Positions 1 to 64,000 of a stretch of 64,000 nucleotides of DNA are shown here, piece after piece. The DNA comes from an uncultured delta proteobacterium (GTDB lineage: Bacteria; Myxococcota; Myxococcia; Myxococcales; Anaeromyxobacteraceae). The notes below the pieces were generated by a model. It had not been told where the DNA came from, made no database searches, and saw only the letters and a program-made list of their open reading frames with translations. Position numbers and translations under genes: made by a program. The stretch is taken from contig CAWFDF010000014.1 in assembly GCA_963814585.1 (NCBI GenBank), positions 128,001 to 192,000 of the forward strand. The letters run 5' to 3'. Positions within the stretch are counted from its first letter, which is position 1. Every line of letters starts with the position of its first letter.

Positions 1-391
1 CGTAGCCGAGCCGCTGGAAGATGGCGACGACGTCCTCGAGCGCCTGGGTGACCGGGTGGCGGCCACCTCGCGGCGCCAGGGCGCGTCCCGGCAGCGTGAC
101 GTCGAGCGCAGGGCCCGAGAGCTCGGCCTCCAGCGCGGCGCCGGAGAGCGCCTGCCTGCGGGCCGTGAGCAGCGCCTCGACCTGGTCGCGGACGCGGTTG
201 GCCACCTCGCCGACGGCGGGGCGGGCCTCGGCCGGCAAGGCGCCCATGCCGCGCAGGACCGCGGAGAGCTCTCCCTTCTTCCCGAGGAACCGGACGCGCA
301 GCTCCTCGAGCGCCCGCTCGTCGGCGGCCGAGGCGGTGGCCTGGCGCGCTCCGGCGGCGAGCGACTCCAGCTGTTCCAGCAGGTCGGCCAC
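1..391 (-). CDS. pheS: Phenylalanine-tRNA ligase alpha subunit, N-terminal part (runs off the window)
   Basis: Manual translation from GTG at 391: MADLLEQLESLAAGARQATASAADERALEELRVRFLGKKGELSAVLRGMG...; follows rplT as usual. Confidence 0.93.
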   Translation of the reverse strand, partial: MADLLEQLESLAAGARQATASAADERALEELRVRFLGKKGELSAVLRGMGALPAEARPAVGEVANRVRDQVEALLTARRQALSGAALEAELSGPALDVTLPGRALAPRGGRHPVTQALEDVVAIFQRLGY

Positions 392-422
392 GCCGCCCCC
401 TCTCAGTGGCTGGGCCGGGGCG

Positions 423-767
423 CTAGGCGCGGGCGGCCTTGACCACGGCGGCGAAGTCGCCGGGCGCGGAGACCGCCAGGTCGGCCAGGATCTTCCGGTC
501 GACGATCACCCCGGCCGTCTTGAGGGCCGCGGTGAGCTTCGAGTAGGTGGTCCCGTTCAGCCGCGCCGCCGCGTTGATGCGGACGATCCAGAGGGCGCGG
601 AAGTCACGCCGCTTCTGCCTCCGGTCACGGGTGGCGTAGTCCTGGGCGCGCTCGACGGCCTGGTTGGCGCGCTTGTAGCAATTCTTGCGGCGGCCGCGGA
701 ACCCCTTGGCCAGCTTGAGAACGCGGTTACGGCGACGACGGGCCTTGATCCCCTTCTTGACTCGCAT
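423..767 (-). CDS. rplT: 50S ribosomal protein L20
   Basis: [25 protein letters not shown]...[13 protein letters not shown]...DRKILADLA. Confidence 0.98.
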
Positions 768-848
768 CTGCTACTCCTCTCGCCGGCGGGAGGCGACCGA
801 CTGGTCGCGCTTGTGGACCCCGCCTGGCAGCTGTGGAACCGCGGACGG

Positions 849-1052
849 CTAGCGGCCGTACGGGAAGCACTCCTTGATCTTCTTCGCATCCGAGGCGTCC
901 AGGTGGCTGGTGCCGCGGAGGCCGCGCTTCTGCTTCGGGGTCTTCCCGAAGGTCGCCAGGTGTCGGACCCCGGCGTGACGGAACTTCACCTGGCCGGACT
1001 TCTTCACGCTGAAGCGCTTCTTGGCGCCGCTGTTGGTCTTGAGCTTGGGCAT
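849..1052 (-). CDS. rpmI: 50S ribosomal protein L35
   Basis: MPKLKTNSGAKKRF; lies between infC and rplT. Confidence 0.97.
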   Translation of the reverse strand: MPKLKTNSGAKKRFSVKKSGQVKFRHAGVRHLATFGKTPKQKRGLRGTSHLDASDAKKIKECFPYGR

Positions 1053-1108
1053 CTTCCGGTCTCTCTTCTCTTCCTGGTGAGCGCGCCGCGGGCGTCGCGG
1101 CGGTGTGA

Positions 1109-1804
1109 CTACGGTTCGGCCGCCGGCCCGGGGGCGGCGTCGGCCGGGGCCTCCGCGACGGGCGCGGCCTCCGCGGCAGCGGCCGCGACGGGCGCCGGGG
1201 CGCCGCCGGGCTCGGCAGCGGCCTTGGCGGCCTTGGCCGCCGCCTCGGCGCGGGAGCGGTTCGCCTGCAGCATCTTCGGGTTGGGGGCGAGGATCATGAA
1301 CATCTGGCGCCCTTCCATGCGGGGCGCCGCCTCGATCACCGCCACGTCCTTCAGGTCCTCGATGATCTCCTGCAGCACCTTCTGGCCGAGCTCGCGGTGG
1401 GACATCTCGCGGCCTCGGAACATGACGGTGATGCGGGCCTTGTTGGAGTCCTCGAGGAACTCCCGGACCTTCTTGATCTTGACGTTGTAGTCGTGCTCCT
1501 CGGTGCGAGGCCGGAACTTCACCTCCTTGAGCAGCACCACCACCTGGTTCTTCTTGGCCTCGTTCTGCTTCTTCTTCTCGAGGTACTTGAACTTCCCGTA
1601 GTCCATGATCTTGCAGACGGGAGGCTTGGCGAGCGGGCTGACCTCGACGAGGTCCATCCCCTCCTCCTGCGCCCGGGACAGCGCCTGATCGATGGTCAGC
1701 ACGCCGAGCTGCTCGCCAGACGCACCGATGACACGCACCTCACGCGCCTTGATCCGGCGGTTGGTGCGCGCGTCACGGTTGGTCCTCTGATCCCGCTGAT
1801 TCAG
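1109..1804 (-). CDS. infC: Translation initiation factor IF-3, probable CTG start, Ala/Pro-rich C-terminal tail
   Basis: TNRRIKAREVRVIG...PPVCKIMDYGKFKY...KEVKFRP...FRGRE; the frame extends 22 codons upstream of the track start to a CTG 6 nt after AAGGAG. Confidence 0.95.
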   Translation of the reverse strand: MNQRDQRTNRDARTNRRIKAREVRVIGASGEQLGVLTIDQALSRAQEEGMDLVEVSPLAKPPVCKIMDYGKFKYLEKKKQNEAKKNQVVVLLKEVKFRPRTEEHDYNVKIKKVREFLEDSNKARITVMFRGREMSHRELGQKVLQEIIEDLKDVAVIEAAPRMEGRQMFMILAPNPKMLQANRSRAEAAAKAAKAAAEPGGAPAPVAAAAAEAAPVAEAPADAAPGPAAEP

Positions 1805-1874
1805 ACCCGGCTCCTTGGGGAAGTCCCCTGCCGGCCCTGGCGATGCGCCCCGGGCCGGCCCGAAAAGAACGCGT

Positions 1875-1902
1875 AGGATATGGATCTCGCGGGCAAAGTC
1901 AA
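1875..1902 (-). promoter_or_regulatory. Putative sigma70 promoter for infC-rpmI-rplT
   Basis: TTGACT-N16-TATCCT on the minus strand in the ilvC-infC gap. Confidence 0.5.
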
Positions 1903-1961
1903 ACGGGGAGGCCGGCGCGACCCCGCCGCCGGCCTCCGCCCGCGCCCCGACGGCTCTTCCG

Positions 1962-3014
<1,053 letters not shown>

Positions 3015-3548
3015 CTACTTCAGTGTGGGGGGGGCCAACGTCTTGAAGCCACGCTCCAGCGCGATGCGCCCGGAGCGACAGATCTCCTGGATGCCGAAGG
3101 CGCGGAGCCGATCCTCGAGCGCTTCCAGCTTGCCGCTGTTGCCCGAGGCCTCGACCACCAGGGCGTCGGGCGAGACGTCCACGATGGTGGCCTCGTAGGT
3201 CTCCGCCAGCGCTCGCAGCTCGGCGTGGTTCCGCTCCGGGGTGCGGATCTTCACCAGCATCAGCTCGCGCTCGATGAGGTCCTGCGGCGAGAGCTCGCGA
3301 ACCTCGACCACCGGCACCAGCTTCTGCACCTGGCGGACCACCTGCTCCACGGTCTTGGTGGAGAGGCGGACCACGATGGTCATGCGGGAGTACTCGGCCC
3401 GCTCGGTGGGACCCACCGTGAGACTGGCGATGTTGTAGCCGCGCCGGGAGAAGAGCCCGGCGATGCGGTGGAGCACGCCCGGCTTGTTCTCGACCAGCAG
3501 GCTGATGGTGTGGGTGGAGCCGCTCGGCACTTCCTCGTTCCGTTCCAT
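3015..3548 (-). CDS. ilvN: Acetolactate synthase small (regulatory) subunit
   Basis: HTISLLVENKPGVLHRIAGLFSRRGYNIASL ACT domain; real start at MERNEE (3548). Confidence 0.96.
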   Translation of the reverse strand: MERNEEVPSGSTHTISLLVENKPGVLHRIAGLFSRRGYNIASLTVGPTERAEYSRMTIVVRLSTKTVEQVVRQVQKLVPVVEVRELSPQDLIERELMLVKIRTPERNHAELRALAETYEATIVDVSPDALVVEASGNSGKLEALEDRLRAFGIQEICRSGRIALERGFKTLAPPTLK

Positions 3549-3550
3549 GG

Positions 3551-5257
3551 CTACTCCCCGTCGATCATGTCGTTGAGAGGCGCGCCGGCCGGGACCATGG
3601 GGAAGACCTTCTCCTGGCGGCGGACGCGCACGTCGATGATGGTGGGCCCGCCCGTGTTGGCGAGGGCCTGGTCGATGACCTGGTCGAGCTCCTCCACCGT
3701 CCGGGCCCGCAGCCCCAGGCAGCCGTAGGCGTCGGCCAGCTTCACGAAGTCCGGGCAGTCGGAGAGCGGGGTCTGGGCGAAGCGGTTCTCGTAGAACAGC
3801 TCCTGCCACTGCCGGACCATGCCGAGGAAGAGGTTGTTGAGGATGAAGATCTTGATGGGCAGGTTCAGGTCCCGGGCGGTGGCGAGGTCCTGCAGCGTCA
3901 TCTGGAACGAGCCGTCGCCGTCGATGCCGATGACCAGCTCTCCGGGCCGGCCCAGCTGGATGCCGATGGCCGCGGGCAGGCAGAACCCCATGGTGCCGAG
4001 GCCGCCCGAGGTGATGAACTGGCGGGGCCCGGAGGTCTTCCACCACTGCGCGGCGAACATCTGGTGCTCACCGACGCCGGTGGTGACCACCGCCTTGCCG
4101 CCGGTCTTCTTCCAGATGGCCTCGATGACGTACTGGGGGAGCAGGTACTTCTGCCCGGCCTGCTCGTACCTGAGCGGGTGCTTCTCGCGCCAGGCCCCCA
4201 CCCGCTTCAACCAGGGGCCCAGGTCGGCCCGGCCCTGCGCGGCGAAGAGGCGGCGCACCTCCTCGGTGAGCTGCGGCAGCAGCCGCTTCAGGTCGCCGAC
4301 CAGCGGGACGGTGGCGGTGACCAGCTTGGAGATCTCGGCCGGGTCGACGTCGAGGTGGACCACCTTGGCCTCGGGGGCGAAGGTGGAGAGCTTGCCGGTG
4401 ACGCGGTCGTCGAAGCGTGCGCCCAAGGCGATGAGCAGGTCCGAGTTCTGCACGGCGTAGTTGGAGAACTTGCTGCCGTGCATGCCGAACATGCCGAGGC
4501 AGCGCGGGTCGGTCTCGGGGAAGGCCCCCTTGCCGTGGACCGTGGTCACCACCGGGCAGCCCACCAGCTCGACGAAGGCGGCCACCTCGGCGTGGGCGTC
4601 GGAGGTTCGCACCCCGCCCCCCAGGTAGATGATGGGGCGCGACGAGCCCCGGATCAGCGTGGCGGCGTCCTTGAGCCGCGGCTCCTCGCGGACCGGGGGG
4701 TGGTAGCCCGGGATCGAGACCGACTCCGGGTACTCGAACTCGAACTCGGTGTTCTGGATGTCCTTGGGGATGTCGACCAGCACCGGGCCGGGCCGGCCGG
4801 TGCGGGCGACGTAGAAGGCCTCCTTGAGGATGCGCGGGAGGTCGTGGACGTCGGTCACCAGCCAGTTGTGCTTGGTGATGGGCATGGTGATGCCGGTGAT
4901 GTCCGCCTCCTGGAAGGCGTCCGAGCCGATCAGGCCGGTGGCGACGTTGCCGGTGATGGCCACCAGCGGCACCGAGTCCATGTAGGCGTCGGCGATGGCG
5001 GTCACCAGGTTGGTGGCGCCCGGGCCGGAGGTCCCGAAGCAGACCCCGACCCGGCCGGTGGCGTGGGCGTAGCCCTCGGCGGCGTGGCCACCCACCTGCT
5101 CGTGGCGGATCAGCACCTGCTGCGGCTTCTTGCAGTCGAACATCGCGTCGTAGATGGGCAGGATGGTCCCGCCCGGCATGCCGAAGACGTACTCGACGCC
5201 TTCCGCCTCCAGGGCGCGCCGGACCGCCATCGCGCCGGTGATCTTCTCCTTGGCCAT
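3551..5257 (-). CDS. ilvB: Acetolactate synthase large subunit, biosynthetic
   Basis: FGMPGG, RHEQ, TSGPGATN, AFQE, SGGLGTMG, ThDP motif GDGSFQM...NN; start at MAKEKITG. Confidence 0.97.
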   Translation of the reverse strand: MAKEKITGAMAVRRALEAEGVEYVFGMPGGTILPIYDAMFDCKKPQQVLIRHEQVGGHAAEGYAHATGRVGVCFGTSGPGATNLVTAIADAYMDSVPLVAITGNVATGLIGSDAFQEADITGITMPITKHNWLVTDVHDLPRILKEAFYVARTGRPGPVLVDIPKDIQNTEFEFEYPESVSIPGYHPPVREEPRLKDAATLIRGSSRPIIYLGGGVRTSDAHAEVAAFVELVGCPVVTTVHGKGAFPETDPRCLGMFGMHGSKFSNYAVQNSDLLIALGARFDDRVTGKLSTFAPEAKVVHLDVDPAEISKLVTATVPLVGDLKRLLPQLTEEVRRLFAAQGRADLGPWLKRVGAWREKHPLRYEQAGQKYLLPQYVIEAIWKKTGGKAVVTTGVGEHQMFAAQWWKTSGPRQFITSGGLGTMGFCLPAAIGIQLGRPGELVIGIDGDGSFQMTLQDLATARDLNLPIKIFILNNLFLGMVRQWQELFYENRFAQTPLSDCPDFVKLADAYGCLGLRARTVEELDQVIDQALANTGGPTIIDVRVRRQEKVFPMVPAGAPLNDMIDGE

Positions 5258-5301
5258 TGCTCGCTCCGTGTCGCTGCGCTTGGTTGGGGGTTGAGAAGGG
5301 G

Positions 5302-6366
5302 TCAGGCTGGCAGGCTGCCGGACTGCAGCGCGCGGACCACCGCCGCGCCGGCCTCGGCGGTGCTGGCCGTGCCGCCGAGATCCGGGGTGAGCACGCCCTC
5401 GACCACCGCCGCGGTCACCGCCCGCTCCACCGAGGCGGCCTCGGCCTCGAGGCCGAGCGAGTGGCGCAGCAGCATGGCCACGCTCATGATGGTGCCGTAG
5501 GGGTTGGCGATCCCCTTCCCGGCGATGTCGGGGGCCGAGCCGTGGATGGGCTCGTAGAGCCCGCTTCGCCCGGCACCCAGCGAGGCCGATGGCAGCAGGC
5601 CGATGGAGCCGGCCAGCACCGAGGCCTCGTCGGTGAGGATGTCTCCGAACATGTTCTCGGTCACCACCACGTCGAAGTCGGCCGGGCGCCTCACCAGCTG
5701 CATGGCGCAGCTGTCGACCAGCTGGTGCTCGAGCCGGCAGTCGGGGAACTCGGCCTTCACCACCCGCTCCGCCACCTCGCGCCAGAGCCGGGAGGTCTCC
5801 AGCACGTTGGCCTTGTCGACGCTGGTGATCTTCTTGCGGCGCTCGCGCGCCAGCCGGCCCGCCACCCGCACCACCCGCTCGATCTCCTCCACCGTGTAGC
5901 TGCAGAGATCGGAGGCGCCGGTGGCGGTCCGGGTCTTCTCGCCGAAGTAGATGCCGCCGGTCAGCTCGCGGACCACCAGCAGGTCCACGCCCACCAGCAG
6001 CTCGGCCTTGAGCGGCGAGGCGGCGGCCAGCCGCGGGTTGACCGTGACCGGTCGCAGGTTGGCGAAGAGCCCCAGCTCCCGCCGCAGCGCCAGCAGCCCC
6101 TGCTCCGGGCGGACCGGGGCGGACGGCCCCCACCTGGGGCCTCCGATGGCGCCGAAGAGGATGGCCTCGGAGGCCCGGCAGAGCGCCAGGGTGGCCGCGG
6201 GGAGCGGCTGGCCGGTGGCGTCGATGGCGGCGCCGCCCACCAGCGCCTCGGTGAGCTCGAAGTGGTGGCCGCCTCGCGCCGCCACCGCGCGGAGCACCGC
6301 CGCTCCCTCGCGAGCCACCTCGGGGCCGATGCCGTCACCACCCAGGACCGCGATGCGCGCCCTCAT
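5302..6366 (-). CDS. leuB: 3-isopropylmalate dehydrogenase
   Basis: [49 protein letters not shown]. Confidence 0.97.
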
Positions 6367-6935
6367 CTCGACCCCTCGAAGGCCGTGATGGCCTCGGCCT
6401 GGCCGAGCAGGAAGCCGAGCTCGTCGACGCCGTTCAGCAGGCAGTAGCGGCTGAAGCCGTCGATGGAGAACCCGACCGCCTTGCCGCCCGGCAGCGTCAG
6501 CTGCTGCGTCTCCAGGTCGATCCGGACCGTGGCCCCGGGGTTGGCCAGCAGCACGGCATGGCTGGCGGCGTCGACCTGGATGGGGAGCAGCCCGTTCTTG
6601 AGCGCGTTGTTCCTGAAGATGTCGGCGATGCGGGTGGAGAGCACGGCGCGGAAGCCGTGGTCGTGGAGCGCCCACGGGGCGTGCTCGCGCGACGAGCCGC
6701 AGCCGAAGTTGTCGCCGGCCACCAGCACCTGGCAGCCCTGCGCCTCGGGCCGGTTGAGCACGAAGTCTGGCCGTGGCGAGCCGTCGGGGCCGTAGCGCCA
6801 GTCGGCGAAGGCCGCCTTGCCGAGGCCGGCCTTGTCGGTGACCTTGAGGAAGCGGGCCGGGATGATCTGGTCGGTGTCGATGTTCTCCCGGGGGAGCACC
6901 ACCGTCCGGCTCTCGATGACGCGGATCGGGTTCAC
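6363..6935 (-). CDS. leuD: 3-isopropylmalate dehydratase small subunit
   Basis: [30 protein letters not shown] start overlaps the leuC stop. Confidence 0.96.
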
Positions 6936-8362
6936 GGCCTGGCCTCCGCGAAGGACCTGGGATCGGCCACCGCGCCGGCCACCGCCGCCGCCGCCGCCGT
7001 GGCCGGGCTGGCCAGCAGCGTCCGGCCGCCCGCCCCCTGCCGGCCCTCGAAGTTCCGGTTGGAGGTGGAGACGCAGTACTGGCCCCGCTCGAGGCGGTCG
7101 CCGTTCATGGCGATGCACATCGAGCAGCCCGGCTCCCGCCACTCCGCCCCGGCCTCGCGGAAGACCCGGTCCAGCCCCTCGGCCTCGGCCTGCCTCTTGA
7201 CGCGCTGCGAGCCGGGGACGATGAGGGTGCGGGCCTTGACCCGGCGGCCGCGCAGCACGCCGGCCGCCTCCCGCAGGTCCTCCAGCCGCCCGTTGGTGCA
7301 GGAACCGACGAAGACCACGTCGACGGGCTGGCCGAGGATGGGCTGGCCGGCGCGCAGCCCCATGTAGCCGAGCGCCCCCTGCAGCGAGGCGCGGGCCGCG
7401 GCGTCGATGGCGGTGGCCGGGTCGGGCACGCAGGCGGTGACGGGGATGGCCTGCCCCGGGTTGGTCCCCCAGGTGATCATCGGCGAGAGCGTCGAGGCGT
7501 CGATGGTGAGCTCGCGATCGTAGCGGGCGCCCGGATCGCTGGGGAGCGTCCGCCAGCGCGCCACCGCCTCGTCCCAGGCCTTCCCCTGCGGCGCCCGGGG
7601 GCGACCCTTCAGCCAGGCGAAGGTGACCTCGTCGGGGGCCACCATCCCGGCGCGGGCGCCGGCCTCGATCGACATGTTGCAGAGGGTCATCCGCCCCTCC
7701 ATGGAGAGCGCGCGCACCGCCTCGCCGAGGTACTCGATGACGTGGCCGGTCCCGCCGCCCACGCCGAGCCGGGCGATGATCGCCAGCACCAGGTCCTTGG
7801 CGCCGACGCCGGCCGGCAGCCGCCCGTCCACGCGCACCGCCAGCGTCCTGGCCTGGCGCTGCAGCAGGCACTGCGTGGCCAGCACGTGGCCGACCTCGGA
7901 GGTTCCGATGCCGAAGGCCAGCGCCCCGAAGGCGCCGTGCGTGGCGGTGTGGCTGTCGCCGCAGACCACCGTCATGCCCGGCTGCGTCGCCCCCATCTCC
8001 GGGCCGAAGACGTGGACCACGCCCTGGGCCTCGGTCCCCAGGCCGTGCAGCTCGACGCCGAACTCGGCGGCGTTGCTGGCCAGCTGGGCCACCTGCGCCT
8101 CGGCCTGGGCGTCGATGAAGGGCCAGCGGCCGTCGGCGCCGCGCGGGAGCGTCGGCGTGGAGTGGTCCATGGTGGCCAGCGTCCGATCCAGCCGGCGCAC
8201 CGGGAGGCCGCGCTCCCTGAGCACCGAGAAGGCCTGCGGGCTGGTCACCTCGTGGACGAGGTGGAGATCGACGTAGAGGACGGCGGGCGTGTCGGTGGTC
8301 TCGGCCCGGACCAGGTGGGCCTCCCAGACCTTCTCGAAGAGGGTCCTTGCCGAGGCCGACAT
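6932..8362 (-). CDS. leuC: 3-isopropylmalate dehydratase large subunit
   Basis: [40 protein letters not shown]. Confidence 0.98.
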
Positions 8363-9946
8363 CTACGGCGACCCCATCTCGGCGCGCGCCGCGGCCGCGG
8401 CCGCGGCCGAGCCCGGCCCGGACTTGAGCGCGATGCGGTTGATGACCTCGAGGAAGGCGCGGGCGCTCCCCTCGATGATGTCGGTGGAGAGGGCCCGGCC
8501 GCGGTAGACGCCGCTGGGGTGCTCGCAGTCGAGCGTCACCTCGCCCTGCGCGTCCTCGCCGGTGGAGATGCTGGCGATCTGGTAGTCGCGCAACTTCACG
8601 GTGATGCCGGTCACGTCCTCGATGGCCTTGAAGACGGCGTCGACCGGCCCGTCGCCGGCCGCCACCGCCTGGCGGCGCTCGCCGGCGGCGTTCACCAGCG
8701 CCACCGAGGCCACCGGCAGCGTCCCGGTGCCCGAGGTGGTGGAGAGCGCCTCCAGCTTCCAGGCCACCGCCCCCTTGCCGAGGATCTGGCCGTGGACCAC
8801 CAGCGCCTCGATGTCGGCGTCGTAGATGTCCTTCTTCTTGTCGGCCAGCGCCTTGAAGTCCCCGAAGACCTTGTCGACGGCGGCGTCCTCGAGCTGGTAG
8901 CCGAGCGCCACCAGCCGCTCCTTGAGGGCGTGGCGCCCCGAGTGCTTGCCCAGCACCAGGCTGGAGCGGGCGAAGCCCACCTCCTCCGGCCGCATGATCT
9001 CGTAGGTCTCGCGGTGGGTGAGCATGCCGTGCTGGTGGATGCCGGCCTCGTGGGCGAAGGCGTTCTGCCCGACCACCGCCTTGTTGCGCTGCACGTGCAG
9101 GCCGGTCACCTGCGACACCAGCCGGCTGGTCGGGTAGAGCCGCTCGGTCTTGACGCCGTGGCGGAGCTTGAGCACGTCGTGGCGGGTCTTGCACGCCATG
9201 ACGATCTCCTCCAGCGAGGCGTTGCCGGCCCGCTCGCCGATGCCGTTGATGGTGCACTCCACCTGCCGCGCCCCCGCCATCACGCCGGCCAGCGAGTTGG
9301 CCACGGCCAGCCCGAGGTCGTTGTGGCAGTGGACCGAGATGACCGCCTTGTCGATGCCGCGGACGTGCTGCTTGAGGTGCCGGATGGTCTCGGCGTAGGT
9401 GGAGGGGAGCGCGTAGCCGACGGTGTCGGGGATGTTGACGGTGGTGGCGCCGGCCTCGATGGCCCGCTCCACCACCTCGACCAGGAAGTCGAGCTCGGTG
9501 CGCGCCGAGTCCTCGGCCGAGAACTCGACGTCGTCGAACTTCTCGCGCGCCATCTTCACGCCCTCGACGGCCCGGCGGATGATCTCCTCCTTGGCCATCT
9601 TGAGCTTGAAGTCGCGGTGGATGGGGCTGGTGGCGAGGAAGACGTGGCAGCGCCGGTGAGGGGCGTCCTTGAGCGCCTCCCAGGAGGCGGCGATGTCGCC
9701 CTTGCTGCAGCGCGAGAGGCTGGCGATGATCGGCCCCTCCACCTGCCGGCTCACCCCCTGGATGGCCTCCAGGTCGCCCGGCGAGGCGGCGGCGAAGCCC
9801 GCCTCGATCACGTCGACGCCGAGCTCCCGCAGGGCCCGCGCCACCTGGAGCTTCTGCTCCAGGTTCATCGACGCACCCGGCGACTGCTCGCCGTCGCGGA
9901 GCGTGGTGTCGAAGATGACGATGCGGTCGGATACGGGCTGGTTCAC
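8363..9946 (-). CDS. leuA: 2-isopropylmalate synthase (GTG 9946 after GAGGGAG preferred; ATG 10012 is an alternative)
   Basis: [39 protein letters not shown]-terminal GDGPVDA regulatory domain. Confidence 0.96.
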
Positions 9947-10111
9947 GCTGGGCACTCCCTCGGCGGCGACGTCGGTTCGCTTCGGCTGCTTGGTCACTGG
10001 CGGCTTCGACATGGATGGACCCCGGGCTCCTGGTGTGGGGCCGAAGAGGGTGGCTCGCCTGTCGAGGGCAACCTCTTTGGCCATTTCGGCGAAAGAGGTC
10101 GCGGCGCAGCG

Positions 10112-10177
10112 TCACCCTGGCCGGGATACCTCTCCCGCCGGGCTAAGAAGTCGACGCGTGCTGCTCGCGAAATTCAT
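10112..10177 (-). CDS. Putative leu/ilv operon leader peptide [21 protein letters not shown]
   Basis: 21-codon ORF just after the promoter with tandem CTT CTT Leu codons, followed by alternative-pairing segments. Confidence 0.5.
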
Positions 10178-10187
10178 TGGACCGGTG

Positions 10188-10217
10188 ACGTTAGTGGACA
10201 GCGACCGGTGTGGTCAA
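10188..10217 (-). promoter_or_regulatory. Putative sigma70 promoter of the leu/ilv operon
   Basis: TTGACC-N18-TAACGT, 10 nt upstream of the leader ATG. Confidence 0.5.
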
Positions 10218-10320
10218 GAGTCGCAGGTCGAACCGCCGAACAAAGCTGTCTAGGGCACATCCACCGCGCAGCGGCCTGCTTCGGGTGGTCATGGCCCGGG
10301 CTGGCCCCTGGAATGGGTCG

Positions 10321-12282
10321 CTAGTACGGCGGGGTCGCTTCCCTGGCCATCAGCTCGACGAAGGCGTCGAGCGGCATGGTCTTGAGATCCTCGCCGCCAT
10401 GGCGGCGTGGCGAGACCCCCTGCGCCTCGACCTCCTTCTCGCCGATCACCAGCGCGAAGGGGATCTTGGCCAGCTGGGCGTTGCGGATCTTGGCGCCGAG
10501 CTTGTCGTTGGAGTCGTCGAGCTCGACGCGCCAGCCTCGCGCGCCCAGCCGATCGGCCACCGTCCGGCCCCAGGCCACCGAGCCCTCGGAGACGGTGACG
10601 ACCCGCGCCTGCACCGGCGAGAGCCAGGTGGGGAAGGCGCCGGCGTAGTGCTCGGTGAGGATGGCGATGAAGCGCTCGAAGGAGCCGTAGATGGCCCGGT
10701 GGATCACCACGGGACGGTGCTCGGCGTTGTCCGCCCCCACGTAGGTGAGATCGAACCGCTCCGGCGCGGCGTAGTCGAGCTGGATGGTGCAGGTCTGCCA
10801 CTGCCGGCCCAGCGAGTCGGTCACGGTGAAGTCGATCTTGGGGCCGTAGAAGGCGCCGTCGCCCGGGTTGAGCTCCCACGGCAGGCCGATCTGCTCGAGC
10901 GCCGCGCGCAGCGCCCCCTCGGCCTTGTCCCAGAGGGCGTCGTCGCCGATGCGGTCCTTCTGGTCGGGCGGCCGCGTCGAGAACTTGAGGCCGAACTGCA
11001 GCCCGAAGGCCCCGTAGACGATCTTCATCAGCTCCACGATGCGCAGCACCTCGGCCGCGATCTGCGACTCCATCAGGTAGATGTGCGAGTCGTCCTGCTC
11101 GAACTGGCGCACCCGGGTCAGGCCGCCGAGCGAGCCCGAGGCCTCGTTCCGGTGCAGGGCGTCGGTGGTGTAGTAGCGGAGCGGCAGCTCGCGGTAGCTG
11201 CGCCGTCCCATCCTGTAGATGAGGTGGTGGGACGGGCAGTTCATGGGCTTGAGCGAGAAGCTGCAGCGCTCGTCGAGGTGCAGGGACTCGTCCGACTCGC
11301 TGTCGACCACCAGGAACATGTTCGACCTGTAGGGCCCCCAGTGGCCGCTCTGCTCCCAGAGCCGCCTGTTGAAGAGCAGTGGGGTCTTGACCTCCTGGTA
11401 GCCGTTCCTGTTGACGAGGCGGCGCATCGCCTCCTCGAGCACGTTGTAGAGGGTGGTGCCGGCCGGCAGCCAGAAGGGGGCGCCCGGGGCGTACTCGTGG
11501 AAGGCGAAGAGGCCCAGCGCCGGGCCCAGCTTCCGGTGGTCGCGCTTCTTCACCTCCTCCAGCTTGTGGAGGTGGGCGTCGAGGGCCTTCCTGTCGAAGA
11601 AGGAGGTGCCGTAGATCCGCTGCAGCATCGCGTTCCGCGAGTCGCCTCGCCAGTAGGCGCCGGCCACCGAGGTGAGCTTGACCACGCCGATGCGCGCCGT
11701 CGACGGGCCGTGCGGCCCGAGGCAGAAGTCGACCCAGTCGCCATGCCGGTAGAGGGTCAGCGTCTTCGCCCCCTTGGCGGCGATGTCGCGGATGATCTCC
11801 ACCTTGTACTTCTCGCCCTGCCCCTCGAAGAGCTGGAGCGCCTGCTCCATCGAGACCTCCTCGCGGAGGAAGGGGTGATCGGCCTTGATGGCCTCGTTGG
11901 TGGCGGCCTCGATCTTCTCGAGGTCCTCCGGCGTGAAGGGCTTCTCGCGGGCGAAGTCGTAGTAGAAGCCGTCCTCGATCGACGGGCCGATGGTCACCTG
12001 CGTGCCCGGGAAGAGCTGCTGCACCGCGCTGGCCATGACATGGGCGGCGTCGTGGCGCGCCACCTCCAGCGCCTCGGGGCTCTTCGTGGTCACCACCTCG
12101 AGCCGGGCGTCGGCGTCGATGGTGCGGGCCAGGTCGACCGGCTGGCCGTCGAGCCTGGCGATGTAGGCGGCCTTGGCGAGGCCGGCGCCGATGTGCAGCT
12201 TGACGAAGTCGAGCACGCTGATGCCGCGCGCCGCCTCCTTCTGGCTGCCGTCGGGGAGCGTGACTCTGACCAGTTCGGACAT
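10321..12282 (-). CDS. thrS: Threonine-tRNA ligase
   Basis: TGS domain [58 protein letters not shown]. Confidence 0.98.
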
Positions 12283-12546
12283 GCGATGTAGGTATCGCTG
12301 AACGGGAGAAAAGGGAATCCCGAAGGCGCGCGCCTCGAGCCGGCCGCGCCGCTCTAGCGCGCGCCCTTCAGGGCTCGCAGACCGGAAGCGCCAGGACCCG
12401 GGTCCGGGTCGGTCTCTCCGCCATGCGGCGCCGTTGGCCGGACGGGAGGCGCAGCGAGGGACGAGCGCGGGCGGGTGCTGGTGGTGGAGGAGCGGCACGC
12501 AGCGCGAGGTGATCCCGGCAGACGAGAACCGGGCTCCCCGCCCCCC

Positions 12547-12582
12547 AAGAAGAAGGGGCCGGCGGACTCCGCCAACCCCTTC
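12547..12582 (-). terminator. Intrinsic terminator after tRNA-Val
   Basis: GAAGGGGTTGGCGG-AGT-CCGCCGGCCCCTTC stem followed by TTCTT. Confidence 0.65.
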
Positions 12583-12596
12583 GTGTTCACTCTCAG

Positions 12597-12668
<72 letters not shown>

Positions 12669-12712
12669 TCACCGCGATGCGGCGGGTTCATAGCTTGCGA
12701 TCGCGGCGCTCG

Positions 12713-13338
12713 TCAACGGTCGCGTGCCACCCGTCGGGCCCGCCGCAGCTCCACCGCCAGCGTCCACCCGTACTGCGCCCAGGAGACCATCATGCAGGCG
12801 GCCACCAGGAGGCCGGTGGCGGCCACCCAGGGCGCCAGCGAAGGCCGGGGCGCCGCGCCCACGTCCCCGGCCAGCACCAGCAGCACCAGCGCCACCAGGG
12901 TGGCGGTGGCGTACTTGCCGGCGCGGGTGGGCTCGATGGGCACCGGCCGGCCGCTCCACTGCAGGGCGGTCGCCGCCCCCACCAGCGCCAGGTCGCGGCC
13001 GATGATGAGCACCGCCAGCCAGGCCGGGAGCCGCCCGGCGGTCACCAGGGCCACCAGGATGCAGAAGGCCAGCAGCTTGTCGGCGATGGGGTCGAGCACC
13101 TCTCCGAACCGGGAGTGCTGGCCGAGCAGGCGTGCCGCCAGCCCGTCGAGCACGTCGGTGAGGGCGGCCACCGCGTAGACCGTCAGCGCGCCCGGCAGGT
13201 CGCCCTGCACGTAGAGCAGCATCACCAGCGGCGCCAGCAGCAGCCGGAGCAGCGTGAGGGCGTTGGCGAGCGTGAAGGGACCGGCGTCGGGAGGCCGGGG
13301 CGCCCCGCCACCCTCCCCGCCGGCGGGGACCGGCGCTA
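12713..13338 (-). CDS. CDP-alcohol phosphatidyltransferase (PgsA-like); start uncertain
   Basis: TLANALTLLRL and signature DVLDGLAARLLGQHSRFGEVLDPIADK; hydrophobic. Confidence 0.85.
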
Positions 13339-14061
13339 CGGCTTCGCTGCGTCGCGCTCCCGGTTCCACGTCTCCCACTCGTCGGTGTCGGCCATGGCGA
13401 ACTGCTCGGGCTCGGCGGCGCTGCCGTCGGCCGCCACCCTCACCTGCATCATGCTGGTGACGATCCGCTCCCACTGCTCGCGGGTGACCTCCTTGGGCCC
13501 GGCAACCTGCTGGCGCCCGCCGCCCGGGGCGCCCTCGGCGCCGTGCTGGGGCCTGGGCAGGGGGCCGGCGGCCACCGCCACCGTCCCGCTGTAGACCTTC
13601 ACCACGCAGCTCTTGTCCTTGCTGGCGTCGACCCGGAAGGTGGTGCCGCGCACGCCGGCCACCGCGTTCTCGGTCTTCACCTCGAAGCGGGCCTCGCCTC
13701 CCAGCGTCCTGGTGACGCTGGCCCAGACGTTGCCGACACGCAGCTTGGCCGAGACCTTCCGGTCGTCGGCGCCCGTCCCGAAGGCCGCCGCGTCCAGCTC
13801 GACGCGCGAGAGCGGGCCGAGGCGCAGCACGCTCTGGTCGGCCAGCGTCAGCTCCACGCGGGTGCGCCTGGCCGTCTCGATGACGTCGCCCTGGAAGATG
13901 CTGGCGCCCTTCTGGAGCTTCGCCGACTTCCCGGCGGCCGTCCGGCTGGCCTCCCCGTCGACGAAGGTGATGGTGCCGGCGACGGGCGGGGGGGCCGGGG
14001 CGGCGAGCGCCGCCGCGGCGAGCAGCGAGGCGGTGATGGCGGCGAGCGGGAGGGGGCGCAT
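13336..14061 (-). CDS. Secreted FecR-domain protein
   Basis: Signal peptide; GDVIET...ELTLADQSVLRLG...FEVKTENAVAGVRGTTFRV pattern. Confidence 0.8.
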   Translation of the reverse strand: MRPLPLAAITASLLAAAALAAPAPPPVAGTITFVDGEASRTAAGKSAKLQKGASIFQGDVIETARRTRVELTLADQSVLRLGPLSRVELDAAAFGTGADDRKVSAKLRVGNVWASVTRTLGGEARFEVKTENAVAGVRGTTFRVDASKDKSCVVKVYSGTVAVAAGPLPRPQHGAEGAPGGGRQQVAGPKEVTREQWERIVTSMMQVRVAADGSAAEPEQFAMADTDEWETWNRERDAAKP

Positions 14062-14063
14062 GG

Positions 14064-15224
14064 CTACTTGAGCTCCACCTCGACGGCGTTGGCGGTCACC
14101 TTCTTCACCTTGCAGGCGTAGCCCGGGTACTTGCGGGCGGCCAGCTCACCCGCCAGCCCGTCGGCGGTGCCGGCCAGCGTGACCTCCAGCTCGGCGCGCC
14201 CGTCCTCCATCGAGCGCTGCTGCACGTCCTTGACCCCCTTGACCGAGCTGGCCAGCACCGCCTTGAAGCCGGTGAGGCGGGCGTAGTCCTCGACTCCCTT
14301 CACCACCAGGCTGACCCGCTTCATCCCCGACTGCTCGCGGGTCCAGACCTTGCCGATCTTGGCGAAGAGGTCGGCGGCCAGCTGGCGGCCGGCGGCCGAG
14401 AGCGCGCCCCGGCCGGCGGTGGTCTGCTCGAACCCCTTGCCGGCCGGGCCGGTGAACTCGGTGGCGGCGATCACCTCGCCGGTGTCGGTGCGGACGGCGC
14501 GGGCCGAGACGTTGGCCACCGAGGAGTAGAAGGTGCCGTTGTCGATGGCCATCTCGCCGAGCGGCTTGGCGATGGCGCGGCCGACGACCACCACCTCGGC
14601 GCCGGCCAGCCGGCCAATCTCGCGCGCCTTCTGGACGTTGGGATCGGCGCCGATGGTCTCGAGCGTCACCTTGCCCGAGAGCACCTCGGGATCGATGAAG
14701 GAGAAGCCCGACTTCTCCATCCGGTCCATGAAGGCGTTCTCGACCACGCGCAGGTCGGCGCTGTTGCCGCCCCCCTGCCACCAGCCGGTGGCCTGCGAGG
14801 CATTGATGGCCTGCTCCGCCACCAGCGTCATGATCCGCGGCATGCCGGCCCGCCGGTAGGCGATGCCGAAGGCCAGCAGGTCCTCGTCCAGCTTGCCCTC
14901 GGAGACCTCGCAGCGGAGCCTGGTGACCCAGGTGTTCCCGTCGGCCTTGTCCTCGAGCACGGTGAACTTGCGGATGTACCCGGTGGAGTGGGCGTAGATC
15001 TTGTCCGACAGCAGCCTGGCCTGGTCGGTCTCGGTGGCCGCGGTGACGATGGTGGTGGCCACCTGCTGGACGCAGTTGCGGAGCGCGTCGTCCTTGGCGG
15101 CCGCCTTGGCGGCCAGCTTGTCGTCGGCGATGGCGGCCTGGCCGGTGGCCTCGGTGGTCTTGATGGCGTCTTCGGCGGCCGCGCTGGAGGCGGCGAGGAT
15201 GGCGATGGCGAGGATGCGCTTCAT
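14064..15224 (-). CDS. Secreted protein with a FlgT-N/LPP20-like N-terminal domain
   Basis: Signal peptide; ATGQA...AKAAAKDDALRNCVQQV...STGYIRKFTVL, then PRIMTLVAEQ domain. Confidence 0.6.
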   Translation of the reverse strand: MKRILAIAILAASSAAAEDAIKTTEATGQAAIADDKLAAKAAAKDDALRNCVQQVATTIVTAATETDQARLLSDKIYAHSTGYIRKFTVLEDKADGNTWVTRLRCEVSEGKLDEDLLAFGIAYRRAGMPRIMTLVAEQAINASQATGWWQGGGNSADLRVVENAFMDRMEKSGFSFIDPEVLSGKVTLETIGADPNVQKAREIGRLAGAEVVVVGRAIAKPLGEMAIDNGTFYSSVANVSARAVRTDTGEVIAATEFTGPAGKGFEQTTAGRGALSAAGRQLAADLFAKIGKVWTREQSGMKRVSLVVKGVEDYARLTGFKAVLASSVKGVKDVQQRSMEDGRAELEVTLAGTADGLAGELAARKYPGYACKVKKVTANAVEVELK

Positions 15225-15245
15225 GTGGTGGCTCCCCCTGGAGTC

Positions 15246-15998
15246 CTAGTCGGCGATGATGACGACGCGCCCTTCGGCCAGGAACGGTGGCCGGGCCGCG
15301 AAGGTGGCGGTGTCGGTGGCTGCCAGCACCAGGTCGGTCCCTTGCGCCCGCACCGCCTTGACCACCAGCGGCCGATCGCCGAGCCGGGAGGCGAGCTCGC
15401 GCCTGGCGGCGTCGAGGCTCCTGGCATAGGCGGCCACGCCGCCGGACTTGCGGGCCGACTCGCCCAGCGTCGCCGGGCCGTAGAGCTCCTTGCCGCTCTC
15501 GTCGACCAGCCTGGGGGCCAGCGCCGGGGAGATCTTGAGGCCGGTGGCGTCGATGACCAGCGAGGTGGGGCCGGAGGCGGCGGGGGCCGCGGCGGCCTTG
15601 GGCAGCAGGACCTCTCCGACCGCGTCGAGCGGGACTTCGACGTCGAGCTCGACGCCGCCGTCCGAGAAGTAGCGGGTGGCGACGGTGCGGAACCCGCGCA
15701 CCGCCCCCTCGACCGACCCCTTGATGGCGTTGTCGGCCCCGATGGCGGTGCCGACCGTCTGGCTCCCGCTCACGGTGACGCCCTTCATCACCTCGAGGCA
15801 GTTGCGGAGCGCGTCGAGCTTGGCGGCCTTCTCGGCGCCGATGCGCGCCACCGCCACGTTGCCGGCCGCGTCCTTCAGGTTGGCGGCGCCGCTGCCGGTG
15901 CACCGGGCGACCCGCTTCTGCCAGTCGACGCCGCCGGGCTCGGCGAGCGCGGTGGCCGGGAGGGCGGCCGCGACGGCGAGGACGAGAACGAACCGCAT
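15246..15998 (-). CDS. Secreted LPP20-family-like protein
   Basis: Signal peptide MRFVLVLAVAAALP; VDW...CTGSG, AAKLDALRNCLE, TSLVIDATGL, PRLVDESG. Confidence 0.6.
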   Translation of the reverse strand: MRFVLVLAVAAALPATALAEPGGVDWQKRVARCTGSGAANLKDAAGNVAVARIGAEKAAKLDALRNCLEVMKGVTVSGSQTVGTAIGADNAIKGSVEGAVRGFRTVATRYFSDGGVELDVEVPLDAVGEVLLPKAAAAPAASGPTSLVIDATGLKISPALAPRLVDESGKELYGPATLGESARKSGGVAAYARSLDAARRELASRLGDRPLVVKAVRAQGTDLVLAATDTATFAARPPFLAEGRVVIIAD

Positions 15999-16203
15999 GA
16001 TGACCTCCGCGATGAGGAACGGCACGTCCGGCAGGGCTGGACCTGCCTTGACGCTGGTCAGACTAGCAGTGAGCCACCTGGTCCGATGTGATGGATGTCA
16101 CCAAAAGGGCCGGGGGGCCCCTACCGGGGCGTCCTGGTCCTATCCGCCATCCAAGGGGAGGCCTCGAATGCCCCGCATGGGGGTTCGACTCCTCCTGCGT
16201 GAA

Positions 16204-16944
16204 CTACTCTGGGACGGATGAGCGGGGCCTCCATTCATCCCGGCGGGCCCGGAGCGTCACCACGGCCTCGACGGTCGAGGCCCGCAGGAAGGGGTTGGTG
16301 GCTCGCTCCTCGGCCAGCGTCGAGGCGGCAGGCTCCTCGCCGGCCCGCCGCGCCTCGAGGACCGCGTCGAGCCGACGGCGCAGCGGGGCCGACCCGGGCT
16401 CGATCTCCAGCGCAAACGGCAGGTTGGCCTCGGCGTAGTCGTGCCCCGGGTGGACCTCCAGCGCGCCGTCGAGCCGCCCCACCACCTCCAGCAGGCTCCG
16501 CGCCAGCTGGCGCGGGTCGCCCCCGTTCCTGCAGTTCCCGCAGCCGCCCCAGAAGAGCGTATCGCCGGTGAGCAGCCGGCCGCGCCACTCGAGCAGCACC
16601 GACCCCGGCGTGTGGCCGGGGGCGGCGTGGATCTTCAGCGTGATCGTCCCGAGCTGGACCTCGGCCCGTCCGGCCAGGTCCAGGTCGGGCGCGAACCAGG
16701 CCGCGTCGGCGCCGTGGCCGAGCACCTCGGCCCGGAGCCGGCCTCGCAGCGCCGCCGTGCCCCCGGTGTGGTCGGCGTGACCGTGGGTGTGGACGATCCA
16801 GCGGGGCGCCACGCCGTGAGCCGCCGCCACCGCCAGCGCCACCTCGGGATCGCCCGGATCGACCAGCACCGCGTCGCGCCCCTCCACCAGCAGGTAGAGG
16901 TAGTTGTCCTGGCGGTAGCGCGCGCGGGCGAAGCGTGTCGTCAC
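16204..16944 (-). CDS. Hydroxyacylglutathione hydrolase-like MBL-fold enzyme (glyoxalase II family)
   Basis: DNYLYL, THGHADHTGG, PGHT, TGDTLFWGGCG, PGHDY, ERATNPFLR. Confidence 0.85.
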   Translation of the reverse strand: MTTRFARARYRQDNYLYLLVEGRDAVLVDPGDPEVALAVAAAHGVAPRWIVHTHGHADHTGGTAALRGRLRAEVLGHGADAAWFAPDLDLAGRAEVQLGTITLKIHAAPGHTPGSVLLEWRGRLLTGDTLFWGGCGNCRNGGDPRQLARSLLEVVGRLDGALEVHPGHDYAEANLPFALEIEPGSAPLRRRLDAVLEARRAGEEPAASTLAEERATNPFLRASTVEAVVTLRARRDEWRPRSSVPE

Positions 16945-17330
16945 GGGGCCTCCTCGGGGTGGTGACAGAGGCCGATCCGGTTCCCCTCGGGGTCTCGGAG
17001 GTAGAGCGTCCAGCGGGTCCGGTGGACCACCTCGACGCCGGCCGCCGTCAGCCTCGCCTCCCAGCCCGGCCGTCCCCCCACGTCGATGCGGAGCGCCACC
17101 AGGTGGAGGCCGGCGCGCGGATCCCGCCACGGCCGCCCCTCCGCCGCCGCGCCGGCCCGCTCCAGCGCCAGGAAGCCGCCACCCTCCAGCGCCAGCCAGA
17201 CGGCCCGATCCAGGCCGCCCTCCCCGGGCCAGCGCCTCAGCACCTCCAGGCCGAGCACCTCCCGGTAGAAGCGCTCGCACCGCTCGAGCTCGGCGCACTG
17301 GATGGCCACGTGGTGGAGCCCCGGCACCAT
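16941..17330 (-). CDS. VOC/glyoxalase family protein
   Basis: GLHHVAI...FYREVLGL...GLHLVAL...YLRDPEGNRI. Confidence 0.85.
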   Translation of the reverse strand: MVPGLHHVAIQCAELERCERFYREVLGLEVLRRWPGEGGLDRAVWLALEGGGFLALERAGAAAEGRPWRDPRAGLHLVALRIDVGGRPGWEARLTAAGVEVVHRTRWTLYLRDPEGNRIGLCHHPEEAP

Positions 17331-17405
17331 GGGTCGAGGGTAGCCCCACGCCTCCGGGCGCGCCACCCCGGCCGGGCCTCGCGGGGCGCGTGGTAGCATC
17401 GCGGG

Positions 17406-18728
17406 GTGGTTCGACCCCTCTCCGGGAAGCGGCTGCTGCTGGTCGTCGAGGACGCCACCCTGGCCGGGTTGCTGGCCGAGGCGTCCCGGCGGCTGGGGGC
17501 CGAGGTGGAGGTGACGTCCACCGGTCGTGGCGCGCTGGGGGTGCTCCAGCGCCCGGCGACGCCGCACGTCGCCATCGTCGACCTTCCCCTCGCCGACGTG
17601 CGAGGCGGCGAGGTGATTGGCGCGATGCGCCGCGTCGGCATCCCGGTCATCGCCCTCTCCGGAGTCTTCCGCGGGCCGCGGGCCGCCGGCGAGGTGCTGC
17701 GCCTCGGCGCCGCCGACTTCTTCGAGAAGCCCTTCCCGGTGCTCGCCCTGATGGCGCGCGCGGCGCGGCTGATGGGGGCCGCGCTGCCGGGCCTGGAGAC
17801 GCCGCAGGACGAGGTGACCGGGGCCATCCCGCTGGGACCGACCGCAGCGCCAGGTCAGCCCATCCACGGCGATCCCTACCTGGCGCTGGCGCTCGGAGAC
17901 GAGCCCGTCACCTCGCCGCCGGCGCCCCTCCCCTCCCTGGCCGAGCCGCTCCCGGCTCCCGCGCCGGAAGCGCCCCTGCCCCCGGTGCCCCCGGCCCCTG
18001 GACGCCAGGGCGACCTGGTCCACACCCGGGTGCCGAGGCTGCTGGTGGCGCTGCACCAGGCCCAGGCCACCGGCGCCATCACCATCACGCGGGGTCCGGT
18101 CAAGAAGATCCTCCTGGTGGAGAAGGGCGCGCCCGTCTATGCCGCCTCCAACGTGGGCGCCGAGCGCCTCGGGGCCATCTGCGTCCGGCGCGGGCTGCTC
18201 TCCGCCGAGGCGCTCGAGGAGCTGCGGCGCGGGGCGCCGGCGGCGCGGACCGGCGACCTGCTGGAGGGATCTGGCCTGCTGACGCCGCGGAGCCGCATCG
18301 AGCTGCACCGCGCCCAGGTGCGGGCCATCGCCTGGTCCATGTTCGAGTGGACCGAGGGCCGGTACGACTTCCAGCTGGCGCGGCCGCCCACGGGGATCCA
18401 GCGCCTCGGGCTCGCCATGGCCGACCTCCTGCTGGAGGGCATGGTGCGGGCCTCCACCCTGCCACGCCTCATCGCCGACCTGCCGGCCGGGATCCACCTG
18501 GCTCCTTCGCCGGACCCGGCCTTCGAGCTCTACGCGCTCGGGCTCCGCCCCGGTGAGGCCCACCTGCTCACGCTGTGCGACGGGACCAAGAGCGTGCAGG
18601 ACCTGGTGGCCCTGTCCCGGATGACCACGCGCGACGCGCTGGCCTTCCTGCAGGCCCTGCGGGTGATGCGCGTGCTCGACGACGTGTCGCGGGTGCTGGC
18701 CGGGACCGCTCGCATCGGCTTCATGTAG
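17406..18728 (+). CDS. Receiver-domain protein with Pro-rich linker and DUF4388-like domain
   Basis: LLVVED...AIVDLP...FFEKPF receiver; GDL...PRLL...TGAI...GAPVYAASN...[10 protein letters not shown]. Confidence 0.75.
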
Positions 18729-18805
18729 GCCCTGACCTGGGCGCGGCTTGCGGTGGCGGGGCCGGGGCGGCTATACAGGCCCCCCTTCAGAGGACGCCGA
18801 GGCCC

Positions 18806-20644
<1,839 letters not shown>

Positions 20645-20672
20645 GCCGGGTGAGGCGGGCGGGCCGGCGGGA

Positions 20673-22244
20673 TCAGGGGAGGACGATCGCGTCGGTCGGG
20701 GTGGGAATGGCCCGGACCTTCGCCTCCATGCGCCAGTAGCGGACGAACCCGGGCGCGGCCACCAGCGCCCGCGGCTGGAGGGCCCGCAGCCACGCCTCCA
20801 TGTCGGGTCGCCAGTCGACCTGCGGCAGGTACATGGCGTTGAGCGGCAGGTAGACCGAGGGGCGGCCGGTGTAATAGGTCAGCGCCTCGGCGTCCTCCGA
20901 CGCCACCAGCGCCTCACGTGGCAGCAGCGCGTCCAGGGCGGTGCCGATTCGCCGGTACCGCTCCGCCAGCACGGCTTCCCGCGGCGCCAGCGGCCAGAGC
21001 ACGCTCCCGGTCGCCCGCACCGCGACCACCGCCTTCCAGCTGCAGGCCAGCAGCACGACCACGACCGCCCCGACGCCCAGTCGCCTCGACCACGCCCGGC
21101 CCGAGATCAGGGCCCCCAGCCCGGCCGCCACCAGCACCACGAGCTCCAGGTGGAGCGCCGAGAGGTAGCGAACGTCGGGATACGGCGTCAGCGACACCAG
21201 GGCGATGCGCGTGACGGCGTGAAGCACGGTGACCACGCCGAGGGCCCTGACCGGCCCCGGGAGCCAGCGCCAGGTTGCGGCCAGCAGCACCGGTCCGGCG
21301 ACGATCAGCCCGTGGGTCACGCCGAGCGACCGCTCCAGGTTCGCGGCCAGCCAGGCCAGCCTCTCCTGGCCCCATACGCCGGGCTCCGTGAACACCGTGG
21401 GCACGACGCGCCCCGGAGCGAACCAGAGCATGTAGGCGGCCCCGGGGAAGGTGGTGACGGCGGTCTCGGCGTCGTGGCTGACGAGGGGCTTCCCGAAGGC
21501 GAGGAGGTTCCGGATCATCCACGGCGACATCACCGCGAGCAGGGCCAGCCCCGCGACGACCGCGGCGCGCCAGGCCGCGCGCCAGCCGTGGACCCGGCCC
21601 CAGGCGAGGAGCGCCGCCCCCAGGAGCGCCGGCACGAAGAGCAGGTCGTCGCTCCGCACCAGCAACATGGCCCCGAGCAGCCCTCCGGCCAGGCCGGAGC
21701 GCCTCGCCAGTCCCTCCTCCCGCTCCAGCGTCGGGAGCAGCGTCACCAGGGCCAGGAGCAGCAGGAGGATGGCGAGCGGGATCGAACGGCCCGCCGCCAG
21801 CTCGTCCCGGTAGCCGGCGTCGATGAGCGCGAAGGCCGGGAAGGCCGCCCACGGGAACGGCCAGCCCGGGCCGGCCAGCCGGAGCGCCAGCGCCCGGGCC
21901 GACACCCCGGTGGCGATCAGCACCGCCGCCGCCGGGATCAGCGACGACGAGACGCCGAGCCCGAAGAGCCGCGACGAGAGCCCGACCAGCAGCGGCCAGA
22001 TCGGCGGGAAGCTCCGGCTCACCTGCGGCCAGGAGATGGGGATGTTGAAGTCCCGCACCGAGGGGTTGGCGTACTGGAGGGTCGACCAGAACCGGTCGCC
22101 CAGCAGGTAGAAGGCGAAGGAGTCGGGCGAGAAGGCGCCGGCCTCCTCCCGCAGCCCGACCCAGAGCAGCGCGCCGGCCAGCGCGGCCCCACCCCATGGC
22201 CACCAGCGGGCCGCCGGGCCCTCGGAGGGAGCCGTCTCACCCAT
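20673..22244 (-). CDS. Polytopic membrane protein, probable GT-C glycosyltransferase
   Basis: Many TM segments, SPDSFAF loop after TM1, PWMIRN, RYL; in an operon with GT2 genes. Confidence 0.6.
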   Translation of the reverse strand: MGETAPSEGPAARWWPWGGAALAGALLWVGLREEAGAFSPDSFAFYLLGDRFWSTLQYANPSVRDFNIPISWPQVSRSFPPIWPLLVGLSSRLFGLGVSSSLIPAAAVLIATGVSARALALRLAGPGWPFPWAAFPAFALIDAGYRDELAAGRSIPLAILLLLLALVTLLPTLEREEGLARRSGLAGGLLGAMLLVRSDDLLFVPALLGAALLAWGRVHGWRAAWRAAVVAGLALLAVMSPWMIRNLLAFGKPLVSHDAETAVTTFPGAAYMLWFAPGRVVPTVFTEPGVWGQERLAWLAANLERSLGVTHGLIVAGPVLLAATWRWLPGPVRALGVVTVLHAVTRIALVSLTPYPDVRYLSALHLELVVLVAAGLGALISGRAWSRRLGVGAVVVVLLACSWKAVVAVRATGSVLWPLAPREAVLAERYRRIGTALDALLPREALVASEDAEALTYYTGRPSVYLPLNAMYLPQVDWRPDMEAWLRALQPRALVAAPGFVRYWRMEAKVRAIPTPTDAIVLP

Positions 22245-22854
22245 GGCTGGCGCCCCCGACTTCGAGCCGGGTCAGCCGGTGAAGGCCGCTGCCGAAGATC
22301 CAGTCCAGCCCCGGCGGGTAGATGCCGAGCCTCCTCCGGTCCTCGGAGACCTCGAGCCCGAGCTCGGCGAAGCCGCGCGACCATCGCTCGCTCGACCAGT
22401 AGTGGTAGGGGAGCACCACGCCGTGCCGCTCGTTCCCGACCCAGTCCATGAACCGGAGCAGCGGCCCGGAGAGCCAGCCGTCCTTGGTGTGGTCCTTGAC
22501 GATGACGCAGCGCCGGGCCACCCGGGCCGCCTCCCGCAGCAGCACGGCCGGATCGGGGGTGTGGTGGAGCACGTCGACGAAGATCACGGCGTCGAAGCTC
22601 CGGTCCGGGTGCGGGATGAGCGCGCCGTCGAAGAGCCTCACCGGGATGAAGGTCTCTGGCCGAAGGAGGACGTCGATCCCCTCGATGCGGAGATCTGGGC
22701 GGTGCCCCTTCACCGCCAGGTCGAGACGCCCGTCACCGCAGCCCACGTCGAGCACCGAGGCGCCCGCGGGGATCAGCTCCGCCAGGTGGCGGGCCAGCAC
22801 CTCGATGCGGCGACCATAGATGCTCCGGGCGTGGACGGCGTCGAGGAGCCCCAT
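22237..22854 (-). CDS. Class I SAM-dependent methyltransferase
   Basis: VLDVGCGDG, SFDAV, VLHH...LLREAARV. Confidence 0.88.
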   Translation of the reverse strand: MGLLDAVHARSIYGRRIEVLARHLAELIPAGASVLDVGCGDGRLDLAVKGHRPDLRIEGIDVLLRPETFIPVRLFDGALIPHPDRSFDAVIFVDVLHHTPDPAVLLREAARVARRCVIVKDHTKDGWLSGPLLRFMDWVGNERHGVVLPYHYWSSERWSRGFAELGLEVSEDRRRLGIYPPGLDWIFGSGLHRLTRLEVGGASHG

Positions 22855-22857
22855 GGA

Positions 22858-24039
22858 CTACCTCGCCTCAGGGCCGGAGCCGCCTCGGCGGACCCGGAGC
22901 TGGAGCACCGAGAGGAAGAAGGAGGAGAGCGCCACCTGCAGGCCGATGGTGAGCGCCAGCACCGCCGGGATCACCCCCCGGAGCGTGGTCCTCACGTCCA
23001 GCGGGCCGAAGTCCTCGCGCCCCCAGCGCAGGACCGCCACCAGCGAGCCCCCCAGCCCGAGGATCACGAGGATCACGCCGACCACCAGCCCGGCCTCCAG
23101 GGTGACGTGATCGAGCAGCCGGCGGTGGCGGCCGCGGTCCGGCAGCAGCCCTTCGGCCGACGCGAAGACCTTGGTGAAGGAGGCGAAGGCCACGGCCTGG
23201 AAGCCGACGATCACCGCCAGGGCGGCGTAGAGCAGCGTGTGGACGTCCAGCTCCGCGCCGAGGAGCTGGCGTGGCCGGGGCAGCAGCCAGGCCCCGACCA
23301 GCAGGCCGGCGACCAGGAGCAGCAGGCCCGGATAGAGGAAGAGCCAGTCGGGGCTGTAGAGGAGCATGAACCGCAGGTGGCGCCACCCGTCGCGCCAGGG
23401 GCGCAGGTGAGGCGGGCGGGAGCGACCGTCCCTGGAGAGCGTGGTCGGCACCTCGGCGACCTTCATGTCGAGGAGCGTCGCCTTGATGACCATCTCCGAG
23501 GCGAACTCCATGCCGGTGGTCCGCAAGTCCATCCGGTGAAAGGCATCCTTCGAGAACCCACGCAGCCCGCAGTGGAAGTCCCGGGCCGGGCAGCGGAAGA
23601 AGAGCCGGCCGATGCTGGTGAGGACCGGATTGCCGAGGTAGCGGTTCTTCCAGGGCATGGCGCCAGGGCCAATGCCGCCGAGGAAGCGATTCCCCATGAC
23701 CAGGTCGAAGCCCTGCCGCAGCCTGACGACGAAGGGCTGGAGCTCGAGGAAGTCGTAGGAGCCATCCGAATCGCCCATGATGACGTAGCGTCCCCGAGCC
23801 GCGAGCGACGCGGCGTGCAGGGCCGCCCCGTAACCACGCACCGGCACGTGGACCACGCGGGCCCCTTCCCGGATGGCGATCTCCTGCGATCCGTCGGTCG
23901 AGCCGTTGTCGCCGATCACCACCTCGCCGGCCACACCCGACGACTCCAGGTAGCGCCTGGCCTTCCGGATGCAGGTGGCCAGCGTCTCGGCCTCGTCGAG
24001 GCAGGGCATGACGATGGTCAGTTCGAGACCCGGCTCCAT
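22858..24039 (-). CDS. GT2 glycosyltransferase (polyprenol-phosphate sugar synthase-like) with C-terminal TM helices
   Basis: IVMPCLDE, DNGSTDGS, GYGAA, GDSDGSY, DFHCGLR. Confidence 0.9.
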   Translation of the reverse strand: MEPGLELTIVMPCLDEAETLATCIRKARRYLESSGVAGEVVIGDNGSTDGSQEIAIREGARVVHVPVRGYGAALHAASLAARGRYVIMGDSDGSYDFLELQPFVVRLRQGFDLVMGNRFLGGIGPGAMPWKNRYLGNPVLTSIGRLFFRCPARDFHCGLRGFSKDAFHRMDLRTTGMEFASEMVIKATLLDMKVAEVPTTLSRDGRSRPPHLRPWRDGWRHLRFMLLYSPDWLFLYPGLLLLVAGLLVGAWLLPRPRQLLGAELDVHTLLYAALAVIVGFQAVAFASFTKVFASAEGLLPDRGRHRRLLDHVTLEAGLVVGVILVILGLGGSLVAVLRWGREDFGPLDVRTTLRGVIPAVLALTIGLQVALSSFFLSVLQLRVRRGGSGPEAR

Positions 24040-24067
24040 GACCCACCCCGTATCACGACTCGGGCGC

Positions 24068-25399
24068 TCACGGTCGCCTCTGCCGAGGTGCCGCGCAGAA
24101 GCCGATCGGCCGCGTCCCGATCACCTTCAGGTTCTCCACCATCACCTCGGGCGGATCGTGCCAGTAGAAGGCGCCCGAGAGCCGGCTCGTGACGTGGGGC
24201 CAGAGGAACGGGCCGAGCATCACCGCCGCCTGGGCGGCCAGCGTCAGGCCGAGCGCCGCGCCGACCCATCGGCGCCGTGCCGGGACCTGCCAGGCCGCCG
24301 GCAGCCAGCGCGCCAGCGCCGAGAGGTAGACCACGAAGACGGGCTGGTAGAGCCGCGCGATCCAGGTGCCCCGCATCTGCCACTTCCCCGGGTAGGGCGG
24401 CGCGAGGTTGTTGAAGAGCCAGACGCCGAGGGCCGCCAGCAGCACCGCCTTCTCCCAGGTGAGCAGCCGCTGGCCGCGCCGTCGGGCCCAGCCCAGCCAG
24501 GTGGCCAGGAAGAGGGCTGGCAGGAAGAAGAAGCCGGAGGCGAGCAGGTTCTGCGCGAAGACCAGCGGGGCCCGGAGCAGCAGATGGCCCCACTCCGCCA
24601 GGTCTCCCGGTGACGCCCAGGCCCGCAGCACGGTGCCGTAGATGCTGGTGTTGGGGTTGGAGAACGGCAGCCGGTAGGCCCACCAGAGCACGCCGAGGTT
24701 GACCACCGTCGGCGCCACCGCGAGGGCCACGGCGGCGCCGAGGACCCAGCCCCGTCGGAAGCGCAGCCAGACCAGCGCCGCGGCCGCCGGGAGGAAGAAG
24801 GGCCAGAGGTCGTAGGCCAGGAAGACGAGGCCGAGCGCAAGGGACAGCACGAGCGCCTCACCAGGCCGCTCCGCCCCCTCGAGCCTCCAGAGGATGGCGC
24901 CGGCCGCCAGGCAGGCCGGCACGATGGCGGCGTAGGAGTACGGCAGCCCGATCCAGTAGTGGACCCCGGGATGGACGGCGAGCAGCAGCAGCGCCGCCAG
25001 CGCGCCCCCCTCCCCCACCCGCCGCCTGAGGAAGATGGTGAAGCCGGCCGCGGCCACCGCCGTGAGGACGAAGTTGAAGAGGATTCCGCCGTACTCGACG
25101 CCGAACGACTTCATCCACGGGTAGGCGAGCACGGGGTAGAGGATCCGGCGCAGCACCACGCTCCACTCCCAGGTGGCGCGCGGCGCCCCGTCGAGCATCA
25201 GGAAGGCCGCGACGAACTGGCCGTGATCGGTGTTGACCACGTAGCCGCATGGAGGCCAGAGCACGGCGATGGAGGAGACGATGGCATACATGGCCAGCGT
25301 CCCGGTCGCCAGCCAGCCGAACAGGACCAGGACCAGGGTGCCGAGGGACAGCCCCGCCGAGAAGCGGCTAGACCAGGGCCGTGCGGGTGAAGACGACAT
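24068..25399 (-). CDS. Polytopic membrane protein (possible GT-C); start approximate
   Basis: Multiple hydrophobic helices; coding-like ORF between the FkbM and GT2 genes. Confidence 0.6.
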   Translation of the reverse strand: MSSSPARPWSSRFSAGLSLGTLVLVLFGWLATGTLAMYAIVSSIAVLWPPCGYVVNTDHGQFVAAFLMLDGAPRATWEWSVVLRRILYPVLAYPWMKSFGVEYGGILFNFVLTAVAAAGFTIFLRRRVGEGGALAALLLLAVHPGVHYWIGLPYSYAAIVPACLAAGAILWRLEGAERPGEALVLSLALGLVFLAYDLWPFFLPAAAALVWLRFRRGWVLGAAVALAVAPTVVNLGVLWWAYRLPFSNPNTSIYGTVLRAWASPGDLAEWGHLLLRAPLVFAQNLLASGFFFLPALFLATWLGWARRRGQRLLTWEKAVLLAALGVWLFNNLAPPYPGKWQMRGTWIARLYQPVFVVYLSALARWLPAAWQVPARRRWVGAALGLTLAAQAAVMLGPFLWPHVTSRLSGAFYWHDPPEVMVENLKVIGTRPIGFCAAPRQRRP

Positions 25400-26183
25400 C
25401 GACGTATCCCCTCTGGCCTGCCGCCCGATCCAGCTCCACCGGCCCGGCGGCCCGGAGCGTCCCGTCGTGCCCGAGGACGTGGGCCCGGAACCCGCGCTCG
25501 GCGAACCAGGTCCGGAGGGTCGCCGCGGCGAAGCCCTGCGCTCGCATCGCCTCCGGAGCATACTCGACCGCCACCGCCACTCCAGGGTTGGCCTCGACCA
25601 GGCCGATCATGCCGCGGCAGACCTCCGACTCGTAGCCCTGGACGTCGATCTTGACGAAGGCGATGCGATCGAGCCCGGCCGATCGCGCGTACCCGTCGAG
25701 GGTGATCATCGGGACCGCCTGGTGGGCCGACGCCAGCCCCTCGCCCAGCTCCCTCGCCAGCACCTCGGTCAGCACCCGGTGGTCGGCGTGGTGGGCCCGG
25801 TTGATCCAGAGGACGGCATCCCCCTCGACGGCGCCCACCGCGGCGCGGACCGGGATGACCCGCCCCGCCAGCCGCGACCTCTCCACCACCTCGCCGAGCA
25901 TCGCGAAGTTGAGCCGCTCGGGCTCGAACGCGTGGACCTGGCGCCCGGCGTCCACCGCCGCCGAGAAGACCGCCGCGGTGTAGCCGACGTTGGCGCCGAC
26001 ATCGAGCACGTGGCCCCCGCGGAAGAGCCCGGGGTGGCGCCTGACCAGGGCCGCGAAGGGGTCCTCGAGCCAGCGCTTGTAGAGGAAGTAGCTGCCGACG
26101 AAGACCCGCCGTCCCAGCGCCGAGTCGAGCACGCGTGGGCCCACCGCCTGGTACACGCCGAGGAGGATCCTCTGGAGGCGCAC
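25368..26183 (-). CDS. FkbM-family methyltransferase
   Basis: VLDVGANVG, VHAFEP, ITLD, FVKIDVQGYE. Confidence 0.9.
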   Translation of the reverse strand: MRLQRILLGVYQAVGPRVLDSALGRRVFVGSYFLYKRWLEDPFAALVRRHPGLFRGGHVLDVGANVGYTAAVFSAAVDAGRQVHAFEPERLNFAMLGEVVERSRLAGRVIPVRAAVGAVEGDAVLWINRAHHADHRVLTEVLARELGEGLASAHQAVPMITLDGYARSAGLDRIAFVKIDVQGYESEVCRGMIGLVEANPGVAVAVEYAPEAMRAQGFAAATLRTWFAERGFRAHVLGHDGTLRAAGPVELDRAAGQRGYVDVVFTRTALV

Positions 26184-26191
26184 GGGACCCT

Positions 26192-27667
26192 CTACCTCAG
26201 CTTCAGCTTCACGAGCGCGAGGGCGCTCATCTTGAGCAGCAGCAGGCCGTGGCGGAAGCGCTCGATCTTCACCTCGCCGTAGGTCCGCTCGCGGTACCGG
26301 ACCGGCACCTCGACGATGCGCAGGTTCTGCTTGGTGGCGCCGAAGAGCAGGTCGAAGTCGCCGAACGGGTCGAAGTCGCCGAAGAAGGCCCGGCCGGCCA
26401 CGATCTTCTGGTAGTCGGCCTTGAAGAGCACCTTGGTCCCGCAGAGCGTGTCGCGCAGCCGCTGGCCGCAGAGCCAGGTGAAGAGCGCGCCGAAGAACCG
26501 GTTGGCGAGCTTGTTGAGGAACCGCATGGCGTCCTTCTCCATGGGGTAGACCAGCCGGGTCCCGTTGATGAACTCGCCCCGCCCCTCCACCAGGGCCCGG
26601 AGGAACTTGGGGAGGTCCTCGGGCGGCACCGTCAGGTCCGAGTCGAGGATCATCAGCACCTCGCCGGTCGCCGCCGCGAAGCCCTTGCGGACCGCGTCAC
26701 CCTTGCCGAGCCTCAGCATCCTGCCGTGCCCGGCGCCGTCCGCCGAGCCGGGCGGCACCTGGTGGAGCAGCTTGACGTCGCGGCGGCCCCGGAACTCCTC
26801 GATGACCCGCTCGATCTCCTCGACGGTGCCGTCGCTGGAGTTGCCGTCGACGAAGAGCAGCTCGGTGTGCGAGCCCATCTCGGGCGTCCGCTCCACCGCG
26901 GCCCGGATGTTGCCGCGCTCGTTGCGGGTCGGGATGATGACGCTCACCGTCGGCTCGAGCGCCGGCGCCGGGGGATTGGCCTTGGGGCGGGCCACCAGGT
27001 AGACGCCCAGGCAGAGCCGGCGGACCAGCGGCAGCGTGGCCACGAAGCGGTTGAGGAAGGTGGAGAGGAGCGGCACCTCCCTGGGGAAGAGGAGCCGCTG
27101 GCCGCGGGTGACGATCTCGAACCCGTTCAGCTCCAGCAGCCTGGCGATGTCCTCCAGGGTGAGCCAGTTCTGGTGATCCTGCGGCGTCTTCAGGCCGAGA
27201 GCCTCCCCGAGCCGCAGCACGGGCTCCCAGAGCGGGTTGAAGTAGGTGATGACCAGGCGTGACCGCGAGGTGGTCACCCGCCGCAACGAACGGAAGGCGG
27301 CCCAGATGTCGGTCAGCTCGCCGATCAGGTCGGAGGCCACCACGTAGTCGAAGGTCTCCGCCGTCTCGAGCGCCTCGGCGTCGTCGACGCGGAACTCGAG
27401 GCCGGGGTGGCTCGCCGCCGGGAAGCGCTGGCGCGCGACGCGCACCATCTCCGCCGAGAAGTCCACGCCCAGGCCGCGCGCCGGCTGCAGCGCCGCCAGC
27501 AGGTCGCCGGTGCCACAGCCGACCTCGAGGACCGACGCGCCCGGGGGCACGATGAACGAGACCATCGCCTTGAGGTCGTCGTGGTAGTAGCGGTTCCGGG
27601 CGATCCAGCGCGGCCGATCGGCGGCCAGGTGATCGAAGTGGGCCCGCTTCTCCGCCTTGGTCCTCAC
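26192..27667 (-). CDS. Methyltransferase + GT2 glycosyltransferase fusion
   Basis: N-terminal VLEVGCGTG; C-terminal VIIPTRNE, DGNSSDGT, GKGDAV, ILDSD, DTLCGTK. Confidence 0.88.
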   Translation of the reverse strand: MRTKAEKRAHFDHLAADRPRWIARNRYYHDDLKAMVSFIVPPGASVLEVGCGTGDLLAALQPARGLGVDFSAEMVRVARQRFPAASHPGLEFRVDDAEALETAETFDYVVASDLIGELTDIWAAFRSLRRVTTSRSRLVITYFNPLWEPVLRLGEALGLKTPQDHQNWLTLEDIARLLELNGFEIVTRGQRLLFPREVPLLSTFLNRFVATLPLVRRLCLGVYLVARPKANPPAPALEPTVSVIIPTRNERGNIRAAVERTPEMGSHTELLFVDGNSSDGTVEEIERVIEEFRGRRDVKLLHQVPPGSADGAGHGRMLRLGKGDAVRKGFAAATGEVLMILDSDLTVPPEDLPKFLRALVEGRGEFINGTRLVYPMEKDAMRFLNKLANRFFGALFTWLCGQRLRDTLCGTKVLFKADYQKIVAGRAFFGDFDPFGDFDLLFGATKQNLRIVEVPVRYRERTYGEVKIERFRHGLLLLKMSALALVKLKLR

Positions 27668-28386
27668 CGCGCCTCCTCGCCGCGGACGTGGACGTAGGTC
27701 CAGGTCACTCTCGGCATGACCAGGCCTGCCAGCCGCTCGGCCCCGTCGACGGCGCGGCGCAGCCAGGCGTGACGGGCCCCACCGCCGTGGCCGAGGCGAG
27801 GATGGAAGACCAGCCGGTGGAGCGGCAGCGGCTGGTGGTAGGTCAAGGTGCACCGGGCGAAGTGACGCCCGACCAGGCGCCGGAGGAAGGCCGGCGAGGA
27901 GCGGAGCTCGCCGCGCTCGGCCGGCTGGAGGACGGCCTGGGCCAGGATCAGCGGGTTGTAGCGGCAGGGCTCGAGGACGTCGAGCCGCCCGCCCGGGGCC
28001 AGCACCCGGCGGCACTCCGCCAGCAGCCCCTCGGCGTCCGGGACGTGGTGGATGACGTCGCGCACCAGGACCTGGTCGAAGCGGCCCCCGGTGAAGGGGA
28101 GCGCCGTGGCCGAGCCGGCGACGACGTGGGCCCGGACCTGGCTGCGAGCGAAGGCCAGCTTGGCCGGGAAGACGTCCACGCCGACGGCCCCGGCCGGATC
28201 GCCCAGATGCCGGAGCGTGGCCCCCTCGCCGCAGCCGAGATCGAGCACGAGGCGACCCAGCGGGAGGAACGCGGCGCTCACCAGCGCCCGCTCGGCGTCG
28301 GCCACCACCAGGGCCTCGGTCTGCCACCGGAAGTGCTCGGGTGCGGCCGCACCGAAGGCATCGACCAGGTGGCAATCCGTCATCAT
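27664..28386 (-). CDS. Class I SAM-dependent methyltransferase
   Basis: VLDLGCGEG, ATALPF, RRVLAPGG. Confidence 0.85.
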   Translation of the reverse strand: MMTDCHLVDAFGAAAPEHFRWQTEALVVADAERALVSAAFLPLGRLVLDLGCGEGATLRHLGDPAGAVGVDVFPAKLAFARSQVRAHVVAGSATALPFTGGRFDQVLVRDVIHHVPDAEGLLAECRRVLAPGGRLDVLEPCRYNPLILAQAVLQPAERGELRSSPAFLRRLVGRHFARCTLTYHQPLPLHRLVFHPRLGHGGGARHAWLRRAVDGAERLAGLVMPRVTWTYVHVRGEEAR

Positions 28387-28397
28387 GGCGGGGTTCG

Positions 28398-28426
28398 CGA
28401 ATACGATGCCCCCCCGGGGGTGTCAA
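28398..28426 (-). promoter_or_regulatory. Putative sigma70 promoter of the methyltransferase/GT operon
   Basis: TTGACA-N17-TATTCG, about 11 nt upstream of the ATG. Confidence 0.5.
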
Positions 28427-28515
28427 GGCGCTCGCCGGCCCTCCACCGGCCTGGAAGCGAGACGCGCCGGCCCTCTCGGACCGGCGCGCCGGTGCGGCGT
28501 GCCTGGGGCCGAGGC

Positions 28516-29226
28516 CTAGACCTTCGGCTTGGAGCGCTCGCGGACCGCCTGCTTCTGCTTGGCGCGGGGCTGCCCCTTCGCCGCGGTGCCCACGAAGAGC
28601 AGGCCGTCGGCGTGGCCCGGCACGGCGCCGGTCACCAGCAGGAGGTTCCTGTCCGGCTCGATCCCCTCGACGAAGAGGTTCTGGACGGTCTGGACGTCGA
28701 CGCCGTAGTGGCCGGGGAGGTGCTTGCCCTTCCACACCTTGCCGGGCGTCTTGCGCTGGCCGATGGCGCCCGGGTGACGGTGGTGCTCGTGCGCCGTGGA
28801 GCTGTCGCGGGCGGCGCCCTTCATCCCCCAGCGCTTGAACACGCCGGCGAAGCCGCGTCCCTTGGTGACGCCGGTGACGTCGACCCGCTGGTTCAGCTTG
28901 AAGACCTTGTCGACGGTGAGGACGTCGCCGGCCTTCAGATCGCCGAGCAGCGCGGCGTCCTTGACCCGGACCTCCTGGAGGTGGCGGAACAGGCCGGTGC
29001 CGGCCTTCTTGAAGACGCCGATCTCCCCCTTGGAGAGCCGGTGGGCGTGCTTCTCGTCGACGGCACCGAAGCCGAGGACGACGGCGTCGTAGCCGTCCTT
29101 CTCCCTGGACTTGCGCCGGATGACCGTGCAGGGACCAACCTCGAGGACCGTGACCGCCTTGCAGTCGCCCTCGTCGGTGAAGATCTGCGTCATCCCCACC
29201 TTCTTCGCCAAGAGTCCAGTCGCCAT
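28516..29226 (-). CDS. rplC: 50S ribosomal protein L3, stand-alone copy
   Basis: KKVGMTQIF, DGYDAV, VDVTGVTKGRGFAG, PGAIG, TPGKVWKG, GHYG, GAVPG. Confidence 0.95.
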   Translation of the reverse strand: MATGLLAKKVGMTQIFTDEGDCKAVTVLEVGPCTVIRRKSREKDGYDAVVLGFGAVDEKHAHRLSKGEIGVFKKAGTGLFRHLQEVRVKDAALLGDLKAGDVLTVDKVFKLNQRVDVTGVTKGRGFAGVFKRWGMKGAARDSSTAHEHHRHPGAIGQRKTPGKVWKGKHLPGHYGVDVQTVQNLFVEGIEPDRNLLLVTGAVPGHADGLLFVGTAAKGQPRAKQKQAVRERSKPKV

Positions 29227-29297
29227 GTGCATGACCTCGCATTGGTCCGCCGTGCGTCGCCATCGACCACGGAGGACGTGCCGTTGTGAGGGCGCGG

Positions 29298-29326
29298 GTT
29301 CTACGGGTTCCGCAAGTACCTGTCAA
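29298..29326 (-). promoter_or_regulatory. Putative sigma70 promoter of rplC
   Basis: TTGACA-N17-TAGAAC. Confidence 0.6.
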
Positions 29327-30006
29327 GTGGCCGGAAACACGAGGAGGTACCCGTCTCCGTCGGCGGTCAGGGCTCCGCCGTGCGCCTCGGCCACCCGCCT
29401 CGCCACGGGCAGCGCCAGCGCCCGTCCGCCCGGGTCCGAGGGCGCCCCCTTGACCGGGTCTTCCAGGCGCTCCACCGGCGCCCCCCTGATCGCCAGCCGG
29501 ACCATCCCGTCCGAGACCCCAGCGACCATCCGGACCACCGTGCCCCCTCGCCCGGCCACCGCCACCACCCCCTCGATCGCCCGCTCGAGGAGCGCGCGAT
29601 CGCCCCGCCCTTCCAGTCCGGGCGGCACCTGGATCTCCGGGCCCGGCGCCAGCTCGAGCCGACGAGCCACCGCCGCGAGCAACCCCTCGACGCTCACCGG
29701 CCCGGGCCGGAGCGGATAGCCGCCGGCATCGAGCCGCTCGCAGAGCAGGTGGTCTTCCAGGAGCACCTGCAGCCGTCCCAGGGCCCGGGCGGCCAGCCCG
29801 GCCAGCTTGAGCCCACGCTCGCCCGCACGCTCCTCCGGCGCGAGACGGCTCAGCAGCTCGGCGCTCCAGAGGGCGGTGGACATGGGGTTTCGGAGCTCAT
29901 GGGCCACGAAGCCGAGGTGGCCGGCCCGGTCGACGCCACCATCCCCGGCCGTGCGCTTCGACCTCACCTCGGCGGCTGGAGCGGCTGGCTTTCGTTCCTC
30001 GGACAC
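29323..30006 (-). CDS. HisKA-domain protein with degenerate ATPase domain
   Basis: H-box VAHELRNP; N-box lacks Asn (LERAIEG); G2 box reads GRALALPVARRVAEAHGG. Confidence 0.7.
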   Translation of the reverse strand: MSEERKPAAPAAEVRSKRTAGDGGVDRAGHLGFVAHELRNPMSTALWSAELLSRLAPEERAGERGLKLAGLAARALGRLQVLLEDHLLCERLDAGGYPLRPGPVSVEGLLAAVARRLELAPGPEIQVPPGLEGRGDRALLERAIEGVVAVAGRGGTVVRMVAGVSDGMVRLAIRGAPVERLEDPVKGAPSDPGGRALALPVARRVAEAHGGALTADGDGYLLVFPAT

Positions 30007-30358
30007 CGAACCTCCGGAATGGCGCTGGAAGTCTAGCCTTTTTGCGGCCGGGCGATCGCCTTCGCCTGGCTGGACGACCGGCCGCAGGGTTCGCCAGGTG
30101 GGTCGGCGAGCCCCATGGGCCCCCGATATGTCAGCCCTCCCCGGGCTGGCGACGGGCGTCGGACGGACCCTCCCCCAGGCGCCGTCTCCTCGGGCCCTCG
30201 CTGCATCCCATCGGGGTTGCGAACGATTTCGCTGCCCCCTTGGAATGCCCCTCGCAGGTGACCGCTCCGAGGCGGCCGTTCCGCAAGTGCTCCTCCTGGG
30301 GCATGGCCCTTGCTCAGCCCTCCATGGCCCAGGTGGCGGGGCGCGTCCGGGAGAGTCG

Positions 30359-31213
30359 ATGAGGAGCAGGGACCAGCAGGCCGATCGCACGCCGCTCGAC
30401 GCCTACCTCGCCGAGATCAGGCGCATCCCCCTCCTCACCATCGACGAGGAGCGCCAGCTGGCCCGGCGCTTCCGCGATGGCGACGCCCGGGCCGGGCATC
30501 GGCTGGTGGAGGCCAACCTTCGTTTCGTGGTCAAGGTCGCCTTCGAGTACCGCGCCTACGGCCTGCGCATGCCCGACCTCATCCAGGAAGGGAACATCGG
30601 GCTGCTGCGAGCGGTGGAGAAGTTCGACCCGGACCGGCAGATCCGGCTCATCTCCTATGCCGTCTGGTGGATCCGGGCCTACGTCCAGAACCACATCCTC
30701 CGCTCCTGGTCGCTGGTGAGGCTCGGGACCACCCAGGCGCAGCGCAAGCTCTTCTTCTCGCTGGCGCGCACCCGCCACGAGCTGGAGCGGGCCAGCGACG
30801 AGCCGAGCGACAGCGGCCAGATCGCCCGCTCGCTCTCGGTCAAGCCTTCCGAGGTGGAGGAGATGTCGATCCGGCTCGAGGGCCGGGACCAGTCGCTCGA
30901 TCGGCCCGTCGGCGACGAGGGCGCCTCCACCCTGGGAAGCTGGCTCGCCGCCGACGCCCCTTCGGCCCACGAGGAGCTGGCCACCGCCGAGCTGCGGCAG
31001 CGGGTCGGGGCCGGCGTGCAGGCGGCGCTGGCCCGGCTGGGCGAGCGGGAGCGCTTCATCGTCGAGCAGCGGATGATCGCCGAGCCGCCCATGTCGCTGC
31101 GCGAGCTGGGACAGCACTTCGGCTTCTCGCGCGAGCGGGCCCGCCAGCTGGAGCTGCGGGCCACCGAGAGGTTGCGGATGGAGCTGGCCGAGCTGGCGGC
31201 CGAGGCCGCCTGA
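30359..31213 (+). CDS. RpoH/sigma32-family RNA polymerase sigma factor
   Basis: LVEANLRFVV, DLIQEGNIGL, SYAVWWIRA, RpoH box TTQAQRKLFF, region 4 SRERARQLE. Confidence 0.92.
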   Translation: MRSRDQQADRTPLDAYLAEIRRIPLLTIDEERQLARRFRDGDARAGHRLVEANLRFVVKVAFEYRAYGLRMPDLIQEGNIGLLRAVEKFDPDRQIRLISYAVWWIRAYVQNHILRSWSLVRLGTTQAQRKLFFSLARTRHELERASDEPSDSGQIARSLSVKPSEVEEMSIRLEGRDQSLDRPVGDEGASTLGSWLAADAPSAHEELATAELRQRVGAGVQAALARLGERERFIVEQRMIAEPPMSLRELGQHFGFSRERARQLELRATERLRMELAELAAEAA

Positions 31214-31220
31214 CGCCGGC

Positions 31221-32621
31221 CTACTCCATCCCGTGCTTCTTGAGGCGGTAGCGGAGCGTGTCGCGAGACACGCCGAGCAGCCGCGCCGCCTTCGACTGGT
31301 TCCCTCCGGCGCGCTCCATGGCCTCGGCGATGAGCCGCCGCTCCACGTCGTCCAGCACCAGCCCCTGCTCCTCCACCACCGGCACCAGCCGCCGGGGCCT
31401 GGGCGACGCCACCTGGCGCAGCTCCGGCGTCAGGTGCTCCGGGCGGATCTCGTCGGCGCCGGCGTGGAGGATGAAGGCGCGCTCGATGACGTTTCGCAGC
31501 TCGCGCACGTTGCCGGGCCAGTGGTAGGCCCGCAGCTGCTCCATGGCCGGGGGCGAGACCCCCAGCACCTGCCGCTTCTGCTCCTGGTTGAAGCGGGCGA
31601 TGAAGTGGGCGGCCAGCGCCGGCACGTCGTCGAGGTGCTCGCGAAGCGAGGGGACCACGACCCGCACCACGTTGAGCCGGAAGAAGAGGTCGGCGCGGAA
31701 CCGGCCCTCGCTCACCCGCTCCTCGAGGTTGACGTTGGTGGCGGCGATGACGCGGATGTTGGCGCGCAGCTCGGTGACGCCGCCGACCCGGCGGAAGGTC
31801 TTGTTCTCCAGCAGCCGCAGCAGCTTGGCCTGGCCGCCGGGCGGGAGGTCGCCGATCTCGTCGAGCATGACCGCGCCGCCCTCGGCGGTCTCGAAGAGGC
31901 CGCGCTTCTGGGTGTGGGCGTCGGTGAAGGCCCCGCGCTCGTGGCCGAACAGCTCGCTCTCCAGCAGGTGCTCGGGCAGCGCCGCGCAGTTGACCTGCAG
32001 GATGGGCCGGTCGCGCCGCGCGCTCTCGAGGTGGATGGCGCGGGCCACCACCTCCTTGCCGGCGCCGCTCTCGCCCTCGATCAGCACGGTGGTGGTGTCG
32101 GAGCCGGCCAGGCGGCCGATCACCGTGCGCAGCTGCTCCATGGCCGCCGAGCCACCCACGATGGCCTCCAGCGGGCTGGGCCGGCCTCGATCGGCGGAGA
32201 GGACGGCGATCTGGCGGCGGGTGCGCGAGGTGGAGAGGGCGCGGGCCACGGCGGCGTCGAGCGCGGTGAGCGGAAACGGCTTCACCAGGAAGTCGACGGC
32301 CCCGTGCTTCATGGCCTCCACGGCCACGTCCACCGTGCTGTGAGCCGACATCATCAGCACCGCCAGCTCCGGGTGGAGCCCGAGCGCCTGGCGCAGGGTC
32401 TCCACGCCGTCGATCCCCGGGAGCTTCACGTCGAGCAGCATGACGTCGGGAGGGCTGGCGGCGATGAGCTCCAGGGCCTGCTCCCCCGACTCGGCGGCGA
32501 GCACCTGGTAGCCGTCGCGCTGCAGCCGCTCCGAGATCGACCAGCGGATCAGCTTCTCGTCGTCGACGACGAGGATCCGGGCGGGGGCCGGGGCGGGGGT
32601 CGGGATGGGCGTCGGGTTCAT
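31221..32621 (-). CDS. NtrC-family sigma54-dependent response regulator (REC-AAA+-Fis HTH)
   Basis: ILVVDDE, GESGAGKE, ESELFGHERGAFTDA, LDEIG, WPGNVRELRN, GGNQSKAARLLG. Confidence 0.95.
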   Translation of the reverse strand: MNPTPIPTPAPAPARILVVDDEKLIRWSISERLQRDGYQVLAAESGEQALELIAASPPDVMLLDVKLPGIDGVETLRQALGLHPELAVLMMSAHSTVDVAVEAMKHGAVDFLVKPFPLTALDAAVARALSTSRTRRQIAVLSADRGRPSPLEAIVGGSAAMEQLRTVIGRLAGSDTTTVLIEGESGAGKEVVARAIHLESARRDRPILQVNCAALPEHLLESELFGHERGAFTDAHTQKRGLFETAEGGAVMLDEIGDLPPGGQAKLLRLLENKTFRRVGGVTELRANIRVIAATNVNLEERVSEGRFRADLFFRLNVVRVVVPSLREHLDDVPALAAHFIARFNQEQKRQVLGVSPPAMEQLRAYHWPGNVRELRNVIERAFILHAGADEIRPEHLTPELRQVASPRPRRLVPVVEEQGLVLDDVERRLIAEAMERAGGNQSKAARLLGVSRDTLRYRLKKHGME

Positions 32622-34123
32622 GGGGCCTGGTCGGCGCCAGCGGGTGCCTGGGCTTCCTTGAGCGTCACGGAGAAGATGGTACCGCCCTCCGGAGGGCACC
32701 TATACCCGATGTGCCCGCCATGTTCCGCAATGATCCGCGCCGAGATGGCCAGGCCCAGGCCGTTCCCCTCCCGCTTGGTGGTGAAGAAGGGCTTGAAGAG
32801 CTCCTCGCGCAGGTCGGGCGAGATGCCCGGCCCGGTGTCGGCGACGTCCACGATCACCAGGCCGGCCTCCCCGGCCCGTGAGCTGATCCGGAGCGAGCCC
32901 GGGCTCCCGGCCATCGCCTGCACGGCGTTGAGGCAGAGGTTGAGGAAGACCTGCTCGAGCTGGGCGGGATCGGCCAGGACCGGCGGCAGCGCCGGACCCA
33001 GCCTCGCCTCCACCTCCACCTGCGTGCCGCGGCTCTGCTGCCGGATGAGGAAGAGCACCTTCTCCAGCGTGGCGTTCACGTCGGTGGAGCGGAGCCGGGC
33101 CTTGGGCGGCCGGGCGAAGGAGAGCAGGCTCTCCATGGTGTTGGTGAGCCGCTGCACCTGGTGTCGCATCTCGCCCACCACCTCGGCGTGGCGCGGGTGG
33201 CTGGCCAGGTCCTCGGCCAGCAACTCCAGCGCGCCGGAGAGCCCGGCCAGCGGGTTCTTGATCTCGTGGGCCAGGCCGGTGGCCACCTCGCCGACCGCGG
33301 CGAAGCGGTCGGCGCGGGCCATCCGCTCCAGGTAGAAGGCCTCCAGCTCGGCCTGGCTGCGGCGCAGCGCCGCCAGCGTGGCGTCGAAGCCACGCGCCGC
33401 CACGCCCAGCTCGTCGGTCCGCCCCTCGTCGGCCACCACCGTCAGCTCGCCGGCCTCGGCCCGCCGCATGGCGGCCACCAGCCGCTGGAGCGGCCCGATG
33501 GCCTGCTGCCCCAGCAGCCAGAGCGCGATGCCGAGCAGGGCCACCAGCGCCCCGCCGGCCGAGAGCGCCAGGGTCCCGGCCAGCGCCTGCTTGGCCTCCC
33601 GCACCGGGACGGTGGAGAAGCGGAGCTCCAGCCAGCCCCGCATCGGCGCCGAGCCCTCGTGGCACCGGAAGCAGGCGGGGACGCTGACGATGGGCCGGAT
33701 CACCGCGTACTGGCCCTGGACGCCTCCCGGCTCGGTCACCACCGTGGTGTCGGCGAAGCGGTCCGGCTGCCCCCACGGGCGGGCGCCGACGTAGTCGAGG
33801 TCGGACGAGATGGAGACCTGGCCGCTCGGGGCGATCAGCGAGGCGGACACCAGGTCGCTGCGGTGGGCCAGCAGGGACTCGAGCAGCTGCGGCACGGCCT
33901 GCGGCTGGCCCGAGAGCATCACGTTGGAGACCCCGGTGGCCACCATGTGGGCGAAGATCTCGCCGCGTTCCTGCCGCCCACGCTCCAGCCCGGAGCCGTA
34001 CAGCTGGACGGCGCCGACCACCATGGCCGCCAGCGTCAGGCCGAAGAGGACGGCGGTGGGGATCAGGATGCGGGCGCGAAGGCTGGCGTCGAGCCGGCGG
34101 TAGATCGATCTCAGGAATGGCAT
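32618..34123 (-). CDS. Membrane sensor histidine kinase with periplasmic CxxCH heme motif and HAMP domain (start 34123 or 34156)
   Basis: TM, PACFRCH, TM, HAMP (DELG), AHEIKNPL, NLCLNA, DTGPG, PFFTTK, GNGLGL. Confidence 0.92.
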   Translation of the reverse strand: MPFLRSIYRRLDASLRARILIPTAVLFGLTLAAMVVGAVQLYGSGLERGRQERGEIFAHMVATGVSNVMLSGQPQAVPQLLESLLAHRSDLVSASLIAPSGQVSISSDLDYVGARPWGQPDRFADTTVVTEPGGVQGQYAVIRPIVSVPACFRCHEGSAPMRGWLELRFSTVPVREAKQALAGTLALSAGGALVALLGIALWLLGQQAIGPLQRLVAAMRRAEAGELTVVADEGRTDELGVAARGFDATLAALRRSQAELEAFYLERMARADRFAAVGEVATGLAHEIKNPLAGLSGALELLAEDLASHPRHAEVVGEMRHQVQRLTNTMESLLSFARPPKARLRSTDVNATLEKVLFLIRQQSRGTQVEVEARLGPALPPVLADPAQLEQVFLNLCLNAVQAMAGSPGSLRISSRAGEAGLVIVDVADTGPGISPDLREELFKPFFTTKREGNGLGLAISARIIAEHGGHIGYRCPPEGGTIFSVTLKEAQAPAGADQAP

Positions 34124-34219
34124 CCGGGAAGCTGATCGGCTCGGGCGAACCGCCATCTTCTCAGAGACACCCTCCCGGGGGAAGCCCGTGACCGGGAACG
34201 CCAGATTCCACCAGACGAG

Positions 34220-34256
34220 CGGGTGAAAACACGCATCCCTTGCGTGATTTCACCCG
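34220..34256. promoter_or_regulatory. Inverted repeat, candidate enhancer (UAS) for the NtrC-type regulator
   Basis: CGGGTGAAAACACGCA-tccct-TGCGTGATTTCACCCG, about 110-145 bp upstream of a sigma54 motif. Confidence 0.6.
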
Positions 34257-34363
34257 GATCCCCTGGCTCGATGCCGCGGGTGCTGCCAGGCGCGGGCGTC
34301 GCTTCCCGGCGTGAAGCCGGCTCACGCGCCACGGGGGGCCCTGGCGCCCAGGGGGGGGCCTCG

Positions 34364-34379
34364 CGGCATCCAGCTTGCA
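34364..34379 (+). promoter_or_regulatory. Sigma54 -24/-12 promoter
   Basis: CGGCATCCAGCTTGCA = GG-N10-GC, close to TGGCACGNNNNTTGCW. Confidence 0.65.
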
Positions 34380-34437
34380 CGAAACTGGCGCCACAGGCCC
34401 ACAGTTCCCGACACCGCCTGGGAGGTGGAACCAGCCC

Positions 34438-35043
34438 ATGGTCAAGCAACTCACCACCGGTCCCGCCGTGGTCATCCTTGCTGCCGGCCAGCCGCCCCTC
34501 CCGGTCCCGACCGCAGGCGCCGTGGCTTCGAGCCTGGCGCCCGAACGCCGACCGCCGGCTCAAGGCGCGATTCGATCCATGACCAGGGAGCTCCGTGCCA
34601 TCAGGGGACCCGCCGGGACGCTTCCCGTGCGTCGAGACGACGACGCCGGGGTGGACCTCCTGATGCTGATCGAAGGCGAGACGAGCGGGAGGCCGCTGGA
34701 CGCCGTGCTCCAGGAGTTCGGGAGGTCCCGCAGCACCTACTACGAGAAGCTCCGCCGCTTCCGTGAGCTCGGCGTCGAAGGGCTGCTGGAGCGGCCTTCC
34801 GGCCCGAAGACGGCCTGGCGCCGTCCCATCGAGGTGGTCCGCTTCATCGTCCGGGTTCGTCTCGAGGACCCCAGCCGCGGCGCCGCGGAGATCGCGGCCG
34901 ACCTGCTGCGCCATGGCCACACCGTGAGCGTCCGCTCGGTCGAGCGCACCTTGACCCAGTTCGGCTTGACGCGCCCCGCTCCGAAGGCCCCCGGAGCCGT
35001 CGAGGCGGCGGCCCCGCCCTCGACGGGGAGCACCGGGACCTGA
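34438..35043 (+). CDS. Helix-turn-helix protein resembling a transposase N-terminal DNA-binding region, no catalytic domain
   Basis: GGAGGT SD; FGRSRSTYYEKLRRFRELGVEGLLERPSGPK and GAAEIAADL...VSVRSVERTL. Confidence 0.7.
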   Translation: MVKQLTTGPAVVILAAGQPPLPVPTAGAVASSLAPERRPPAQGAIRSMTRELRAIRGPAGTLPVRRDDDAGVDLLMLIEGETSGRPLDAVLQEFGRSRSTYYEKLRRFRELGVEGLLERPSGPKTAWRRPIEVVRFIVRVRLEDPSRGAAEIAADLLRHGHTVSVRSVERTLTQFGLTRPAPKAPGAVEAAAPPSTGSTGT

Positions 35044-35197
35044 CCGGGCCTGGTGAGGCGTTGCCTGGGCAGGCCGCTTCGCGCTACACCGCCAGCACCG
35101 GGCGCGGCAGCCGAGGCGTCCTGGTCTGCCACGGCCAGACCCGCGACCCGCTCCTTCCCTCCCGGGTGGCGGGTCCCATGCCACGCCGACCGTCGAG

Positions 35198-36379
35198 GTG
35201 AGGGTGCGGATCGCGGTCTTCACCGGCCACTTCCATCCGCACGTCGGCGGGGTGGAGCGGTACGCCCGCGCCGTGTTCTCCCGGCTGGTGAGGCGCGGCC
35301 ACGAGGTGGCGCTGGTCACCTCGGCGGCCGGCGGAGGGGCGCCACGCGAGTCCGTGGATGGAATCGAGGTGGCGCGGCTGCCGGTGCTGCCGCTCTTCAG
35401 CGCCCGCTTCCCGCTGCCCCTCCCCGGCCCCAGGCTGGCAGGCGTGGTGACCTGGCTCCGGCGCTTCGGGCCCGAGGTGGTGGTCACCAACACCCGCTTC
35501 TTCCCCTCCAGCTGGCTCGGCGCCTGGTTCGCCGGCGCCCACTCGCTTCCCCTCCTCCACGTCGAGCACGGCTCGGGCCACGTCAGGCTCGGCGGAGCCC
35601 TGGCCGACCGGCTCTCGGCGGCCGTCGATCACGGCCCGGGGCGCTGGGTGGTCCGCCGCGCCGCGCGCTGCGTGGGAGTCTCCGGAGCCGTGGTGGAGTT
35701 CGTCGCCCACCTCGGTCGCCCCGGGGCCGGCGTCCTGAGCAATGGCGTCGACCTGCCGGGGCCAGGGCTCGCCGGCGAACGCGTCGCGGTGCGGGCGCGG
35801 CTCGGCATCGGGCCCGGCGAGCCCCTGGCGCTCTACGCCGGGCGCGTCACCGCCGACAAGGGGGTGCTGGTGCTGGTCGATGCGCTGGAGAGGCTGCCGC
35901 GGCTCCACCTCGCGGTGGCCGGCGACGGAGAGGCCCTCTCCGGGCTGAGGCAGCGGGCGACCCGGCTGCCGCGGCTCCACCTGCTCGGCCAGGTCGCACC
36001 GGCCGAGGTGGAGCGCCTCCTCGCCGCCGCCGACCTCTTCGTCCACCCCTCCCTCTGCGCCGAGGGGCTTCCCAGCTCGGTCCTCGAGGCCGCCGCCGCC
36101 GGCGTGGCCATCGTGGCGACGCCCCAGGGGGGCACGGTGGAGGTGGTCCGGTCCCCCGAGCACGGGATCCTGGTGCCTCCAGGGGACGCGGCGGCGCTGG
36201 CGGCGGCCATGGAGCGGCTGGTGGACGACCCGGCACTCCGGTCCCGGCTCGGCGCCGAGGCCCGGGGGCTGGTCGCCGAGCGCTTCACCTGGGACCGGAT
36301 CGCCGAGGCGGCCGAGAGGGAACTGCTGGCGCTGGTCGCCGGGGCGCGGCCTGGCCGCGATCCGGCTCCTCCCGCCTGA
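35198..36379 (+). CDS. GT4 family glycosyltransferase
   Basis: GGVE, NGVD, GRVTADKG, PSLCAEGLPSSVLEAAAAG. Confidence 0.9.
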   Translation: MRVRIAVFTGHFHPHVGGVERYARAVFSRLVRRGHEVALVTSAAGGGAPRESVDGIEVARLPVLPLFSARFPLPLPGPRLAGVVTWLRRFGPEVVVTNTRFFPSSWLGAWFAGAHSLPLLHVEHGSGHVRLGGALADRLSAAVDHGPGRWVVRRAARCVGVSGAVVEFVAHLGRPGAGVLSNGVDLPGPGLAGERVAVRARLGIGPGEPLALYAGRVTADKGVLVLVDALERLPRLHLAVAGDGEALSGLRQRATRLPRLHLLGQVAPAEVERLLAAADLFVHPSLCAEGLPSSVLEAAAAGVAIVATPQGGTVEVVRSPEHGILVPPGDAAALAAAMERLVDDPALRSRLGAEARGLVAERFTWDRIAEAAERELLALVAGARPGRDPAPPA

Positions 36380-36464
36380 TCCACGGAACCGCCGGCCTCG
36401 TTCACCGGGCGCCTGCCTTGGGCTATGGTGCGGTCCGTCACCCGACGAATCCGTCCCTGGAATC

Positions 36465-37181
36465 ATGGGTTCCATGCCCCCCCCGCACAACCTCCTCGTC
36501 GTCATCCCCGCCTTCAACGAGGCCCTCCGCATCCGGGGCGTGGTGGAGGCGGTGCGCGGCCAGGTGGCCGCCGACGTGCTGGTGGTGGACGACGGCTCGC
36601 GCGACGCCACCGCCGCCGAGGCCCGGGCCGGGGGGGCCATCGTGGCCACCCACCCGGTCAACCTGGGCTACGGCTCGGCGCTGCAGACCGGCTACCGCTA
36701 TGCCCTGCGCCACCACCACGACGCCGTCCTCCAGCTCGACGCCGACGGCCAGCACGATCCGGCCTCGATCCCGGCGCTGCTCGAGGCGCTGTCCAGCCAC
36801 GACGTGGTGGTCGGCTCGCGCTTCCTCCACCCGGGCTCCTACCGGCCCCCGATCTCGCGCCGGATCGGCATGACGTTCTTCGGCGCCATCGCCAGCCACC
36901 TCTGCGGCCAGCGGCTCACCGACCCGACCAGCGGCTTCCAGGCCATCTCCCGGCGGGCTCTCGAGTTCTACGCGCACGACCGCTGGCCCCACGACTACCC
37001 CGACGCCGACGTGCTGGCCATGGTGGCCCGCTCCGGCATGAGGCTCGTCGAGGTGCCGGTCCGCATGCTCGGCTCCCCCGAGGGCAAGAGCATGCACGGC
37101 GGCGTCCTCAAGCCGCTCTACTACGTCTTCCGGATGACCCTCGCCCTGGCGCTGGTCCCCCTGCGGAACGAGCGGCCATGA
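36465..37181 (+). CDS. GT2 glycosyltransferase (DPM1/GacI-like)
   Basis: VIPAFNE, VDDGSRD, NLGYG, LDADGQH, DPTSGF. Confidence 0.9.
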   Translation: MGSMPPPHNLLVVIPAFNEALRIRGVVEAVRGQVAADVLVVDDGSRDATAAEARAGGAIVATHPVNLGYGSALQTGYRYALRHHHDAVLQLDADGQHDPASIPALLEALSSHDVVVGSRFLHPGSYRPPISRRIGMTFFGAIASHLCGQRLTDPTSGFQAISRRALEFYAHDRWPHDYPDADVLAMVARSGMRLVEVPVRMLGSPEGKSMHGGVLKPLYYVFRMTLALALVPLRNERP

Positions 37182-37585
37182 CCCCCACCCAGCGCGTCTT
37201 CGCCATCGTCATCTCGGTCACCACCTTCCTGGTGGTCATGGAGCTGATCCGCCGCCGCCGCCTGCGCGAGGAGTACGCCCTCCTCTGGGTGCTCACCACC
37301 GTCGGCATGATGGTGCTGGCCACCTGGTACGGGCTGATCGAGCGGATCACGCAGGTGATCGGCGCGGTGGCCGTGACCACCACCCTCTTCCTCTTCGCGC
37401 TCATCTTCCTGCTGCTCATCAGCGTCCACTTCACCACCGTCCTCTCCCGCCTCACCGTCCAGGTCCGCCGCCTCACGCAGGAGCTGGCCATCCTGGAGGC
37501 GGAGCGAGGCCGCCCTGGCGAGGCCTCCGGCACGTCCGCCTCACCCTCCACCGGAGCTCCGGCCGGCCCGGAGCGCCGCTCGTGA
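37178..37585 (+). CDS. DUF2304-like small membrane protein
   Basis: LIRRRRLREEYALLW, three TM helices, C-terminal RRLTQELA; overlaps the GT2 stop. Confidence 0.8.
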   Translation: MTPTQRVFAIVISVTTFLVVMELIRRRRLREEYALLWVLTTVGMMVLATWYGLIERITQVIGAVAVTTTLFLFALIFLLLISVHFTTVLSRLTVQVRRLTQELAILEAERGRPGEASGTSASPSTGAPAGPERRS

Positions 37586-40062
37586 ACGTCTCCTCGAGGC
37601 CGCTCGACCGGCGCTGGTTCGCGGCCGCGGCGGTACTGGCCGCCGCGGGCGGGTTCGTCGCCTACCTCACCGAGGTGCGCGACCCCGACATGTTCCATCA
37701 CATGGCCTACGGGCGGGACATCGCCCAGCACGGCCTGCGCGCCGAGGAGCCGTTCCTCTTCCCGCTGCGGGGCACACAGACCGGGCCGATGCCCTACTGG
37801 CTGGGCAGCTTCCTCATCTACCTGTGGGCCTCGGCCTTCGGCGACGGGTCGATGGCCTGGTTCCCGGCCCTCTTCGGGGCCCTGATCGCGCTGGTCCTGC
37901 TCCTGGACTCCAGCCCTCGGCGCGGGCCGTGGACCATCACGTCGCTCCTGGCCACCGCGGCGGTGCTGGTGCCGCTGCTCTCCTTCGGCCGCTACCGGGC
38001 CTTCGCTCGCCCGGAACTCCTGGCCACCTTGCTGCTGGCGCTGGTGATGTGGGCCATCCGCCGCTTCGAAGAGGGGCAGCCGAAGCTGCTCTACGCCCTG
38101 CCGGTGCTGGCCGTCCTCTGGACCAACCTCCACCCCTCGGTCCCGGTGGCCGTCGTCCCGCTCGCCGTCATGGTGGCGGTGGGGCTGCTGGTCCACGCCC
38201 TGCGCCGCGTCACCGGCCGGACCCTGCAGGCGGTGCCGCCGCTGCGCGCCCTCGGCTACGCCGTGGTGGTGGGCGCGGCCACCCTGCTGGCGGCGCTGCT
38301 CTCGCCCTCGCCGTTCAACCCGCTCGCCACCTCGCTGCGCTTCGCCCTCTCCAGCCTCGGCTTCGAGAACGTCGGCCCCGCCGCGGTGGAGGCCATGGAG
38401 CGGATGCTCCCGTTCGCCAAGCGGATGGTGCTGGAGATGCAGCCGCTCGACTGGAGCGCGCTCAACGACACCTTCGGCGTGGTGCTGGGGATCACCGTGG
38501 CCGGCTTCCTCGCCAACCTGCCGCGGCTCCGCTGGCGAGAGCTGGTGACGGTGCTGGCCTTCGCCTACCTCGGCTTCAGCGCCGGCCGCTTCGCCGTCAT
38601 GCTGGGCGTGGTGGCCGCGCCCATCACCGCCCGCAACCTCGGGGAGGCGCTGGATCGGCTGCCCGAGCGCTGGTGGGCCGGCTGGGCGCGACCGGTCGTG
38701 GCGGCCGCGCTGGTCGTCGCCACCGTGGCCGGCTGCGCCTGGTTCCCGGTCCCGAGCGTGGTCCGCTTCGGCACCGGCCTGCGCCGGTACGCCTTCCCGG
38801 TCCGCGCCGTGGACTACCTGGTCGCCAACCGCATCGACGGTCCCATCTTCAACACCTTCCACTTCGGCGGCTACATCGAGTGGCGCACCAACCGGATGAC
38901 CTACCAGGACGGCCGGGGCCTGATCGTCCCGGGCGACGAGGACGCCTCGGTGAGCGGGTCGCAGAACTACGGCCTGTTCCACCACCTCGACCGGAAGCAC
39001 CGCTTCGAGGCGCTGGTGGTGAACTACCCGCAGCCCGATCCGGTCACCGCCGCCTCGCTGGCCTCCTCCAACCCCGACGCCGACTGGGGCGCCGACCGGC
39101 GCCTCTGGGCACTGGTGGCCTTCGACGACGGCGGGATGCTCTACCTGCGACGGGGCGGCCGCCACGCCGCGCTCATCGAGCGGGACGAGTTCCGCCTGGT
39201 CCGCCCGGCCAACAGCTACCTGAGCATCCCCGCCAACCAGTCCGGCCCGTACCTGACCGAGCTGCGCCGCAGCGTGGCCGCCGCCCCGGCCTGCGTCCGC
39301 TGCCGCCAGCTGCTGGGCGCCACCGCCCTGACCATCGGCGCCTGGGACGAGGCCTGGGCCGCGGTGGCCCCGCTGCTCCAGAGGCCGGTCCTGGAGCACG
39401 CCGGCGCCATGCTGGTGGGCGCCCAGGCCGCCGAGGGGCTGGGACGGCTCGACGAGGCCGCCGCCCTCTACCGGCGGCTCCTCGGGTTTCGGCAGGAGGT
39501 GGGCACCTCCCGCCGCGCGCTCTCCAGGCTGGCGCTTCGGCGCAATGACCTGGGCGAGGCCATGAACGTGCTGGCGCCCTCGCTGGCGGGAGGTGGCACC
39601 GACCCGGCGGACGTGGCCCTGGCCATCGAGCTGATGCGAGCCGCCAGGAGACCGGCCGAGGAGGCCGCCTGGACGGCCCGCCTGCAGCGGCTCCAGACCG
39701 AGCAGAGAGCGCTCCAGTACCAGGACCGGGGCCTGGCCGCGGCCGGCCAGGGGGACCTCCAGACGGCCATCACCTGGTACGAGGCGGCGCTGGCGGTGAC
39801 CGACACGGCGCCCATCCGGACCAACCTCGGGCGCGCCTACTTCGATCAGGGCCGGTACGCCGACGCCGAGGCGCAGTACCGCCGTGCCGTCGCCCTCGCC
39901 CCCCGCTTCGGCCTGGGCTGGTACGGCCTGGCCGAGACGCTGGCCGCGCGGGGGGATCGCGCCGGCGCCGCGGCCGCCTTCCGCCACTTCATGGAGATCG
40001 AGCCCGCCGGGTTCTGGGCGGCCAAGGCCAAGCAGGCGCTCGACCGGCTCGAGCGGCGCTGA
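37582..40062 (+). CDS. Polytopic membrane protein (GT-C-like) with C-terminal TPR repeats
   Basis: DPDMFHH...GR loop, ARPE, LWTNLH, GGYIEW, DGR; TPR NLGRAYFDQGRYADAEAQYRRAVALAP. Confidence 0.7.
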   Translation: MNVSSRPLDRRWFAAAAVLAAAGGFVAYLTEVRDPDMFHHMAYGRDIAQHGLRAEEPFLFPLRGTQTGPMPYWLGSFLIYLWASAFGDGSMAWFPALFGALIALVLLLDSSPRRGPWTITSLLATAAVLVPLLSFGRYRAFARPELLATLLLALVMWAIRRFEEGQPKLLYALPVLAVLWTNLHPSVPVAVVPLAVMVAVGLLVHALRRVTGRTLQAVPPLRALGYAVVVGAATLLAALLSPSPFNPLATSLRFALSSLGFENVGPAAVEAMERMLPFAKRMVLEMQPLDWSALNDTFGVVLGITVAGFLANLPRLRWRELVTVLAFAYLGFSAGRFAVMLGVVAAPITARNLGEALDRLPERWWAGWARPVVAAALVVATVAGCAWFPVPSVVRFGTGLRRYAFPVRAVDYLVANRIDGPIFNTFHFGGYIEWRTNRMTYQDGRGLIVPGDEDASVSGSQNYGLFHHLDRKHRFEALVVNYPQPDPVTAASLASSNPDADWGADRRLWALVAFDDGGMLYLRRGGRHAALIERDEFRLVRPANSYLSIPANQSGPYLTELRRSVAAAPACVRCRQLLGATALTIGAWDEAWAAVAPLLQRPVLEHAGAMLVGAQAAEGLGRLDEAAALYRRLLGFRQEVGTSRRALSRLALRRNDLGEAMNVLAPSLAGGGTDPADVALAIELMRAARRPAEEAAWTARLQRLQTEQRALQYQDRGLAAAGQGDLQTAITWYEAALAVTDTAPIRTNLGRAYFDQGRYADAEAQYRRAVALAPRFGLGWYGLAETLAARGDRAGAAAAFRHFMEIEPAGFWAAKAKQALDRLERR

Positions 40063-40123
40063 CCGGGGACCGCGCCGCGGACGACCCGCAGGGCGGGCGC
40101 GCCGGCAAGGCGCCGCGCCCCCG

Positions 40124-41638
40124 CTACCCCGCCTTCCGGCTCGAGCCCGGGCCACCCGCCACCGGCCCGGTGATGGGGCCAAGCTCGGCCAGCATGGCGC
40201 GGACCGACTCGGGCATCTCGGCGCCGCTGGCCATGTGCTTCATCTCGTGGCCGAGGTAGCTCTTCTCGATGAGCAGCTTGAGCACGCTCACCATGAAGGC
40301 CCGCTTCTCCGGCGTGAGCTTGTCGAGGTTCTTGAACTTGTCGTGGAAGAAGTGGCCGGTGGCGCGGTGGAGCTCCCGCTGGACCTCCTCCAGGGTCATG
40401 TTGTCCGGCTTCATGACCGGCTCGACCAGGTTGTAGCGCCGGTAGTCCCGGGTGGCGACGTGCGCGTCGAGGTCGCCGGCGATCTCGGCGTAGGGCCAGG
40501 GCGTCAGGGCCAGGAAGAAGGCCATGTCCGGCGCGTACCACTTGGCCAGCTCGACCGTCTTGCGGATGGACGCGGCGGTCTCGTCGGGCGTGCCGAGCAC
40601 GAAGGAGGTCTCGCTGACCATGCCGTGCTGGTTGATGAGGTCGATGGCCCTCTTCGACTCGTTGACCTTGATGTCCTTGTGGTACAGGTCGAGCGTCGAC
40701 TGGCTGGTCGACTCGACGCCGACGTAGATGTGGCTGATGCCCGCCTTGACGTACTTGGGCAGCATCCGCTCGTCGCGGATGACGTCGTCGACGCGGGTCT
40801 CCATGAGGATCTCGACGCCGACCTGCCGCTCGATCAACAGGTCGAGGATGGCCTCCCAGCGCGCCCGGTCGGAGGTGGGGGTCTCGTCGGAGAGCATGGT
40901 GACCGCGACGCCGTAGCTGTCACGAAGGTGCTCCAGCTCGGCGACGAACCTGAGCGGCTGGCGCCCGCGCCAGCTCCGCCCCCAGAACTTCTGCTGCGAG
41001 CAGAAGCTGCAGCGCGAGGAGCAGCCGCGCGCCGAGTTGGCGATGGCGAGGCGGCCGTGCGGCCTGGGCCGGTAGTGGTAGAGCGGCCAGTCGAGGAGGT
41101 CCCAGGCCGGCTGGACGGCGTCGATGTCGGCGAGGAGCGCGCGCGGGCCGTTGCTGGCCGGATGGCCATCCCGGCGCCAGGCCAGCCCGTCGATCCGGTC
41201 GAACCCCTCGCCGGCCTCGAGCGCCTTGACCAGCTCGATGACGGTCAGCTCCCCCTCGCCGCGGACCACGAAGTCGACGCTGGGGTCGTCGCGGAGGATC
41301 TGCTCCCAGCAGAAGGTGGCGTGGACGTTGCCGATGACGGTCTTGACCGCCGGGTTCCAGGCCTTGGCGGTGGCGCAGATGACGCGACTGTCGGGCTCGG
41401 TGGCCGTGATGGCGGTGGTGCCGACCAGGTCCGGCTTGAAGGCCTCGATCTTCTTCCGGATGTCATCGTGCGACGCGAACAGGCTCATCGCGTCGTAGAT
41501 CTCGACCTCGGCGCCGGCCAGCCGGGCCGCCCCGGCGACGTAGGCGAGGTTGAGCGGCATCCAGACGCCGGCCGACTCGACCACCCCGGAGTGATAGGGC
41601 GCGGTGACGAGCAGGACTCGGAGGCGGCGAGCGGTCAT
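40124..41638 (-). CDS. Cobalamin-binding radical SAM enzyme (BchE-like, class B)
   Basis: PLNLAY, GNVHAT, GEGE B12-binding domain; ARGCSSRCSFC (CxxxCxxC); GVES. Confidence 0.9.
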   Translation of the reverse strand: MTARRLRVLLVTAPYHSGVVESAGVWMPLNLAYVAGAARLAGAEVEIYDAMSLFASHDDIRKKIEAFKPDLVGTTAITATEPDSRVICATAKAWNPAVKTVIGNVHATFCWEQILRDDPSVDFVVRGEGELTVIELVKALEAGEGFDRIDGLAWRRDGHPASNGPRALLADIDAVQPAWDLLDWPLYHYRPRPHGRLAIANSARGCSSRCSFCSQQKFWGRSWRGRQPLRFVAELEHLRDSYGVAVTMLSDETPTSDRARWEAILDLLIERQVGVEILMETRVDDVIRDERMLPKYVKAGISHIYVGVESTSQSTLDLYHKDIKVNESKRAIDLINQHGMVSETSFVLGTPDETAASIRKTVELAKWYAPDMAFFLALTPWPYAEIAGDLDAHVATRDYRRYNLVEPVMKPDNMTLEEVQRELHRATGHFFHDKFKNLDKLTPEKRAFMVSVLKLLIEKSYLGHEMKHMASGAEMPESVRAMLAELGPITGPVAGGPGSSRKAG

Positions 41639-41811
41639 GCGGTTTCTCCCGAGCAAGCGACCCCGGCTGGCGGGGTGCTCTCACTGTACCATGGCCGCCG
41701 GTCCACGACGGCTGGTTCCAGGAAAGATCCCTGTCCTTTCAGCTACATCGGACAAACGATTGTTTGGAGTCCGGGGGGCGTCAAACTGTCGCATGCTAGA
41801 CTCCGCCTCCG

Positions 41812-42162
41812 ATGCGCGACCGGCTCACCATCCTCAACGCCTTCGTCCACGACGTCGCCACCGGCACCTGGATCGGGACGCTCCTCCTCCTGACCATGCT
41901 CCACCGGGAGGCCCAGCGGCCGGCCTGGTTCCTGGCCGGCCACCTGGTGCCCGGCCTGGAGCGGAAGTTCCTGGTGGTCACCTGGGTGAGCCTGGCGGTG
42001 ATCGTGGCCACCGGCGTCATCCGCATGGTGACCTGGAAGGTCTTCGGCTGGACCGGGGACATGGAGAAGAGCCGCATCCAGCTGCTCAAGGTGAAGCACG
42101 CCCTGCTCGGCGTGGTCTTCGCCGCCGGCACCCTGTACCAGTGGCTGCTGGTCTACTCGTGA
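41812..42162 (+). CDS. Small three-TM membrane protein (CopD/DUF4149-like pattern)
   Basis: FVHDVATGTWIG, ATG.IRM, LLKVKH; strong GC3 coding bias. Confidence 0.7.
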   Translation: MRDRLTILNAFVHDVATGTWIGTLLLLTMLHREAQRPAWFLAGHLVPGLERKFLVVTWVSLAVIVATGVIRMVTWKVFGWTGDMEKSRIQLLKVKHALLGVVFAAGTLYQWLLVYS

Positions 42163-42275
42163 TCGCCTCGCGCCGCCGCCGCTGCCCCCCTGGCTTGCGC
42201 GACGCACCGCACGCTGAACGATGTAGGTCGCGGCGCGCGACGTGGTCACGTCCCGACTCCGTCCAGTGAGGATCG

Positions 42276-45200
42276 TCAGTAGGCCCCGCCCAGGCGAGTA
42301 GGTCTCGGTGGTGTCGCCGAGCGTGCAGCCCCCAGGTGCTGCCGCAGGGACTGGCCGCTCTGCAGCGTACGCGGGAGTAGCGTCGAGCCGCCGATCTGCG
42401 GCGGGCTGGTGGTTCGACATGCTCCGTGGTGTTGCGGATGAAGGCGTAGGGCCTGGCGTTGACCTGTGCCGGGGAACCGGTCGAGGTTCCAGCCCACCGT
42501 CCCGGTCTTGCGGTCACCGGTGAAGCCGGCAGCACGTTGACCCCGTGGACGTCCTGCGCGCGAACCGGCCGCACCACCGCGGTCGTGTAGTCGCTGCCGT
42601 GACACCTGTTGCAGCCATACTGCAGGTAGACCTGCATGGTGTTGTTGGAGTCGAAGTCGAATGCCGAACCCGGGCCGTGTGACACGTTGGAGTTGCACGT
42701 GTTGGTCGCGCCCCCGCAGGTGTCGTAGCCTGGCGTGGCAGACGGCGCAGAGCGTCGCACCGGTGGTCGCCGAGGGCGCCGTGCCGCTGGCCGTGGCGTT
42801 GCCCCGGAGCGTCACCGCTCCGCCGTGGGCCGTGACCGTGGTGGTGATGGTGCCGCGTGACTCCCGTGCCGCGCATGGCAGTCCCAGCAGGAGAGCAGCA
42901 GACCCCAGCCGGTGGTGGTGCCGGCCGTCTTGGTCGACGCTCCAGGGCGCCACCATGCGGGTGCCTGATGCGTAGGAGTTGTTCTGCTTCCCGGTCACCG
43001 GGTGGTACGAGGAGTTGGTCGGCGCGAAGGAGGCGTTGACGTCGGCGACGCCGCCCGCGACGCCGTTGGCGGTCACGCCCGCGCCCACGTAGGCCGCGCC
43101 CGCGATGGTGGTGCCGAAGGGCTTCTCCGCCGTCCCGGTCGTCGGCACCCGCGCCGAGGCGCTCAGCGCGCCGTTGCCGTCGTGGCACTTGAGGCACTGG
43201 TTGATCATGATGGCCTGGACCGCCGGCTCCAGCGTGGCGCTGGCCAGGTTGCGGCTGAACGCCGTGAAGGTCGCGTCGGTGGCGGTGCTGGCGTAGGCCC
43301 CGGCGCCGGTGCCGCCGAAGGTGACCCCCTTGATGTTCAGACCGGTGTCCGGATCCCTCAGGTTGATGAGCCCGTCCCTGTGGACGCCCGACGGGTTGCC
43401 GGTGGCCGCGTCGCCTTCCATGTGGCAGACCACGCAGTCCCACTTGGTGACGACGGTGTTGGCGGGCACGCCGCCACTGGAGGAGCGTTTGTGCGACCAG
43501 GCGTTCCTGAACTCGGGGACGATGGGGCGCCTCGTCCCCTGGACCTCGTCGTGGCAGGTCACGCAGTCGCCGCCGCCGTCGAGCTGGCCGTTGATGTGGC
43601 TCAGCTGGTTCACCGCCGCGATGGTGCTCGCCGAGGTCGGCGAGCTGGCGTAGCCCGGGTGGCAGGAGCCGCAGAGCGGATCGCTCGGGTGGGCCGCCGT
43701 GACGGGTGGCAGGCCGTGGCAGGAGCCACACTGGGCCGCGCTGGCCGCGCCGGTCCAGGCCGGGGCGTTGACCTGGCCAGCGGCCGTGTCCGTGCTCTTC
43801 GGATCGTGGCAGTAGGTGCTGGAGCAGGTGGGCTGCGCGTAGGAGGCCGCCTTGGTCTCGAAGGCGTTGTCGCCGGCCAGGGCGCCGAAGGTCAGCGTGG
43901 CGCGGGCCACGCCGGTCCCCACGCCGGTGGCGTGGGCGACGTCGGTGTTGCTCGTCGGGACCAGGTGGCACTCGGCGCAGGCGATGGCCGTGGAGCGCCA
44001 GCGCGGCGTGTTGCCGGCGCCGTTCCCCACCAGGTGGGCCTCGTGGGCGCCGACGCCGACGGCCGTGGTGGCCACCGCGCCGACGGTGTCGTACGAGTTG
44101 GTGCCGCTGCCCGAGGCCCCCGGCGCCGACTTGAGCGGCGCCGCCGCCAGGACGTTGGCTGCCCCCAGCTCGCCGTGGCAGCCGGTGCAGCCCGAGGTCG
44201 ACCTGGTGACGATGGCGTCGACGTGGGTCGCCGCCGTCACCGTGGTGCTGGTGGAGCCGGCGTGGCAGGTGCTGCAGGTGGTGTTCTGCGGGTGCGGGTA
44301 GGTCGGCTGCGAGGCGGTGGTCCCCTGCCCGTGGCAGGCGGTGCAGGCCAGCTTGGCGGTGGTCCCGGTGCCCCAGCTCACCGTGTTGGCGAGCTTGCCG
44401 CCCGGGAAGTTGCCGTGGCAGTAGGTGTTCGAGCAGGTCTTGCTGGCCGCGCTGTAGGCCGTCGGCGTGATCCCGCCCGCCGTGGCGATGTTGCCCCACA
44501 GCACCGGGTTGGCCGGCGTGGCGTGCGGCGCGGTGGTCCAGACCTGGCCGAGGTGGCAGTTGTCGCAGCGCAGCGCATTCGAGAGCGGCCCCGGCGCCGC
44601 GACGTCGCCCTGGTTCACGTGGGCCTGGTGGGCCCCGACCAGGTTGCCGGTGGCCACGCCGCTGCCGTCGAGCGGCGGCGCCGCCTTGACCAGGTTCTGC
44701 CCGTTGACGTCGTTCCAGACCGCGGTGGCGACCGGGGTCCGGCCCACCGCTCCGTGGCACGAGGTGCAGGTCATGTTGGCCACGTCGAGCGACCCGTTGA
44801 TGTGGGCCAGGGCGTTGACCGCGGCGATGGTGCTGGCCGTGGACGGCGCGTCGGCGTAGCCGGGGTGGCAGCCGCTGCAGGCCGTGCTGGACGTGTGGCC
44901 GCTGGCCAACGGAGGCAGGCCGTGGCAGGAACCGCACTGGGCCGTGGCGGCCGCCCCGATCCAGGACGGCGCCTGGTTCAGTCCGGCCACCGTGTCGGCG
45001 CGCGGCGCGTGGCAGTAGGTGCTGGCGCAGCCGGGCTGCGTGTAGGTCGGCGTCCGGGCCCCGAAGGCGTTGTCGCCGGCCAGGGCGCCGAAGGTCAGCG
45101 TGGCGCGGGCCACGCCGGTCCCCACGCCGGTGGCGTGGGCGACGTCGGTGTTGCTCGTCGGAACCACGTGGCACTCGGCGCAGGCGATGGCCGTGGAGCG

Positions 45201-48200
45201 CCAGCGCGGCGTGTTGCCGGCGCCGTTCCCCACCAGGTGGGCCTCGTGGGCGCCGACGCCGACGGCCGTGGTGGCCACCGCGCCGACGGTGTCGTACGAG
45301 TTGGTGCCGCTGCCCGAGGCCCCCGGCGCCGACTTGAGCGGCGCCGCCGCCAGGACGTTGGCCGCCCCCAGCTCGCCGTGGCAGCCGGTGCAGCCCGAGG
45401 TCGACCTGGTGACGATGGCGTCGACGTGGGTCGCCGCCGTCACCGTGGTGCTGGTGGAGCCGGCGTGGCAGGTGCTGCAGGTGGTGTTCTGCGGGTGCGG
45501 GTAGGTCGGCTGCGAGGCGGTGGTCCCCTGCCCGTGGCAGGCGGTGCAGGCCAGCTTGGCCGTCGTCCCGGTGCCCCAGCTCACCGTGTTGGCGAGCTTG
45601 CCGCCCGGGAAGTTGCCGTGGCAGTAGGTGTTCGAGCAGGTCTTGCTGGCCGCGCTGTAGGCCGTCGGCGTGATCCCGCCCGCCGTGGCGATGTTGCCCC
45701 ACAGCACCGGGTTGGCCGGCGTGGCGTGCGGCGCGGTGGTCCAGACCTGGCCCAGGTGGCAGTTGTCGCAGCGCAGCGCATTCGAGAGCGGCCCCGGCGC
45801 CGCGGCGTCGCCCTGGTTCACGTGGGCCTGGTGGGCCCCGACCAGGTTGCCGCCGGCGGTGCCGCTGGCGTCGACCGGCGGCGCCGCCCTGACCAGGTTC
45901 TGCCCGTTGACGTCGTTCCAGACCGCGGTGGCGACCGGGGTCCGGGCCACGTCGCCGTGGCAGGTCGTGCAGGTCATCGGGACGAGGTCGAGCTGGCCGT
46001 TGATGTGGTTGGTCGCGCTGACCGTGGTGCCGGTGTAGCCGGAGTGGCACCGGCCGCAGTCGGTGCTCGACTGGGGGTGGGTCCCACCGGGCAGCGTCGC
46101 CGTCGCCCCGGCGCCGGCCCCGTGGCAGGAGTTGCAGGTGAGCGCGGCGTCCTGCGCCCAGCCCACGGTGAAGGCGGGGCCCTTGCCGTTGGTGAAGTTG
46201 CCGTGGCAGTAGGTCGCGGTGCAGCCGACGCCCCCGGCCCGGCTGTAGGTCGGCGTCACCGCCGGCGACCAGATGGTGTTCACCGCGCCGCGCGCCAGCG
46301 CGCTCCACGTCAGGGTGGCCCGCGCCCCGCCCGTCCCGACGCCCACGGCGTGGGCCGTGTTGCCGTCGGCCGGCACCAGGTGGCAGTCGGCGCAGGCGAT
46401 GGCCGCCGACCGGTAGGTCGTCTGCTGCAGGTGGGCCTGGTGCGCGCCGTACTCGTTGGTCGTCGCCGCCACCGGCCCGCCCGTCGTCGACAGGCCCGTC
46501 CCGCCGGCGCCAGGCGCCGAGTTGAGCGGCGTCGCGGCCAGCACGCCCGGCGACGGCGTCGAGAGCACGCCGTGGCAGCCGCTGCAGCCGAAGGTCCCCC
46601 TGTTCACCGCACCGTCGACGTGGGTGCTCGCCGTCACCGAGCTCGCGGAGTAGCCGGCGTGGCAGGTGACGCAGGTGGCGTTCTGCGGGTGCGGGTAGCC
46701 CGGCTGCGGCGCCGCCACCGACTGGCCGTGGCAGGCGTTGCAGGCCAGCTTGGTGGCGGCCGTCGGTCCGGTCCCCCAGGCCACCACGTTCGACGGGATG
46801 CCGCCGGCGAACTGGCCGTGGCAGTACGTCGAGCTGCAGCTCAGGGTGGCCGGCGCGTAGGCCGCCCCGGCGGCGACGGCGATGTCACCGAAGGTCACCG
46901 TGGTCACGCCGTCGGAGTGGGTCGTCGAGGACGGCACCACGTGGCAGGCGACGCAGCGCTGGGCGGCGGAGAGCGGGGCGCCCGTCGCCCCCTGGTTGAC
47001 GTGGGCGAGGTGGGCGCCGACCTGGTTGCCGGAGGCCAGGCCGCTCAGGTCGATCGGCGGGGCGGACTGCTGCAGCGGCTGGTTGAAGACGTCGAGGTCG
47101 GTGGCGGTGGCCACCGAGGCGCGGGCGAGGTTGCCGTGGCACCCCGTGCAGGTGTCGGCGGCGGCGTCGAGCCGGCCGTTGAGGTGGAGCGCGGCGCTGG
47201 CGGTGGTGGTGGTGTAGCCGGCGTGGCAGACCGAGCAGTCCGTGTTGCCCTGCGGGTGCGTCCCGCCGGGCAGCGAGGCGATGGCGACGGTGGCGGCCGC
47301 GGCGCCGTGGCAGGAGTTGCAGGTCAGGGGGCCGACCGTGGTCCAGCCCACGGTGGCGTTCTTGCCGTTGCGGAAGTTGCCGTGGCAGTAGGTCGAGGCG
47401 CAGCTGCCGCCGGCGGTGCCGCCGGCGAACGAGGCCGACCCCGTGTAGGACGGGTTGACTGGCGCCCCGGACCAGGCGTTGACCGCCCCGGTGGCGGTGG
47501 TGCTCCAGGCCAGGGTGGCCCGGGCGCCGCCGGTGCCGGCCCCGCCGGTGGCGTGGGCGGTGTCGGTGTTGCCGGACGGGAGCGCGTGGCACTCCCCGCA
47601 GGCGATGGCGACGCGGCCGATGACCCCGGCGCCGAGGTGGGCCCTGTGGGCTCCCACGCCCGCCGAGGTGGCGGCCGTCTGGCCAACCGTGTCCATGGTG
47701 CCCAGGGCGTTCGTGCCGGTGGCGCCAGGCGCCGCGGCCGCCAGGTTGGCGGGCGGCGTCACCGTCACGCCCGTGGCCGAGAGCTGGCCGTGGCAGGAGG
47801 TGCAGCCCGACGTGGTCTTGTTCACCGTCCCGTCGACGTGCGTGGCCGCCGTCACCGCCGAGGAGGTGTAGCCGGCGTGGCAGGTGGCGCAGGCCAGGTT
47901 CTGCGGGTGCGGGTGCGGTGGCTGGGCCGCCGTGGCCTGGCCGTGGCAGGCGTTGCAGGCCAGCTTTCCGGCCGCGTTCCAGCCCACCGTGTTTCCCTGC
48001 AGGCCCCCCGTGAACTGGCCGTGGCAGTAGGTGGCGCTGCAGCCCCGGGCGACCGGGTCGTAGGTCGGCGAGGCGCCGTTGGTGGCCAGGCCGCCGAAGG
48101 TGACGAGGACGCTGCCGTTGGAGTGCGCCCCGGCGAGCGGGATCAGGTGGCAGGCGTCGCAGCGGACCGCGCTGGAGAGCGCCGGCGGCGTGGCCCCCTG

Positions 48201-51200
48201 GTTGACGTGGGCGAGGTGGGCGCCCACCTGGTTGGCGGTGGTGACGCCGGCCGGCGGCGAGGCCTGGACCAGCGGGGCCCCGTTGGCGTCGAGCTCGGCC
48301 GCGGTGAGCACCGGCGCGCGGGCCGGGTCGCCGTGGCAGGAGGAGCAGCTCAGGGTCGACACCTGCACCAGGCCGTCGAGGTGGGTGGCCTTGTCGACCG
48401 CGGTGCCGCCGTAGCCGGCGCCGTGGCAGCTGCCGCAGGCGGTGCTGCCCTGCGGGTGGCTGCCGCCCGGGAGGGTGGCGGTGGGGCCGGTGCCGGCGCC
48501 GTGGCAGGAGTTGCAGGTCAGCCCGCCGGTGCTGGTCCAGGCCACGGTGGCCTTGCCGCCGTTCTTGAACTGCCCGTGGCAGTAGGTGGAGGCGCAGCTG
48601 CCGGCGGTGGTCCCGTAGGCCGCCGAGGTCGAGCCCGCGTAGCTCGGCGCGACCGCCTCGTTGTTCCAGGAGGCCGGCGTCCCCAGCGCGAGGTTGCCCC
48701 AGGCCAGGGTGGCGCGGGCGCCGCCGGTGCCGGCGCCGGTGGCGTGGGCCCGGTCGGCGTTGGTGGGCGGCAGGGCGTGGCACTCGGTGCAGGCCAGCGC
48801 GGCCGAGCGGTAGGTGGTCCCGGAGGCGTGGGCGGCGTGGGCACCGACACCGGGGGCCGAGACCAGGCCCTGGCCGGTGGTGTCGAGCTGGTTGCCGCCG
48901 GACGGGGCGGAGGCCGCCAGGCCGTTGCCGAGCGTGACGCCGGCGACGGCGCGGTCGCCGTGGCAGGACGTGCACCCGCTCACCACCAGGGTGACGAGGG
49001 TGTCGACGTGCGTGGTCCGGGCCGTGCCGCTGATCCCGGCCACGGCGTAGCCGGCGCCGTGGCAGCTGGCGCAGACCGGGTTCTGCGGGTGGTTGGCGCC
49101 GGCCGGCGAGGCCGCCAGCGGAGGAGGCGCGCCGTGGCAGGTGCCGCAGGCGACCTGGCCGGCGCCGGCCGTCCAGCTGGGCGTCTTGTTGGTGCCGCCG
49201 GCCGCGGTGAGCGAGGCGCCGTGGCAGTAGTTGGTGCAGGTCGGGGCCGCCTCCCAGGCGGCGACCGGGAGCGCCCCGGCGAGCGGCGCCGGGGTCACGC
49301 CGCCGGCCGTGGCCGGCGCGGTCCAGGCCATGTCGACCTGGTCGTTGCCGTGGCGCAGGCTGGCCGGGCCGGTGTGGCAGGTGCCGCAGCCGTAGCCGGC
49401 CGCCACCAGCGTGCCGCCAGCGGTGTGCGGCTGGTGGGCGCCGACCTTGACGCCCGAGGAGGCGCCGGTGGTGGCGTACGGCGGCGCCGGGTTGCCCGAC
49501 GGGCCGCCGTGGCAGCTGGTGCAGTTGGTGCCGGCCGGGTCGATGAGCCCGTTGACGTGGGTGAGGGCGTTGACGCCGCTGGCGGAGTAGCCCGGGTGGC
49601 ACTGGCCGCAGGCCCCGTTGTTCGGGTGCCAGGTGCCGGGCCGGGCGGCGTGGCAGGTGCCGCAGGCCGCCTCGGGGGCGCCGGCCACCCAGTTCGGGTT
49701 GACCTTGGCGCCGCCGCCGGCCAGCGTGATGCCGTGGCAGTAGTTGGTGCAGGTCGGGTTCGCCTCCCAGCCGGCGATCAGGTTCCCCTCCGCCGGCGTC
49801 GGGACGGCGCTGCGGGCCCTGGCGAGCGAGCCCCAGCCGATGGCCACGCTGCCGTCGGCGTGCTTCTCGTCGCCGGGCAGGACCGCGCCGTGGCACTCGG
49901 TGCACTGGATCTGGATGGCCAGCGCGCCGGCGGGGTTGAGGCTGCTGGACGGCTGGATGTGGGCGAGGTGGGCGCCCACCGCCGGCTGGTTGGCGCCGGT
50001 CTCGCCCTGGGTCCCCTCGGGCGGCGCGGCCCTGTTGGCGGCCACCGGTGGGTTGCCGACCGCCGCGAAGGCGGCGTCGGCGGCCCGGTTGCCGGCGCCG
50101 TGACAGAAGGTGCAGTCGGTCAGCCAGGTCGGCCGGCCGGCCGCCGCGTGGCACGCCGTGCAGGACGGCGCCGCGCCCTGCCCGGCGAAGCTCGAGCCGT
50201 GGCAGGTGGCGCAGGCGGCCAGTCCCTGCAGCGCCTGGGGCCCGTGGGTGGCCGGGTTGGAGTAGCCGACCGGGTGGTAGTCGAATTCCGGGAGACCGTT
50301 CACGTGCAGGCCGTTGCCGGTGTTGATGGTGCCGTCGGCGTTGACGGTGCCGGGATGGCACTGGGCGCACTGGGTGGCGGCGGTGATGGCGAGGCCCGAC
50401 TTGTCGGTGACCGGGTGCGGCGCGACCGGGCCGGAGATGAAGTGGCAGCTGCCGCAGGCCCCGGCGCCCGGGGTGTTCCAGGCCGGCGTCTTGTTGCTCC
50501 CGCCGGCGAGCGAGCCGCCGTGGCAGTAGGTCGAGGCGCAGGACCCGGCGGCGTAGGACGGGCTGAGGCCGTCGAGGTCGACGAGGTCGTTGGTCCCGGT
50601 GGCCCACTGGATGACGGGCTGGCCGTGCGGACCGCCGTTGGTCGGGACCCGGTGGCACTCGCTGCACTCGAACGGCCTGGAGATGCGCGAGCCGAGCGAG
50701 GCCACGGTGGAGACGTGGCGCAGGTGGGCGCCGACCTGGGGGCCGGTGGTCTGCCCCCTGGAGTCCCTGGGCGGGGCCCAGGCGGCCTGGGAGCCGACCG
50801 GCTCGCCGCGGGTGGTGTCACCGTGGCAGGCGGTGCAGCCGCTGGCCTGGACCTGGCCGTCGATGTGGGCGCCGGTGGTGGTGAGCTGGCCGGCCGGCGT
50901 GACGGTGTCGGGGTGGCAGGTGGCGCAGTCCGTCGGCGTGAGGCCCGCGGCGTGGCTCGGAGGGGCGCCCGTGGTGTTGGGGCTCGACGGGTTGGCGACC
51001 GCGTCGCCGTGGCAGGAGCCGCAGTTCATCGGCGGGTCGCCCCAGGCCGGCGTCGTGGCGGAGCCGCCGCTGGCGCCGAGCGAGGCGCCGTGGCAGTAGA
51101 CGGTGCAGCTGCCGCCCTTCCCCGGAGCCGGGGCCGGCGAGAAGCTGGCGCTGAAGGTGCCTCCGTGGGTGGCGCGCGCCCCCCAGGTGATCTCGGCGCG

Positions 51201-51512
51201 GCGGTCGCCGTCGGGCGTGCCGTCCGGCTTCACCATGTGGCCGGCGTCGCCGATCAGCCCGGGGACCTTGTGGCAGTCGTCGCAGGCGACCAGCTTGCCG
51301 AGGTGCGCCGTGTGGGCGCCGATCGCGCCGCCGATCGCGGAGCCGGCGAGGTCGTTGGGCGGTGCCCCGGTCTGGTCGCCGGCCGCTCCGCCGTGGCAAC
51401 CGAGGCAGCTGCCCGGCCCGGATGGGTTGGGTGGCGTTCGCCTCGCCTTGTCGCAGCTTCCGAGGGAGAGCGCGGCGAAGAGGGCGGCGACTGCGAAGGC
51501 ATGACGGCGCAT
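42276..51512 (-). CDS. Giant lipoprotein multiheme c-type cytochrome (about 3,070 aa, about 73 heme motifs; CxxxxCH/CxxCH-domain family); last ~700 bp carry multiple +1 frameshifts
   Basis: Signal peptide with lipobox LGSC; manual count about 60 CxxCH (two in shifted frames) and 13 Cx3CH/Cx4CH; ends GGAY*. Confidence 0.93.
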   Translation of the reverse strand: MRRHAFAVAALFAALSLGSCDKARRTPPNPSGPGSCLGCHGGAAGDQTGAPPNDLAGSAIGGAIGAHTAHLGKLVACDDCHKVPGLIGDAGHMVKPDGTPDGDRRAEITWGARATHGGTFSASFSPAPAPGKGGSCTVYCHGASLGASGGSATTPAWGDPPMNCGSCHGDAVANPSSPNTTGAPPSHAAGLTPTDCATCHPDTVTPAGQLTTTGAHIDGQVQASGCTACHGDTTRGEPVGSQAAWAPPRDSRGQTTGPQVGAHLRHVSTVASLGSRISRPFECSECHRVPTNGGPHGQPVIQWATGTNDLVDLDGLSPSYAAGSCASTYCHGGSLAGGSNKTPAWNTPGAGACGSCHFISGPVAPHPVTDKSGLAITAATQCAQCHPGTVNADGTINTGNGLHVNGLPEFDYHPVGYSNPATHGPQALQGLAACATCHGSSFAGQGAAPSCTACHAAAGRPTWLTDCTFCHGAGNRAADAAFAAVGNPPVAANRAAPPEGTQGETGANQPAVGAHLAHIQPSSSLNPAGALAIQIQCTECHGAVLPGDEKHADGSVAIGWGSLARARSAVPTPAEGNLIAGWEANPTCTNYCHGITLAGGGAKVNPNWVAGAPEAACGTCHAARPGTWHPNNGACGQCHPGYSASGVNALTHVNGLIDPAGTNCTSCHGGPSGNPAPPYATTGASSGVKVGAHQPHTAGGTLVAAGYGCGTCHTGPASLRHGNDQVDMAWTAPATAGGVTPAPLAGALPVAAWEAAPTCTNYCHGASLTAAGGTNKTPSWTAGAGQVACGTCHGAPPPLAASPAGANHPQNPVCASCHGAGYAVAGISGTARTTHVDTLVTLVVSGCTSCHGDRAVAGVTLGNGLAASAPSGGNQLDTTGQGLVSAPGVGAHAAHASGTTYRSAALACTECHALPPTNADRAHATGAGTGGARATLAWGNLALGTPASWNNEAVAPSYAGSTSAAYGTTAGSCASTYCHGQFKNGGKATVAWTSTGGLTCNSCHGAGTGPTATLPGGSHPQGSTACGSCHGAGYGGTAVDKATHLDGLVQVSTLSCSSCHGDPARAPVLTAAELDANGAPLVQASPPAGVTTANQVGAHLAHVNQGATPPALSSAVRCDACHLIPLAGAHSNGSVLVTFGGLATNGASPTYDPVARGCSATYCHGQFTGGLQGNTVGWNAAGKLACNACHGQATAAQPPHPHPQNLACATCHAGYTSSAVTAATHVDGTVNKTTSGCTSCHGQLSATGVTVTPPANLAAAAPGATGTNALGTMDTVGQTAATSAGVGAHRAHLGAGVIGRVAIACGECHALPSGNTDTAHATGGAGTGGARATLAWSTTATGAVNAWSGAPVNPSYTGSASFAGGTAGGSCASTYCHGNFRNGKNATVGWTTVGPLTCNSCHGAAAATVAIASLPGGTHPQGNTDCSVCHAGYTTTTASAALHLNGRLDAAADTCTGCHGNLARASVATATDLDVFNQPLQQSAPPIDLSGLASGNQVGAHLAHVNQGATGAPLSAAQRCVACHVVPSSTTHSDGVTTVTFGDIAVAAGAAYAPATLSCSSTYCHGQFAGGIPSNVVAWGTGPTAATKLACNACHGQSVAAPQPGYPHPQNATCVTCHAGYSASSVTASTHVDGAVNRGTFGCSGCHGVLSTPSPGVLAATPLNSAPGAGGTGLSTTGGPVAATTNEYGAHQAHLQQTTYRSAAIACADCHLVPADGNTAHAVGVGTGGARATLTWSALARGAVNTIWSPAVTPTYSRAGGVGCTATYCHGNFTNGKGPAFTVGWAQDAALTCNSCHGAGAGATATLPGGTHPQSSTDCGRCHSGYTGTTVSATNHINGQLDLVPMTCTTCHGDVARTPVATAVWNDVNGQNLVRAAPPVDASGTAGGNLVGAHQAHVNQGDAAAPGPLSNALRCDNCHLGQVWTTAPHATPANPVLWGNIATAGGITPTAYSAASKTCSNTYCHGNFPGGKLANTVSWGTGTTAKLACTACHGQGTTASQPTYPHPQNTTCSTCHAGSTSTTVTAATHVDAIVTRSTSGCTGCHGELGAANVLAAAPLKSAPGASGSGTNSYDTVGAVATTAVGVGAHEAHLVGNGAGNTPRWRSTAIACAECHVVPTSNTDVAHATGVGTGVARATLTFGALAGDNAFGARTPTYTQPGCASTYCHAPRADTVAGLNQAPSWIGAAATAQCGSCHGLPPLASGHTSSTACSGCHPGYADAPSTASTIAAVNALAHINGSLDVANMTCTSCHGAVGRTPVATAVWNDVNGQNLVKAAPPLDGSGVATGNLVGAHQAHVNQGDVAAPGPLSNALRCDNCHLGQVWTTAPHATPANPVLWGNIATAGGITPTAYSAASKTCSNTYCHGNFPGGKLANTVSWGTGTTAKLACTACHGQGTTASQPTYPHPQNTTCSTCHAGSTSTTVTAATHVDAIVTRSTSGCTGCHGELGAANVLAAAPLKSAPGASGSGTNSYDTVGAVATTAVGVGAHEAHLVGNGAGNTPRWRSTAIACAECHLVPTSNTDVAHATGVGTGVARATLTFGALAGDNAFETKAASYAQPTCSSTYCHDPKSTDTAAGQVNAPAWTGAASAAQCGSCHGLPPVTAAHPSDPLCGSCHPGYASSPTSASTIAAVNQLSHINGQLDGGGDCVTCHDEVQGTRRPIVPEFRNAWSHKRSSSGGVPANTVVTKWDCVVCHMEGDAATGNPSGVHRDGLINLRDPDTGLNIKGVTFGGTGAGAYASTATDATFTAFSRNLASATLEPAVQAIMINQCLKCHDGNGALSASARVPTTGTAEKPFGTTIAGAAYVGAGVTANGVAGGVADVNASFAPTNSSYHPVTGKQNNSYASGTRMVAPWSVDQDGRHHHRLGSAALLLGLPCAARESRGTITTTVTAHGGAVTLRGNATASGTAPSATTGATLCAVCHARLRHLRGRDQHVQLQRVTRPGFGIRLRLQQHHAGLPAVWLQQVSRQRLHDRGGAAGSRAGRPRGQRAAGFTGDRKTGTVGWNLDRFPGTGQRQALRLHPQHHGACRTTSPPQIGGSTLLPRTLQSGQSLRQHLGAARSATPPRPTRLGGAY
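43861..45978. repeat. Intragenic direct repeat, 1,203-bp period (near-identical cores ~43861-44775 and ~45064-45978)
   Basis: AAGGCGTTGTCGCCGG at 43861 and 45064; GTGCAGGTCAT at 44764 and 45967; few substitutions between copies. Confidence 0.95.
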
Positions 51513-51606
51513 TGAGGCGACCTCGTACCGTCCTCCGGTGACAGGAGGATGCGGCGACCGGGATTGCGGAGACGCCCCATCGTGCCGGATTCGCACCAGC
51601 AGCGAA

Positions 51607-51620
51607 TTGATGCAGGTCAA
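51607..51620. promoter_or_regulatory. FNR/Crp-family box upstream of the giant cytochrome
   Basis: TTGATGCAGGTCAA, one mismatch to TTGAT-N4-ATCAA, in an AT-rich patch. Confidence 0.65.
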
Positions 51621-51721
51621 GCGATCGAAAATTTACCTGTCGGAACGCACTTTTCACGACATGGCCGCGGCGCCGAGGCCAGCGCGCAGAGCGCCCGTGG
51701 ACGGGGGGCGGGGCTGGAACG

Positions 51722-53220
51722 TCACAGCTTGTTCGGGCCGGGTGTCTCCGACTGCAACCCGGCCGGGTGGTCCTCCAGCTTCTGCTTTCGCGCCTGCTCC
51801 ACGAACCACTCCATGGGGCGCTCGGTCTGGTCCTTGAACGTCTGGAGGGACTCGTCGCGCTGGCGCGCGGCGTCCTCGTCACCCTGCGAGACCAGGATCT
51901 CGTCCACCACCTGCGGGCAGGAGGCCACCGAGCCCGGGCGGGCCTCGATCTCCTCGCGGGTGCTCGGCTCGGCCGGTGGCGCCCTGGCGATCAGCATCTT
52001 CAGGTCGATGGAGAAGTTCACGTAGGTCTCCAGCATCCGGAAGATGGCCGAGTCGCCCATGCCGCCCACCGGCCGCTCGTCGGGCAGCGGCGAGACCTTG
52101 CCGCCCTCGAGCTTGGCCCGGCCCACGATCTCGCAGCCTCGACCCGCCGTCGGTGGTGTACCCGAGGTTGTCGGTGATGACCGCCAGCACGGTGGGGACG
52201 TTGGCGAGGTCCCAGTGGGCCATCAGCCCGACCTTCCCGTCGGGCAGTGGCTCGAGCGTGTCGACGTCCATGGCCAGCACGCGCGACCAGGGCGGCACCG
52301 GGCGGATCCGGTTGCGCGGCGGCAGGCCCTGGACGCGGCGCCGGAGGGCGTCGTCGAAGAGGTTGGTGGCGGTCTCGGCCTCGCCGAGCACGTTGACGCA
52401 GTGTGAGGAGGGGACCCCGAGCGTCTCCTCCACCATGGCGTAGTAGTCGTCGCGGGTCACCGTCCCGAAGCGCCCACGGTAGCCGCCGCCGTCGCAGATG
52501 CGGCTCCCGGTAGGCAGCTTGAAGGTCCATCTTCTTCCGCTTGCAGGCCTGGAAGAAGTAGACGTAGGCGGAGGTGGCGCCGATGATCGCCACCGGCACG
52601 CCACTCGCCTCCGCCTCGCGCAGCGCCTTGAGCAGGCCGTGGATGTCGATGCCGGTCCGGTTCAGCAGGAACTGGCTGTCGGGGGTGCCGAAGTGGGTCC
52701 GCGTCTGCTCCATGCCGATGGCCATGCCCATGGAAGGCGCCATCTCCGGGCTGGGGGCCAGGATGAGGATGCGGCAGCGCCGCCCCTCCTCGAAGTCGGG
52801 GAAGAGGTAGGCGCCGGTCATCCGCTTGTTGGCGCCGAAGACCAGCCGCTTGCCGTCCTCGTCGCGGAAGATGCGGCCCCGCTGGGTCAGGCTGGTGGTC
52901 CCGCCGGTGAGGCAGCCCATCACCGCCCGCTCCAGCGGGAAGGAGGCCACCAGGTGGGTCTTGAACATGTCGTTGTAGACCAGCGGGATGTCCTGCCAGC
53001 GAGACACGTCGCCGGGGCGCACCTTCTTGGCCTCACAGAACTCGCGGAAGATCGGGTTCACCTCGTGGTGAAGGGCGAACATCCGCAGGCAGGAGCCGTT
53101 GAAGTCGGGCACCTCGGCGTCCACGCCGGCCTCGATGTACCCGAGGACCTCGTCGGTCAGCCTCCGGCGCTCGAGGGCGGGGCCGGACGGCTCGGAGGTG
53201 GCGGCGGGCGGGGTCGGCAT
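51722..53220 (-). CDS. LuxE-like acyl-protein synthetase (adenylating enzyme), split by two +1 frameshifts (~52527, ~52144)
   Basis: NPIFREFC, WQDIP...FK, TGGTT, DGGGYRG, PPWSRV...DVDTLEP, DLAN, VITDNLG, EIVGR joined across three ORF-track frames. Confidence 0.8.
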
Positions 53221-53285
53221 GCTCGGTTCCTTTGCACGAGGAAGGCCAGCAGGAGCGGCGCGCTCGCGCACCGCGGCACCGGCGG

Positions 53286-54653
53286 CTACGGGGCGATCGA
53301 ACCGGTGAGGGCGGGACCGGGCCGCGCCTGCTTCTCGCGCACGGCCTGCTTCGATTCCTTCCACTTCTGGTACGCGATCTTCATGCCGGTGCGGACCGGG
53401 AGCTGGTTCATCAGCGAGAGGACGTGGGCGTGGGGGAAGCCGGACGCCGGGACCTCGAACATGTGCTTCCAGATCCGCCCCAGCTTGAGCAGCTCCAGCG
53501 AGGTCTCGTAGAACCGCTCCTCGCGGACGTCCGGCGTCATGGCCGGATCCGGGTGCTCGAAGAGCGCGTAGGCGCCCGTGTAGTACTCCCAGCCCAGGTC
53601 CCTGTAGAGGTAGGGCTCGTACTCCTGGCGCAGGTCGGTGCCCGGGTACGGGACCACCAGCGAGGGGTGCATGCTCACGCCCAGCCGGTCGGCCAGGTCG
53701 ACGGCGCGCCGGTAGTCGTCGAGCGAGTCGGCGCGCGAGCCGAGCATGAAGAAGAGGGAGACGTCGATGCCGTGGTCCTTCAGGGTCCGCACCGCCCGCT
53801 CCCGGTCGACGCCGACCTTGCGGTCGGCGCGGTACGCCTCGAGCCCTCCATCGGTGATCGACTCCCACCCCACCCAGACCGTCAGCATGCCGCTCGCCCG
53901 GGCCGCCCTGAGCATGCGGGAGCCCTCCGGGGCGAGCACCGGCGCCAGGCTGCCGAACCCCATCCACTTCTTCCTGCTGCCCCGGAGCGCCGTGAAGAGC
54001 TCGGTGGCCCGATCCGTCTTCCCGAGCCACCAGATGTTCTCGTCGCCGTTGATGTACATCTTGCCCGGGATGGCATCGACGTCGCGCACCACGTCGTCGA
54101 TGGGGCGCATGCGGATCCGCGAGCCGAAGACCTTCCTCACCGTGCAGAAGCTGCACGGGTACGGGCAGCCGCGGGCGGTGCTGACGATGCGGAAGTCGTG
54201 GCCGTGCTTGAGGAGGCCGTAGGCCGGCGTCGGCAGGCCGTCGAGCGGCAGCTGCTCGCCCCGGTAGAAGGGCTGGAGCCGGCCGGCGCGGAAGTCCGCC
54301 AGGACGGTCGGCCAGACCGACTCGGCCTCGCCGGTCACCACCGCATCGGCGTGTTGCCTGGCCTCCTCGGGCAGGGCCGTGGCGTGCATGCCGCCCACCA
54401 CCACCTTGATGCCCCGGGCGCGCAGCCCGTCGGCGATCCGGTAGCCGGGGACGGAGGTCGGCGTCAGCAGGCTGATGGCGGCCAGGTCGCACTCCAGCGT
54501 GTCGAAGACGTCCGGCGTGGCGCTGGCGCTGTAGAGCTCGATCTCGATGCTGGGATCGGCCTGGCGGGTGAGTGCCGCCAGGTACTCGAGGATGGGCGGC
54601 GCGACCGGGGTCCAGCCGAAGGGGAGCGGTGGCTTGATGATGCAGAGCTTCAC
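53286..54653 (-). CDS. Cobalamin-binding radical SAM enzyme
   Basis: LEYLAALT, VVVGGMHATALPEEA, GEAE; ARGCPYPCSFC; GWES; PYPGT. Confidence 0.9.
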   Translation of the reverse strand: MKLCIIKPPLPFGWTPVAPPILEYLAALTRQADPSIEIELYSASATPDVFDTLECDLAAISLLTPTSVPGYRIADGLRARGIKVVVGGMHATALPEEARQHADAVVTGEAESVWPTVLADFRAGRLQPFYRGEQLPLDGLPTPAYGLLKHGHDFRIVSTARGCPYPCSFCTVRKVFGSRIRMRPIDDVVRDVDAIPGKMYINGDENIWWLGKTDRATELFTALRGSRKKWMGFGSLAPVLAPEGSRMLRAARASGMLTVWVGWESITDGGLEAYRADRKVGVDRERAVRTLKDHGIDVSLFFMLGSRADSLDDYRRAVDLADRLGVSMHPSLVVPYPGTDLRQEYEPYLYRDLGWEYYTGAYALFEHPDPAMTPDVREERFYETSLELLKLGRIWKHMFEVPASGFPHAHVLSLMNQLPVRTGMKIAYQKWKESKQAVREKQARPGPALTGSIAP

Positions 54654-54760
54654 GTCAGTCCTCGTCCCCCGGAGGCGGCGGATCGTACCCGATGCCGGAG
54701 GCGGAGTGGAGAGGCCTGCCGGTAAACGAAGTTATTCGAAGCCCTCGGAGGGCTGCGAAA

Positions 54761-56083
54761 TCACAGCGGCTCCACCTTCCAGGCGAGCCGGAGACCATCC
54801 TTCACGCCATAGGCGACCGACCTGCCGTCGGCCGTGAACCGGACCGGGAAGACCTGCTGGTAGGGCGGATGCTGCCGGACCGTCCTGCCGCCGAGGTCGG
54901 CCACCACCACGAAGCGCCTCCCGTCCTGGCGCGCCCGGTAGACGAGGAACCTGCCGTCCGGGCTGAACGCCGGCGAGACCACCCGGTCGAGCGGCGGCCC
55001 TTCCTTGCCGTTCACCACCACGAACCAGCGCTCGCCTCGGCGCGCCACGTAGGCATGTGAGCGGCCGTCGCTGGAGTAGACCAGCGCCTCGAGCTCGTCC
55101 ACGGCCGGTCCGGCAGCCTCGCCCGCGGCGAAGGGCTGGAGCAGGCGAACCAATCCGCCCTCCAGGATCGCGACGCCGAGGGCCTTCTTCCCTGGACGGA
55201 TCACCGGGGGTCCGAACACCTCCCCGGGCGGCAGCGGCTCCTCCAGGTCGTCGAGCACCACCAGCCGCCGGCCGGCTCGCTCCGCCAGGTAGGCCACCGA
55301 CGCGCCGTCCGGACCGAGGGCCGGGCTGGACGCCGCATCGTAGCCCGGCCCCCGGTGGACCCGGCCTGGCGCGGCGAAGGCCAGCTTCAGCACGGTGGCC
55401 TTCCCTTCCCGTTCCCCGACGGCCGCGAGCCACCTCCCATCCGCGCTGCTCACCAGCTCGGAGGCGCGTGCCTCGACCACCACCTGCTCCTGGAAGTCGA
55501 GGTCGCTCACCAGCAGCCGTCCGACGCCCTGCTGGTCGGGGTCGGCGATGAAGGCGAGCCGCGAGGAGTCGCCGCTGAACCGGAGCTCCGGAGGGGGCGA
55601 CCGGGCGCCCGGGCCCAGCGTGCCGTCGATGACCGGGTGCCACCGCTCCCCGGCCCGGGCCAGGTAGGCGACGTGCGCGCCGTCGGGGCTGAAGGCGGGG
55701 GCCTGGATCTCGGCGAACCCCGGCCCCTCCGCGCCATCGACGACCAGCCGCCAGGTCCCGTCGACGAGCGCGCCGTGGGCGCAGCGCCGCCCGTCGGGGC
55801 TGAGGACGATCGTCCCCACGGCGGCGAAGGCCTTGCCGGGGCGCCCGTCGTGGACGACCTGGAAGCGGCCGCCCTCCTGCTCGACCCAGGCGACGCCACC
55901 GCCGCGCTCGGCGAAGAGGTACTCCCGCTCCGCGTCCGCCGGCAGGGTGGCGAGGACGGCCGGCCGGTCGGCGACGGCGGTTGGCGGAGGGCCGCGCACC
56001 GGCTCCGGCCTTCCGCAGCGGCAGCCCGCGAGCGACAGCCAGACGCTGCACGCGGCCGCCAGCGTTCCGAGGCGACGATCCAT
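54761..56083 (-). CDS. Lipoprotein with PD40/TolB-like beta-propeller repeats
   Basis: Lipobox LAGC; repeated (F/L)SPDG.(H/R)(V/L)AY.A...G.RW..VVDG units. Confidence 0.75.
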   Translation of the reverse strand: MDRRLGTLAAACSVWLSLAGCRCGRPEPVRGPPPTAVADRPAVLATLPADAEREYLFAERGGGVAWVEQEGGRFQVVHDGRPGKAFAAVGTIVLSPDGRRCAHGALVDGTWRLVVDGAEGPGFAEIQAPAFSPDGAHVAYLARAGERWHPVIDGTLGPGARSPPPELRFSGDSSRLAFIADPDQQGVGRLLVSDLDFQEQVVVEARASELVSSADGRWLAAVGEREGKATVLKLAFAAPGRVHRGPGYDAASSPALGPDGASVAYLAERAGRRLVVLDDLEEPLPPGEVFGPPVIRPGKKALGVAILEGGLVRLLQPFAAGEAAGPAVDELEALVYSSDGRSHAYVARRGERWFVVVNGKEGPPLDRVVSPAFSPDGRFLVYRARQDGRRFVVVADLGGRTVRQHPPYQQVFPVRFTADGRSVAYGVKDGLRLAWKVEPL

Positions 56084-56096
56084 GGCGGGTCTGCCT

Positions 56097-56921
56097 TCAG
56101 TGCTCGACGCGGAAGCCCTTGTGGAAGGTCTCGACCGAGAAGGGAATGCCCCAGTAGCTCACGATCATGACCACCACCGCGGCCAGCGCGTACCAGGCCA
56201 GCCGCCGCCCGCGCCAGCCCATGGTGATGCGCAGGTGGAGGTAGATGCCGTAGACCAGCCAGGAGACCAGGGACCAGACCTCCACCGGGTCCCAGTTCCA
56301 GTAGCTGCCCTTGGCCTGGTCGGCCCAGAGCGCCCCGGTCACGATCATCAGCCCGTACATGATGAAGCCGGCGGCGACGAACCGGTAGCCGAGCCGGTCG
56401 ATGTCGGCCGGGGACGGCAGCCGGTCGTAGATGCCGCCCGATCGCCCCTCCTTGAGCAGGAACATCAACGCCATCCCCGCCGCCATGAGCACGGCGGCGA
56501 AGCCGATGGTGGCGCCGACGATGTGCGCCCAGAGCCAGCCGCTCTGCAGCGCCGGGGCCACCTGCGACGCGGCCGCCTCGCGCAGCGTGCCGGCCCAGCC
56601 GATGAGGACGAAGACCACCGGGAGCACGAAGGCGCCGAGCGGCCGCACCCTGGGCGTCGAGGCCTGCACCACCAGGAAGAGCGCCACCGCCATGAAGGTC
56701 CCGAGCGCCAGCGACTCGGAGATGGAGAAGAACGGGCTGACCCCGCCGGCCACCCAGCGGACGGCGATGCTGGAGAGGTGGGCGACGAAGCCGAGCGCGG
56801 CCGCGCCCAGACCGGCGGCGAGCAGCTTGCCGTTCTCGGCAATGAACCCGAAGACGTAGGCGAAGGCGCTCACCCCGTAGAGCCCGATGGCACACCAGAA
56901 CAGCAGCTGCTCGACGTTCAC
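56097..56921 (-). CDS. ccsA: System II cytochrome c synthase, CcsA/ResC family
   Basis: PALQSGWLWAH, TGALWADQAKGSYWNWDPVE, YLHLR, C-terminal His; multiple TMs. Confidence 0.92.
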   Translation of the reverse strand: MNVEQLLFWCAIGLYGVSAFAYVFGFIAENGKLLAAGLGAAALGFVAHLSSIAVRWVAGGVSPFFSISESLALGTFMAVALFLVVQASTPRVRPLGAFVLPVVFVLIGWAGTLREAAASQVAPALQSGWLWAHIVGATIGFAAVLMAAGMALMFLLKEGRSGGIYDRLPSPADIDRLGYRFVAAGFIMYGLMIVTGALWADQAKGSYWNWDPVEVWSLVSWLVYGIYLHLRITMGWRGRRLAWYALAAVVVMIVSYWGIPFSVETFHKGFRVEH

Positions 56922-58126
56922 GGGATCTCCTTCGGCACCGGGGTGCCTGGCTCTGGGCGGCTCGGTGCGCGCCTGCCGCGCTTCTCGTCCTGCCGGATGC
57001 GGCCGATGAAGGTCATGGTCATGCCGGCCAGGCCCGCCCAGAGGCTGGTGAGGATGACCGTGAGGCCGGGGTCGTGGCGGACCGTCATGCCGACCCAGTA
57101 TCTCACCTCCCGGGCCTCCAGCCGGTGGTCCCCGGCCTCGAACGTGCCGCCGACGGTCACCTTGCCGGTGGCGGCCGGCTCCGTGGCGCCTGGCACCGCC
57201 TGGTGGTCCTTCCCCGTGGCGCCCCCCGGCCCGGCGCCCGCCTCGCCCAACGGCCAGGTGAAGAACTCCACCTGCCCCGCCCGATCCTGCTCCCGGTCCG
57301 GCACGTACCCCACCTGGAGCAGCAACGCCGGCCTGTCGGGGGGAGGCGGGAACGGGAAGGAGCCCGGCTCCCTGGCTGAACCGGTGGTGTAGAGGAAGGC
57401 CTCCTTGCCCATGGGAATGCTCTGCAGCGGGACCATGGCCGCGTAGAGCTCCCGACCCTGCCGGTCGTGGAGGACGACGCCGAGCGAGTAGCCCTCCTTC
57501 GAGACCAGGTAGCGCACGCCGCGGTGGTCCAGGTTCTGCGTCATGTAGATGGTCGCGGTCGCCCTTCCCTCGCCGTCGCCGACCGCGATCTCGTAGGCGG
57601 CGCGCTTGTCCTGCCCGTCCACCTTGTAGTCCCGGTGCATCTTCAGGAGCGTGGTCTCGCCTCGGAGCCGCGTGAAGTCGAAGAGGCGCCCCACCTCCAC
57701 CGTGTCGTAGCTGGACGCCTCGCCGTTGGGCAGCGTCTCGCCCTCGGTCAGCCGCAGCACCCCCTTGAAGTGGAAGAGGCTGTTGAAGACCACGCCGCCC
57801 AGCAGGGCCATGAAGCTCACGTGGAACAGGATCATGCCCACGGAGATGAGCGTGAGCTTCCGGCCCCAGGTGCGGGCCAGGAAGGTCACTCCCGAGCTCA
57901 GCGCCAGCAGGACCAGCAGCCCGTTGAACCAGAGCGTGTCGAAGATCAGCGCCCAGGCCCGCTCGCCGGTGAAGACGGTCACGCCCACCAGGCAGCAGGC
58001 GAGGACGGCGACCAGCAGGGCGATGGCGAGGCGCGGCGAGGAGATCACCGCGAAGGCCCGCCGGCCCAGGCCGGGCCCGGGGCGGCGCGGAGGCACGGTC
58101 GCGGCTGGGCCTTCGACGGGCGTCAT
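56918..58126 (-). CDS. resB: System II cytochrome c biogenesis protein, ResB/CcsB-like
   Basis: SSPRLAIALL, IFDTLWF, LFHVS...LLGG, LTEGE, C-terminal HDPG.TVI; overlaps the ccsA start. Confidence 0.85.
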   Translation of the reverse strand: MTPVEGPAATVPPRRPGPGLGRRAFAVISSPRLAIALLVAVLACCLVGVTVFTGERAWALIFDTLWFNGLLVLLALSSGVTFLARTWGRKLTLISVGMILFHVSFMALLGGVVFNSLFHFKGVLRLTEGETLPNGEASSYDTVEVGRLFDFTRLRGETTLLKMHRDYKVDGQDKRAAYEIAVGDGEGRATATIYMTQNLDHRGVRYLVSKEGYSLGVVLHDRQGRELYAAMVPLQSIPMGKEAFLYTTGSAREPGSFPFPPPPDRPALLLQVGYVPDREQDRAGQVEFFTWPLGEAGAGPGGATGKDHQAVPGATEPAATGKVTVGGTFEAGDHRLEAREVRYWVGMTVRHDPGLTVILTSLWAGLAGMTMTFIGRIRQDEKRGRRAPSRPEPGTPVPKEIP

Positions 58127-58367
58127 GGATGGGCGCACCTTACCAAAGCTCCACGCCGCACCGTGACCGGAGTCAAAGCGCCCCTCGCCTGGCCCGAGCC
58201 CGTCGCGAGGCACACGATGCCGTCGGCGAGCCGGGTCGCACGACGACGGAGCAGCGGAAGCGGGCTGGTGGCCCGCTGAGCAGCGGACGGAGGAGTCCGC
58301 CCGGCGCAGCCAGGCAGCGTGCGCCGCAGTAGGGATCGGGTCAGGCGAGTGGCGCTATCAGCCCGGC

Positions 58368-59021
58368 CTACTCGTCCACCCGGACCACGCCCCGCTTGAT
58401 GGCGAAGCGGACCAGCTCGGTGCGGTTGTGCAGCCCGAGCTTCTCCATCACGTGCTCGCGATGCGTCATGGCGGTCTTGACGCTGATGCCGAGCACGTCG
58501 GCCACCTCCTTGTTGCTCTTCCCGTCGGCCACCAGCTTCAGCACCTGCTTCTCGCGATCGGTGAGCCCGTCGTACGGGTCGGCCTGCCCGGTCGAGGCCG
58601 GCCCGCCCTCCGACATGGCGACCCGGGCCACGGCCGGGTCGAGCACCAGCCCCCCCTTGTGGACGGCGCGGATGGCCCCGGCCAGCTCGGCGCCGGCCGA
58701 GCGCTTGAGCACGTAGCCCGAGACCCCGGCCTGGAGCAGCCGCCGCACGTACTCGCGGTCATCGTACTGGGAGAGGATGAGGATGCGGGCCCGGCGCCCC
58801 TGCTTCTTCAGCTCCAGGCTGGTCTCGATGCCGCCCAGCCCGGGCATGGCGATGTCCATCAGCACCACGTCGGGGTCGAGCCGGGCCACCGCCGCCAGCG
58901 CCTCCTGCCCGTCGCTGGCCTCGCCGACCACCTCGAGGTCCTCGTGCTCCCTGAGCAGCGCGCGCACGCCCTCGCGCAGGATGGCGTGGTCGTCGACGAT
59001 GAGGATGCGGATGGCGCTCAT
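58368..59021 (-). CDS. NarL/LuxR-family response regulator
   Basis: ILIVDDHAILREG, LMDIAMP, LTDREKQVLKLVADGKSNKEVA. Confidence 0.95.
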   Translation of the reverse strand: MSAIRILIVDDHAILREGVRALLREHEDLEVVGEASDGQEALAAVARLDPDVVLMDIAMPGLGGIETSLELKKQGRRARILILSQYDDREYVRRLLQAGVSGYVLKRSAGAELAGAIRAVHKGGLVLDPAVARVAMSEGGPASTGQADPYDGLTDREKQVLKLVADGKSNKEVADVLGISVKTAMTHREHVMEKLGLHNRTELVRFAIKRGVVRVDE

Positions 59022-60880
59022 GGGTGCTCCTCGGCGAGCGGGATGCGGACCTCGAGGCGGGTGCCGGCGCCGGGCGAGGAGTCGACGCGGGCGCGCCCGC
59101 CCAGCAGGACGGCGCGCTCCTGGATGCCCAGCAGCCCCCAGTGCGGCCGCCCCTCGCGCTGCGCCGTCGCGGCCTGGTCGAAGCCCACGCCGTCGTCCTC
59201 GACGTCGACGCAGAGCCAGGCCCCCTCGGCGCGCAGCTCCACCAGCACGTGGGAGGCCTGGGCGTGGCGGGAAACGTTGCTGATGGCCTCCTGGCAGATG
59301 CGGAAGAGGGCGGTCTCCAGCTCGGGCGTCAGGGTGGGCAGCTCGCCGAACTCGCAGCGCACCGCCACGCCACGGGCCGCGAGCGTCCGCTCGGCGTACC
59401 ACTGGACGGCGGAGGCCAGGCCGAGGTCGTCGAGCACCGAGGGGCGCAGGTCGAGGATGAGCCGGTGGACGTCGGCCAGCGCCCGGTTGGCCAGGGTCCG
59501 CAGCTCGTCCAGCTCCGGCGTCCTGCCGGCGCGGACCGCCTCGGCCGCCTGGTCGACGCGCATCAGCAGCGCCGCCAGCGCCTGGGTGGTCTCGTCGTGG
59601 AGCTCCCGCGCCACCCGCTTGCGCTCGTCCTCCTGGGCCGTGATCACCTTGCGCAGCAGCTCGCCGCGCGCCAGCTCGCGCTCCCGCAGCGCCGCGTTGG
59701 CCTGGTTGAGGTCGCGGGTCCGCTCCTCGACCCGCCCCTCCAGCTCCAGGTTGGCCCGCTCCACCCGGGCCACCAGCGCCTGGAGCGACTGGCGCATCCG
59801 GTCGAGGGCCTGGCCCAGGTGGCCGACCTCGTCGTCCCCCAGCTCCGGGATGGGCCAGTCGAGCTGGCCGGAGGCGATTCGCCTGGCCTCGGCGGTGAGC
59901 ACCGCCACCGGCTGGGTCACGCTGCGGGCCGCGCCCCAGGCGAAGAAGCCCGAGAGGGCCACGTGCGCCAGCAGGACGGCGGCCACGGCGAACCACGGCA
60001 GCACCCCTTCGCTCGGCGAGGCGTCCTGCCGGATCACCAGGCCCCAGGGGGCGCTGGCCAGCGGCGCGAAGGTCATCAGCGCGCCGAAGCGGCTCCGCTC
60101 CCCGCGTTCCTCGTGACAGGCGTCGCAGCGCGACGACAGGACCGTCCTGGCCTTCACCAGGCGCGCCAGGTTGGCGCTGCACTCGATCCTGGTCCCGGCC
60201 CGCCGCGGCTCCGACGAGGCGACGATGAGCCCGGTCGGGTCGACCAGCTCGGCCCGCCCGCTCGGGCCCCGGCGGAGCCGGAGCAGCATCTTCCGGAAAT
60301 CGCGGCGGCTCGGGTCGAAGGTCCCACCGGCCACGCCCACCACCAGGCCGGCGAGGTCCCGGACCGGCACCAGCTCGAGGACCAGCGGGCCCTGGCCGTC
60401 GACCTGCAGGACGGAGGTGCGCGGCAGGCCGGTGGCCAGCACCTCCCTCACCAGCGGGACGGCCGCCTGGTGCGCGGGCGCGACGCGGCCGTGCGGCTCC
60501 TCCGCCACCACTTGCTGATCGGCGTCGATGAGGAAGATCGCCTCGCGATGGCGGAAGTGGGCGAAGGCCTCCCGCACCGACCTCCGCAGGAGCGCCGGAT
60601 CGGCCACCTCCAGGCGCGAGCCGATCCCGGCGGCCAGCCGCTGCAGCAGCTCGAGGTCGCCGGTGAGCTCCTCGTCGAAGTGGGCCGCCACCGTGTCGGC
60701 CGCCCTCACCCGGGCCTCCTGCAGGCGGCCGTCGAGCTCGCGGAGCCAGTACCAGGAGGCCAGCGAGACCACCACCAGCGGGAAGAAGGTCCCGATGGCC
60801 ATCAGCAGGTAGACGCGCCTGCGCAGCCCGATGCCGGCCCCCTGGCTCGATGCCGTGGTGCCCGAGGCCGGCGGGGTCAC
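59018..60880 (-). CDS. HisKA_3 sensor kinase with periplasmic domain carrying CxxCH, plus HAMP
   Basis: TM, RCDACH, TM, DDEVGHL, EDERKRVARELHDET, QEAISN, DDGVGFD, WGLLGIQER. Confidence 0.92.
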   Translation of the reverse strand: MTPPASGTTASSQGAGIGLRRRVYLLMAIGTFFPLVVVSLASWYWLRELDGRLQEARVRAADTVAAHFDEELTGDLELLQRLAAGIGSRLEVADPALLRRSVREAFAHFRHREAIFLIDADQQVVAEEPHGRVAPAHQAAVPLVREVLATGLPRTSVLQVDGQGPLVLELVPVRDLAGLVVGVAGGTFDPSRRDFRKMLLRLRRGPSGRAELVDPTGLIVASSEPRRAGTRIECSANLARLVKARTVLSSRCDACHEERGERSRFGALMTFAPLASAPWGLVIRQDASPSEGVLPWFAVAAVLLAHVALSGFFAWGAARSVTQPVAVLTAEARRIASGQLDWPIPELGDDEVGHLGQALDRMRQSLQALVARVERANLELEGRVEERTRDLNQANAALRERELARGELLRKVITAQEDERKRVARELHDETTQALAALLMRVDQAAEAVRAGRTPELDELRTLANRALADVHRLILDLRPSVLDDLGLASAVQWYAERTLAARGVAVRCEFGELPTLTPELETALFRICQEAISNVSRHAQASHVLVELRAEGAWLCVDVEDDGVGFDQAATAQREGRPHWGLLGIQERAVLLGGRARVDSSPGAGTRLEVRIPLAEEHP

Positions 60881-61452
60881 GGCGCTCCCCGGCGGTGGGC
60901 GCTGCGGGCCATGCGGAACAGCTCCTCGACGTCCCCTCGGGTGCGCAGCACCATCCGGCGTCCGTCGCGCTCCCATGCCAGCTGGTGCCAGACCTCCCCG
61001 GCGATGGTCCGGCGGGACAGCCGGGCCGGGTGGCTGGCCACCGTGGCCGGCGACGAGGAGAGCTCGGTCCCCGGCGGCTCCAGGTCCGGGGGGAACGACG
61101 CGCCCGGCGTGGTGGCCTGGAGAAGCTGCAGCTGGTCACCACCGCCCGAGCGCTCCCTGAAGGTCAGCTCGACGGCGCCGCCCTGGCCGCCGGCGACGCG
61201 GATCCGCGCTGGAGGCCAGCCGAGGTGGGCGGGATAGTAGGAGGGGAGCGCCAGCCCGGCGCCCAGGCTCCGCTCGGCCGCCTCGATGCTGGAGACCGTG
61301 CGCACCTCGCGAGGCTCCCCGGCGATCCAGCCGGGCAGCGCCCCGAGGCCGGCCAGCGTCACCGCGGTGGCCCCCACCACCCAGCCGAGGGCGGCCAGCA
61401 GCCGGAGCAGCTCCGAGCCGGGGGCGCGGGCGGGCTGGGCGGGCGCGGTCAT
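60877..61452 (-). CDS. Hypothetical single-TM protein
   Basis: Overlaps neighbours on both sides; LALPSYYP.HLGWPP motif. Confidence 0.65.
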   Translation of the reverse strand: MTAPAQPARAPGSELLRLLAALGWVVGATAVTLAGLGALPGWIAGEPREVRTVSSIEAAERSLGAGLALPSYYPAHLGWPPARIRVAGGQGGAVELTFRERSGGGDQLQLLQATTPGASFPPDLEPPGTELSSSPATVASHPARLSRRTIAGEVWHQLAWERDGRRMVLRTRGDVEELFRMARSAHRRGAP

Positions 61453-62429
61453 GTGACGAAGTAGAGCAGGCCGGTCATCGAGGTGGCCGCCAGGCCGAGC
61501 CGCAGCCGGTTGAAGGGCAGCCGAGGCGGCGCCGGCTGGAGCAGCGCCTCGACGCGCCGCTCCACGTCGTGGGAGCGGGCCCGCCGCAGCGTCCCCTCCA
61601 GCGCGCCCCGGAAGACCAGGGTGTGCCGCCCGTCCGAGCCGCCGGTGGCCCGGTGGAGCTTGAGCAACGCGCTGGCCAGCGCCAGTCGGTCGGCGCCCCG
61701 CGCCACGCTGCTCTCGTCGGCGAGCCGCTCGGCGTCGCGAGCCAGCGCCCGCGACAGGACCTGGAACGTGGGGTTCCACCACATCATGATGCGCAGCCCG
61801 AGCATCGCCCAGCTCCGGACCGGATCGCGCCGGTCCAGGTGGGCCAGCTCGTGGGCCAGCGCCGCCTGCAGCTCGTCGGCGTCGAGCAGGTCGACGGCGC
61901 CCCGGGTGACGAAGATGGCGGGACGGCGCACCCCCGCGCAGAAGAGGCTGGGCAGCGGGCGGTCGAGGTAGAGCACCGGCGGCGAGGACCTGCCGGCGAG
62001 CCTCGGGGGCAGCGCCGCCTCGAGCGCCGCGGCGTGGGCTGCGTCCGGCTGGCCCGGCGGAGGGCGGCCCCGGCGCAGGGTGCGCCCCAGCGACACCAGG
62101 TCGATGGACAGGAGCAGGAGCCCGAGCGCCGCCAGCGCGGCGGCGAAGGCGAGGTGGAGGTCGACCCCGAGGAAGGCCACGTCGCTCCAGCGCCGGCCGG
62201 AGAGCAAGGCGGTGTCGCGGAACGCCTCCCCGGCGCGGTGCGGGAAGAGCAGGACCAGCGCCGGGAAGGCCACCAGCGGATAGGCGACCGCCACCAGCCG
62301 AAGGGCCACGCGCTGCGCCGGGTGGCCGACCTGCCAGCTCCGCACCAGCGCCTCGACGAAGAGCGCCGCCACCAGCGAGTGGAAGATGCCCTGGGAGAGG
62401 AGGTCAACCGTGAGGACGCTCGGAGCCAT
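61449..62429 (-). CDS. M56/M48 membrane zinc metallopeptidase (BlaR1-like); start approximate
   Basis: LDADELQAALAHELAH, WWNP, ERLAD, LASALLK. Confidence 0.85.
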   Translation of the reverse strand: MAPSVLTVDLLSQGIFHSLVAALFVEALVRSWQVGHPAQRVALRLVAVAYPLVAFPALVLLFPHRAGEAFRDTALLSGRRWSDVAFLGVDLHLAFAAALAALGLLLLSIDLVSLGRTLRRGRPPPGQPDAAHAAALEAALPPRLAGRSSPPVLYLDRPLPSLFCAGVRRPAIFVTRGAVDLLDADELQAALAHELAHLDRRDPVRSWAMLGLRIMMWWNPTFQVLSRALARDAERLADESSVARGADRLALASALLKLHRATGGSDGRHTLVFRGALEGTLRRARSHDVERRVEALLQPAPPRLPFNRLRLGLAATSMTGLLYFVT

Positions 62430-63138
62430 GGTCGGGCGCGGCATGCCCGCCGAGCTCCTCCACGGGCCGCCCCTCGATGCGGGCCAGCTCCAGAGGATGC
62501 TCGTGCAGCATCCGCTCCCGGCTGATCTTACCCGTGAACATCGACGCGTCGAAGGGGAAGACGTCCGGGTTCAGGTGGGCGTTGAAGATGTGCCAGATGG
62601 TGATGACGAAGAAGGCCATCAGGCCCTCGTTGGAGTGGGCCACCTTGGCGGCCGGGATGATCTGCCCGGGGACCAGGTTGGCGAAGGCCACCGGGAAGTA
62701 GAGCACGAACCCGGTCGCCACCATGATGACGTTGCCGAACACCAGCCCCCAGTACTCGAACTTCTGCTTGTAGTCGTAGCGGTCGTACCTGGGCTGCTGG
62801 TTGGTCATCCCCAGGTAGAACTTGAGCTGGAGCACGGCGTCGTCGAAGTCCTTGCGCACCGGCGCCATGGTGAAGCCCGCCTTCTTGGCCCACATGGTGA
62901 CGGCGGCGTTGGCGAAGTGGACCACGGTGGAGAGCGCCAGCACCACGCCGCAGAACCGGTGGATCCAGCGGGTCCGGTCGATGCCGCCGAAGAGGCCGAC
63001 GAGCGTGCGGGCCCAGTCCGTGTCGAAGAACTTCTGCGGCAGGCCGGTCAGGCAGAGGAGCACGAACACCGCCATGGTGACGAAGTGCTCGGCGCGCTGC
63101 TGGAAGGTGAAGCGGAGGATCTGGGTGCCCTTGCTCAT
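62404..63138 (-). CDS. Di-heme cytochrome b subunit (FdnI/HydC-type)
   Basis: QRAEH, LTGLP, IHRFCG, VVH, RYDYKQKFEYWG, AHSNEG, WHIFNAH. Confidence 0.88.
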   Translation of the reverse strand: MSKGTQILRFTFQQRAEHFVTMAVFVLLCLTGLPQKFFDTDWARTLVGLFGGIDRTRWIHRFCGVVLALSTVVHFANAAVTMWAKKAGFTMAPVRKDFDDAVLQLKFYLGMTNQQPRYDRYDYKQKFEYWGLVFGNVIMVATGFVLYFPVAFANLVPGQIIPAAKVAHSNEGLMAFFVITIWHIFNAHLNPDVFPFDASMFTGKISRERMLHEHPLELARIEGRPVEELGGHAAPDHGSERPHG

Positions 63139-63155
63139 GGTGTGCTCCCGGCGCG

Positions 63156-64000
63156 CTAGCGGTTGACGACGACGCGCCAGAGGTGGAGCGCGATCTGCAG
63201 GACGAGGCCGCCCACCATGAAGGGGATCATCAGGCGGTAGAACACCTGGACCAGCCAGACCAGCGGCGCCTTCTCCATGCTGGGCGGGTAGTGCGAGAGC
63301 CAGGCCTTGGGGAAGGTCTCGCTGGCACCGGAGTGGCAGCGGGCGCAGGTCTTCTGCAGGTTGGCCGACATCACCGCCGAGCGGGGATCATCGGCCTTCT
63401 GGATGTCGTGGACGCCGTGGCAGTCGGTGCAGACCGCGGCCAGCCGCTTGCCGTCCGCCGGACGCTGTCCCTTCTGGAAGGAGGCCGACATGCCATGGAA
63501 GTCGGCCAGGTAGGTGGACACCACCTCGGTGGAGAGGCCGTACTTCTTCATCAGCTGCTGGTCGGAGTGGCAGCGGCCGCAGATCTCCGGGGAGCGCATG
63601 GCCAGCGCGCCGTCGCGGGGGTCGGTGGTGTCGTGGGCCTTGTGGCAGTCGGTGCAGACCGGCACGTCGGGGTTACCGGCCGAGGCGCGGCCGTGGACGC
63701 TCTTGGCGTACACGTCGGCCTCCCCCTGGTGACAGCGGCTGCACATGCTGGAGATGCGGGTGCGAGGCTGGGCTGGCCGGGAGATGTCATGGGCGCCGTG
63801 GCAGTCGACGCAGAGCGCCGCCTTGGGGTTCCCCTTGGACATCACGGCGTAGTGCACGCCGTCGAGCGTCTTGGTGTAGTTGGCGAAGTGGCAGCCCTTG
63901 CACTGCTCGTAGTAGGCGCGGGTCACCTCGCGGCGCGACTTGAACTTGACCTCGCCGGTGGCGTGGTCGCTGGCCTTGTCGGCGTGGCAGTCGGTGCACC
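63156..64000 (-). CDS. Multiheme cytochrome c with C-terminal TM anchor (5' end outside the window)
   Basis: At least 8 CxxCH in view (CTDCH, CKGCH, CVDCH, CSRCH, CTDCH, CGRCH, CTDCH, CARCH); C-terminal TM with His. Confidence 0.92.
   Translation of the reverse strand, partial: CTDCHADKASDHATGEVKFKSRREVTRAYYEQCKGCHFANYTKTLDGVHYAVMSKGNPKAALCVDCHGAHDISRPAQPRTRISSMCSRCHQGEADVYAKSVHGRASAGNPDVPVCTDCHKAHDTTDPRDGALAMRSPEICGRCHSDQQLMKKYGLSTEVVSTYLADFHGMSASFQKGQRPADGKRLAAVCTDCHGVHDIQKADDPRSAVMSANLQKTCARCHSGASETFPKAWLSHYPPSMEKAPLVWLVQVFYRLMIPFMVGGLVLQIALHLWRVVVNR

Follow-up and report, generated by a model that had tools for sequence, protein, structure and literature searches.

What business do two B12-type radical SAM enzymes and a LuxE-like ligase have beside the haem-attachment genes of a giant multihaem cytochrome? 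The question is raised by a locus in the stretch of DNA that we analysed (hereafter the window), 64,000 nucleotides from an uncultured delta proteobacterium of the Anaeromyxobacteraceae. We consider it very probable that these genes are one functional unit serving a single family of cytochromes. Our leading, tentative reading is that they constitute an accessory cytochrome c maturation cassette whose cytoplasmic enzymes would tailor haem before its export. Our literature search found no description of such a cassette, and we know of no modified haem c from these organisms. The features concerned are listed here with the match on which each identification rests.

56918..58126, minus strand, ResB/CcsB-like System II cytochrome c biogenesis protein (PF05140, 41.3 bits against a cut-off of 24.6)
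56097..56921, minus strand, CcsA/ResC-type haem exporter and lyase subunit (PF01578, 121.8 bits)
54761..56083, minus strand, PD40-repeat beta-propeller lipoprotein (PF07676, 50.4 bits)
53286..54653, minus strand, rSAM1, a class B (B12-binding) radical SAM enzyme (PF02310 and PF04055, above cut-off)
51722..53220, minus strand, LuxE-like adenylate-forming enzyme with a C-terminal extension of about 135 residues (PF04443, in pieces a and b)
42276..51512, minus strand, giant lipoprotein cytochrome c (TIGR01904, 341.5 bits, 13 stretches)
42276..43650, minus strand, six-haem C-terminal domain of the giant cytochrome (tblastx against single-frame homologues)
41812..42162, plus strand, small three-helix membrane protein (tblastn with the proteins of loci L061 and L039)
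40124..41656, minus strand, rSAM2, a BchE-like class B radical SAM enzyme (TIGR02026, 387.3 bits)

Every gene named in the original prediction was located in the window, and its description of closely spaced, co-oriented genes from resB to the giant cytochrome was accurate, all of them lying on the minus strand with gaps of -4 to 209 bases. The small membrane gene and second radical SAM gene that it had placed past the 3′ end of the cytochrome are both there, but the small gene, alone among those named, is on the plus strand and divergent from rSAM2. The ResB-like open frame reaches 58213, with its start probably at 58126. The cytochrome gene, of about 3,079 codons, encodes roughly 73 haem motifs in repeated CxxxxCH/CxxCH modules (57 CXXCH, 3 CX3CH and 10 CX4CH before position 42950) and holds an internal tandem duplication of 1.2 kb. 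Both its product and the propeller protein have lipoprotein-type signals, that of the propeller ending in a lipobox-like LAGC as read from the sequence.

Is the arrangement more than chance? It is, because the same gene set recurs in the 80 loci that we recovered around rSAM1 from several phyla, in Anaeromyxobacter, Geobacter-group, Nitrospirota and other genomes; the similar neighbourhoods in Geobacter-like genomes that the original prediction mentioned are real. CcsA, the LuxE-like gene and rSAM2 are all present in 27 of the 34 fully flanked loci. Taken singly, CcsA is found no more than 3 kb upstream of rSAM1 in 63 of the 70 loci with enough flank, as against a cytochrome gene near rSAM1 in 19 of 34; the LuxE-like gene is found in 45 of 50 loci, rSAM2 in 41 of the 50 with at least 9 kb of downstream flank, the ResB-like gene in 35 of the 51 with at least 5 kb upstream, and the propeller (27-64% identity; TmcD_fam and TolB match it locally and weakly) in 27 of the 46 with at least 8 kb upstream. 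Homologues of the small membrane protein occur in 55-56 of the 80 loci, mostly directly before rSAM2. Gene order varies, with LuxE inverted and insertions of up to 10 kb, and the set stays together. These comparisons support the view that ResB/CcsA, the LuxE-like gene, the small membrane protein and the two B12 radical SAM enzymes form a conserved, mobile unit tied to cytochromes. Relatives of the ResB-like protein are 43-78% identical to it in alignments that begin at query residue 28-51 or thereabouts. The CcsA of the window (176.7 on TIGR03144, slightly below the cut-off of 187.6) is 59-68% identical to the cassette CcsA of Geobacter-group and Nitrospirota loci and only 30-36% identical to other CcsA paralogues in its own genome, and it belongs to a cassette-specific subfamily.

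Which cytochromes, then, does the cassette accompany? The expectation had been that its enzymes would co-occur with CxxxxCH/CxxCH cytochromes and act on one with atypical haem motifs. The cassette does track cytochromes, but that feature is not the one it follows: of 61 Anaeromyxobacteraceae genomes, 59 encode CxxxxCH/CxxCH cytochromes, whereas the LuxE-like query matches 10, nine with orthologues. What it follows is the six-haem C-terminal domain, whose haem sites are ordinary CXXCH only (five invariant and one near-invariant, with six further invariant histidines in the 18 sequences of alignment A2) and which also has invariant non-haem residues, among them N-S-S-x-H-P, an R, F-x-R and a lone C. 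Single-frame homologues of the domain were found by tblastx upstream of the propeller/ResB genes in other loci. Of 303 genomes surveyed in three lineages, 44 have both the LuxE-like orthologue and the domain, 4 have the orthologue alone, 4 have the domain alone and 251 have neither, although such two-by-two counts overstate the support because related genomes are not independent. The counts for both, LuxE-like orthologue only, domain only and neither are 9, 0, 0 and 52 in the 61 Anaeromyxobacteraceae genomes, 28, 4, 2 and 87 in 121 genomes of a Geobacter-type order, and 7, 0, 2 and 112 in 121 Nitrospirota genomes. The four genomes with only the orthologue and the four with only the domain speak against a functional link; two of the latter hold a divergent LuxE-like gene 11 kb away. 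Of five genomes without a cytochrome within 10 kb of the cassette locus, four encode the domain elsewhere, two of them inside the same extended cluster, with propeller and ResB genes.

A link with giant size was likewise unsupported. The position of the giant gene between the LuxE-like gene and rSAM2, shared only by the window, L009 and L010, is a local rearrangement. Judged from these distributions, the partner of the cassette is the conserved C-terminal six-haem domain, not the CxxxxCH motif or giant size. Since it co-occurs with one multihaem family in three phyla, the cassette likely performs some step in making these cytochromes.

What could that step be? rSAM1 carries the cluster motif CPYPCSFC and is 70-92% identical across the 80 loci; it belongs to a very conserved and unnamed family for which sources offer generic names only. 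Its best named models, TIGR04013 (70.8 bits) and the methyl-coenzyme M reductase glutamine C-methyltransferase (52.3 bits), both matched far below their cut-offs, are methylases of protein or of unknown substrate, a point against haem tailoring. rSAM2, which has both a B12-binding and a radical SAM domain, aligns with BchE, the anaerobic Mg-protoporphyrin IX monomethyl ester cyclase, along almost the full length of the model (positions 1-457 of 497), but its score falls below the curated cut-off of 481.35, a second such point, and its context is cytochrome maturation, not bacteriochlorophyll genes. Its runner-up model is HpnR at 148.8 bits. The rSAM2 of L061 has the same score pattern, and the gap between 387-408 bits on the BchE model and about 145 for the next family is a pointer to tetrapyrroles. 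Another is that the gene for a protein with two invariant histidines embedded in the membrane almost always comes before rSAM2, which is the only BchE-like gene in the source genome. This small protein (28-30% identity, E 5e-12, to its L061 and L039 counterparts) carries one of the histidines in an HD motif of helix 1 and the other in a KH motif of helix 3 (alignment A4, 26 sequences) and matches CopD weakly, at 17-19 bits against a cut-off of 32.1.

The LuxE-like protein has a mean identity of 78% along its full length, with a cysteine close to the end of the LuxE core that never varies, and its C-terminal extension finds matches in only 23 representative clusters among 1.84 billion proteins searched. 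The intact orthologue in L061 (499 aa, PF04443 74.9 bits) is like LuxE, the acyl-protein synthetase of the LuxCDE fatty-acid reductase, in matching 7XC6 chain E at E 1.6e-11; it is unlike LuxE in scoring 61 against the NCBIfam equivalog cut-off of 550 and in its conserved extension. Structure models (pLDDT 47 and 35) were too poor for use.

That a modification exists at all, that haem receives it, and each chemical step, are what we infer. A carboxylate would be activated by the LuxE-like ligase, radical chemistry on a tetrapyrrole would be carried out by rSAM2 with the two-histidine membrane protein, and rSAM1 would add a methyl group. Export of the product would then fall to the dedicated CcsA, which would act with ResB to link it to a site in the C-terminal domain. 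We put the chances that haem is what gets tailored a little below even. An odd haem motif does not explain the private CcsA, because the partner domain has ordinary CXXCH only. In this the window differs from Wolinella succinogenes, whose dedicated System II haem lyases, NrfI for CXXCK and CcsA1 for the CX15CH site of MccA, are likewise extra CcsA-type synthases kept beside, and for, particular cytochromes; there, an unusual haem-binding motif accounts for the lyases, which come without tailoring enzymes, whereas the synthase here is genetically tied to adenylating and radical SAM enzymes.

The main rival to haem tailoring takes the cytochrome polypeptide as the substrate: still unfolded and in the cytoplasm, it would be modified by the LuxE-like ligase and the radical SAM enzymes before Sec export, for instance through a cross-link or a C-methylation on one of the conserved residues of the C-terminal domain, and ResB/CcsA would then attach ordinary haem. 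Precedents of a kind are the anaerobic sulfatase-maturing enzyme and QhpD of quinohaemoprotein amine dehydrogenase, cytoplasmic radical SAM enzymes that modify exported proteins before export; like them, the window enzymes are encoded beside a periplasmic redox protein, a likeness by analogy rather than by sequence comparison; those enzymes are SPASM-type and these are B12-type. Co-occurrence with one protein domain and not with cytochromes generally would suit such a role, as would the glutamine C-methyltransferase among the nearest models of rSAM1, the invariant non-haem residues of the domain, and the membership of rSAM1, the LuxE extension and the domain in this cassette type, the GSU2888-2893 type described below listing a single radical SAM gene. 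We nevertheless think polypeptide modification rather unlikely. It leaves the private CcsA unexplained, because CcsA is linked to rSAM1 more tightly than the cytochrome is; rSAM2 is far nearer to the tetrapyrrole enzyme BchE (387 bits) than to any family that modifies peptides (ApyD, 113 bits); and we identified no leader-like or recognition element.

Could the enzymes instead make or alter a surface lipid, a lipid anchor or a glycan carrier that the cytochrome family needs? Lipids serve as substrates for several class B radical SAM enzymes. Fatty-acid activation is what the LuxE family does (PF04443; PDB 7XC6), rSAM1 and rSAM2 match ladderane-type TIGR04072, HpnR and HpnJ weakly, the cytochrome and propeller have their lipoprotein-type signals, and PMT_2/TPR glycosyltransferase-like membrane proteins lie inside the cluster in 25 of the 80 loci. 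However, the gene families conserved across loci include none for lipid synthesis, whether of LuxC/LuxD type or any other. The PMT/TPR genes are an optional element, and the TPR membrane protein in the window shows no homology to them. CcsA, the tightest partner of the enzymes, handles haem. All this makes a lipid or glycan role improbable.

A further possibility is that the cytochrome is served by ResB/CcsA alone, an ordinary lyase pair dedicated to it, or by that pair and the propeller, and that the genes for the radical SAM enzymes and the LuxE-like protein have an unrelated job and hitch-hike on the same mobile segment. Geobacter has multiple ResB/ResC pairs beside multihaem cytochromes, each proposed to serve the cytochromes encoded nearby (Aklujkar et al., 2009; PMC2700814), and L013, L014 and L026 are among the loci without the LuxE-like gene and rSAM2 within 10 kb. 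We find hitch-hiking hard to credit, given adjacency and genome-level co-occurrence in three phyla, a set kept together despite its varied order, and a simpler relative in two Geobacter species that has genes of the same kinds. That relative is the "cytochrome c biogenesis gene cluster 3" of G. sulfurreducens (GSU2888-GSU2893) and G. metallireducens (Gmet_0592-Gmet_0597), as given in Table S5 of Aklujkar et al. (2009), which tabulates the accessory genes and assigns them no function. Like the window, it has ResB-like and ResC/CcsA-like genes, together with genes annotated "acyl-protein synthetase" and "radical SAM iron-sulfur oxidoreductase" and one for a small conserved hypothetical protein, the whole run adjoining cytochromes, there of 23-27 haems; by the table's annotation it differs in having one radical SAM gene, no rSAM1 counterpart and no propeller. 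LuxE-like paralogues that lack the C-terminal extension (43-51% identity, about 410-430 aa), found in genomes without the cytochrome domain, are presumably of the GSU2893 type.

The sequence of the window itself raises a last question. Two 1-base insertions relative to L008, L009 and L010, near 52529-52533 and 52144-52148, split its LuxE-like gene into three reading frames, and the final 700 bases or so of the cytochrome gene contain at least three frame changes. That these two genes are pseudogenes in a locus decaying in the source genome, as the breaks and an unbroken second cytochrome with the same C-terminal domain on another contig of the genome might suggest, is very improbable. All the frame differences are single extra bases in the window, and the extra base is absent from all public short-read contigs of close relatives (four runs) that cover the LuxE sites; those covering 42424-42427 and 42728 are likewise all one base shorter there, evidence that excludes 42870-42990, a stretch such contigs hardly cover. 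The ratio of amino-acid to silent changes is 0.36-0.79 in the LuxE pieces and 0.49-1.00 in intact neighbour genes. With covering contigs that lack the extra bases and a substitution ratio that is unchanged, the breaks at the covered sites are most likely assembly errors or private to the strain.

The genes named in the original prediction are all present in the window, and their Pfam and NCBIfam matches and coordinates place them in the claimed arrangement, except that the small membrane gene lies on the plus strand. The window has a GC content of about 72% and belongs to contig 14 of a 4.34 Mb source genome (18 contigs, 91.7% complete). We refer to these genes, other than the cytochrome, as the cassette, and to its two radical SAM genes as rSAM1 and rSAM2:

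start 58126, minus: ResB-like gene, PF05140 at 41.3 bits (gathering score 24.6)
56097-56921, minus: ccsA, PF01578 at 121.8 bits (gathering score 29.9)
between ccsA and rSAM1, minus: PD40 beta-propeller gene with a lipoprotein-type signal
53286-54653, minus: rSAM1, PF02310 and PF04055 above cut-off, CX3CX2C motif CPYPCSFC
3' of rSAM1, minus: LuxE-like gene, in three frames
3' end at 42276, minus: giant cytochrome gene, about 3,079 codons
41812-42162, plus: small membrane gene, 116 codons
40124-41656, minus: rSAM2, PF02310 and PF04055 above cut-off, CX3CX2C motif CSSRCSFC

The ResB-like gene, whose stop overlaps the ccsA start by 4 bases, belongs with System II ResB/CcsB by its PF05140 match and its adjacency to CcsA, and no NCBIfam model matched its product. 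CcsA scored below the cut-off of the NCBIfam equivalog TIGR03144 (176.7 for the window and 173.2 for the Nitrospirota locus L061, against 187.6) and represents a divergent subfamily; its translation reads WNWDPVEVWSL and then YLHLR, which we take to be a putative WWD motif (tryptophan-rich, with flanking histidines). Both radical SAM proteins combine a B12 domain with a radical SAM core and are thus predicted to be B12-binding, class B enzymes. For rSAM2 the BchE equivalog TIGR02026 is by far the best model, the next family reaching 149 bits, with scores (387.3 in the window, 407.9 in L061) that fall short of its cut-off of 481.35. No bch gene was found among the families conserved across the 80 loci compared below, where the neighbors of rSAM2 are CcsA, ResB and cytochromes, and PDB searches with rSAM1 and rSAM2 returned only generic class B relatives (OxsB, TokK, AprD4).

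The intact L061 ortholog of the LuxE-like protein scored 74.9 against PF04443 (gathering score 24.9) and 61 against the NCBIfam equivalog NF052244 (cut-off 550), while the pieces in the window scored 22.1 and 31.2 against PF04443. An Atlas search gave LuxE-family clusters only, no LuxC/LuxD-like family occurs among the conserved neighbors across loci, and an AlphaFold2 model from a 30-row alignment was unusable (mean pLDDT 47.2). The small membrane protein carries two invariant histidines, predicted to lie within the membrane, and resembles CopD only faintly (PF05425, 17.2-18.8 bits against 32.1); a search for fused forms among longer proteins yielded one uninformative 276-aa protein with PF00391. 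At gathering thresholds Rfam found no riboswitch in the window, its sole match being a tRNA.

How general is this gene set? When one genome per species was scanned with rSAM1, 107 relatives turned up, and 80 loci, 59-92% identical, were kept. They come from Anaeromyxobacter and other Myxococcota, Geobacteraceae, Desulfuromonadales, Nitrospirota, Thermodesulfovibrionia, one Chloroflexota and one Dongiaceae record; the source names of the rSAM1 relatives are generic, and cultured carriers include Citrifermentans bremense, Geotalea species, Anaeromyxobacter oryzae and A. oryzisoli. Window proteins were mapped on these loci by tblastn, and only loci with enough flank were counted.

Recurrence of cassette genes at the compared loci, with identity to the window across phyla (tblastn).
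CcsA within 3 kb upstream of rSAM1: 63/70 loci; identity 59-68%
LuxE-like gene: 45/50 loci; identity 71-83%
rSAM2: 41/50 loci; identity 52-57%
ResB: 35/51 loci; identity 43-54%
Propeller: 27/46 loci; identity 27-54%
CcsA, LuxE-like gene and rSAM2 all together: 27/34 loci
Open frame with CX4CH and CXXCH motifs: 19/34 loci
rSAM1: identity 70-76%

Homologs of the small membrane protein are found in 55-56 of the 80 loci, mostly just before rSAM2. The window CcsA shares 59-68% identity with its counterparts across phyla but no more than 30-36% with the remaining CcsA paralogs of its own genome, and therefore belongs to a cassette-specific subfamily. In a FastTree phylogeny rSAM1 groups largely by phylum (8 label changes, with a minimum of 5), which is consistent with a few inter-phylum transfers followed by vertical descent. 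Paralogs of rSAM1 were also seen, namely a tandem second copy in Geotalea sp. (L051:11290-12660) and copies 42-50% identical in genomes of Anaeromyxobacteraceae (G027, G130, G230, G208, G203, G249 and G192), not all of which carry the cassette.

If the cassette is this widely conserved, which feature of its cytochrome does it follow? The original prediction tied it to atypical haem motifs and to giant size, and the giant cytochrome does match TIGR01904, the CxxxxCH/CxxCH domain, at 341.5 bits over 13 stretches, with 57 CXXCH, 3 CX3CH and 10 CX4CH motifs before position 42950. It also contains a 1.2-kb tandem duplication (43577-44805 and 44783-46008) that is 91.6% identical, and whole haem modules have therefore been copied recently. 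Only in the window and in two other loci (L009 and L010), however, does the giant gene stand between rSAM2 and the LuxE-like gene; at the other loci, cytochromes are found on the upstream side of the propeller and ResB genes. What the window cytochrome has in common with those of other loci is its last ~420 residues (42276-43650, minus strand) and not the CxxxxCH repeats. An alignment of 18 sequences of this region contains five invariant and one near-invariant CXXCH and six further invariant histidines; it is an ordinary-looking six-haem domain without an unusual binding motif. An AlphaFold2 model from the same 18 rows was unusable (mean pLDDT 35.2), and a PDB profile search with the cytochrome domain found nothing significant, the best match being MtrC (E 0.027).

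The distributions of the two features separate them. Generic TIGR01904 occurs in 59 of 61 Anaeromyxobacteraceae genomes, whereas the LuxE-like query matches 10 of the 61, with nine orthologs and, in G130, only a 54% paralog; the C-terminal domain is found in exactly the nine genomes with orthologs. As the genomes are related and the samples partial, the counts below show a strong association and are not to be read as a probability.

Genomes with the LuxE-like gene and the C-terminal six-haem domain in three samples.
Anaeromyxobacteraceae, 61 genomes: both 9; LuxE-like only 0; domain only 0; neither 52
Geobacter-type order, 121 genomes: both 28; LuxE-like only 4; domain only 2; neither 87
Nitrospirota, 121 genomes: both 7; LuxE-like only 0; domain only 2; neither 112

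In one of the two domain-only genomes of the Geobacter-type sample, and likewise in one of the two of the Nitrospirota sample, the same contig carries a divergent LuxE-like gene at a distance of 11 kb. Among five genomes chosen because they had no cytochrome within 10 kb of the cassette, the domain was found elsewhere in four, and in two of those four the cytochrome, propeller and ResB genes belong to the same extended cluster, with PMT/TPR genes standing between them and ccsA. Co-occurrence of cassette and cytochrome, as had been predicted, thus held in all three samples for the C-terminal domain and failed, in the Anaeromyxobacteraceae, for CxxxxCH/CxxCH; the partner domain has CXXCH motifs only. 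New here is the identity of that partner, the C-terminal six-haem domain, with neither the CxxxxCH motifs nor giant size being tracked. The source genome encodes a second cytochrome with the same domain on contig 8 (540103-544566, or L090:6104-10567), in one frame of 1,488 codons with 28 CXXCH and 1 CX4CH, and no ResB, CcsA or propeller gene lies within 20 kb of it.

The picture is of one mobile unit that combines a private System II synthase with three cytoplasmic enzymes and a two-histidine membrane protein, and what this unit tracks is a single cytochrome domain. Haem export, thiol reduction and thioether formation are, to our knowledge, the only steps that cytochrome c maturation is known to require. 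In metal-reducing Anaeromyxobacter, the Geobacter group and Nitrospirota, however, radical SAM and adenylating enzymes are tied both to a private haem synthase and to one cytochrome domain. This suggests that proteins conducting electrons to the cell exterior undergo an additional maturation step that has not been described, and we infer that the unit performs it. If the step alters haem or protein, it could tune the redox potential or the assembly of long haem chains, and heterologous hosts producing such cytochromes would have to be provided with it.

What would the substrate be? We lean toward haem, at somewhat short of an even chance, on four grounds. No gene shows tighter linkage to the enzymes than that of CcsA, the haem exporter/lyase. 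By a wide margin, the closest family to rSAM2 is BchE, which acts on tetrapyrroles, and rSAM2 is paired with the small protein with two invariant membrane histidines. Nor does the partner domain contain an odd motif that could in itself account for a private lyase. The fuller proposal, that bacteria in three or more phyla produce a haem c with altered chemistry, destined for a single site or domain in their extracellular multihaem cytochromes, is possible and on balance doubtful. In such a pathway the BchE-like radical enzyme, the second B12 radical SAM enzyme and the LuxE-like ligase would yield a haem that is methylated, ring-modified or derivatized at a propionate, and the private CcsA/ResB synthase would export and attach it. 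If true, this would add a new branch to tetrapyrrole biochemistry and a new step to the maturation of c-type cytochromes. The main rival, modification of the unfolded cytochrome before its export, we consider unlikely; it agrees with the domain-specific co-occurrence and with the weak likeness of rSAM1 to protein methylases, and it is the linkage to CcsA and the BchE-like character of rSAM2 that incline us to haem.

Less likely is a role in lipid or glycan chemistry. The cassette has optional members. One to three PMT_2/TPR glycosyltransferase-like membrane proteins occur in 25/80 loci (such as L039:12887-18141, L088:9321-14310 and L089:1-5458), a hint that the cytochromes may be glycosylated too, and in 31/80 the interval from ccsA to rSAM1 holds a secreted protein of ~170 residues that matches nothing in Pfam or NCBIfam and is absent from the window (L054:9306-9815, L051:9429-9962, L067:8995-9525). 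Plain hitch-hiking of the enzyme genes is also less likely, set beside the 27/34 loci in which CcsA, the LuxE-like gene and rSAM2 stand together.

That the locus is decaying is likewise less likely, despite the broken LuxE-like gene, which in relatives is a single open frame of ~490-515 codons. Against three close relatives, the window copy has two single extra bases (52144-52148 and 52529-52533), and, compared with single-frame homologs, the cytochrome gene shows three or more frame changes within its final ~700 bases. When Logan contigs from four public runs were aligned to the region, every covering contig omitted one base at both LuxE sites, covering contigs dropped one base at 42424-42427 and at 42728, and a further extra base at 41678 was absent from all covering short-read contigs of the four runs; cover was little or none at 42199-42381 and 42870-42990. 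Ratios of amino-acid to silent changes against the nearest relative were 0.36-0.79 for the LuxE pieces and 0.49-1.00 for intact neighbors. We read the breaks at contig-covered sites as assembly errors or strain-private changes and not as decay.

Relatives of the cassette have been noticed before in part. Aklujkar et al. (2009; PMC2700814) observed, in two Geobacter species, four pairs of ResB and ResC genes adjoining those of multihaem cytochromes, and proposed that each pair serves nearby cytochromes. Their Table S5 lists GSU2893 (acyl-protein synthetase), GSU2892, GSU2891 (ResB), GSU2890 (ResC), GSU2889 (hypothetical) and GSU2888 (radical SAM), with the 27-haem cytochrome GSU2887 in the same gene run. 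The counterparts are Gmet_0592-0597, and the table assigns no function to any accessory gene. GSU2891 and GSU2887 were detected by proteomics (PMC8691401). The GSU2888-GSU2893 run is a simpler relative of the window's cassette in the genetically tractable G. sulfurreducens. A full-text literature search on the cassette's terms, outside subscription-only papers, found no description of it, nor did the available parts of a BchE preprint (10.64898/2026.04.29.721654) and of PMC11492766.

Several smaller observations concern the surroundings of these loci. Directly upstream of resB, and co-oriented with it, are a HAMP/HisKA_3 sensor kinase (59018-60976, minus) and a NarL-type response regulator identified from its translation (~58368-59015, minus), a pair that may regulate the cassette. 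The TPR membrane protein at 37582-40062 was rejected as a member because it has no homology to the PMT/TPR genes recurrent in other loci. Ordinary neighbors in the window (6932-10084, 12597-12668 and 26192-29326, all minus) include aconitase-family and LeuA-like (HMGL-like) genes, a tRNA, and a long open frame that combines methyltransferase and GT2 domains. In the Nitrospirota chromosome of L061, NikR and CbiM/Q/O-type metal uptake genes follow rSAM2 (L061:15036-18274), with NikR homologs in 7/80 loci, and rSAM1 is separated from ccsA by an inserted gene of the PD-(D/E)XK nuclease family (PF13366, 148 bits; L061:9518-9904). Finally, other genes of the source genome may be falsely split by extra single bases, a candidate being a CcsA paralog on contig 14 that was matched in two pieces with a TGA inside.

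Follow-up and report, generated by a model that had tools for sequence, protein, structure and literature searches.

Whether bacteria manufacture, export and use single polypeptides that carry dozens of hemes is described as an open question in PMC7096707 and PMC11492766. The window analyzed here, a stretch of 64,000 nucleotides, raises this question through one gene and its parts:

42276..51512, minus strand: gene of the giant CxxxxCH/CxxCH-domain cytochrome, with an annotated product of 3078 aa
51453..51512, minus strand: lipoprotein signal peptide, lipobox LGSC (Cys20), mature start C-D-K-A-R
50238..51419, minus strand: pentaheme modules M1 (50850-51419) and M2 (50238-50849), position-orthologous in same-genus relatives
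50127..50237, minus strand: two-heme insert (CATCH, CTACH)
48987..50126, minus strand: pentaheme modules M3 and M4
43578..48986, minus strand: modules M5-M13, of two alternating types, with M10-M11 duplicated as M12-M13
42276..43577, minus strand: six-heme C-terminal cap, about 410 aa, ending GGAY, with about six frameshifts below about 42935

The frame is open for 3078 codons on the minus strand, from an ATG at 51512 to a stop at 42276, with a GC3 of 0.92-1.00 down to about 42950; below this point the GC3 signal leaves the annotated frame. It encodes 71 heme motifs (58 CxxCH, 3 Cx3CH and 10 Cx4CH), and residue shuffles of the same protein gave a mean of 1.1 and a maximum of 5 motifs (n = 1000). 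Reading through the frameshifts in the cap brings the total to 73, the figure estimated in the initial annotation, which had proposed just such a motif count after frameshift correction. The lipobox Cys20 is the sole cysteine outside a motif within residues 1-2860; because every other cysteine up to that point belongs to a motif, heme binding at the Cx3-4CH sites is indirectly supported. A 2837-aa open reading frame on the opposite strand (43002-51515) contains no motifs and was rejected as a shadow frame. Promoter and terminator scans found nothing, and no RNA holder is listed for the sequence. The giant gene is a real feature and its heme count is right.

Profile searches with the CxxxxCH/CxxCH models, another suggestion of the initial annotation, placed the protein far above the cut-offs for TIGR01904 (342.3 bits against a cut-off of 27, over 15 stretches) and PF09698 (79.2 against 21.7, over 13 stretches). 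By these scores the giant is a TIGR01904/PF09698 cytochrome and belongs to a known, annotated and experimentally uncharacterized family. The ESM Atlas, queried with the modules, returned PF09698 clusters, commonest in Myxococcota (0.97), and module matches were present in 28 of the 41 genomes searched, including 23/24 of the same family. In relatives the motif count is 87 in G001, 94 in G021, 77 in G006 and no fewer than 75 in G013. The largest among the relatives examined is a 3902-codon open reading frame of G021 (L020:4366-16074), with the 94 motifs and 16 strict pentaheme modules. Similarly high heme counts appear in published reports: 113 and 87 motifs in two proteins (PMC11492766), 112 in a Paludibaculum MAG (PMC11495043), 86 in Agromonas oligotrophica (PMC7096707) and 40 in Anaeromyxobacter dehalogenans (PMC2330069). 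The likeness is one of heme count, and the proteins with 113, 112 and 86 motifs exceed the 73 of the giant. A size record was therefore rejected, and the rarity implied by the initial annotation was not supported, with 75-94 motifs in relatives and 86-113 in papers. Other large cytochromes of G000, encoded by open reading frames on contigs C1, C6, C16 and C14:232122-235967, contain 42, 42, 30 and 29 CxxCH motifs and no Cx3-4CH. Loci L019 and L029-L033 show a further arrangement: their giants have a long non-heme N-terminal region, and ahead of each giant come a repeat protein of PKD/TSP3 (often NHL) type and a cytochrome with five hemes.

What distinguishes the giant is its regularity. As the initial annotation had proposed, it contains 13 modules (M1-M13) of 181-218 aa with five heme motifs each. 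Ten motif Cys/His columns are invariant in 13/13 modules, although the first Cys of the Cx3-4CH site does not fall into a single column; equally invariant are GAHxxH, three further His, the Tyr of YCH and one Trp. The spare invariant His number five per module and match its five hemes in all 13. The Cx3-4CH site is followed by the Trp and a CxxCH in every module, and this Trp is kept in 140/140 strict modules from the window and its relatives. Module 2 is indeed followed by two additional CxxCH motifs (CATCH and CTACH), and a further pair of spare His (YHP and THG) lies just ahead of them. Inspected proteins from Geobacter and Nitrospiria contain at most two strict pentaheme units (0-2), and in most of them the period is three hemes, in contrast to the 13 units of the giant; P0061, for example, has 41 motifs and one strict unit. 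On this basis a long array of pentaheme units appears to be a variant found in Myxococcota. The giant also differs in having a lipoprotein anchor in place of an N-terminal non-heme domain.

The junctions between modules are short and nearly fixed. Across 20 large open reading frames, 103 of the 121 inter-module gaps measure 9-15 residues (median 11, SD 0.8, statistics that leave out the 18 longer gaps, several of which contain extra hemes), and no segment varies less than the junction, with its pattern H-[VLI]-[DN]-G. Stretches rich in Ala, Gly and Thr do exist, as reported earlier, but they lie in the long loops inside the modules (51% A/G/T) and not at the short junctions (34%). Because these stretches are loops within modules, the supposed linkers are not flexible spacers, and the short, near-fixed junctions favor a continuous bis-His heme chain. 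Modules M1-M4 cluster by position with those of three same-genus orthologues (four genomes in all). From M5 to M13 two types alternate, and the last pairs were duplicated independently here and in G001. At the DNA level M10 and M12 are 96.0% identical, M11 and M13 are 86.8% identical, and the longest exact repeat is 197 nt. Since the copies differ to this extent, a duplication of M10-M13 introduced by assembly was rejected and the repeat is biological. The pattern favors a history, read from the sequence, in which duplication of repeats lengthened the heme chain.

The preferred reading, given a probability of roughly 55%, is that the giant is a lipid-anchored, single-chain bis-His heme conductor with a specialized tip. 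The polypeptide would be exported by Sec and receive its hemes from the adjoining ResB/CcsA pair and/or other CcsA copies. The 13 tandem modules and the cap would fold into one continuous bis-His heme chain, with the five spare His of each module completing its five hemes and the H-[VLI]-[DN]-G junction holding the hemes of neighboring modules within transfer distance. Displayed at the cell surface, possibly via type II secretion, the chain would start at the membrane anchor and conduct respiratory electrons to a cap that is probably extracellular. With about 7 kDa of peptide for each heme, the cap would be the functional tip that contacts an acceptor, and gain or loss of modules would tune the reach. 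Peptide mass in the repeat region is 3.8 kDa per heme; according to PMC7096707, every solved cytochrome below 5 kDa per heme works in electron transfer, and values above 7 occur among catalysts. The extended conductor of the initial annotation fits this mass, the 1:1 ratio of motifs to spare His and the short junctions, and its terminal cap domain is supported. Scaled from 86 hemes over 630 Å (PMC7096707) or from a 27-heme protein of 350 Å (PMC11492766, which gives 170 Å for the periplasm), 73 hemes would extend over about 54 nm or 95 nm, and both estimates exceed a periplasm of 17-20 nm. Whether such proteins are expressed with all their hemes is left open in PMC7096707.

Structure prediction of tandem modules, also suggested earlier, gave modest AF2 scores for M5-M6 (pLDDT 71.9, pTM 0.64) and little secondary structure; we infer the extended shape from the features above. 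The module sequence reached a best E of 0.21 against solved structures, and fold searches with it returned nothing in Foldseek at E≤10 or in VIA-align at Z≥2. More generally, neither the modules nor the cap had a significant match among solved structures, including OmcS, OmcE and OmcZ (phmmer, Foldseek and VIA-align). Likeness can escape such searches, and these blank results do not show a new fold for either part. The OmcS, OmcE and OmcZ nanowires and GSU1996 share closely spaced heme chains with the proposed conductor, and GSU1996 is likewise a single chain of concatenated modules; in the giant, however, length is set by the gene, whereas in OmcS, OmcE and OmcZ it is set by polymerization. 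GSU2884 (OmcA), OmcG, OmcH and the 27-heme "cluster 2" wire are presented in PMC11492766 as predicted long, modular single-chain wires, extracellular by prediction and with no solved structure. The "cluster 2" comparison is by description, 27 hemes against 73. No experimental study of the module, cap or cassette was found in the literature covered, which leaves out most subscription papers; the model atlas of PMC11492766 may contain the module or cap, and PMC13013709, PMC7399161 and PMC12977616 supplied background only.

The anchor bears on where such a chain would operate. The N-terminus is basic-hydrophobic and ends in LGSC, so the lipoprotein signal named in the initial annotation can be read from the sequence, with Cys20 as the lipobox cysteine. 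Membrane tethering is likely from this signal; which membrane is involved is the less settled part of that claim, since the mature protein has Asp at +2, the inner-membrane retention signal of Escherichia coli according to PMC3222651. The same source gives Lys+2 or Ala+7 as the signals of Myxococcus xanthus and notes that sorting rules differ among bacteria. The giant has neither Lys+2 nor Ala+7 and shares Asp+2 with five other lipoprotein giants. Porin families were absent from the 34 window open reading frames scanned. The MtrB/PioB porin family PF11854 had no match in the 91.7% complete genome, in a search that did not extend to Geobacter-type porins; GspD scored above its cut-off in the same genome. 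Some lipoproteins reach the surface through type II secretion, and from these sequence features surface display of the giant by that route is plausible.

The conserved Asp+2 and the lack of an MtrB-type porin match could fit a protein that stays inside. Anchored in the inner membrane, either folded or stretched out along it, the chain would then serve in the periplasm as an electron bus or as a store (capacitor) that buffers redox changes. PMC2330069 suggested that the 40-heme protein of A. dehalogenans acts as such a capacitor. Upstream of the giant, at 62404-63998 on the minus strand, a cytochrome b561 gene lies beside a nine-motif cytochrome that runs off the window, and a gene pair of this kind would suit the store. 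This reading is a serious rival but the less likely one. A store needs neither fixed junctions nor a strictly terminal conserved cap (116/120 homologues end GGx[YF]), the predicted length of the chain is several times the width of the periplasm, and the variation in lipoprotein sorting reported in PMC3222651 weakens the argument from Asp+2. The b561 gene and its nine-motif neighbor presumably resemble a CbcBA-type quinol oxidase; an M56 peptidase and a two-component pair follow that locus.

The tip of the preferred heme conductor is a 410-aa domain with six CxxCH motifs, six conserved spare His, a conserved Cys pair and invariant polar residues (D48, E55, R75, D134, D235 and R366). The six-motif end domain of the initial annotation is thus real, although the annotated frame holds 4/6 of its motifs; CWDCH and CNRCH sit in another frame. 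The cap is always C-terminal, and the GGx[YF] end seen in the 116/120 longer homologues recurs in 83/90 further representatives. At E≤0.001 it matches 753 clusters formed at 50% identity, and the peptide mass per heme of most intact caps is 7.0-7.4 kDa. Fourteen of the 120 cap proteins lack Cx3-4CH, some of which may be fragments. Named cap relatives are mostly labelled Anaeromyxobacter, Anaeromyxobacteraceae or Myxococcales, which makes Anaeromyxobacteraceae the probable family of the host; the domain also ends CxxxxCH/CxxCH-named proteins in Geomonas, Geobacter and Nitrospirae, and its cultured carriers include Anaeromyxobacter oryzisoli SG63 and Geobacter argillaceus. Among the cap-bearing lipoproteins examined, heme counts range from 33 to 73. 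The lower value belongs to an intact paralogue (G000:C8:540103-544569, L035) with the same C-D-K-A-R start and the same cap, which served as a stand-in for fold prediction; AF2 modeled its cap as a confident compact domain (pLDDT 81.3, pTM 0.86). The cap has no Pfam family or solved fold and no NCBIfam model at cut-off. Its best sequence match among solved structures was a zinc-finger fragment (E 0.007), Foldseek gave zero matches at E≤0.001, and the ESM Atlas returned weak paired-CXXCH matches alone (0.91). VIA-align returned one row, an Mtr-complex chain (6r2q_A; 168 aligned, Z 3.6, rmsd 5.6), and kinship was not accepted on that row.

A cassette of five genes (51722-58213, minus strand) lies directly upstream of the giant:

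51722..53241, minus strand: LuxE-like acyl-protein synthetase, split over three frames, with an intact 84-91% identical orthologue in G009
53286..54653, minus strand: B12-binding radical SAM enzyme; its orthologues go with the cap
54761..56083, minus strand: PD40 beta-propeller protein, probably a lipoprotein
56097..56921, minus strand: CcsA/ResC heme lyase subunit with the variant Trp-rich motif KGSYWNWD
56918..58213, minus strand: ResB-like heme lyase subunit

The KGSYWNWD motif replaces the usual WGxYWxWD consensus of CcsA, and further PF01578 genes exist in addition to the adjoining ResB/CcsA pair. Geobacter CxxxxCH/CxxCH cytochromes have an adjoining ResB/ResC pair as well, and PMC2700814 proposes that such pairs serve nearby cytochromes. 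In genomes of Myxococcota, the Geobacter family and Nitrospiria, the cassette tracks the six-heme cap. The nine relatives (9/41) with the cap are also the nine with the LuxE-like gene, with a radical SAM orthologue in 8/9 of these and the CcsA subtype (≥63%) in 7/9, plus one genome without a cap match. They coincide again in 8/16 genomes of the Geobacter argillaceus family, one of them at just a 45% match. In a set of 66 family genomes, a LuxE-like match at 68% or more was present in 10, and each of these also had a cap match (a fragment only in G003); four had divergent or weak cap matches and no LuxE-like gene, and one had a 53% LuxE-like match and no cap. Three of five other cap-bearing genomes had the LuxE-like gene at 78-79%, and it was absent from the other two. 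Across phyla the LuxE-like protein is 75-80% identical.

G001 (98% complete) separates the cap from the stalk. Its giant has 15 Cx3-4CH sites and a different, ten-heme cap, and no match to the variant CcsA, radical SAM or LuxE-like protein was found there at the cut-offs used. Because this genome has the same stalk, another cap and none of the three genes, it is the cap, rather than the Cx4CH motif, that the cassette goes with. Service of the Cx4CH sites as such by the variant CcsA is weakened by G001 and by the 14/120 cap proteins without Cx3-4CH. Two giants lie close together in G001 (L017:4963-16140 and L018:8164-18783, with 87 and 34 motifs), a CcsA with the canonical motif lies between them, and the ten-heme cap ends in Trp; from these giants, caps appear swappable on one stalk type. 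Block inheritance could explain part of the cap/cassette pattern. Other genes near the giant behave differently: downstream of it lie a BchE-like B12-radical SAM gene (40124-41656, minus strand; 387 bits against a cut-off of 481), which does not track the cap, and a gene for a 116-aa CopD-like membrane protein (41812-42162, plus strand), both also found in cap loci L063 and L068. The co-occurrence of the cap with the LuxE-like gene, usually together with the radical SAM enzyme and the variant CcsA, is new here. A tentative proposal, with the odds clearly against it, is that an as yet undescribed pathway for tailoring cytochromes acts on the six-heme cap. LuxE-like and B12-radical SAM enzymes would modify a heme or the GGxY end in the cytoplasm, and the CcsA with the altered motif would install the product, on a wire lengthened by pentaheme modules.

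The same genes admit a distinctly unlikely variant in which the cap itself catalyzes a redox reaction by means of a chemically modified heme or residue, fed with electrons through the 67-heme chain; the modification would again be made in the cytoplasm by the LuxE-like and radical SAM proteins and installed by the variant CcsA. The cap's 7.0-7.4 kDa per heme lies in the range that PMC7096707 calls catalytic; the predicted fold is compact and confident, with invariant polar residues, and the shared distribution of cap and LuxE-like gene (9/41 and 8/16 genomes), together with the conservation of the latter across phyla, would be in keeping with this variant. Against this, six conserved spare His stand opposite six motifs, so that no open heme site is evident. 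Moreover, the co-occurrence may reflect block inheritance among kin that are not independent, and two of the five further cap-bearing genomes and the four with divergent or weak cap matches gave no LuxE-like match.

The frameshifts in the giant's own cap bear on whether it has a tip at all. Frameshift-aware alignment to each of two intact caps, that of the paralogue and one relative's, gave six frame changes between about 42935 and 42290. Those near 42930, 42860, 42730 and 42424 were common to both alignments, and the alignment to the paralogue rejoins the annotated GGAY stop. In short-read contigs that are nearly identical to the window, one base is missing at 42728 (X2 and X3) and at 42420-27 (X1, X2 and X3); these contigs come from a single study, and the breaks near 42935, 42860 and 42290 lie outside their coverage. 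Assembly errors are the most likely cause. That the cap and LuxE-like gene are truly frameshifted, leaving a capless or non-functional chain, is very improbable: the cap, with about six shifts, and the LuxE-like gene, with two, do stand against 11/12 intact orthologues tested in the genome, the lone frameshifted one being that adjoining LuxE-like gene, but the extra bases are absent at two breaks in the short-read contigs, nearly all shifts are single-base gains with no in-frame stops and a clean 8.5 kb upstream, other TIGR01904 genes of the assembly (C3, C15 and C17) likewise lie in overlapping frames, and the cassette would still be required for the paralogue on C8, whose cap is intact.

The giant is unusually regular, though no record, and the value of the find is its regular module together with the link between cap and tailoring enzymes. 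A self-contained five-heme unit of 190 residues with a fixed junction would make a wire of programmable length. The cap is widespread and lacks a Pfam family or solved fold, and its link to the cassette enzymes names a target for their suspected modification step. If the tailoring proposal is true, these bacteria would have a wire encoded by a gene and ending in a redox tip of new chemistry.
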